This document shows, piece after piece, positions 1-29,993 of a stretch of DNA of 29,993 bases. This DNA comes from a virus (lineage: Duplodnaviria > Caudoviricetes): the IMG/VR virus record IMGVR_UViG_3300035102_000171, positions 1 to 29,993 of that record; one strand, given 5' to 3'. Each line of letters opens with the position of its first letter. The first letter of the stretch is position 1. The notes below the pieces were generated by a model. That model did not search any database. It was not told the DNA's origin and saw nothing but the letters and a program-made list of their open reading frames with translations. The position numbers were made by a program, and so were the translations under genes.

Positions 1-2
1 CT

Positions 3-119
3 GGTCAGACGGTTAGACTGAAAGCACCGTACCACTACGACACCAGCAGTACATATTGTTCTGCTCGCAATCACCATGCTTGGATTAGAATGGACAACAT
101 AAAATTAATAATGGAGTGA
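3..119 (+). CDS. 3' end of a tail-associated protein (partial, runs off left edge)
   Basis: Frame 3 is open from the edge to TGA at 117-119 (GQTVRLKAPYHYDTSSTYCSARNHHAWIRMDNIKLIME) and lies upstream of tail genes. Confidence 0.5.
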   Translation, partial: GQTVRLKAPYHYDTSSTYCSARNHHAWIRMDNIKLIME

Positions 120-125
120 CTTTAA

Positions 126-554
126 ATGGTAACATGTGAAGAAACAAGGGCAGCTCTGGTAGCTGCCATAGAAGAAGCAGAAACGAACTATGAGACAGTT
201 GTAAAAGAGCAGCTTGCTATGTATCCTTTCGATGATACGACTGCTTGGGATCAGCTTTCAGCTGATGAAAAGGTAGCTGAGTGGAGTCGCAAGAATCAGG
301 CTAAAGGGCTCATAGACATGGCAAAGAACGATCTGGCAGTGTATGACGGCAAGAGGATGTCATTCTACAACTCAAGAGATGAAACATTCAGACTGCTTGA
401 AGAAGACAAGAATGCACAGATAGCAGCTATTGAGGAGCAGTACAAGACTGACCGTGATGTAAAAGCTGCTGAACTGCAGGACAAGGAGAACTATGCCAAG
501 GCTACGAGTGATTGGGAACTGACCAATTACACAGCAGATTGGAACTCAGCATAA
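126..554 (+). CDS. hypothetical helical/coiled-coil protein in the tail module
   Basis: 142-aa ORF with GGAGTGA RBS-like site upstream; A/E/K-rich; tightly packed with neighbours. Confidence 0.7.
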   Translation: MVTCEETRAALVAAIEEAETNYETVVKEQLAMYPFDDTTAWDQLSADEKVAEWSRKNQAKGLIDMAKNDLAVYDGKRMSFYNSRDETFRLLEEDKNAQIAAIEEQYKTDRDVKAAELQDKENYAKATSDWELTNYTADWNSA

Positions 555-570
555 CCGGAACACCTGAAAC

Positions 571-1797
571 ATGGCTCTGTTTCCCCTCATATTTCCGTTC
601 AGGTTTGGATATAACTCCACATCGTCATATAACTCCACATCGTCATATAACCAGCATAGTGTATCTGCACGCATGTTGATAGAGGATAATGACGGTGATA
701 TCTACACTGCAACGGTCACGAACTTCCAGATAGATCACTCGTCGGTTGTACCCACGGCCATCATTGACATTGAGATCAACGTGGCAGGTGCAACAGATGC
801 TTACATCTCACCCATTAGATTTGATAATATAGTCAGGCTGCAGGTGGATGAACGTATTAACGCACGTGAGAGCAGCGTATATGTGGATAAGTTCGAGGGA
901 AGGGTCACAAGTATCCAGTCAGAGCTTTCAAACTCAAATCGTACCAGGCTTACCTGTAGAGGGCACGAAGAGGAACTTCTTTGGAGTCCGATAACTGCTG
1001 CATATAGTGCCAGCAGTACGACAACCGGATCCATTCTGTCCTCTCTGTGTGGGTCTTATCTGTCCAGGCTAACCGGGAACTCGATGATAGATATTGCAGA
1101 CAGTACTACTATAACATCTTTCAACGTTAAGAAAGACTCCAAGTTCATGGTGGATGTTGTCAGCGACCTTTTGCAGCTTGAAGGGTATGCTTACAGGTTT
1201 GGAACTTCGACAACGTACAACAGTGACGGCACACTGGCCTCTGTAACGCCAGTATGGGAGCCTGTACCCACAGCAGTATCAGAAACACTTAGGGTGCTTG
1301 AAGGCACGGGCAGGCTCATATCTGCACGGTTCAGAGCAGGAATAGAGGGGCTTGTCAAAACATCAATTGTTTACGGAGAATCCGGAGAACCACAAAAGCG
1401 AGGATCCTATTCAAACACCTGGACATCACACGACTATGGCAACCGGTACAGCATTGAAACTGACCGGAGCATTGCATCTGATTCACTGTGTGCCGATCTT
1501 GCCGAGCAGATAGCCATAAACGACGGAGAGGAGAGCCTGAAACCTTCCGGCACTTTGACACTGTTAGGTATGCCGGACGTTCAAAAAGGGGATCTGATAA
1601 CTGTAAATATTCCTTCTGTTATCATCAACGGGGAGCAGATCAAGGACAGTTTCAGAGTTCAGAGGGTCGGCCGCGTTTACAGTCAGGGACAGGTAGCCAC
1701 AACGCTTGATGTAGGCAGTATTGAACTTAGAGAAGGGGACATTATAGCCCGTGGCCTGGTAGCTTCAAAACGCAACAACCTTAATCTTATTGATTGA
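571..1797 (+). CDS. tail tip/baseplate hub-like protein (Mu gp44/T4 gp27-like fold inferred)
   Basis: 408 aa, beta-rich; FEGRV..I...LTCRG segment and C-terminal G.P....GDLITV...FRVQRV...TTLDVG pattern typical of hub proteins; N-terminal FPLIFPFRF motif. Confidence 0.65.
   Translation: MALFPLIFPFRFGYNSTSSYNSTSSYNQHSVSARMLIEDNDGDIYTATVTNFQIDHSSVVPTAIIDIEINVAGATDAYISPIRFDNIVRLQVDERINARESSVYVDKFEGRVTSIQSELSNSNRTRLTCRGHEEELLWSPITAAYSASSTTTGSILSSLCGSYLSRLTGNSMIDIADSTTITSFNVKKDSKFMVDVVSDLLQLEGYAYRFGTSTTYNSDGTLASVTPVWEPVPTAVSETLRVLEGTGRLISARFRAGIEGLVKTSIVYGESGEPQKRGSYSNTWTSHDYGNRYSIETDRSIASDSLCADLAEQIAINDGEESLKPSGTLTLLGMPDVQKGDLITVNIPSVIINGEQIKDSFRVQRVGRVYSQGQVATTLDVGSIELREGDIIARGLVASKRNNLNLID
610..651 (+). 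repeat. 18-bp in-frame tandem repeat (TATAACTCCACATCGTCA x2.3)
   Basis: Exact copies at 610-627 and 628-645 plus a partial third; encodes YNSTSS-YNSTSS-YN. Confidence 0.9.
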
Positions 1798-1819
1798 GCA
1801 GAGGAGTACCATCTCGTAA

Positions 1820-2242
1820 TCACCTAAATACGTACTTCATTCTTTCCCATCTGCTCATCTTTTTTATTTCCGCTTCTTCCTGGTCCCGCAGGTCCTGAGC
1901 GATCTCTATAAGGGGTTTTGACTCGATCTTATGTGAAAGTGTCTGCTGGGTTATCTGAGCCCTCTCGATTTGAGCATCTTTGATAGTGATCTGTTCTTTC
2001 AGGTATTCTATGTAATCGAGGTAAACACTATCCTGCGAGTTGTTGTTTCCGTTTTGTGAGCTTTTCTTATCATCGTTTCCATTTTTTTCGGAATCGTGCA
2101 CATATCGTTTCTCAAGCTGCTCTATTACAATTTCAGCCTTTGATTTTTCTGATAACATTTCTTCCTTTTCGATCCTCTCCAGTAGTTCAGGAGGGATCCT
2201 TACACCGAGCGGAACTTTTGCCATGGTCATCACCGTGGACAA
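1820..2242 (-). CDS. RHH/CopG-type regulator with C-terminal coiled coil
   Basis: N-terminal VPLGVRIPPELLERIE...SKAEIVIEQLEKRY strand-helix-helix pattern, then coiled coil YIEYLKEQITIKDAQIE. Confidence 0.7.
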   Translation of the reverse strand: MSTVMTMAKVPLGVRIPPELLERIEKEEMLSEKSKAEIVIEQLEKRYVHDSEKNGNDDKKSSQNGNNNSQDSVYLDYIEYLKEQITIKDAQIERAQITQQTLSHKIESKPLIEIAQDLRDQEEAEIKKMSRWERMKYVFR

Positions 2243-2530
2243 AATGTAACCTTTATATTATTTTATTTTATTTATTGAGTATTGCAGCCACTTGTTTACA
2301 AACCGGAAATGCTATAATCCAGAGTTATAAACTTCTTGTATTCATACATACTGTAGGCTGTCAGGTACACTCAACTGAAAAATAGAAAATTAAAACGCTA
2401 TCGGGTAATATGTGGATATTCTTTTGTTCAGCTAACCATTCCATAGACTATATGCAATAATTATTTTCTACCGACAACCCCACGATGTTATGGGTAAAAA
2501 AGCTGTAATTCGTAAGCGTTAGATGAAAGT

Positions 2531-2821
2531 TTAATCAGTGTACTTAAAATCCCATCTGCATGAAAGGCCATCTAGAATGACAGTTGCATTCCATGTATCT
2601 GTTAGATCCTCACCGTGGAGTTGTTTGATATCAAGTTTAAAGCGGTGGTCTGATAATGCCTCGACTTTAACGGGTATCATCTCAGAGCATTCTATTAAGT
2701 CTAAGCTATTCTTCCAGCTTGAGAATATGTGGCTAAAATTGGTTTGTTGATAGCCTGTCATTTTTAGGCTGCCTGGTATGTTGTCAATCTCCCAAAATGG
2801 TAATTCTTCGTAATCATCCAC
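2531..2821 (-). CDS. hypothetical protein
   Basis: 96-aa ORF, GTG start after GGAGTGA, co-oriented with upstream minus-strand genes. Confidence 0.55.
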   Translation of the reverse strand: MDDYEELPFWEIDNIPGSLKMTGYQQTNFSHIFSSWKNSLDLIECSEMIPVKVEALSDHRFKLDIKQLHGEDLTDTWNATVILDGLSCRWDFKYTD

Positions 2822-2832
2822 TTAAATCACTC

Positions 2833-3057
2833 CTATTCATCCATACTTAACATCTTACTTGCCCCCATATCTTCCGTGATAAGCCAGTCCATGGCTATGG
2901 TGATCTTCTGACCGTCCAGGGTGAGCAGGCATATGTGTTCACCTTCGTTGATGACAGCATATACTTTGATACCCCACTGCTCTTTGATGAAGTCATATAG
3001 AGCCCGGGCTTTGTCGTTGAGCTGGAGCTCGTTTGATTTTTGAACTTCCACATTCAT
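2833..3057 (-). CDS. hypothetical protein
   Basis: 74-aa ORF; its ATG overlaps the TGA of the upstream RHH gene (ATGA coupling). Confidence 0.65.
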   Translation of the reverse strand: MNVEVQKSNELQLNDKARALYDFIKEQWGIKVYAVINEGEHICLLTLDGQKITIAMDWLITEDMGASKMLSMDE

Positions 3058-3182
3058 TCCTTCTTATGTTGTTCATAGATCAGCAGTAGGGTCTTGATAA
3101 CTGAATCTCTGCTGCTGTGGCCTTCTTCTCTTTTGATCCTGTCCAATTCCTCGACGGACTGCTCTGATACGTCAATCTTCAT
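3054..3182 (-). CDS. small RHH DNA-binding protein, 42 aa (not in ORF track)
   Basis: MKIDVSEQSVEELDRIKREEGHSSRDSVIKTLLLIYEQHKKE; minus-strand TTTATATA at 3205-3212 lies about 23 nt before the ATG (leaderless). Confidence 0.75.
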   Translation of the reverse strand: MKIDVSEQSVEELDRIKREEGHSSRDSVIKTLLLIYEQHKKE

Positions 3183-3290
3183 ATGTATTGATATGCTTCA
3201 CAGCTATATAAACCTATACCTTAGAGTTACTTAAAACACTACTTAATAAGTACATTTATATATCATTAGGTACTATTAGTAACTGCAACA
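3183..3290. promoter_or_regulatory. back-to-back archaeal promoters with palindromic operator candidates
   Basis: TTTATATA on - (3205-3212) and on + (3255-3262); palindromes TACTTA-A-TAAGTA (3240-3252) and TACTA-T-TAGTA (3271-3281). Confidence 0.6.
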
Positions 3291-3388
3291 GCCAGAACAA
3301 CTGAGTCACTGAACGAATTAACACCGAGCACAGGAAAGCTCACAGACATGGGTGTTCTGGCGGTTGACAGAGTTAGGAACGAATTAAC

Positions 3389-3730
3389 ATGGAAGCAACG
3401 CTATTTGTGTGCCCGTCAAGGCACAATGGTATGACTCGTGAGGATCTTCTCACAGAGTCGGATGTCAAGCATTTCGTGGAGAATGTGGCCGGCATCGGAA
3501 CAGTTCAGAGAGCTATCAAACTGACCGCAGATGATGGTCATGATGTAGCAGGCAATTGTCGCAGTACATTGAAACATGAGGACATGTGGCAGGTATCTGC
3601 ATCTGCTGATAGTCGTCACGATAATGCAATTCTCGCAGTACCTTATTCTCTTGCATTGCCATCTGACATGGCCGATAGAGCACCGTATATGGACGTAAAC
3701 CAAGACATCGGAGTAGTTACAGAACTCTGA
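3389..3730 (+). CDS. hypothetical protein
   Basis: 113 aa; ATG directly follows CGAATTAAC; T-tract after the stop. Confidence 0.7.
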   Translation: MEATLFVCPSRHNGMTREDLLTESDVKHFVENVAGIGTVQRAIKLTADDGHDVAGNCRSTLKHEDMWQVSASADSRHDNAILAVPYSLALPSDMADRAPYMDVNQDIGVVTEL

Positions 3731-3756
3731 TCCTTTTCTTTTTGGAGTGTTGAAAA

Positions 3757-3978
3757 ATGTCCAATAACGGCAACGAAATAAAGATCAATGAGATTACGAT
3801 CAAGAGGAAAGTAAACCTCGGAAACTACGAGAGTCTGGAAGTGGGTGCCAGCATCAGTCCAAGTTCTGACAGTAGCACTGATGCAACTGTGGACGCTCTT
3901 ATTCTGCAGCTTGATTGTGAGCTGCTCAATGCAGTTGAGAAGATAACAAACCGCAAGGCCGGTGTGGGAGCTGAGTAA
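3757..3978 (+). CDS. hypothetical viral protein
   Basis: 73 aa, GGAGTG RBS; the RKVNLGNYES motif resembles small phage proteins. Confidence 0.7.
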   Translation: MSNNGNEIKINEITIKRKVNLGNYESLEVGASISPSSDSSTDATVDALILQLDCELLNAVEKITNRKAGVGAE

Positions 3979-3979
3979 A

Positions 3980-4201
3980 ATGGAACAGCAATATGTCAGC
4001 TATATCATTGATAGCACTGATCCGGATTATAAGGCCGCATATCTACTCATGAACGACCTGACAAACACAAAGGGCGAGCAGACCGAGTTCATAACTGATG
4101 GTGGGGAGGTTTCACTAGTAGGCCTTGGTAGAGTATCTTATTCTAATGATGATGAGCTGGTCGATAAGTGCAGAGAAGTCATGCAGGAGCTGGGGATATG
4201 A
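3980..4201 (+). CDS. hypothetical protein
   Basis: ATG at 3980, just after the previous stop, is preferred over the track start at 3962. Confidence 0.65.
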   Translation: MEQQYVSYIIDSTDPDYKAAYLLMNDLTNTKGEQTEFITDGGEVSLVGLGRVSYSNDDELVDKCREVMQELGI

Positions 4202-4425
4202 GAGTGACAGTCGACAAGGTGTCGGAGTTCCATCCCGGCAAAGTATTCGATATCACTGACTGGTTCTGCGAGAAGAACGACATCTCGTACAAGGAAGCCA
4301 TTGTAGAACATGAGACTCCGAAAGCCTACTCCATGAGGTTCACGGACGGGGCGCAGCACTGGGTTCCAAAGTCTCTCTGTAAGGAGATAAAGATCGAGGC
4401 TACTACTCTGGAGGGCTATGTATGA
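4198..4425 (+). CDS. hypothetical small beta-barrel-like protein
   Basis: ATGA overlap with the previous gene; HETPKAY...HWVPKS motif. Confidence 0.65.
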   Translation: MRVTVDKVSEFHPGKVFDITDWFCEKNDISYKEAIVEHETPKAYSMRFTDGAQHWVPKSLCKEIKIEATTLEGYV

Positions 4426-4512
4426 GAGCCACTGCCGGAGAACTTCGCAGCAGGGTGTCAGAGGCTAGGATCATGCAGATACGTGGATGGTTCAGGTTCT
4501 ACAGGTGGTAAT

Positions 4513-4743
4513 ATGGTACGCAAAGAGATAATAGAATATCTTGATAGTATCAAAAAGCCTCCAGTCATATTTAATTCAAAATCTGTGGTGCATACTGTTA
4601 ATTCTGATCGCAAATGCAAAAGCTACAATGGAGAGCTTACAGCGAAGCGTCGAGCATGTACTCAGATGTTGAAAGCTAACTGCATACCGGGATGGGATAT
4701 TCAGCCACTTGATAAGAAGCGTTTCATCGCCAGGAGGGCTTAG
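4513..4743 (+). CDS. hypothetical basic protein, possibly DNA-binding
   Basis: ATG after AGGTGG RBS (MVRKEII...); K/R-rich. Confidence 0.5.
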   Translation: MVRKEIIEYLDSIKKPPVIFNSKSVVHTVNSDRKCKSYNGELTAKRRACTQMLKANCIPGWDIQPLDKKRFIARRA

Positions 4744-4891
4744 ATGGTTGCAGTAGGCAGACGCAAGCATAACAGCTATGCAAGAATGTTTTTGAACAGA
4801 TTTAAGAGGACTAATCCAGGCAAATTTGCCTGATATTTTTTTTGAGCGAATCGGGCTTTCCTAAAGCCCATAGTAAAGGAAGGTGTAAAAG

Positions 4892-5350
4892 ATGGGAATA
4901 AAATATTCAGATGAAGATAACTTAATGCCCGTGCTTGCCGTCCGGCAGCCATGGGCTTCACTTATCGAAATGGGCTATAAAACCATTGAAGTAAGGAACA
5001 TGAATACACATTTCCGTGGTCCTATAGCAATCTATGCCAGTAGATCAAAGCCCAGAAAAGCGGATTTGGCATTATTTGAAGACAGTATTGTATTTGCTGA
5101 TGGAGGCGATTGCTTGCCCTATGGTGTGATTATAGCCAAAGCTCAACTATCGGGGTGTAAAAAGCATGTTGATAAGAGTACTTTTGACATCATGAAGTCA
5201 AAGCATCTTGCACCAATGTCATACTATCAACCTGGTAAAACATGTCTGTGGATGCTGAATAATGTGCAAACTATTCAGACAGTTGAGTATAAAATGAATG
5301 GCTCTATTGTATGGGGAAATGTTGACAGAGATCTTATCAAGGTGGTTTAA
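4892..5350 (+). CDS. ASCH domain (PUA-like) protein
   Basis: L.VRQPWASLI..GYKTIEVR, RGPIAIYAS and G.IIA.A.L motifs. Confidence 0.85.
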   Translation: MGIKYSDEDNLMPVLAVRQPWASLIEMGYKTIEVRNMNTHFRGPIAIYASRSKPRKADLALFEDSIVFADGGDCLPYGVIIAKAQLSGCKKHVDKSTFDIMKSKHLAPMSYYQPGKTCLWMLNNVQTIQTVEYKMNGSIVWGNVDRDLIKVV

Positions 5351-5694
5351 TGGGATTCATAAGATGCCGTGACCTCAAGGAAGCAAAGCGCAGGATATCT
5401 GAGCTTAAAAGCAGCATCAAAGAAGTAGATGTTCAAAACAAGAAGATTAAGGATTTGATAGACAATAACAAAGCTCAGATAATGTCATTTCAAGAAGAAA
5501 TATCAGATTTAAATATTGAAATATTTGCTTATGAGGATGAAATAGAAGATAATAAGGAGTGGCTATCAGAAGCAAATGCAGAGCTTGAAAAGTTGCAAGG
5601 ATTGTTTGAGGACAACGAAGTAAGGGCATGTGATAAGCCAAGACCTGAATGTGAGCGTCCTCTAAGTTCATTTCGTCTTGTAAAAAATACCTAA
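5350..5694 (+). CDS. coiled-coil protein
   Basis: Heptad-rich 114-aa ORF with TAATG overlap. Confidence 0.65.
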   Translation: MGFIRCRDLKEAKRRISELKSSIKEVDVQNKKIKDLIDNNKAQIMSFQEEISDLNIEIFAYEDEIEDNKEWLSEANAELEKLQGLFEDNEVRACDKPRPECERPLSSFRLVKNT

Positions 5695-5719
5695 GCTCAC
5701 AAGTAAAGGAAGTTTTCAC

Positions 5720-5839
5720 ATGGATGACGAAACAATACAATATTATGCAACAGTGGTCCACGATGCAATGACAGAGCAGCAGGATCCAAAAATACTAAAT
5801 GAGATTTCTCATTTTTTAAAATCTCTGATTCACAAGTAG
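5720..5839 (+). CDS. small hypothetical protein (39 aa)
   Basis: MDDETIQYYATVVHDAMTEQQDPKILNEISHFLKSLIHK fills the gap; AAGGA upstream. Confidence 0.4.
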   Translation: MDDETIQYYATVVHDAMTEQQDPKILNEISHFLKSLIHK

Positions 5840-5850
5840 AGGAGATCATA

Positions 5851-6042
5851 GTGACAAATGGTAGATTGGGATATACAAAATTTGTCTGTGCTCATTGCCA
5901 CAGGGAAATAGAGTCAGGTGCAAAAGCATTGCGGGATGTATGGATATGTCCTAAATGTTTTGAATCATTCCGACAGGTTCGGGATGCGTGGATCGAAGGT
6001 AGAAAAATAACAATTCAGGCAGGCATATCCTGTTATGCCTGA
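5851..6042 (+). CDS. small zinc-finger protein
   Basis: CAHC...CPKC; GAGGAG RBS before GTG. Confidence 0.6.
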   Translation: MTNGRLGYTKFVCAHCHREIESGAKALRDVWICPKCFESFRQVRDAWIEGRKITIQAGISCYA

Positions 6043-6062
6043 ACTGCCAAATAGAGGAAACT

Positions 6063-6161
6063 ATGACAAAAGAAGAACGCTTAAAAGACCTGATTATATT
6101 TTTTAGTATAGGCGCTGCTGTTCTTTTCATGTATGCATTTTTAGCAAAGTGGTTACTATGA
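6063..6161 (+). CDS. single-TM micro-protein (32 aa)
   Basis: MTKEERLKDLIIFFSIGAAVLFMYAFLAKWLL; GAGGA RBS; ATGA overlap with the next ORF. Confidence 0.45.
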   Translation: MTKEERLKDLIIFFSIGAAVLFMYAFLAKWLL

Positions 6162-6310
6162 AAACATATATTGCAATATTTGAAGCCAGTTATAAGACCG
6201 AAGCACCAAACATACAACAGGCATTAATCAACATCTCTCAGGAAATCAAAGATAAAATAGAAACTATCAATTTTGAAATAAAGTCTATAGATGTTGAGGA
6301 AGATTGTTAA
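6158..6310 (+). CDS. small hypothetical protein (50 aa)
   Basis: MKTYIAIFEASYKTEAPNIQQAL...; coupled to the previous stop. Confidence 0.45.
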   Translation: MKTYIAIFEASYKTEAPNIQQALINISQEIKDKIETINFEIKSIDVEEDC

Positions 6311-6344
6311 TTTCTAAACCGCCAAGGAAAGGAAGTGTTAAGAA

Positions 6345-6497
6345 ATGCCAAAAGCTAAAATCGGAGGAAAATGTCGGATATGTGGCCGGCACTATTCAAG
6401 AAAAGGCGATTGTGTTAAGCATGTTGAAAAAGAACATGCCGGCAAAGAGACTGATGTAATAGATATTCAAAAAAGCACAAAGAACAAGTATTCTTAA
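6345..6497 (+). CDS. C2H2 zinc-finger protein (50 aa, not in ORF track)
   Basis: CRICGRHYSRKGDCVKHVEKEH fits C-x2-C-x12-H-x4-H. Confidence 0.65.
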   Translation: MPKAKIGGKCRICGRHYSRKGDCVKHVEKEHAGKETDVIDIQKSTKNKYS

Positions 6498-6637
6498 GAA
6501 CTGATTATTATTTTGTAGTTGAAGAAAACAATACAAAACAATTGATTGATGTAAACAAGAGCGAATATTACACATATGATATAGGCGAATGGTATAACTA
6601 TACGAGTCCTAGAAATATATTAAATTGAGGAATGAAC

Positions 6638-6787
6638 ATGCAATGGAAAGTAAAACTTGATAATAAAGAATGTCCGCATCTTATTGAAGATCAAGACGCT
6701 AAGTTCTGCAGATTGTTACCTATAAAAAATGATGATGATTGTTATGAGTTTTGTACTGATTACAACTGTCCGAGGTGGATAAAATGA
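6638..6787 (+). CDS. small Cys-rich protein (49 aa)
   Basis: MQWKVKLDNKECPHL...FCRL...CYEFCTDYNCPRWIK; GAGGA upstream. Confidence 0.5.
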   Translation: MQWKVKLDNKECPHLIEDQDAKFCRLLPIKNDDDCYEFCTDYNCPRWIK

Positions 6788-6971
6788 GCAAGAAAACACA
6801 TATTAGAAGGCTAAGTAAACCAGGGATGACCGTATTGCAAACAATATATGTAAGAACTGTTATTTATGCTTTTCTAACTGTCTATATTTTTAATATTTGT
6901 GTTGTACTATTTGTTCAAAAAACATAATTAATTTATAAATACTATATTGTATTGTAGCTTAATAAAATTAA

Positions 6972-9380
6972 TTAGGGTACTTTGTATGACCCGTCCCCTA
7001 CTGCCATTATGCTGCCTTCTCTTCTGAGTCTCATTAACAAGCCCTTCACTTTATCAGCGCCTATACCCTTTGAACCACAGACGCTTATCAGTTCGTCCTC
7101 GTGATCGTACCCGTCACGGATGAGCTCCATAACCATCTTGATAAGGTCGCGCTGGCTGTGACTCATGCCTACATCGATGACCTCATAATCAACCATACCT
7201 GAGTTTACGGGCTGGCCGGAGATACTGCGCAGGGCGTATTCCATGATCCTGATAGCTTCCTGGGCGTGAGCGTACTCCACTTTGTCCGATAGTTCCCTTC
7301 TGGCGATAGCTGTGGCGACTCTGAAAGTGCTCTTAAGTGCTCTTCCGGAGATGCTTGCCTCTGGTCCGAAGTCTGCCTTGATGTTGATAAAGTGGTTCGT
7401 TATAACCTCACGTGCGCTATCGGTGAGCACTGGCCTCTCTTTTGACCTTGCATAGAGTACATATTTGCGCAAAAAGTCCAGGGATGCAGTTCTTTCTGCC
7501 TCGTATGGGTCGTTCTTCTGGTTCACTCTTGCTGATCGTATGGGTTTTGCGAAATTGTCGGCTATCTGGTGAGCTATTTGTTCATCCCATCCGGGTTCGT
7601 GGATCTCGGGTACTGATACAATGATGTCAATCCTTTGTTTGAAATATTCCGCACATTTGAACTGGTCGATTACGGGATATGTGGGGTCGATCTTTCCACC
7701 GCCGGAAGGGTTCGCGGTCATAATTACGCTGCACCGGCTCTGAAACTCTCCCATGCCGGCCTTTCCAACGTCCTGCTTCTGGTCCTCAAGCACTGGAGCT
7801 GTTTTTTCAAGCTCGCTTGCTTTGATCTTATCAATTTCATCTATTCCGACAGTGGATCCGTCAGCGTGAGCTAAAAATCCCGGTTTGAGCATCCATTTGC
7901 CGTCAAGCTCGCTTTTTTCTGCTACACTTGTCAGACCTACTCCGGAGCTCATCTGTCCGGCTTTATAAGTTTGTGGACCGTAGCCCCTGGGGGATATCCT
8001 GAGTACGTCCTTCATTATTTCGGATTTACCTGTACCGGGGTCGCCGAGCATCAACACGTGCACTGATGAACGGTTGCTGCCCGCGTCTTTGATATCCCAC
8101 GTCCAATCGCTGAAGAGTGGGATTGTGGCTATGGTCTTTTCGATATCCCTGCCGAATATCTGCGGGGCGGTGTTTCGTACAATGAAGTCATGCACTGTTG
8201 ATAGGCCGTGCTCGTTCGTATCTTTGACAAGCTCGTCGAATGTTTGGCACTCTTCTTCGCTGGGGAAAGGTGTTAGGGAGTCATCGGCTGCAATTACATT
8301 GTTGACAAGCATCACATGCTCGAAAGCCACGCTTTTTGCTTTACTGCCCTTGTCCTGTCTTTGCATCTCTGATACTTTGCCGGTGATGATAACATTCTTA
8401 CCAAGTATGCTGGTGTCTCCTGTGCAGAGATCTCCTTCAACATAACAGCGTATCTTTGATGCTCCGTTTATCTGGGTGTTTGATGATAGGATAATTAGCT
8501 GTCTGTTCACCCACCTGGTTTCGTCCATATTTAGTTTGAATGGTCCTCTTCTGCCACACGTTTCCTCTTCACATTCAGCAGGTTCGACCATGGTACCAAA
8601 GCGCCTCTGTGGCAATACTGTAGTGTGCCCACATCTCAAGCACTCGAATGCTGCGTCGGTGGGTATCTTGTCAACACTTGTCATCTCTAAAATGCGCCCT
8701 CTCACAGCCGAGAAAGTGCTAAAGTCGATGTCGTGTATATCCTCGACGTTCTTGACGTACTGTGTGGGTAGATTATAAAACCTTACCTCGAAATTTCTGG
8801 CAAGTTCTTCGTGGTTTTGTGAATGGTTGACCCGTGGTTCGAGATAGTCAATAAATTTCTCTTTGAAGTACTCGACCATTTCATCATATTTATCTGTGAA
8901 AAGATCGGCTGCACGGAAGCCGCGCAAAAAATCAATAACCTCGTAGTCTATCTCAACAAAGCACTGGCCGTTGTCGAGAGTTTGCTGGAACTCTGAAACA
9001 ATGTCCGGGTTTCCTGCCTGTCCGGAGAAGTATATCTCAAGCCAGTCCCTGAACCACATGGTTTCGTTGTTGGCCTCGGTGGCAAGTTTTCCTGCTTCCC
9101 TAACAAGTCTTTGATATTCGCTATACCCGTATTCGGTGAAGCGGTACTCCGCAGGACTTGTTCCGGGGACTGCTTCAACTATTGGGATATTACCAATTGA
9201 TTTTTGTTTTGCAGCACCTAAATAATAGAAAGCGTTTTTTGCTCTCGTTGCTGATAGTTCAAGTCCATCACTGATTGCATTGATGATATCAGTTCTGAGC
9301 ATCGATTCAGTTTCGGTGACATTAAGATCACCAAGTGCAAGAATAGTATTGTCTCTTTGAGACTCGAACGGTCCGGTCAT
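6972..9380 (-). CDS. mcm: MCM replicative helicase with N-terminal extension
   Basis: Zn finger CLRC...CEEETC, Walker A GDPGTGKS, GVGLT motif, Walker B IDEIDK, ISGRAL sensor-2 region, C-terminal wHTH. ATG at 9380 is preferred; the frame is open to TTG at 9434. Confidence 0.93.
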   Translation of the reverse strand: MTGPFESQRDNTILALGDLNVTETESMLRTDIINAISDGLELSATRAKNAFYYLGAAKQKSIGNIPIVEAVPGTSPAEYRFTEYGYSEYQRLVREAGKLATEANNETMWFRDWLEIYFSGQAGNPDIVSEFQQTLDNGQCFVEIDYEVIDFLRGFRAADLFTDKYDEMVEYFKEKFIDYLEPRVNHSQNHEELARNFEVRFYNLPTQYVKNVEDIHDIDFSTFSAVRGRILEMTSVDKIPTDAAFECLRCGHTTVLPQRRFGTMVEPAECEEETCGRRGPFKLNMDETRWVNRQLIILSSNTQINGASKIRCYVEGDLCTGDTSILGKNVIITGKVSEMQRQDKGSKAKSVAFEHVMLVNNVIAADDSLTPFPSEEECQTFDELVKDTNEHGLSTVHDFIVRNTAPQIFGRDIEKTIATIPLFSDWTWDIKDAGSNRSSVHVLMLGDPGTGKSEIMKDVLRISPRGYGPQTYKAGQMSSGVGLTSVAEKSELDGKWMLKPGFLAHADGSTVGIDEIDKIKASELEKTAPVLEDQKQDVGKAGMGEFQSRCSVIMTANPSGGGKIDPTYPVIDQFKCAEYFKQRIDIIVSVPEIHEPGWDEQIAHQIADNFAKPIRSARVNQKNDPYEAERTASLDFLRKYVLYARSKERPVLTDSAREVITNHFINIKADFGPEASISGRALKSTFRVATAIARRELSDKVEYAHAQEAIRIMEYALRSISGQPVNSGMVDYEVIDVGMSHSQRDLIKMVMELIRDGYDHEDELISVCGSKGIGADKVKGLLMRLRREGSIMAVGDGSYKVP

Positions 9381-9465
9381 CAGACTGCACCGCCGGGTGT
9401 TTCTTCGTTTCGCATTTTTTATGACTCCTGTCAACTCGTCGTGTTAATTCGTTCATTCGTTGAGT

Positions 9466-9630
9466 TTATCCGTAGTGTTCAACTTCTTCCTTGGCGATCC
9501 ACTCCTGGAGAGCCTCTGTCGCAGCTAACGACTTGGCACCATGCTTACCGCCATACTTCTTCATTGCAGTAGCATAGAACTTATCCCGGAGTTCCGGATC
9601 AACCGTTATATTCAGTTGTTCCTTTGTCAT
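9466..9630 (-). CDS. RHH/CopG-like protein, 54 aa (not in ORF track)
   Basis: MTKEQLNITVDPELRDKFYATAMKKYGGKHGAKSLAATEALQEWIAKEEVEHYG; minus-strand TTTATATA at about 9653-9660 gives a leaderless start. Confidence 0.78.
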   Translation of the reverse strand: MTKEQLNITVDPELRDKFYATAMKKYGGKHGAKSLAATEALQEWIAKEEVEHYG

Positions 9631-9835
9631 GATATTTAATAAGTTGTCTTAGTATATAAACATGTCTAGATTTCTAGGAATATAGATATTGTTGTGGTAT
9701 TCTTTACAATTTATATTAAAAAGAAAAAGCCATATATTAAGGTTACTAAGCGTTTATATACTTCCTATTGATTAGTAATAGAATAAGATAATGGAACTTT
9801 TTTTTATTATTATTAGTATTATCACTATCAGTAGA

Positions 9836-10255
9836 GAGGTTTCACAAGAGGTTGCACAGGGGTTGCACAATCTCTTTAACCTATATCATGCAACCTCAAA
9901 AAATTAAAGCTGTTAAAAGTTTCATGGATGTTGTTAACGTTTATGTCACTACAATTATGAGTTCCAGGTTTCATGCAACCTCTGGTTTTTAGTGCAACCT
10001 CTTAAGGTAAAAACGGCATCTATCTCCGTGAAACCTCTACGCATACTAAACTTTTTGGGGTTGCACAGACTTGTCATTTTTTCTATGCAACTACTGTGAA
10101 ACCTATCATGAAACCCTTCTACTGCTATTATTTTCCTTGTTTTTAGGGTATTTTTTCTTTATACTTTCTATTTCGGATTTTAAAGTTTTCATATATACAA
10201 ATTGCGTAACAATTTTATATCAAAATCATAAAGAAAATATTCAAAAGGTTACATG
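9836..10255. repeat. iteron-like repeat cluster, candidate replication origin
   Basis: About 12 copies of (G/A)GGTT(G/T)CA(C/T) in both orientations, e.g. 9836, 9848, 9859, 9887rc, 9965, 9972rc, 9991rc, 10027rc, 10057, 10095rc, 10107rc, flanked by AT-rich non-coding DNA next to mcm. Confidence 0.75.
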
Positions 10256-10277
10256 GTGCAAACAAAGTATATAAAGA

Positions 10278-10475
10278 ATGAAAACAATCTTATCTTTGTT
10301 AAAAATGTCAGATAAGGTCACAGATTATGAACCACACTTTGTCGCAACAGTCAATAAAAATGGTTCCGTATATCTTGAGAAAGGTAGAAAGTTCGCAGGT
10401 CGCACTGTACACGTCTACCTGGTCAAAGATCAAGATGATATGACCGAATATGATGACATAGAACGAAACGAATAA
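10278..10475 (+). CDS. small AbrB-like/DUF2080-like DNA-binding protein
   Basis: ATVNKNGSVYL..GRKFAGRTVHVYLV swapped-hairpin pattern; the start could be the second Met. Confidence 0.55.
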   Translation: MKTILSLLKMSDKVTDYEPHFVATVNKNGSVYLEKGRKFAGRTVHVYLVKDQDDMTEYDDIERNE

Positions 10476-10588
10476 CAACAGCGAATTAACACGGAGTTGA
10501 ACCACGGAATGAATAGTGATATCTTTAAAACAAAACCAGGTGAAAACTCCGGCAGGCTCTCATAGGTGTCTGGCGGGGTGAAAGCGGG

Positions 10589-10861
10589 ATGTATCAATGC
10601 ACGCTATTAGATTCCAGATGGCAAATAAATACACATCTGGAGGATAATATAGTTAACACTAAGTCCTGGAAGATGGCAGTAAAAGCATATCTCAGGAACA
10701 GTGGCAAAAGAACTTTTCTATACAACGAGTTACCAGACTATCTCAAAAGCAAAAAGTGGCATAGCAGAGCAGCCGCACGTGAAGAGATCGCGCTTGTAAG
10801 GACCGTAAAGAATCCACCAGGCTCAAAGGCATCTCACGCAGGAGAGTGGAGGGTAACATGA
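10589..10861 (+). CDS. hypothetical basic protein
   Basis: 90-aa K/R-rich ORF; start uncertain. Confidence 0.5.
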   Translation: MYQCTLLDSRWQINTHLEDNIVNTKSWKMAVKAYLRNSGKRTFLYNELPDYLKSKKWHSRAAAREEIALVRTVKNPPGSKASHAGEWRVT

Positions 10862-10921
10862 CCTATTCTTATTTATCTTATGAATTGAAATTTTTAAATA
10901 GACAAAGGGAAGGGCGTTTAT

Positions 10922-11338
10922 ATGGCCAAATCAGGGAAGAAGAAAACCGGGCGACCAATTAAAAAACCGGAAGTATTTAACTGGACTCCACAACGGAGGA
11001 AGGCAGCTTTATTGTTATCAGAAGGCTTGTATAACAATAAAGAAGTTGCTAGCATGGTTAAGGTAACACCTCAAACTATATCAGTATGGAGACAATCGCC
11101 CGAGTTCTTGAAAGAGATTGATCGCCTTACATTTGAGAACGAACTTGCCACAAGAGCGGGCCTATTAAGACTGGCTTTTCAAGGAGTAGGGACTAACCGG
11201 GTCGACCTCAAGGAAGATAAGAACACCACTCTTGACTGGGCCAAGTTCATCATTGATCTTATCCCGCAGGACACCAAGGACGACGACGACAAGCTCAGAG
11301 CTCTAACTGATGCTATCATGGCAAGTGCAGGGAAGTGA
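10922..11338 (+). CDS. terS: terminase small subunit (HTH)
   Basis: WTPQRRKAALLL...NKEVASMVKVTPQTISVWRQSPEF HTH; upstream of the large subunit. Confidence 0.75.
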   Translation: MAKSGKKKTGRPIKKPEVFNWTPQRRKAALLLSEGLYNNKEVASMVKVTPQTISVWRQSPEFLKEIDRLTFENELATRAGLLRLAFQGVGTNRVDLKEDKNTTLDWAKFIIDLIPQDTKDDDDKLRALTDAIMASAGK

Positions 11339-11655
11339 GGGCATTGGTTTATGATATTATAATTTTTATATTGGGTACCCTTGGTCTTATATGGATAATC
11401 AAAGAAATTGTTATACCACTCGGAGATGGTCTGCTTTATGCTGTAGGTGCGACTATTTTTGATATGTGGCGCATTGATTGGTCTAAAGCGTGGAAAATGC
11501 CTCTACCAGTTACAATATTTATATTAAAGTATTTTTTTAATAATTTCCTTGACAGATTCGACTGGGGAGAAATTACAGAAAGAAGATCTGGCCGCAAAAG
11601 ATGGAAGCCATATTTCCATTATTGGACTGTAGGAAGCAAAGGAGCCAGTAAATGA
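11335..11655 (+). CDS. membrane protein inserted between the terminase genes
   Basis: Hydrophobic N-terminal helix and further hydrophobic segments; AT-rich; 4-nt overlaps with both neighbours. Confidence 0.6.
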   Translation: MRALVYDIIIFILGTLGLIWIIKEIVIPLGDGLLYAVGATIFDMWRIDWSKAWKMPLPVTIFILKYFFNNFLDRFDWGEITERRSGRKRWKPYFHYWTVGSKGASK

Positions 11656-12905
11656 CATTCAAACCGGGCTCATTCTCCAATAAGCAGATTGATGCAATAG
11701 CAAACTGTGACGCTCGCCTAAACATCCTTGAAGGATCCGTCCGAGCAGGTAAAACCATAGCCACTATAGTGGCACTTGCCAACATCATCGTGAGACTACC
11801 AAAAGACGCGAATATAATGTTCTGTGGGAAAACCGAGCGTACTCTGTACCGAAACATTATGATGCTCATGATGGAGATATTCGGCCCTACCAGAGTGAAG
11901 TATTCAAAGGGTTCAGGGGAGGGGCAGATATTCGGCAGGCGGTTCTATGCAGTTGGTGCAAATGATGAGCGGGCACAGGATAAGATCAGGGGTATCACAT
12001 TGTCCTTTGCCTACTGTGACGAAGTATCACTGTATCCTGAAAGCTTTTTCACTATGCTGCTTTCAAGACTATCCGAGCCGGGCGCACGACTACTGGCAAC
12101 AACCAACCCGGACAGCCCATACCACTGGCTTAAGGTCAACTATCTGGACCGTGAGGAAGAGCTCGATCTTAAGAGCTGGCACTTTCTACTAGAGGAGAAC
12201 GAGAACCTAGATTCTGCATACGTGGCATCATTGAAACAGGAGTACACAGGCCTCTGGTACAAACGGTTCATACTCGGCCAGTGGGTCCTTGCAGAAGGTG
12301 CAGTCTATGACATGTTCGATGAAGATAAGCACGTCAGGGAAGCTCCGGAACTCAAAACCTATACTGATCTATACGTAAGCTGCGACTACGGAACAACCAA
12401 CCCATGCGTATTCCTGCTATGGGGTGTAACGGTCAACAATGAACGCCAGATCATCAAAGAATACTACTGGGACTCAAAAGAGGAAGGCAGGCAAAAGACA
12501 GACGCGGAATACCTAGCAGACTTCGAGCAGTTCATCGAGGATATAGAGCTCGACGGCACAATAGTGGATCCTTCGGCAGCCTCGTTTATCCAGGCACTCC
12601 GGAGGGCTGGCCATTATGTGATTGAAGCTGATAACGCCGTACTCGATGGAATCCGGGAAGTATCAACGGAGCTATCACAGGACAACATCTATATCGATCC
12701 ATCCTGCAAGAACACCATCAAAGAGTTCTCCGGGTATGTGTGGGATAAGAAGGCCGGAGAGAGGGGAGAGGACAGACCACTCAAACAATCTGATCACGCA
12801 ATGGATGCACTCAGGTACTTTGTACATACTGTTCCATTAGATGAGAACGTAAATTATGCAGAGTCACCTATGCCGGCCATGGGTTCAGCCGTTCCGCAGT
12901 GGTGA
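11652..12905 (+). CDS. terL: terminase large subunit (PBSX-like)
   Basis: Walker A GSVRAGKT, Walker B YCDE, ATTNP motif, nuclease motifs DYGTTNP, VDPSA and DHAMDALRY. Confidence 0.95.
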   Translation: MTFKPGSFSNKQIDAIANCDARLNILEGSVRAGKTIATIVALANIIVRLPKDANIMFCGKTERTLYRNIMMLMMEIFGPTRVKYSKGSGEGQIFGRRFYAVGANDERAQDKIRGITLSFAYCDEVSLYPESFFTMLLSRLSEPGARLLATTNPDSPYHWLKVNYLDREEELDLKSWHFLLEENENLDSAYVASLKQEYTGLWYKRFILGQWVLAEGAVYDMFDEDKHVREAPELKTYTDLYVSCDYGTTNPCVFLLWGVTVNNERQIIKEYYWDSKEEGRQKTDAEYLADFEQFIEDIELDGTIVDPSAASFIQALRRAGHYVIEADNAVLDGIREVSTELSQDNIYIDPSCKNTIKEFSGYVWDKKAGERGEDRPLKQSDHAMDALRYFVHTVPLDENVNYAESPMPAMGSAVPQW

Positions 12906-13034
12906 TCTTCCTTATATTTTTCTTTAATCGGGTAATATACTTTTTTTATAGACGCATTTAGCATAAACTATAAATAATATTGCTAGTATATAGAGTATTG
13001 CCGAGAGGCGAATTAACACCAGGAACGAATTAAC

Positions 13035-13421
13035 ATGACATTGAACAAGACAACAATTGAGGCACTTGACCGCATGGAAGACAGGATTAAACCTCTGGAA
13101 CAGTCTCTTATCACAAAAAAAGAGCAGCGTGACAGGATGCAGGAAGATATGAAGAGCATCAAGAAAGCTGTCACTGTGGATATACTCGACATGTCAAAGG
13201 ACAAGGATGTAGCCAAAGAACTCGGTCTGACCAACCAGGCAGACAGGGACAGGGCCGTCGAGGAAAGACTTGAGCAGGATCCAGAGTACATGCGCCTAGA
13301 TGCAGCCGTCACAATGCTTGAGAAGGAGATAGCCCTCATGCAGATAGACATCTCATTCGAGCGCAGAAGGTTCCAGGTATGGCATGTTGAACAGCTAAAG
13401 AAGGCCGCAGGGGTGGAGTAA
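13035..13421 (+). CDS. coiled-coil hypothetical protein
   Basis: 128 aa; preceded by a TATA-like site and two CGAATTAAC copies. Confidence 0.75.
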   Translation: MTLNKTTIEALDRMEDRIKPLEQSLITKKEQRDRMQEDMKSIKKAVTVDILDMSKDKDVAKELGLTNQADRDRAVEERLEQDPEYMRLDAAVTMLEKEIALMQIDISFERRRFQVWHVEQLKKAAGVE

Positions 13422-13592
13422 ATGGCAGATATAGGTTATGAAGAGCTAGCTGCACACATACTTGGTGTTGATATAGACGACAACGAAGTATATGACAGCT
13501 TAGAAGACTTATTCTATGAGAAATACGATATTGACCTTTCTTTCTATTTTTTGGGTACACGATTGCAGGTGTGTGGAGTTGTTGGAGGTTGA
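13422..13592 (+). CDS. small acidic hypothetical protein (56 aa)
   Basis: MADIGYEELAAHILGVDIDDNEVYDSLEDLFYEKYDIDLSF...; ATG directly after the previous stop. Confidence 0.5.
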   Translation: MADIGYEELAAHILGVDIDDNEVYDSLEDLFYEKYDIDLSFYFLGTRLQVCGVVGG

Positions 13593-13598
13593 GGGACA

Positions 13599-13850
13599 AT
13601 GAGTCATGACAATGAACCAGAACAAAAACTCTGCACTGTTATCGAAATCAGATACAAAGGTGAAGTGCTGTTCGAAACACAACTTGACGAAATTGTCAAT
13701 GACGCCGATTTGGTTGTTGAGACTGACCTAAAATCAGTACAAGTTTGTCGCAAATGCAAGCGACGGGGGTCATATCACAAGTATCCAAACAAGGGATTAT
13801 GTTGTGATGGTGTTCAGCCGCGGGTTTGTGAGGAGTTGGGGTTCATATGA
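13599..13850 (+). CDS. hypothetical Cys-containing protein
   Basis: 83 aa with CRKC...CC; GGAGG upstream. Confidence 0.55.
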   Translation: MSHDNEPEQKLCTVIEIRYKGEVLFETQLDEIVNDADLVVETDLKSVQVCRKCKRRGSYHKYPNKGLCCDGVQPRVCEELGFI

Positions 13851-14770
13851 GAGTCAGACTCGTAGATGTAGACAGCAAGATCCCAAACCTTGCTTTGATG
13901 AAGCTCTCGGCTTACCACAAAGCACGTGGTGACGAGGTTGGCTTTGGTGTTGTTGATCCAGACAAAGTGTATGCATCTGTGATATTCAAGAAGAACAAGC
14001 ATATGGTTGATGGTCTGCCGTTCTTTTATCCAGGTGCTGACATCGTCGTTGGTGGTTCGGGGTATGACCTCTCAGTTACATTGCCTGATGATGTAGAGTT
14101 GATGAAACCAGACTATGATCTCTATCCAGAGTGTGAATCATCGATTGGGTTCTCTACCCGTGGATGTTTCAGGAAGTGCCATTTCTGCATCGTGCCGGAG
14201 AAAGAAGGCAGGTTCAGGACAGTCCAGCATCCAAGAGAGTGGTATGATGAACGCTTTGATAAGATAATGTTCCTCGACAATAACATCATTGCAGACAAGA
14301 ATTGGTTCTTTGAAGTTACCGACTGGTGCATTGAAAAGAACCTGCAAGTGTGGTTCACACAGGGTCTTGACATCCGACTGCTTGACGAGGAAGTTGCCAA
14401 GCAGCTGCTTCAAATGAAAGTATGGAAAGGGATCTTCTTTGCATGGGATCATATCGAAGATGAAACAAACATCAAAGAAAAGATAGCTCTCCTCAAGGAA
14501 GTCGGGTTCAGTGATTCAAAGCTACGCCGCGATGTTCAGTTTTACGTCTACGTGGATGATGATTCGGAGTATGAATCCGGTGTATATCGTTCACGGGAAC
14601 TCAAGAAACTCGAATGTAACTCTTTTGTGATGTTCAATATCGACACGGAAGCTACCGAGCGGATCAAGCTCCTGCAACGCTGGACTATCCGCAAAGAGCT
14701 CTACTGGACCAAAGACATCGATGACATTGTTCCGAGGAGAATGTGGAAAAAATGTGGGGTGACTGTATGA
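13847..14770 (+). CDS. radical SAM protein
   Basis: TRGCFRKCHFC (CxxxCxxC), FLDNN, QGLDIRL; N-terminal PNLALMKLSAYHK..GD.V domain. Confidence 0.88.
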   Translation: MRVRLVDVDSKIPNLALMKLSAYHKARGDEVGFGVVDPDKVYASVIFKKNKHMVDGLPFFYPGADIVVGGSGYDLSVTLPDDVELMKPDYDLYPECESSIGFSTRGCFRKCHFCIVPEKEGRFRTVQHPREWYDERFDKIMFLDNNIIADKNWFFEVTDWCIEKNLQVWFTQGLDIRLLDEEVAKQLLQMKVWKGIFFAWDHIEDETNIKEKIALLKEVGFSDSKLRRDVQFYVYVDDDSEYESGVYRSRELKKLECNSFVMFNIDTEATERIKLLQRWTIRKELYWTKDIDDIVPRRMWKKCGVTV

Positions 14771-15198
14771 CATCACAATGCCCTTACTCCCTCTCCTGCT
14801 CATCATACTCCCCAGACTCACAAACATGTCAAAAAGAGCCGGGGCCGTATTGTGGGAAGTACCGCAACTTCCTCATGTTTGACATCCGGCACGGCGAGCG
14901 TGCGGAGAAGAGGAGGCGGCTTGTGAGAGCTGTTAAGGTGAGGTTACTGACGGTGTTCTACCTGTCGGCTGCTCTTGTGTTTTCGTATCTGATGACATGG
15001 GTGTCGCTGGAGCCTGTCTACTACCCGGGCCATACATTTGCAATCATTCACGAGACATGTGAGTTCGTGGATGAGTACAAGATTGGTAAGCTGAACTATC
15101 ATCCACAGAGCAAGAATGTCGATTGGGTGAAGTTTGCCCGAGAGATATCTGATTTTTTAGATGAATGGGAGGAGATCACAAAAGATGCCAAGACCTGA
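14767..15198 (+). CDS. hypothetical membrane protein with Cys-rich N-terminus
   Basis: ATGA overlap at 14767; CP....C.......C......C followed by one TM helix. Confidence 0.55.
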   Translation: MTSQCPYSLSCSSYSPDSQTCQKEPGPYCGKYRNFLMFDIRHGERAEKRRRLVRAVKVRLLTVFYLSAALVFSYLMTWVSLEPVYYPGHTFAIIHETCEFVDEYKIGKLNYHPQSKNVDWVKFAREISDFLDEWEEITKDAKT

Positions 15199-15364
15199 GA
15201 AATGGATCCCACAAAAAGACATCTTAGGTCTACAAACACTCATAGAAGAAGGGTGGACCCAAGAACAAATTGCAGAATACTACTCAAAAAGACTACCATA
15301 CAAAGTTGCACAGCGGACTATATCAAAGAAGCTGGAGGAGTTGAAACAAGAAAAAAAGGACTAA
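15185..15364 (+). CDS. small HTH protein
   Basis: EEGWTQEQIAEYY....VAQRTISKKL; ATG at 15185 after GGAGGAG. Confidence 0.65.
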   Translation: MPRPEKWIPQKDILGLQTLIEEGWTQEQIAEYYSKRLPYKVAQRTISKKLEELKQEKKD

Positions 15365-15543
15365 TCCTTCTGTCGATACTTCTCTTTTAATTTTTCGTGG
15401 ATATTATGTTCCGTGGCAAGGTGCTCCACAGCCACTATGACTGCTTCAGTCATGTTTTTAAAATAGCCTTCGTTTACAAGGATCTCAAGCTCGTCAAGTG
15501 TTCGCTGTGGTAGCCTGAACCCCTTCGTCGTAGTCATCACCAT
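15361..15543 (-). CDS. RHH/CopG regulator
   Basis: TKGFRLPQRTLDELEILVNEGYFKNMTEAVIVAVEHL. Confidence 0.8.
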   Translation of the reverse strand: MVMTTTKGFRLPQRTLDELEILVNEGYFKNMTEAVIVAVEHLATEHNIHEKLKEKYRQKD

Positions 15544-15939
15544 GAGAAGTATTTTTACACAAATAATATTTTGCTACTGTCTATGTATGTACGGTTGTAC
15601 AACAACATATATAAAAATATCATGTATGTAAATTGCTAATACACTAGTATGCACCTATGTATAACAAAACTTATATGCATCAAAGTATATTATTGACATG
15701 AATAGTACAATCAATACTTTCACCACGCTAACTCATGCTTAAAATACCACAAATGATATTCTAGTAAATGGTTGCATTGGGTAATCAAAAAAGTAGAGTT
15801 GACAACAGGCGTCGAGTAGCTACCTCAACGCCTGAGCCACGAAACGAATTAACATTCTCTAATCAGCTTTGCTCATATATAAGTATATGCGAAACAATGA
15901 GCATAATTATATATTTTATTGAAGAACATATAACTAGTT

Positions 15940-17505
15940 ATGGAACGAATTAACACCGATAGTCCAGACTCTATCGAGACGGATGACCCAATGACAACCA
16001 TTCAGATTAAATCATCCACTCGTGAGACTCTCAAGCAACTGCCAGGCACGTATGATCAAATACTTGCTACTACTTTTAAGCAAACTTCCACACCGGCACC
16101 GAAAACAAAAGAGGAAGGCGTCGTCTTTGTATCGTCAACCGGGAGCATCTACACCGCTCCAACCATTGACGCAGACAAGATTGTGCAGTTCCTTGAGAAC
16201 CCATATCTCCGGAGTGCTCTAAACAGCTATATGAACATTATTTTCCCTGCACCGGTTGAGGTTGAAGTCACGGGCCCCGACGGCGAGATCGACGAGGACA
16301 TGACAAAACAGTTCAAGAGCATTGTAAACAGTCCAAATATAAGGCTCAACGAGCTGATGAAAAAGGCATATTGGAACCGCATGGCCTTTGGATGTGGGAT
16401 ATTAAACCCTGTCTGGAGGCGTGACGGCAACGAACTACTCCCGTACAATTTCAGGATATTGCCCTCGGATTCTTTCGATACTGCCCCTGATGGCTACGAC
16501 GAAGTCTACAGCAGCATCATGCAGGGCGTTGTTATCAATGACAAGGGCAAGGTCGAAGTCTGGCAGCGCAAGGATAGCATGAGTATGGATACTACACAGA
16601 TTAAGAACTTCTACCTGGTCAAGGATCCTATGGACTCTGGCCTTGCAGGAGATTCCCGGCTTGTTCCACTCATTGCTATTCTGGATATGCTCAAATACTG
16701 CTGGAACACCGAAATGCAGGCATGTAACCGCGCAGGCAGCCCCATAGTTTTTATCAAAGTCAGCAGTCCACAGAAGGGCAACAATAAGAACGGCGGTGTC
16801 GGGGATGTAGAATACGCTAACAAGATCATCAAAAACTGGAGTGTTAACAAACAATACCAACTCAGGGAGAACATGGAGGTTGTTACTGTTGACACAAAGG
16901 GCAGCAAGAATATACTTGATACTATCACGGTCCTGGAGCAAGTAATAAACGACTATTTCTCACCTACAAAGCTCATCAGCAAAGACGGCAGCCATCCCCT
17001 CGGTTCATCAGGTCCTGAGCTGCAACTGCTCAACCAGGCAATTCAGAGTGAGCACAGGTGGCTTGAAGATCAGTTCGAGCAACTTCTCAACAAGTACTTT
17101 GAATATAATGCATACCCCGAAGGCTACCAGGTACACCTGCACATTCCTATCATCGAACCTGACCAGAGCGAGCTACACATCCAACAAGTTGACATGGCTA
17201 TCAAAGGTCAGGCGGTTGACCTGGACGACATCAGGGCAAAGCTCGGATTCGACCCGGCAGATGATGAGAAAAGGGCAAAAATAGCCGAGTTCTGGCAGTC
17301 TCAGCAACCGGCACAGGCCCCCGCCGAGGCCTTACCATTCAAGATGAAAGACCATAATCACGACCACGAGCCGTTAAACTTCCGCAAACATCCATATGTC
17401 AAGGCCATCGAGGAAACTGAAGAACTTATAGACAGTGCTCTCAAGGACAGCCTGGAATCTATGAGCGATAAGATAATGGAAGCTGTCAAGGAGAGTGTTG
17501 AATAA
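15940..17505 (+). CDS. portal protein
   Basis: 521 aa, placed between terminase and the gpF-like gene; FG.G.L...W, G.S.L.PL and IR..LGFDP portal-like motifs. The true start may be ATG 15991. Confidence 0.8.
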   Translation: MERINTDSPDSIETDDPMTTIQIKSSTRETLKQLPGTYDQILATTFKQTSTPAPKTKEEGVVFVSSTGSIYTAPTIDADKIVQFLENPYLRSALNSYMNIIFPAPVEVEVTGPDGEIDEDMTKQFKSIVNSPNIRLNELMKKAYWNRMAFGCGILNPVWRRDGNELLPYNFRILPSDSFDTAPDGYDEVYSSIMQGVVINDKGKVEVWQRKDSMSMDTTQIKNFYLVKDPMDSGLAGDSRLVPLIAILDMLKYCWNTEMQACNRAGSPIVFIKVSSPQKGNNKNGGVGDVEYANKIIKNWSVNKQYQLRENMEVVTVDTKGSKNILDTITVLEQVINDYFSPTKLISKDGSHPLGSSGPELQLLNQAIQSEHRWLEDQFEQLLNKYFEYNAYPEGYQVHLHIPIIEPDQSELHIQQVDMAIKGQAVDLDDIRAKLGFDPADDEKRAKIAEFWQSQQPAQAPAEALPFKMKDHNHDHEPLNFRKHPYVKAIEETEELIDSALKDSLESMSDKIMEAVKESVE

Positions 17506-18131
17506 TGCCTCAAAACGAATCTGACAGGATAGACGAATTCCCTCCCGATCTTGAGCAGGCTGTCGAGTCAGCGGTCGGTATCATGGCATCTGAGCGGCTC
17601 ACGATCCTTGTCAAGAACGCAGGCAAAGCGTACATGGCCGGGGATGTATGGGCGCACAGGAAACTAAAAATAGACATCGACTTCGATGTAGTGCAGCAGG
17701 AAGCCCTGGACTATGTGAAAGCGTACAGGAAGGAAGTACAGGCCGGATACACAACTATCAAAGGCGAAAAAATATACTGGCTCCGGGACCGCACAAAAGA
17801 CGAGCGAAAAAGGATAGTCAATGTTATTGAAAAGGGCATAAAAGAAGGTCAGAGTATCCCTGACATTGCCAAGGCCCTGCGGAGCGAGGTTGATGTTCTC
17901 GAGAGTCAGGCAACCCGTATCGCACGCACTGAGGTAGCACGGATCCAGAACCATGGGGCTATCAACCGATTCAAAAAATACGGGATTGAAAAAGTAAAAT
18001 GGTTAGTATTTGAGCCATGTGAGCTGTGCGCACCATTTGCCAATAATGTTTATGAGATTGATAACCTACCGGATGAGATTCCCGTACATCCTGCGTGCCG
18101 CTGTGCCCTTGCTCCAGTTGTTAACAACTAA
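17505..18131 (+). CDS. head morphogenesis protein (SPP1 gp7/Mu gpF-like)
   Basis: ATRIARTE, KW....C..C and P.HPACRC motifs. Confidence 0.9.
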   Translation: MPQNESDRIDEFPPDLEQAVESAVGIMASERLTILVKNAGKAYMAGDVWAHRKLKIDIDFDVVQQEALDYVKAYRKEVQAGYTTIKGEKIYWLRDRTKDERKRIVNVIEKGIKEGQSIPDIAKALRSEVDVLESQATRIARTEVARIQNHGAINRFKKYGIEKVKWLVFEPCELCAPFANNVYEIDNLPDEIPVHPACRCALAPVVNN

Positions 18132-18148
18132 CAGAGGAGCGAATTAAC

Positions 18149-18400
18149 ATGATAAGCCTATACCTTGCCATCGTTGGGGAGTTGTTCTACCATTACGGCA
18201 CATTCTTCCTTAAAAGGTGGAAAGACCCCACTATTCCGTATGAGTGGGACTATTTCTTCATAATGGTTATTGCTATGATGATCACGTATGCAGCATTCCT
18301 ACATGGGCTTCTCGGGAACATCGTGCATGATATAGCGATAGTGTTTGCGAGCAACAAGGCCGGGAGGGTAATCCTGACAGGGTTAAGAATAATATTATAA
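18149..18400 (+). CDS. small multi-pass membrane protein, holin-like
   Basis: 83 aa with 2-3 hydrophobic helices and a basic C-terminus; CGAATTAAC-ATG start. Confidence 0.55.
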   Translation: MISLYLAIVGELFYHYGTFFLKRWKDPTIPYEWDYFFIMVIAMMITYAAFLHGLLGNIVHDIAIVFASNKAGRVILTGLRIIL

Positions 18401-18429
18401 ATTCATGCAAAATCTTGCTTAAGAACATT

Positions 18430-18446
18430 ACTTATATATGTAACCT
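18430..18446 (+). promoter_or_regulatory. promoter element shared with the capsid operon
   Basis: ACTTATATATGTAACCT, 15/17 identical to 21304-21320. Confidence 0.6.
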
Positions 18447-18600
18447 TCGTCAAAATTAGCAACGGAACGAATTAACATGGCAGCTATGAAACGAATTAGA
18501 CTGTTCTGTACTGGATAGGCTACTCGGTGAGCTTACGCTTTGTTTTTCTTCCACTCATATTGGATTACAACTATCTAAAACCAAAAAATAGAGGTAAAAT

Positions 18601-19167
18601 ATGGCCATAGAAACGATAATTATGGAAAATCTAGAGTCGCTGTCATGGTTTGCAGTGGCTACGATTGGTGCTGTCACCCTCGCAATGAGGAAGTACGTAC
18701 CAGTCATGTGGAAAATTGTCAAGGATGGTGACATCGATGCAGCAGACATGAGTCTTGTCCTCGCACAGTTCAACACAGGAAAGCTGGCAAAGATCGCCAA
18801 GAAGCTGGAAAACCTTGATGCTCAGGACATAGAAGGGTTCTACAACATGGGAACTATGACTGATGAGGAGCTCAAGAGCTTCATGAATGCTATGTTTGAG
18901 CTTGCAGGCGTATCCCGTGACGAGAGGGACACTGTCATCAAACTGGTAGCAGATGGCAAGACCAAGGACATGGATTATATTTTCGAGGAGGTCGATGTCG
19001 AAGCGGTAAAGGCCCTCGTGGTTGCATTCAAGCAGCTTAACATGACACAGTTCATGACAAACAAGGATGCCACTCCTGAGATGAAAGAGAAGCTCTATCA
19101 GGCCGTCAAGGCAGCTATGAGCAAGAACACCAGCGACCTTAACGCACTACAGAAGGTGCTCGTATAA
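18601..19167 (+). CDS. membrane-anchored all-helical protein, candidate ESCRT-III adaptor
   Basis: N-terminal hydrophobic helix LSWFAVATIGAVTLAM followed by RK, then a soluble helical region; 14 nt upstream of the Snf7-like gene. Confidence 0.6.
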   Translation: MAIETIIMENLESLSWFAVATIGAVTLAMRKYVPVMWKIVKDGDIDAADMSLVLAQFNTGKLAKIAKKLENLDAQDIEGFYNMGTMTDEELKSFMNAMFELAGVSRDERDTVIKLVADGKTKDMDYIFEEVDVEAVKALVVAFKQLNMTQFMTNKDATPEMKEKLYQAVKAAMSKNTSDLNALQKVLV

Positions 19168-19181
19168 GGGCGTGGTCGGCA

Positions 19182-19775
19182 ATGGCAGGGACGATAAAAA
19201 AGAATCTGACCAGAGCCAAGCGGGCAATAACAGGGGCTAAAGCCCCCACGCCTGCGGAAGCTATCAAAAGATGCTCGATTGATATCCGTAAACTCGAATC
19301 CAGGGAGAAGATCGAGAGAAGAGATTATAAGAGACTGATGGCGGAGTATGAGTCGTTGGAAGGCAGAGGGATGACACGCGAGGCTGATGCACTCCTTGAT
19401 AAGATCGTATCAAAGGAAGGCCTGATAAAATCACTGTCTCAGCAGATAGTAGCCAGAAATAACTATGTCAACAAGCTCGAAAAGTGCGAATCACTTGCTG
19501 AGTTCGCTAAAATGAATGATGAGTTTCTTGGACTTGTTAAAGGACTTGAGATGCAGGGCGTGTCGCCAGAAGAGATCGAAAGCAATGCAATCGAGATGCA
19601 GAGTGCAATGGATAAGTTGTCAGATATCACAGAGACTGTAGAGTCCTCTATGGAGGCCGCATATGTTGATGAGGTAAGCAACAACCAGCGCAAGGAAGCT
19701 ATCCGGGCTGAAACTCGTGCAAAGATCAGAGCTGAGAAGGGAGCAATCCCGAAGGATATCAGCCAGGACCTTTAA
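19182..19775 (+). CDS. ESCRT-III/Snf7 (PspA superfamily)-like protein
   Basis: 197 aa; basic N-terminal helical hairpin with G...EA..L turn, acidic C-terminal half (SPEEIESNAIEMQSAMDKLSDITETVESSM) and terminal helix; near an MIT-AAA ATPase. Confidence 0.7.
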   Translation: MAGTIKKNLTRAKRAITGAKAPTPAEAIKRCSIDIRKLESREKIERRDYKRLMAEYESLEGRGMTREADALLDKIVSKEGLIKSLSQQIVARNNYVNKLEKCESLAEFAKMNDEFLGLVKGLEMQGVSPEEIESNAIEMQSAMDKLSDITETVESSMEAAYVDEVSNNQRKEAIRAETRAKIRAEKGAIPKDISQDL

Positions 19776-19803
19776 AGCCGGGACTCTCCGGCTGTTATTT
19801 TTT
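19776..19803 (+). terminator. hairpin plus T-tract
   Basis: AGCCGG-gactct-CCGGCT followed by GTTATTTTTT directly after the stop. Confidence 0.55.
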
Positions 19804-19814
19804 ATGGTGATTAT

Positions 19815-20084
19815 ATGGACTTTGAAGAAGCACTAAAGGAACTTAAATCCGGGAAAAAGATTACAAACAAAAACTGGAATGGAAAGGATATGTATCTGTT
19901 CATGCAGCCCGGATATCTAAACGGAGTTCCAGCTAACGAGGTTACGGCAAAGGGAATGGGTATTCCCGTGGGCAAAGAGGTGAAGGTAGACCCGTACATA
20001 ATGATGGTAAATGCCGACGGCTTTTTGGTGCCATGGACTCCTTCGCAGATGGATCTCTTTTCTCTCGAATGGGAAGTAGTTTAA
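19815..20084 (+). CDS. DUF2829/Tad2-like protein (candidate signal-molecule sponge)
   Basis: MDFEEALKELKSGKKI....WNGKDMYL...PYI.......VPWTPSQMDLFS.EWEVV family signature. Confidence 0.85.
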   Translation: MDFEEALKELKSGKKITNKNWNGKDMYLFMQPGYLNGVPANEVTAKGMGIPVGKEVKVDPYIMMVNADGFLVPWTPSQMDLFSLEWEVV

Positions 20085-20185
20085 AATTAAAATGAGTTGA
20101 CGGGATGGAAGGGTAGTGATATTCTCACCACCTTTCTATTACTAAATTAATTAATGTTGGTTATATACTTTCTGACGAGGTTCTT

Positions 20186-21277
20186 ATGAATTATACAGCA
20201 GAGGCAGAGGCAAGGGGCTATGCACAGGCGGCGAGCAGTCTTGAGAAAGATGATCCGCACAGGGCAAGTGAACTGTATGCAGAATGTGCAAAACTCTACA
20301 CTCAGATAGCCAACGACCCCGAAACTGACAACCCCGAGTACTATAAGCAAAGAGCAGAAGATTATCAGGACTTGTCAAAAAGAGTGCTACCACGCAGCAT
20401 TAACGAGGGTAATGCAAAGAGCATTAAAGAAAATCTGGTCATGGCTCAAATACCTGACATATCATTTGCAGATATAGGAGGCCTTGAGGACATAAAGCGG
20501 GAGATCAGGAAGGCCATTATCTATCCATTTTCACACAAGCACATCTATGATTATTACGGCAAGAAGGCCGGACAGGGTATTCTAATGTACGGCCCCCCCG
20601 GATGTGGTAAAACCATGATGGCAAAAGCCGCAGCACATGAGAGCGGGGCTGCATTCATCAACGTCAGGACATCGACTATCATGTCACGATATGTAGGCGA
20701 ATCCGAGCAGCATATCAAAGAAGTGTTTGAGGCTGCCAGGGAGCACGAGAAGGCAATCATATTCTTTGATGAAATAGACAGCATTGCCTCTCGCAGGAGT
20801 GAGTCGGAGGATTACATTAAGCGAGTTGTGAACGAGCTACTAACGCAACTGGACGGCGTGGATACATCAAATGATAACTTTCTTGTTATCGCTGCCACAA
20901 ACACCCCGTGGTTAATCGATCCGGCTTTCCGCAGGCCTGGAAGATTTTCTAAACTACTACTTATTCCAGAACCTGATCATCCTGCACGGGAAGCAATTCT
21001 TTCAAACAATTTCAAAAACAAACCGTTCACTGGAATACATGCGGCTGATATTGCAGCAATGACAGCAGGATATTCCGGGGCAGACCTTACAGCACTATGT
21101 GAGGATGCTCTTGACCTCCCTCTCCACGAAGCTCTGAGCACCGGCAACACCCGGCCGGTAAACATGGGGGATATCATGCAAGCACTCGATGGCCGGCAGA
21201 GCTCAACAAGATCATGGTACATAGAAGCAGAGCGAGAACTTGAGAAATATGGTGAGAAAGACATATTCACTTTTTAG
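20186..21277 (+). CDS. Vps4/CdvC-like AAA+ ATPase with N-terminal MIT-like domain
   Basis: About 65-aa three-helix N-terminus (A..YA..A...EK.D...A.ELY...A..Y...YKQRAEDY); F.DIGGL, GPPGCGKT, IMSRYVGESE, FFDEID, ATNTPW.ID.AFRRPGRF, GYSGADL; TTATATA at 20161 suggests a leaderless start. Confidence 0.85.
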   Translation: MNYTAEAEARGYAQAASSLEKDDPHRASELYAECAKLYTQIANDPETDNPEYYKQRAEDYQDLSKRVLPRSINEGNAKSIKENLVMAQIPDISFADIGGLEDIKREIRKAIIYPFSHKHIYDYYGKKAGQGILMYGPPGCGKTMMAKAAAHESGAAFINVRTSTIMSRYVGESEQHIKEVFEAAREHEKAIIFFDEIDSIASRRSESEDYIKRVVNELLTQLDGVDTSNDNFLVIAATNTPWLIDPAFRRPGRFSKLLLIPEPDHPAREAILSNNFKNKPFTGIHAADIAAMTAGYSGADLTALCEDALDLPLHEALSTGNTRPVNMGDIMQALDGRQSSTRSWYIEAERELEKYGEKDIFTF

Positions 21278-21303
21278 GGTAGCTGCGTATGAATTGCGGC
21301 ATA

Positions 21304-21422
21304 ACTTATATATGCAACTTACATGATACAATTGTTAAGAGCAAACGCAAGGATTTTGTGGCTGCTTTGGTCTGAAACGAATTAACAACTACCTGAACGA
21401 ATTAACATAGAAGCGAATTAAC
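21304..21422 (+). promoter_or_regulatory. late promoter and 5' UTR with three CGAATTAAC copies
   Basis: ACTTATATATGCAACTT at 21304; motif at 21378, 21398 and 21414, the last abutting the ATG. Confidence 0.7.
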
Positions 21423-22424
21423 ATGGATGAACAGAAGGTCATCACCGAGCCTAGACTGTTTTTGCATAGCGAAGCTAGCCCACACTCCACACATGATGCC
21501 ATAGTTCAGACTCTCGACCGAAATGTCGGAGGCGTACCACTTTCTACATCGATGTTTGAATCCAGTCTCAAAGACTGGGATGGCATTCCCCTTGTGTTTG
21601 CTCAAGACCATCCTGATATGGAACTATATGAGAGGGATCCCGAAGCAGCTCTGGAAGCTGTCAAAGGTCGTCATGTAGGTACATTTTCAGACCCCGCTAT
21701 CAAGAAAGAAGGCCATCCAAGGCTGTGGGGTAAGTTCAATTTTACTGACCCGGAAATGAAAGAGTTATCTGATGAGGGGAAACTGTCTCTATCTACTGCT
21801 TTCTGGGCTTTAAAACAAAATGGTGAGTATGTCGGTACAAGACCACAAAATATCCTGGTGTTCCAAGAAACAGAGCGCGACCTCCCTCGTGATCTTGGTA
21901 CCGGCATACTCAACAAAGATTCTCATAATTCAAATCAACTAAATCAACTAAATGGTGAAAACATGCCAGACGAAACGAATGACAAACTAGTTTCCACCCA
22001 GCTCGTGGCTGTTCAGAACAAGTATGAAGCAGCAGTTCAGGAACTGGAGACTACAAAGAAGGAACTCAAATCCGAGCAGGTCAAAAATAAGACTCTCGAA
22101 GATGAGAACGCAGCAAAGGACGAGAAAATAAAAGCACTTGAGGAAGAAAACCAGACTTTCAAACAGAAAGAAATCGACGGAAAGTGGGTAGCTCTCAAGA
22201 ACAAGTTACCAAAGGGACTAGTACACGACGAAGCAGCAACCAAAGCCTCCAGAGAAGAGTGGGAGAAAGACCCGCAGGCATTCATGTTCAAGGTCGTCGA
22301 TGCTATGAGCAAGCAGCCAGACGGCACAGAAGAAGAAGGGCAGCAGTTCAGGCAGCATGGCAGGACTGAAGACGATGTCCAGGTAGATAAGGACCTGGAA
22401 GAAATGGGGATCAATCTGATTTAA
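21423..22424 (+). CDS. prohead protease/scaffold fusion
   Basis: Globular N-domain (W.G.PLV...HP, VG....P, LSLS) followed by a long acidic coiled coil; upstream of capsid genes. Confidence 0.75.
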   Translation: MDEQKVITEPRLFLHSEASPHSTHDAIVQTLDRNVGGVPLSTSMFESSLKDWDGIPLVFAQDHPDMELYERDPEAALEAVKGRHVGTFSDPAIKKEGHPRLWGKFNFTDPEMKELSDEGKLSLSTAFWALKQNGEYVGTRPQNILVFQETERDLPRDLGTGILNKDSHNSNQLNQLNGENMPDETNDKLVSTQLVAVQNKYEAAVQELETTKKELKSEQVKNKTLEDENAAKDEKIKALEEENQTFKQKEIDGKWVALKNKLPKGLVHDEAATKASREEWEKDPQAFMFKVVDAMSKQPDGTEEEGQQFRQHGRTEDDVQVDKDLEEMGINLI

Positions 22425-22434
22425 GGTGGTAAAA

Positions 22435-22806
22435 ATGGCAGCAGGAGATATAAAAGGACCTTGTAAGGTTATCAAGGTTACAAGTGGTGCAGCAGTCACA
22501 GTTGGTCAGGTTGTACACATTGGATCTGACGGGTATTGGGGTCCGGCAGCAGATACAGATGTCGGTAAATTCGGAGTTGCTCTTGATGCAGCTAGTGGCT
22601 CCGGGGAAGAGATCAGGATAGTTATAGAAGGGCCTGTAGAAGTCACTGCAACAGCAGCAGCAATCGCCAAAGGTGCACACGTCATGGCCGGAGCAGGTGG
22701 GCTAGTAGCAGAAGCAGACCATGTGGCAGCATATGATATAGTCGGTACTGCACTGGACGCATTCTCAGCCAGTGGTACGGCCACGGTCCATGTAGGTATG
22801 ATGTGA
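22435..22806 (+). CDS. capsid cement/decoration protein (DUF2190-like)
   Basis: A/G/V-rich; FGVALDAA, AIAKGA.V and VGTALDA motifs; ATG after AGGTGG; directly before the major capsid gene. Confidence 0.75.
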   Translation: MAAGDIKGPCKVIKVTSGAAVTVGQVVHIGSDGYWGPAADTDVGKFGVALDAASGSGEEIRIVIEGPVEVTATAAAIAKGAHVMAGAGGLVAEADHVAAYDIVGTALDAFSASGTATVHVGMM

Positions 22807-22816
22807 GGTGTAAAAT

Positions 22817-23665
22817 ATGCCTGGAGTAACAACAGCAACAAGTATTAACGGCGTCCTCGATGCAAATGCAAAGAAGATACTCACTAACGTAATGAAAGAA
22901 TCTGTAGAGATGTCCGGGGTTTCCCAACTCTTGCAGAGGGTCCCGGTTCCAAATCTTGTAGGTTCTATACCAGTAGCATCTGCCGGAAGCGTTGACGAGG
23001 ATCTTGACGAGTTCGAGCACAGTGATGTAAACGGCGGTAAGTTCTACAACCTTGAATACAACCTCAAGAAGGACCGTGTTAAGCTCATGTCCTCAGATGA
23101 GGCAGAAATCAAGAGTCTTAAGGGCAGTCCTCTGAGCATCCAGATATCTGCAAGTGCCATGCAGCTCTCTGCAACACTCGATAAGAAGTCAGCAGAAGCA
23201 CTGGACACCGCCCCACAGACCGTATCAGCAGCCACTCTTTGGGATACATCTACAAACAACATCTACAAAGAGATATCAAGAGCAAAGGCTCTGATGAAGC
23301 CATATAAGCCGGATGCTATTATCATGACACAGGATGTATATGATGCGTACATCTCGAATGATACTCTGCTCACACTAGCAACAGGTAACCCTACAGTCAT
23401 GCAGAACTCTGAGGGAATCATGCCAGGCACATCCCTGAACGTCTTTGTGGATGATAACATCACAGCAAAGAGTGCAATCCTGTGCAAATCTCAGGTATGT
23501 GGTGCAATTGGTCAGGGCCCTGTTAAAGCTCGCCAGTGGGACGATGGAGACAGTGGTGCAAAGGTCTACCAGTACGATGTATTCAGACAGGCAAAGGACT
23601 GTATCTTCAAGAACGCAAGCAACAAGAACATGGCAGCAGTACAGATCACAGGCCTAATATCCTGA
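22817..23665 (+). CDS. major capsid protein (HK97 fold inferred)
   Basis: 282 aa; position after cement gene; W.....NI...I......P.AIIM...VY..Y pattern; GAGGTG RBS and T-tract terminator. Confidence 0.8.
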   Translation: MPGVTTATSINGVLDANAKKILTNVMKESVEMSGVSQLLQRVPVPNLVGSIPVASAGSVDEDLDEFEHSDVNGGKFYNLEYNLKKDRVKLMSSDEAEIKSLKGSPLSIQISASAMQLSATLDKKSAEALDTAPQTVSAATLWDTSTNNIYKEISRAKALMKPYKPDAIIMTQDVYDAYISNDTLLTLATGNPTVMQNSEGIMPGTSLNVFVDDNITAKSAILCKSQVCGAIGQGPVKARQWDDGDSGAKVYQYDVFRQAKDCIFKNASNKNMAAVQITGLIS

Positions 23666-23672
23666 TTCTGTA

Positions 23673-23686
23673 CTCTTTTCTTTTTT
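23673..23686 (+). terminator. oligo-T terminator
   Basis: CTCTTTTCTTTTTT after the capsid gene stop. Confidence 0.5.
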
Positions 23687-23697
23687 GAGGGGATGCA

Positions 23698-24120
23698 ATG
23701 GGTATCACACTAGACGCTGATTGGATCGCGGATATATCCCCGTACTCAGTAGGTGACACCGGGAGTGAAACGATTACAACAGCACAGTTATCTCGCTATC
23801 TCGGTGTAGTCGAATCCAGAGCAGAAGAGGATAATGCAACAGATTACATGATGGCACTACTGGTGTGTGATCTCATTGAAAGGAAAAACGGAAACCTGAA
23901 TATCAAATCTGAGAAAATTGGATCTGATTATTCAATCCAGTATGACAATGCAGAGAAAACACAGTATATGGGACTGTATGAGCAGGAACTTGCACGACAT
24001 GAGCAGGGATTGGTAGCATCTGACGGCATTGACAGAGCGGACTCGGTGCTCGAGTTCTCGAAACTCGACCAGGTTAGACTCCCAGACACGAACCAAGACG
24101 ATGATTTCAGTACATGGTGA
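23698..24120 (+). CDS. head-tail adaptor
   Basis: ALLVC.LI, IKSEKIG.DYSIQY and T.Y...Y motifs; follows the capsid gene. Confidence 0.75.
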   Translation: MGITLDADWIADISPYSVGDTGSETITTAQLSRYLGVVESRAEEDNATDYMMALLVCDLIERKNGNLNIKSEKIGSDYSIQYDNAEKTQYMGLYEQELARHEQGLVASDGIDRADSVLEFSKLDQVRLPDTNQDDDFSTW

Positions 24121-24677
24121 TAATGTTGTCATTTACTAACCTCTTAATTCACAGTTGCACGATAGTGCATAAGTCAGTAGATCAGGAACTCAGATATGAT
24201 AATAAAACTGAGAACTTCCTGATAGGAGACACCATCACCGGGCAGTCGAGCGGGGTATCCGGAATACTAGAAAGTATATCAGGAGACTCTAACGGTATCA
24301 TGGTCTTGAATGGAGTGTCCGGGTCATTCATCGACAACGAGACAATAACCGGCTCTACACAGGGAAGCGCATCAGCAAACGGTACGAACTACGACCACTT
24401 GGACGAATACGGAACTCCGGACATAACAAAGTCTAACATTACTACAAACTGCAGATTCTATGCACCCAGAGGCGATATAATCAACCAGGCAACCGGGGAT
24501 ATCTTCAAATCACTACCATCTGTGACATTGCCTGCAAACATTGACCCGATGATAGCCGAGAGAGTAATCGGCCACTCTGAAGGATTTGAGAGAACATACA
24601 CTATCAAGAACCCAAAACCCTCATATGACCGCAACGGCCTGCATCACTGGACGTGTGAGCTTGAGGTGGTCGAATGA
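24114..24677 (+). CDS. head closure/stopper protein with inserted beta domain
   Basis: LIHSCTI...DEYG...CRF...HHW.CELE stopper-like frame with a Gly/Ser-rich insert. Confidence 0.65.
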   Translation: MVIMLSFTNLLIHSCTIVHKSVDQELRYDNKTENFLIGDTITGQSSGVSGILESISGDSNGIMVLNGVSGSFIDNETITGSTQGSASANGTNYDHLDEYGTPDITKSNITTNCRFYAPRGDIINQATGDIFKSLPSVTLPANIDPMIAERVIGHSEGFERTYTIKNPKPSYDRNGLHHWTCELEVVE

Positions 24678-25021
24678 CACGAATCTACGGTATGGATGAA
24701 GTTCTCGGCAATATGGAAGAGCTAAAAGAAGATATGCAGGACAAGATCGAGAAGGCATTAACAAAAGGTGCCATGGTCGGAGAAGGCCATGCAAAGCGGT
24801 ACTGTCCTGTCGATACTGGCACACTCCGCAGGTCTATTACTACACAGACACACAAGAAGAATATGCGTAATGTGGTTGTCAGATGCGGCACCAACATCGA
24901 ATATGCACCGTATCAGGAATTCGGAACTGTCAGGATGGCAGCGCAGCCCTTTATGAGGCCGGCATTTTTCAATCACAAAAGGCAGATCATCAGAGCAATA
25001 TCACAGGAGCTTAAGAGATGA
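24674..25021 (+). CDS. HK97 gp10-like neck protein
   Basis: PVDTGTLRRSI, YAPYQEFGT and AQPFMRPA motifs. Confidence 0.92.
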   Translation: MTRIYGMDEVLGNMEELKEDMQDKIEKALTKGAMVGEGHAKRYCPVDTGTLRRSITTQTHKKNMRNVVVRCGTNIEYAPYQEFGTVRMAAQPFMRPAFFNHKRQIIRAISQELKR

Positions 25022-25443
25022 CCCTTGAAGCGGCTCTTAGAACCTTCCTGATATCAAACAACGATGTGTTCAACATCACAGCAAACCGCATATTTGTGGG
25101 CGAGGCTCCCATCAACTCCCTGTATCCCCAGATAGTCATATCCAAAGTAGGAGATTTGGAGCTGGATGAGGATGTAAGTAAGGCATACGAGGAACTCCTG
25201 CAGGTTACATGCAGGGCAGAGCAGGACGAGTATAATGATAAACACGGGTACCGAGATGCTTCTAACCTTGCTGATACTGTCCGGTATGCTCTTCGGAGTC
25301 AGGCGGTCAGAAACAGCCAATGGACTGACTCAGATGATGTTTTCCATATTATTAATTGTCAATATCGTGGCAATAGAATCCTCAGGGATGGGGATATCTA
25401 CGACAGCCCGATAGACTTTGCGATCAAATACACAGAACAGTAA
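25018..25443 (+). CDS. tail terminator/completion protein
   Basis: ALR..L......RIF...AP....YP.IV, LQV and LAD.VR.AL pattern. Confidence 0.75.
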   Translation: MTLEAALRTFLISNNDVFNITANRIFVGEAPINSLYPQIVISKVGDLELDEDVSKAYEELLQVTCRAEQDEYNDKHGYRDASNLADTVRYALRSQAVRNSQWTDSDDVFHIINCQYRGNRILRDGDIYDSPIDFAIKYTEQ

Positions 25444-25477
25444 ACAAAAATAAACATGAACGGAGCGAATTAACAAC

Positions 25478-26200
25478 ATGGCAGAATATACAGGCGATGA
25501 CGTAACCCACAGCCAGCAAGTCCGGCATTTTATCGGCGGAGTTCAGAAAACTGAAAACATAACAACCGATGGAACTGATGAAACAAATGGATACATTGCC
25601 CTTGAGGGGAAAGCCGAATATGGAAGCGTGCAGCTCCTTGTCGATGGAGTCCTCACGGGAGTGGATCAGTTCAGTGATGCAGCGGGTACAGAGGCAGCCA
25701 CAGACGATTCCGGTGTCCAGTCTATCAAGTACACTGGCCTGGTGGCCGATCAGGCACTTGTAATCTATTATCTTGATATCGGAACCACACCCCTCTCTGA
25801 GGTAGCTGTATCGAAAGGTGTGACAACTGACTGGACTGCTAACGAAATTACTGAAGAGGTGGACGGACAGGCAAACCAGATCACTGTAACGGGAGCAACA
25901 CGGCAGACAGCCACACTCAACTCACTTGTGTACAACCAAGACCTACCAAAAGCTTTCCAGGGGGACCAGGTCATAGATTCGAGCAGCAATAAGCTGTGGA
26001 CTACAAAGCAGACCGCATTCAGGAAAGTAGGGGCAATGGTAAGCAAGAAAACTGACGCATCCGGGAATCTGGTGTACAAGTACTTCTTCTACGGATGCAC
26101 ACCAACCGGCAGGAATCTGGACCTTGGTACCGGCGTGATCTACAAGAACTCATTCACAATGAACGTGGACGACCATGCAGAGTTTGAAGTCTCTGCATAA
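25478..26200 (+). CDS. major tail tube protein
   Basis: 240 aa, T/D/G-rich and beta-rich; between terminator and chaperone genes; followed by a T-tract. Confidence 0.75.
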   Translation: MAEYTGDDVTHSQQVRHFIGGVQKTENITTDGTDETNGYIALEGKAEYGSVQLLVDGVLTGVDQFSDAAGTEAATDDSGVQSIKYTGLVADQALVIYYLDIGTTPLSEVAVSKGVTTDWTANEITEEVDGQANQITVTGATRQTATLNSLVYNQDLPKAFQGDQVIDSSSNKLWTTKQTAFRKVGAMVSKKTDASGNLVYKYFFYGCTPTGRNLDLGTGVIYKNSFTMNVDDHAEFEVSA

Positions 26201-26220
26201 TACTTTCTTATTTCTTTTTT
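26201..26220 (+). terminator. oligo-T terminator
   Basis: TACTTTCTTATTTCTTTTTT. Confidence 0.5.
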
Positions 26221-26240
26221 GATATAGGGAGCGAATTAAC

Positions 26241-26693
26241 ATGGTAGCAGCAACAGAAACAGCCGCAACAACAGCAAATAGCCAGACCGGACAGAAAGAG
26301 GATCCGAGACTTTCACAGAAATTCAATGACATCCAGAAAGATGATGAGGCCAACCTCACAATAGCTGAGAGGCTAATCCTTGCATCACATGAGCGTGAAT
26401 TTGAGTTTGAGTGGTGTGGTGTACCTATCCGGGCAAAAGTACCCACTGGAACCGAATCTGATACGATGCGTAGGCTATTCGATGGTATCCTCAAGGGTAA
26501 GAGCAGCGACATAGAGAACGACCTGTTTGAAGTCTATGGCATGGTAGCGGATCATGTTCTGGACGATTCAATAGACGTGGATTTCCTCAAGAGGCGAGAG
26601 ATAGGCCACGGGTTTGTGGCTGCATTCATAACATTGGCAACCCGCGCAGACCTTGAGCCTTCCGGGGCGGTCAAGAATTTTCGCATTATCTAA
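26241..26693 (+). CDS. tail assembly chaperone (short form)
   Basis: Between tail tube and tape measure genes; ends AAT TTT CGC ATT ATC TAA. Confidence 0.75.
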   Translation: MVAATETAATTANSQTGQKEDPRLSQKFNDIQKDDEANLTIAERLILASHEREFEFEWCGVPIRAKVPTGTESDTMRRLFDGILKGKSSDIENDLFEVYGMVADHVLDDSIDVDFLKRREIGHGFVAAFITLATRADLEPSGAVKNFRII

Positions 26694-26820
26694 TTACGGA
26701 AAAGAATTAGGCAGACGGCTGCACTATTTCGGCATTACTCTCGAGTACTTGAGAAACTGCAGCCTGGACGACAGAACGTATTATTTGAACGCTGACATAT
26801 CATCGAGCTGGCAACTATGA
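26679..26820 (+). other. programmed +1 frameshift extension of the chaperone
   Basis: In-frame TTT CGC at 26679-26684; the +1 frame has no ATG and is open (ALSNYGKELGRRLHYFG...SSWQL) to TGA at 26818-26820, overlapping the tape measure ATG. Confidence 0.7.
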
Positions 26821-28319
26821 CAGGTGAATCGTTAGGAGAGCTGTACGTTGACCTTGACCTACGGAAAGGTACATTTGATCGCAAAGTAGACCAATCCAAG
26901 CAGAAAATATCGAGCCTTGACGGTGCAGCCGCTGGCCTGTCAAGTACCATGGTTGGTCTTGGTGCCGTGGGTCTGGCTGCTGCCGGGGCTGCAATGGTCG
27001 GCATAACGAAACGGGCAATCACGCTAGGTAGTGAGCTGCAGGAGATAGACAGCAAGTTCGAGGCAGTGTTCAAAGGTGAGGCAAACGATGCGGAAGCATG
27101 GGCTACTTCGTTCTCAAACAGTGTAGGTAGATCCGAAAAAGAGCTTAAGAGCTTCCTGTCAACATTCCAGGACACCTTTGTACCCCTTGGATTCTCTCGT
27201 AAAGAGGGTGCCGAGATGTCAAAGACCCTCACTCAGCTTGCTGTTGATATGTCAAGCTTCAACAATAAGAGCGAACCTGAGACAATAGCAGCCCTGCAGT
27301 CTGCTCTAGTGGGTAATCATGAGACTATGCGCCAGTACGGTGTCATAATCACCCAAGCCACACTCGACCAGGAACTGCTCAACATGGGTATTGAGGGCGG
27401 TGTACGTGCTGCATCTGAGCAAGAGAAAGTGCTTGCCAGGCTCAATATCATTATGGAAGGTACAACTGACGCTCAGGGTGATGCTGTGCGGACATCTGAT
27501 GAGTTCGCTAACATGTCACGAGCGCTCAAGGGCACGCTCACAGACATGATGGCAGAAGCAGGTCGGAAAGAGTTGCCTGAACTCACGGAGGTCCTTGTAG
27601 ACTTCGATAAATGGGGCAAATCTGGAGGATATAACAACATTCAGGACTTCTTTGATGACGTGGCCGGTGGGGCATCGTTTGCTGCTAAAGGCGTATCGTT
27701 GCTCACACAGACATTTGGCGATCTGTACGGGGTAGTAACTACACAGAAAATGGAAGTGCCTGAGGGCATGGTTCCAACGGGGTATGATCCAACCGATCCT
27801 TCGACGTCCTGGATGTATTCCAGCGGTATGATGCCAGATATGACTGTCTGGAATAGCATGAGCGATAAAGAAAAACTAGACGCCGCAGAAGCTTTTCAAG
27901 AGGCACAGGCTGCAGCCCGTGAAGAAATCGAAGGTCAGAACGATGAGCTGGAAAGACAAAAGGAGCTTCTAGAAGAGAACAACAGTGCAATTCCTGATTG
28001 GGCTGGGAACTCCGATTATATTCGTGACAGGCTTGATGAGTTAGGGATAGAGAAAGGTACTCCCGGCAATCCAAATACAAAATACAATATAAGCAGTTTG
28101 TGGAATCAGGAAGATGGAAATCTGAATACCGATGCCGGTGAGGCTTCAAAAGAAGTAGTTACACAAGAAGTAAATCAGGATAACCACTTCGAAATAACTT
28201 TCAATGTCGAGAATGTTGAAACCGGAAGTATGGGAGAGTTCCAGGATACAATGTCAGATGGAGTGCAGCAGGCAATAGCCAGTGTAGGCAATCCTATTCG
28301 GGTGCCTAGGGATAGGTGA
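26817..28319 (+). CDS. tail tape measure protein
   Basis: LGELYVDL N-terminus, Ala/Gly-rich, LAVDMSSFNN...ALQSALVG.E..RQYG motif. Confidence 0.88.
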   Translation: MTGESLGELYVDLDLRKGTFDRKVDQSKQKISSLDGAAAGLSSTMVGLGAVGLAAAGAAMVGITKRAITLGSELQEIDSKFEAVFKGEANDAEAWATSFSNSVGRSEKELKSFLSTFQDTFVPLGFSRKEGAEMSKTLTQLAVDMSSFNNKSEPETIAALQSALVGNHETMRQYGVIITQATLDQELLNMGIEGGVRAASEQEKVLARLNIIMEGTTDAQGDAVRTSDEFANMSRALKGTLTDMMAEAGRKELPELTEVLVDFDKWGKSGGYNNIQDFFDDVAGGASFAAKGVSLLTQTFGDLYGVVTTQKMEVPEGMVPTGYDPTDPSTSWMYSSGMMPDMTVWNSMSDKEKLDAAEAFQEAQAAAREEIEGQNDELERQKELLEENNSAIPDWAGNSDYIRDRLDELGIEKGTPGNPNTKYNISSLWNQEDGNLNTDAGEASKEVVTQEVNQDNHFEITFNVENVETGSMGEFQDTMSDGVQQAIASVGNPIRVPRDR

Positions 28320-28321
28320 GA

Positions 28322-28768
28322 TCACCTATAAGCTCCTACATATCCAATTGCCACATTGTCCGCATCTAAGAAATCATCTGAATTGATAAGATATACAAAA
28401 CTTGTTTGGTAATCTGCGTCTGGATAGATATTAACAGTTTCGTGTGCAATGTTTTCACTATATGTGGCCTGGTGTGCCGAATACTCTATCCCATCTATCA
28501 AAACTTTCCAATTATGAGGATTAGTATTTATGAGTGTGTCCCCGGTGTTCTTGATATGGACATCCCATATAAGAAAAACATGGCCTTCCGGAGCTTCATA
28601 TCTACCTATCTCAAAAACCGGCGTGACATTCTGTTCAAGATATTCAATGTTTTGAACTTGATCTGATGTGCTGTTAGTTGTATTGTTCTGCTCCGCAGAA
28701 TCCCCAACACAGCCTGAAAAAGCAAGCAAGGAAAACAAGATTATAAAAGTTAGATATCGTGATTTCAT
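28322..28768 (-). CDS. lipoprotein, DUF4352-like (Ig-like)
   Basis: Signal peptide with lipobox AFSGC; A.EG..FLI..V.IKNTG....NP..W motif; opposite strand to the tail operon. Confidence 0.75.
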   Translation of the reverse strand: MKSRYLTFIILFSLLAFSGCVGDSAEQNNTTNSTSDQVQNIEYLEQNVTPVFEIGRYEAPEGHVFLIWDVHIKNTGDTLINTNPHNWKVLIDGIEYSAHQATYSENIAHETVNIYPDADYQTSFVYLINSDDFLDADNVAIGYVGAYR

Positions 28769-28906
28769 ACTAAAATATATGATGCCCGATGCAATATATA
28801 TTATCCGCTGTATTTTTATCTTGAACTAGTGATAAACATATAAAGGATAAACGCCAATATATAAACACGAATTAACACCCATAAACTACCCCACGAAACG
28901 ATTAAC

Positions 28907-29993
28907 ATGGCAACAATTGACGGTATAGAGTTTCAGCTAACTAATCTATTACCCAGGGTCATAAAGACCAACATCCGCAACAAAATACCGAACGGAAACA
29001 GGACATCAAACACCGTGCTCGGATTGGAAGGCCTGCGCATCACGTTAGATGGCAGGGTCAAGACTGAAGAGGAATATGATAATATCCTGAAAGCATTTTT
29101 GAGTGATGGAGAGAAGTCACTGGTCACTGAAGAGGGGTATGAGTACCGGGTATTTCTGGATAAGAACACTCCTCGAAATCACGTCTTGATGCGCAATTAC
29201 AGTGAATATTATCCTTTTTCTTTTAATCTTGTATCGGAGTATCCTTATAAGTTCACATCCGCGACAACGATCCGGAGTAAATCTATAACTGCGGATGGCG
29301 AAAGGTGGTCAGCAGACGATTCTGGCAATGATATTTCTACGGCCGGGCATGTACCAACTATTCCTGATATTAAGATTGTAGCTGGGAATCCATCTGCAGA
29401 ATATGGTCATGTTGGCAGAACAGTATTAGTCAATACCACCAACTCTTTTGATACATTCTCAGGTTCATATGTATTGAAATATGCAGACACACTTGATGGT
29501 GTCGATGGGCAGAAAATACATCTATCTAGGGTAGAATGCGAACTGCGTGATACAACTGATAATGCTAACACATCAGTGAAAGTGACATATGAGCATACCG
29601 GGCAAGCTGAGACAATGTTAGCTGAGTGGGTGCTGGGTACTAGCGACGATAGTTATCAACTTCATGAGTCAACAATAGATATCACTGCGCCAGTTGGGGA
29701 AAATGTTACACTTCGCTGGTATATCAGATCGACTACACAGGGATATGTCGTGTATGCCCGCAATCGTGGATACAATTATGAGTTCTACAGGAGAATACCT
29801 GCCACCGATGTCAGAATATTCAATACATCTGATACAGATGTTGTGATGAATGTTTCCAACACCGCATTCAAAGACGAGATAATTCAAATCAATGCAGATA
29901 ACACCGGAAAAATAAAATATTCAGATAGTTTCGCAGACAATCGGTATTTGGATGTTGTGCACGAGCATTTTGGGGTGTCGCTTGATGGTACAA
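28907..29993 (+). CDS. distal tail (Dit)-like/minor tail protein (partial, runs off right edge; not in ORF track)
   Basis: Open for 362 codons from ATG 28907 (MATIDGIEFQLTNLLPRV...ITLDG...YPFSFNLVSEYPYKF); follows the tape measure gene; preceded by a TATA-like site and motif copies. Confidence 0.75.
   Translation, partial: MATIDGIEFQLTNLLPRVIKTNIRNKIPNGNRTSNTVLGLEGLRITLDGRVKTEEEYDNILKAFLSDGEKSLVTEEGYEYRVFLDKNTPRNHVLMRNYSEYYPFSFNLVSEYPYKFTSATTIRSKSITADGERWSADDSGNDISTAGHVPTIPDIKIVAGNPSAEYGHVGRTVLVNTTNSFDTFSGSYVLKYADTLDGVDGQKIHLSRVECELRDTTDNANTSVKVTYEHTGQAETMLAEWVLGTSDDSYQLHESTIDITAPVGENVTLRWYIRSTTQGYVVYARNRGYNYEFYRRIPATDVRIFNTSDTDVVMNVSNTAFKDEIIQINADNTGKIKYSDSFADNRYLDVVHEHFGVSLDGT

Follow-up and report, generated by a model that had tools for sequence, protein, structure and literature searches.

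We find that the window (the whole 29,993-nt stretch of viral DNA analysed) probably encodes a trans-acting antisense small RNA (sRNA), predicted at 68 nt, that would pair with 15 sites on the virus's own mRNAs and mask ribosome loading across the lytic programme.

Results

A 10-nt repeat at gene starts

The first-pass annotation had described a strand-specific 9-mer marking gene 5′ ends. All 16 of its exact coordinates were correct and lie far above chance (shuffle mean 0.27), but the true unit is 10 nt long: CGAATTAACA is present in 16/16 copies, versus 0.05 expected (shuffle mean). Allowing one mismatch in the 9-mer gave 21 matches versus 5.5 expected; thus, a relaxed search brings in background only. 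Fifteen of the 16 copies are on the sense strand and mark the leader or start of early, replication, head, and tail genes (Table 1). The sense orientation ascribed to every copy fails for the one at 15845, which serves as template for a predicted RNA on the minus strand, and copy 15946 is inside the portal ORF, 3′ of ATG 15940. That portal site is unchanged in runs X3, X6, X7, and X8, and an alternative portal ATG, 15991, is CTA in X6 and X8.

The A of an ATG is the last base in 6/15 non-template copies (binomial p ~5e-4), as had been noted, although ATG 18477 opens a 13-codon ORF only. A start codon is at most 2 nt away from seven exact sites and from the variant, CGATTAACA at 28899–28907, which was also present as described and whose last base is the A of an ATG; one more site covers portal codons 3–6. 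Most of the remaining exact sites share a leader with start-codon sites, and those at 9442 (adjoined by a 1-mismatch copy at 9451–9459) and 10482 are further upstream of starts. Besides the variant, three strong near-sites are at or just 3′ of ATGs, and ATG 21963 is likely a nested scaffold start. The leaders around the sites are A-rich and unstructured. The core was rightly called unlike a Shine-Dalgarno sequence, but GGAG directly precedes copies 18140, 25466, and 26232; TATA boxes do lie upstream of copies, at a distance that varies. The marked units are early, replication, portal, head, and tail; no 10-mer sites were found at the leftward RHH-type genes, the DUF4352 gene, or the Snf7-like/Tad2/AAA genes.

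It is hardly credible that the repeats are scars of recombination or duplication with no regulatory role. The X6 contig does join 15854 to 18464 across two copies (the side is 21 nt and unreliable), but the core is invariant between variable flanks, keeps a start-codon register, and precedes core head and tail genes.

Table 1. Predicted RNA gene, pairing sites, and associated elements (window coordinates)
Feature	Position	Strand	Description
Predicted small RNA gene, 68 nt	15787..15854	-	5′ end 15853-15855; seed, single-stranded extension, hairpin, U6 tract
Seed UGUUAAUUCG	15845..15854	-	exact complement of 10-mer; first 9 nt unpaired in predicted fold
11-bp hairpin	15806..15834	-	contains U.G pair existing on minus strand only
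U6 tract, predicted archaeal terminator	15787..15792	-	sequence
TATA box CTTATATA	15876..15883	-	29 nt before first base of seed
Convergent promoter (TATA 15670) and 14-codon ORF	15670..15742	+	ORF frame kept by compensating indels in X6/X8
Target 1	3314..3323	+	leader of first rightward early operon; duplex of ~23 nt, the strongest at -31.4 kcal/mol
Target 2	3380..3389	+	last base is A of ATG 3389
Target 3	9442..9451	-	between RHH-like gene and MCM helicase (likely ATG 9380)
Target 4	10482..10491	+	3′ of ORF 10278-10475, amid cluster of partial copies
Near-site without 10-mer	10502..10514	+	over ATG of 18-codon ORF; -22.0 kcal/mol
Target 5	13009..13018	+	promoter-proximal leader
Target 6	13026..13035	+	last base is A of ATG 13035
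Target 7	15946..15955	+	portal gene codons 3-6; predicted duplex reaches over ATG 15940
Target 8	18140..18149	+	last base is A of ATG 18149; GGAG upstream
Target 9	18468..18477	+	last base is start A of 13-codon ORF
Near-site	18483..18498	+	within 13-codon ORF; -23.7 kcal/mol
Predicted short transcript	18461..18552	+	TATA 18431-18438, two sites, U-rich end; fold z -2.48
Target 10	21378..21387	+	head-operon leader
Target 11	21398..21407	+	head-operon leader
Target 12	21414..21423	+	last base is A of ATG 21423 (likely protease/scaffold gene)
Near-site	21970..21980	+	just 3′ of in-frame internal ATG 21963, GGTG upstream; -21.4 kcal/mol
Target 13	25466..25475	+	2 nt 5′ of ATG 25478 (likely tail tube gene); GGAG directly upstream
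Target 14	26232..26241	+	last base is A of ATG 26241; T-rich tract precedes; GGAG directly upstream
Target 15	28868..28877	+	promoter-proximal; pairing limited to core, -15.5 kcal/mol
Variant target	28891..28907	+	core minus one base; A of ATG 28907 last; -22.9 kcal/mol

One copy is the template of a predicted small RNA

An antisense TATA box at the right distance, a strong fold, and a U5+ tract accompany copy 15845 only (1/16). None of the three features was found at any other copy, and the next-best fold was −15.1 versus −24.5 kcal/mol. The minus strand of 15787–15854 folds with −24.5 kcal/mol (z −4.15) and the plus strand with −14.9 (z −1.98), showing that the predicted fold is strand-specific. 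No other short transcript behind 39 TATA-like sites was as structured, and a fold this strong together with a U tract occurred at 3 loci only in 11,968 scanned windows. By sequence alone, the unit has the attributes of an sRNA gene (own promoter and terminator, non-coding, 50–500 nt), with a TATA box at −29, a U6 tract, a length of 68 nt, and no AUG within it. Rfam matched nothing at the locus, up to E 5.

Four TATA boxes (9660, 3212, 10893, and 15670) are 28–30 nt before an ATG. Read as leaderless genes, these pairs place the RNA 5′ end at 15855–15853, bracketing the first base of the seed. The TATA context CTTATATATG is common to the sRNA, head-operon, and 18431 promoters; the sRNA may thus be co-expressed with its targets. 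A 26-nt stretch spanning the TATA box matches an intergenic stretch of genome G249 at 25/26 positions. A sigma-70 promoter scan was discarded as unsuited to an archaeal virus. Read-through from the convergent 15670 promoter would yield a full antisense copy of the sRNA. We infer a role for this copy, and one for the 18461–18552 transcript as a candidate sponge for the sRNA.

The repeat had been interpreted as an RNA-level cis element of a viral regulon. This is still the best-supported reading, but the predicted partner RNA gene at copy 15845 had been overlooked and protein partners proposed instead. A translational enhancer had also been suggested, along with a protein-binding, processing, or antitermination site; because one 10-mer copy is a predicted antisense RNA gene, we judge masking of ribosome-loading regions, and hence repression, likelier than enhancement.

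Predicted pairing extends beyond the seed

The predicted sRNA exposes an accessible seed complementary to multiple distant mRNAs near their starts. When each copy was taken as the guide, none paired better on average with the remaining 15 than copy 15845. Its mean duplex was −21.0 kcal/mol, versus −16.3 with shuffled flanks (0/2000 as good) and −16.0 with a shuffled sRNA extension (1/2000 as good); restricting the shuffle to positions −5 to −16 gave −18.9 (0/2000 as good). The opposite orientation gained far less (−16.1 versus −14.65, reached by 24/2000). Owing to the similarity among sites, most other copies used as guides also beat shuffles (z to −6.8), and the purine flank may be partly Shine-Dalgarno sequence. 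Wobble-type changes were not in excess by plain count (30/120 cells versus 7/30 for the opposite transition). At the 28899 variant, 8 further bases exactly match the sRNA template, a longer extension than that of any exact copy.

The same sRNA and sites might instead guide cleavage at the duplex end, yielding mRNAs that are leaderless or devoid of a Shine-Dalgarno sequence, with translation activated or reshaped. We consider this unlikely. The exact AUG register at 6/15 sites plus the variant would suit it, as would the final A of the 10-mer, which is invariant even if the predicted RNA starts at G15853 and leaves that A unpaired. Two papers describe antisense-directed processing for halovirus phiH (PMC4284463) and 5′ UTR processing that increases translation in a methanogenic archaeon (PMC5499594). 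However, at eight exact sites the duplex does not end on an AUG, and at the portal gene and the internal scaffold start the AUG precedes the site and would be lost on cleavage.

We also see little probability in a DNA-level reading, in which a viral repressor recognises the 10-mer as an asymmetric site and the hairpin at copy 15845 is incidental. The sites are asymmetric, transcription-oriented, and in short intergenic spaces, as described for the stoperators of mycobacteriophage L5 (PMC9283540). Their invariant core, the small RHH/HTH-like proteins that the virus encodes, and the retention of a site in X3/X7 without the sRNA alongside would fit as well. This reading nevertheless leaves unexplained why a TATA box, a hairpin, and a U tract are antisense to exactly one copy, why that unit is invariant, and why the extended complementarity is orientation-biased; the compensated 28899 variant and the AUG register are likewise unaccounted for. 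Neighbouring copies are spaced by 16, 17, 20, 66, and 101 nt, with no common helical phase.

Host and relatives

CRISPR spacers point to Methanolobus zinderi as the host: its array targets this virus with two perfectly matched spacers (PAMs CCT and CCA). No integrase was recognised in the window. Type I guides pair strictly in the 5′ seed and more loosely at distal positions, Cascade leaves position 6 unread, and a crRNA-like guide is recognised by a repeat-derived handle and a PAM at its targets. The host array and the resemblance of the pairing pattern to type I guides could suggest that the viral RNA steers host type I Cascade to DNA sites. We give this next to no credence: CCN was present at 5/15 sites only, no repeat-like flank or 5′ handle was found, the hairpin would fall inside the spacer, and position 6 of the 10-mer is invariant.

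The earlier proposal that a viral or host protein recognises the 10-mer in mRNA, as a translation enhancer or antitermination signal, appears quite improbable. In its favour are the sense orientation, the unstructured A-rich leaders, sites located 3′ of T-rich tracts, and the viral gene for an ASCH-domain protein. Against it, the motif was enriched in none of 401 Halobacteriota genomes (highest count 11 copies, versus 9 for the control), and the host genome (G374) had 2 copies versus 4 for the control in that scan and no such regulon. The 9-mer had 6 copies in the host, versus 11 for the control; their duplexes were weak, 4/6 were inside long ORFs, and 0/6 were directly before an ATG. No exact complement longer than 6 nt was found in host 16S rRNA, leaving a 16S-pairing enhancer role of the 10-mer unsupported, and in the part of host 23S rRNA covered (1500 nt downstream) the longest was 7 nt. 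A protein site also leaves the antisense unit unexplained.

Runs X6 and X8 represent a relative ∼10% different around the predicted sRNA gene. They have no listed difference in 15787–15854, 14 substitutions and 6 indels in 15707–15786, and 10 substitutions in 15922–15938; base 15855, directly beside the invariant 68 nt, is changed. Conservation is patchy, and further invariant blocks of 32–52 nt exist nearby. Seed/target covariation was not seen, the single relative that covers the sRNA gene being identical there. In X3 and X7, the promoter region and target 15946 are retained, but the sequence left of 15872 is different, and there the anti-motif is absent at +29 within the 30 letters visible.

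Searches of 56 other loci and 101 host-related genomes revealed no sRNA homologues, and the window was the sole match of a single-sequence covariance model. A promoter 20-mer search found nothing. Among 69 IMG/VR loci with the 15-mer, the 17 listed had no second 10-mer and the other 52 had a single 8-mer core. Fifteen doublet loci were rejected as motif-bearing viruses (repeats tandem or coding), and the sole 18-mer match (L152) was unrelated. The 10-mer was present in 0/35 capsid-protein loci of distant relatives (partial genomes). Of 67 sets of at least 9 kb (partial genomes), three contained the 9-mer, once each, and the highest score of any dispersed repeat was 9.5, versus 16.1 here. A generic scan for TATA box, anti-repeat, and U tract in L085–L120 (partial genomes) gave no convincing analogue; the L104 and L085 repeats were mostly tandem or coding. 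Viral contigs yielded no relatives in the MCM and single-capsid scans, and the protein encoded at 3389–3730 had one homologue and no informative atlas match.

Discussion

Taken together, these results suggest the following scheme. Host RNA polymerase would make the sRNA from its host-type promoter. The 10-nt seed would pair first, and the duplex would grow to 14–23 nt with G.U pairs, hiding the ribosome-binding and AUG region, often at an operon's leading gene; polarity would then silence the genes behind it. The sRNA could thus repress the lytic programme across the genome, in favour of a dormant, carrier, or immune state, or act as a timing brake. Relief might come, speculatively, from the two-site 18461–18552 transcript or from convergent transcription from 15698. 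A bolder version is possible, although we would not favour it: an RNA-only master repressor, in which one viral RNA, rather than a protein, silences the replication, head, and tail operons through all 15 perfect seed sites, provides dormancy and superinfection immunity, and is relieved by the sponge. If true, stoperators would have an RNA equivalent in this virus.

To our knowledge, very little work has addressed how methanogen viruses control their genes. The guide and its 15 targets are legible straight from the genome, which makes a small reporter test in genetically tractable Methanosarcina feasible; if true, pairing by the sRNA would offer a compact programmable silencing scaffold for methanogens. 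Among open-access full texts, we found no archaeal virus with a trans-acting sRNA directed at multiple targets; the phiH cis antisense RNA was the sole case from such viruses.

SviR, an sRNA of the Vibrio cholerae phage satellite PLE, is element-encoded and trans-acting, like the predicted sRNA, and has antisense homology to leaders of several of its own ORFs; it reduces translation and changes processing (bioRxiv 10.1101/2022.04.08.487710; PMC7567579). SviR is described as bacterial, 210–300 nt long, processed, helper-phage-induced, and equipped with two seeds and flanking inverted repeats, whereas here we predict a primary 68-nt RNA of an archaeal virus with one 5′ seed and 15 exact 10-nt sites. 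The phage P4 CI RNA is a small viral immunity RNA that pairs with repeated complementary sequences (PMC4825925), and P1/P7/N15 antisense RNAs are named beside its type (PMC7567579). It is processed from the transcript it controls and has two sites (seqA and seqC) at one locus; our RNA would start from a promoter of its own, predicted on the opposite strand, and has sites across 25 kb. The locus matched no Rfam family, and, judging from the sequence, the RNA would not be processed from a regulated transcript as in the P4 CI/P1 C4 family.

In Methanosarcina mazei, trans sRNAs mask ribosome-binding sites, also within polycistronic mRNAs (PMC5867862). These RNAs (sRNA41, sRNA154, and sRNA162) come from the host's family and have the masking role proposed here, but they are cellular and metabolic, and no sequence or structure match to them was found. 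The halovirus phiH Tant antisense RNA serves immunity in an archaeal virus and acts on an early lytic mRNA (PMC4284463). Tant is cis-encoded, with one transcript; the RNA predicted here would act in trans, with a short seed and many targets.

Cluster A mycobacteriophage stoperators, more than 20 asymmetric, transcription-oriented sites that silence the phage genome (PMC9283540), are DNA read by a two-domain repressor, and no such protein was recognised here. The Start-Associated Sequences (SAS) of cluster K mycobacteriophages are asymmetric, with 11–19 copies in one orientation a few bases 5′ of starts; their function was left open in 2011, an RNA or protein partner being suggested (PMC3203893). 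Our sites agree in copy range, single orientation, and distance to starts. They differ from the 13-bp SAS, which contain AGGAG and precede non-structural genes only, in being 10 nt with a core not Shine-Dalgarno-like, in also preceding head and tail genes, and in having an RNA as candidate partner. The predicted sRNA thus offers a testable idea for the SAS repeats and, if true, a rule for unexplained start-associated repeats: the odd copy would be the partner RNA gene.

A repeated 10-mer marks gene starts

A 9-mer had been placed at 16 positions in the first-pass annotation, and on recount all of these positions proved correct. The motif extends to 10 nt (CGAATTAACA) in 16 of 16 copies, against 0.05 expected. 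Relaxing the 9-mer to one mismatch gave 21 matches against 5.5 expected and gained only background. In the 15 non-template copies, the three bases 5' of the 10-mer are purines at 43 of 45 positions, and the final base of the 10-mer is the A of an ATG in six (p ~5e-4). A seventh copy lies 2 nt upstream of an ATG, and the variant at 28899, which has one base deleted, likewise ends on an ATG. Sites occur at units for early functions, MCM, portal, head and tail, with no more than three in any one leader; none lies at the leftward RHH-type genes, the DUF4352 gene or the Snf7-like/Tad2/AAA genes. It is unlikely that the 10-mer is a host element: the motif is not enriched across 401 genomes, the six copies in the likely host genome (G374) are weak ones, and the complement in host 16S is at most 6 nt.

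The odd copy lies in a predicted small RNA gene

On its own strand the remaining copy, at 15845, opens no gene. The minus strand there has a TATA box and, downstream of it, a predicted 68-nt sRNA made up of the anti-motif, a single-stranded stretch, a hairpin of 11 bp and U6 (see table). This RNA folds at -24.5 kcal/mol (z -4.15) with its first 9 nt unpaired, whereas the plus strand of the locus folds more weakly (-14.9 kcal/mol, z -1.98). When all 16 copies were modelled as antisense genes, only copy 15845 had a TATA box, a U tract or a fold below -15.1. The predicted sRNA would be the most structured short transcript among those behind 39 TATA-like sites, and a comparable fold with a U tract was found at only 3 loci in 11,968 windows. 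Four of the genome's TATA boxes are followed by an ATG at a distance of 28-30 nt; if these four are leaderless genes, the sRNA would begin at 15855-15853. The TATA spacing agrees with dRNA-seq of Methanolobus psychrophilus, in which promoters lie ~19-22 nt from the start (PMC5378194). The head-operon and 18431 promoters have the same TATA context as the predicted sRNA. A DNA site resembling the stoperators, the repressor sites of cluster A phages, would fit the orientation of the copies (PMC9283540) but leaves the antisense unit unexplained.

Features of the window and of two mycobacteriophage genomes
Feature	Position	Strand	Basis or source
TATA box CTTATATA	15883-15876	minus	sequence
Anti-motif UGUUAAUUCG	29 nt from TATA first base	minus	sequence
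Predicted sRNA	15854-15787	minus
Near-site without core	at ATG 10509		duplex prediction
Near-site without core	within 13-codon ORF at 18477		duplex prediction
Near-site without core	after in-frame internal ATG 21963		duplex prediction
Opposite-strand SAS	L153:30635-30647 and L154:31871-31883		Angelica and Anaya
RHH + DUF536-like coiled-coil protein	1823-2224	minus
Likely replication origin	9826-10127
Radical-SAM region	13335-15335
Portal N-terminal segment	15991-16070
Snf7-like and AAA genes	19182-21277
Tiny ORF, 14 codons	15698-15742
Tiny ORF, 18 codons	10509-10565

Predicted pairing of the sRNA with the sites extends beyond the core

Predicted duplexes between the first 24 nt of the sRNA and the 15 sites averaged -21.0 kcal/mol. 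The controls gave -16.3 kcal/mol with the flanks shuffled (0/2000), -14.9 with other intergenic DNA (0/2000), -18.9 with positions -5 to -16 alone shuffled (0/2000) and -16.0 with the RNA extension shuffled (1/2000); the reverse orientation gained only 1.4 kcal/mol (24/2000). The best duplex (-31.4 kcal/mol) forms at site 3314, in the leader of the first early unit, and at variant 28899 eight further exact bases offset the missing core base. At a cut-off of -21.4, roughly the best 1% of random 60-mers, 10 of 56 hand-curated starts were retained, and all 10 have an exact, variant or near site. The methionine of the internal ATG 21963 precedes a scaffold-like part and is also found in four distant relatives. 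Two cautions apply: wobble-type changes are not in excess by plain count (30/120 versus 7/30), and most other copies also rate well as guides because the sites resemble each other.

How might such an RNA act? A duplex over the ribosome-binding region and AUG, or over the first codons, would block initiation, and polarity, a route to downstream silencing, would shut off the genes behind a masked start. The sRNA would then be a repressor of the lytic programme; the short two-site transcript 18461-18552 and the convergent promoter at 15670 are speculative off-switches. A block of this kind has been reported with Methanosarcina sRNA41 and sRNA154 (PMC5867862). Cleavage guided by the RNA to the end of the duplex would account for sites that stop precisely at the AUG, and halovirus phiH offers a precedent (PMC4284463), but the portal and scaffold sites suit this reading poorly. 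Judged from sequence, the virus probably encodes an antisense sRNA that represses a 15-site regulon by masking; that the predicted sRNA has any role at all is more likely still. A Cascade guide is very unlikely on grounds of PAM and handle.

Conservation of the sRNA locus

A single relative, seen in sequencing runs X6 and X8 of one study, covers 15658-15990 and differs there by 30 substitutions and 7 gaps. The block 15787-15854 has no listed difference, 15707-15786 has 14 substitutions and 6 indels, 15922-15938 has 10 substitutions and base 15855 is altered; both ends of the invariant block thus coincide with the predicted sRNA ends. By our own arithmetic the chance of a 68-nt clean run at ~10% divergence is near 1e-3, but the variation is patchy and further clean blocks of 32-52 nt occur. 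Against the sRNA model, runs X3 and X7 retain 15872-15957, including target 15946, without the anti-motif at +29. Left of 15872, behind the same minus-strand TATA, their sequence differs from the window and possibly encodes a different small RNA; a search of the window for its 10-nt complement gave no exact match. In an X6 contig, a match of 21 nt that stops at the sRNA seed (15854) is joined to site 18464; this junction may reflect a further long target in the relative, or a second copy there.

Distribution and known counterparts

The system turned up in this virus and its close kin alone. The 10-mer occurs in 0 of 35 capsid-protein loci, a comparable dispersed repeat in 0 of 67 larger sets, and the RNA model matched none of 56 other loci or 101 host-related genomes, nor does any Rfam family match the predicted sRNA. 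Provirus-like regions in Methanospirillum stamsii (L120) and in genomes G403, G423, G189 and G135 have capsid or tape-measure genes in common with the virus; the motif system is absent from them.

The predicted sRNA would work like the PLE satellite sRNA SviR (bioRxiv 10.1101/2022.04.08.487710), P4 CI RNA (PMC4825925) and Methanosarcina sRNAs. In the available text, a 2025 phage sRNA review deals for the most part with antisense RNAs that have one target and with sRNAs directed at the host (PMC12197685), the MetSV transcriptome paper lists coding genes alone for its virus (PMC9694453) and PMC12360218 holds nothing bearing on such a system. The literature searched yielded no like system in an archaeal virus. 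For the Start-Associated Sequences (SAS) of cluster K mycobacteriophages, four phages are described as having a single copy on the opposite strand (PMC3203893). We found it at the equivalent place in two of four genomes examined, the K1 phages Angelica and Anaya, where a predicted hairpin holds the anti-SAS in its loop; the right-hand parts searched of Pixie and TM4 have none. The opposite-strand SAS could possibly be a partner-RNA gene, which we offer as a lead only.

The virus and its likely host

The window is the entire virus record and may be incomplete; there is a contig of 31,718 nt. Runs of other studies, from oil fields and the subsurface, contain DNA nearly identical to that of the window. 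The host is likely Methanolobus zinderi, because G374 spacers match the window and G374 proteins are identical to those named M. zinderi. The G374 CRISPR array has 107 repeats; four stretches of it match by BLAST (37/37, 36/36, 26/26 and 29/31), and when up to 7 mismatches are allowed, 3 of its 106 spacers match.

The window encodes MCM helicase, terminase, Mu F-like, capsid, cement, tail-completion, tape-measure, Tad2, ASCH and AAA ATPase genes; the names portal, protease/scaffold, tail tube and chaperone come from position and weak synteny with relatives. The virus likely carries an ESCRT-III/Vps4 pair. Its Snf7-like gene (19% to a host Snf7-family protein, E 0.012 pairwise) and CdvC/Vps4-like AAA ATPase (51% to the host copy) mirror a neighbouring pair in G374 (locus L129), with Tad2 between the viral two. 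Beside the MCM gene, roughly a dozen repeats of the GAGGTT(G/T)CA type, lying in either orientation, together with an inverted repeat of 42 nt mark a likely replication origin. The RHH/DUF536-like protein (atlas scores 0.91-0.93) is a plasmid-type regulator; together with MCM, the origin-like region and the lack of a recognised integrase in the window, it hints at plasmid-like maintenance.

Inspected by eye, the portal N-terminus (MTTIQIKSSTRETLKQL...), which has no family match, resembles part of a ribbon-helix-helix antitoxin that has been fused onto the portal protein. The radical-SAM region is probably common to other elements, since its summed contig depth is higher in runs X3, X4 and X9 and it has 66-70% protein matches in host-family genomes. 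In the related virus L086, a promoter-like block with a 26-nt perfect palindrome is duplicated at 924 and 8489. Finally, the two tiny ORFs share the same beginning, ATGAATAGT, and the frame of the 14-codon one is preserved in X6/X8 through compensating indels.
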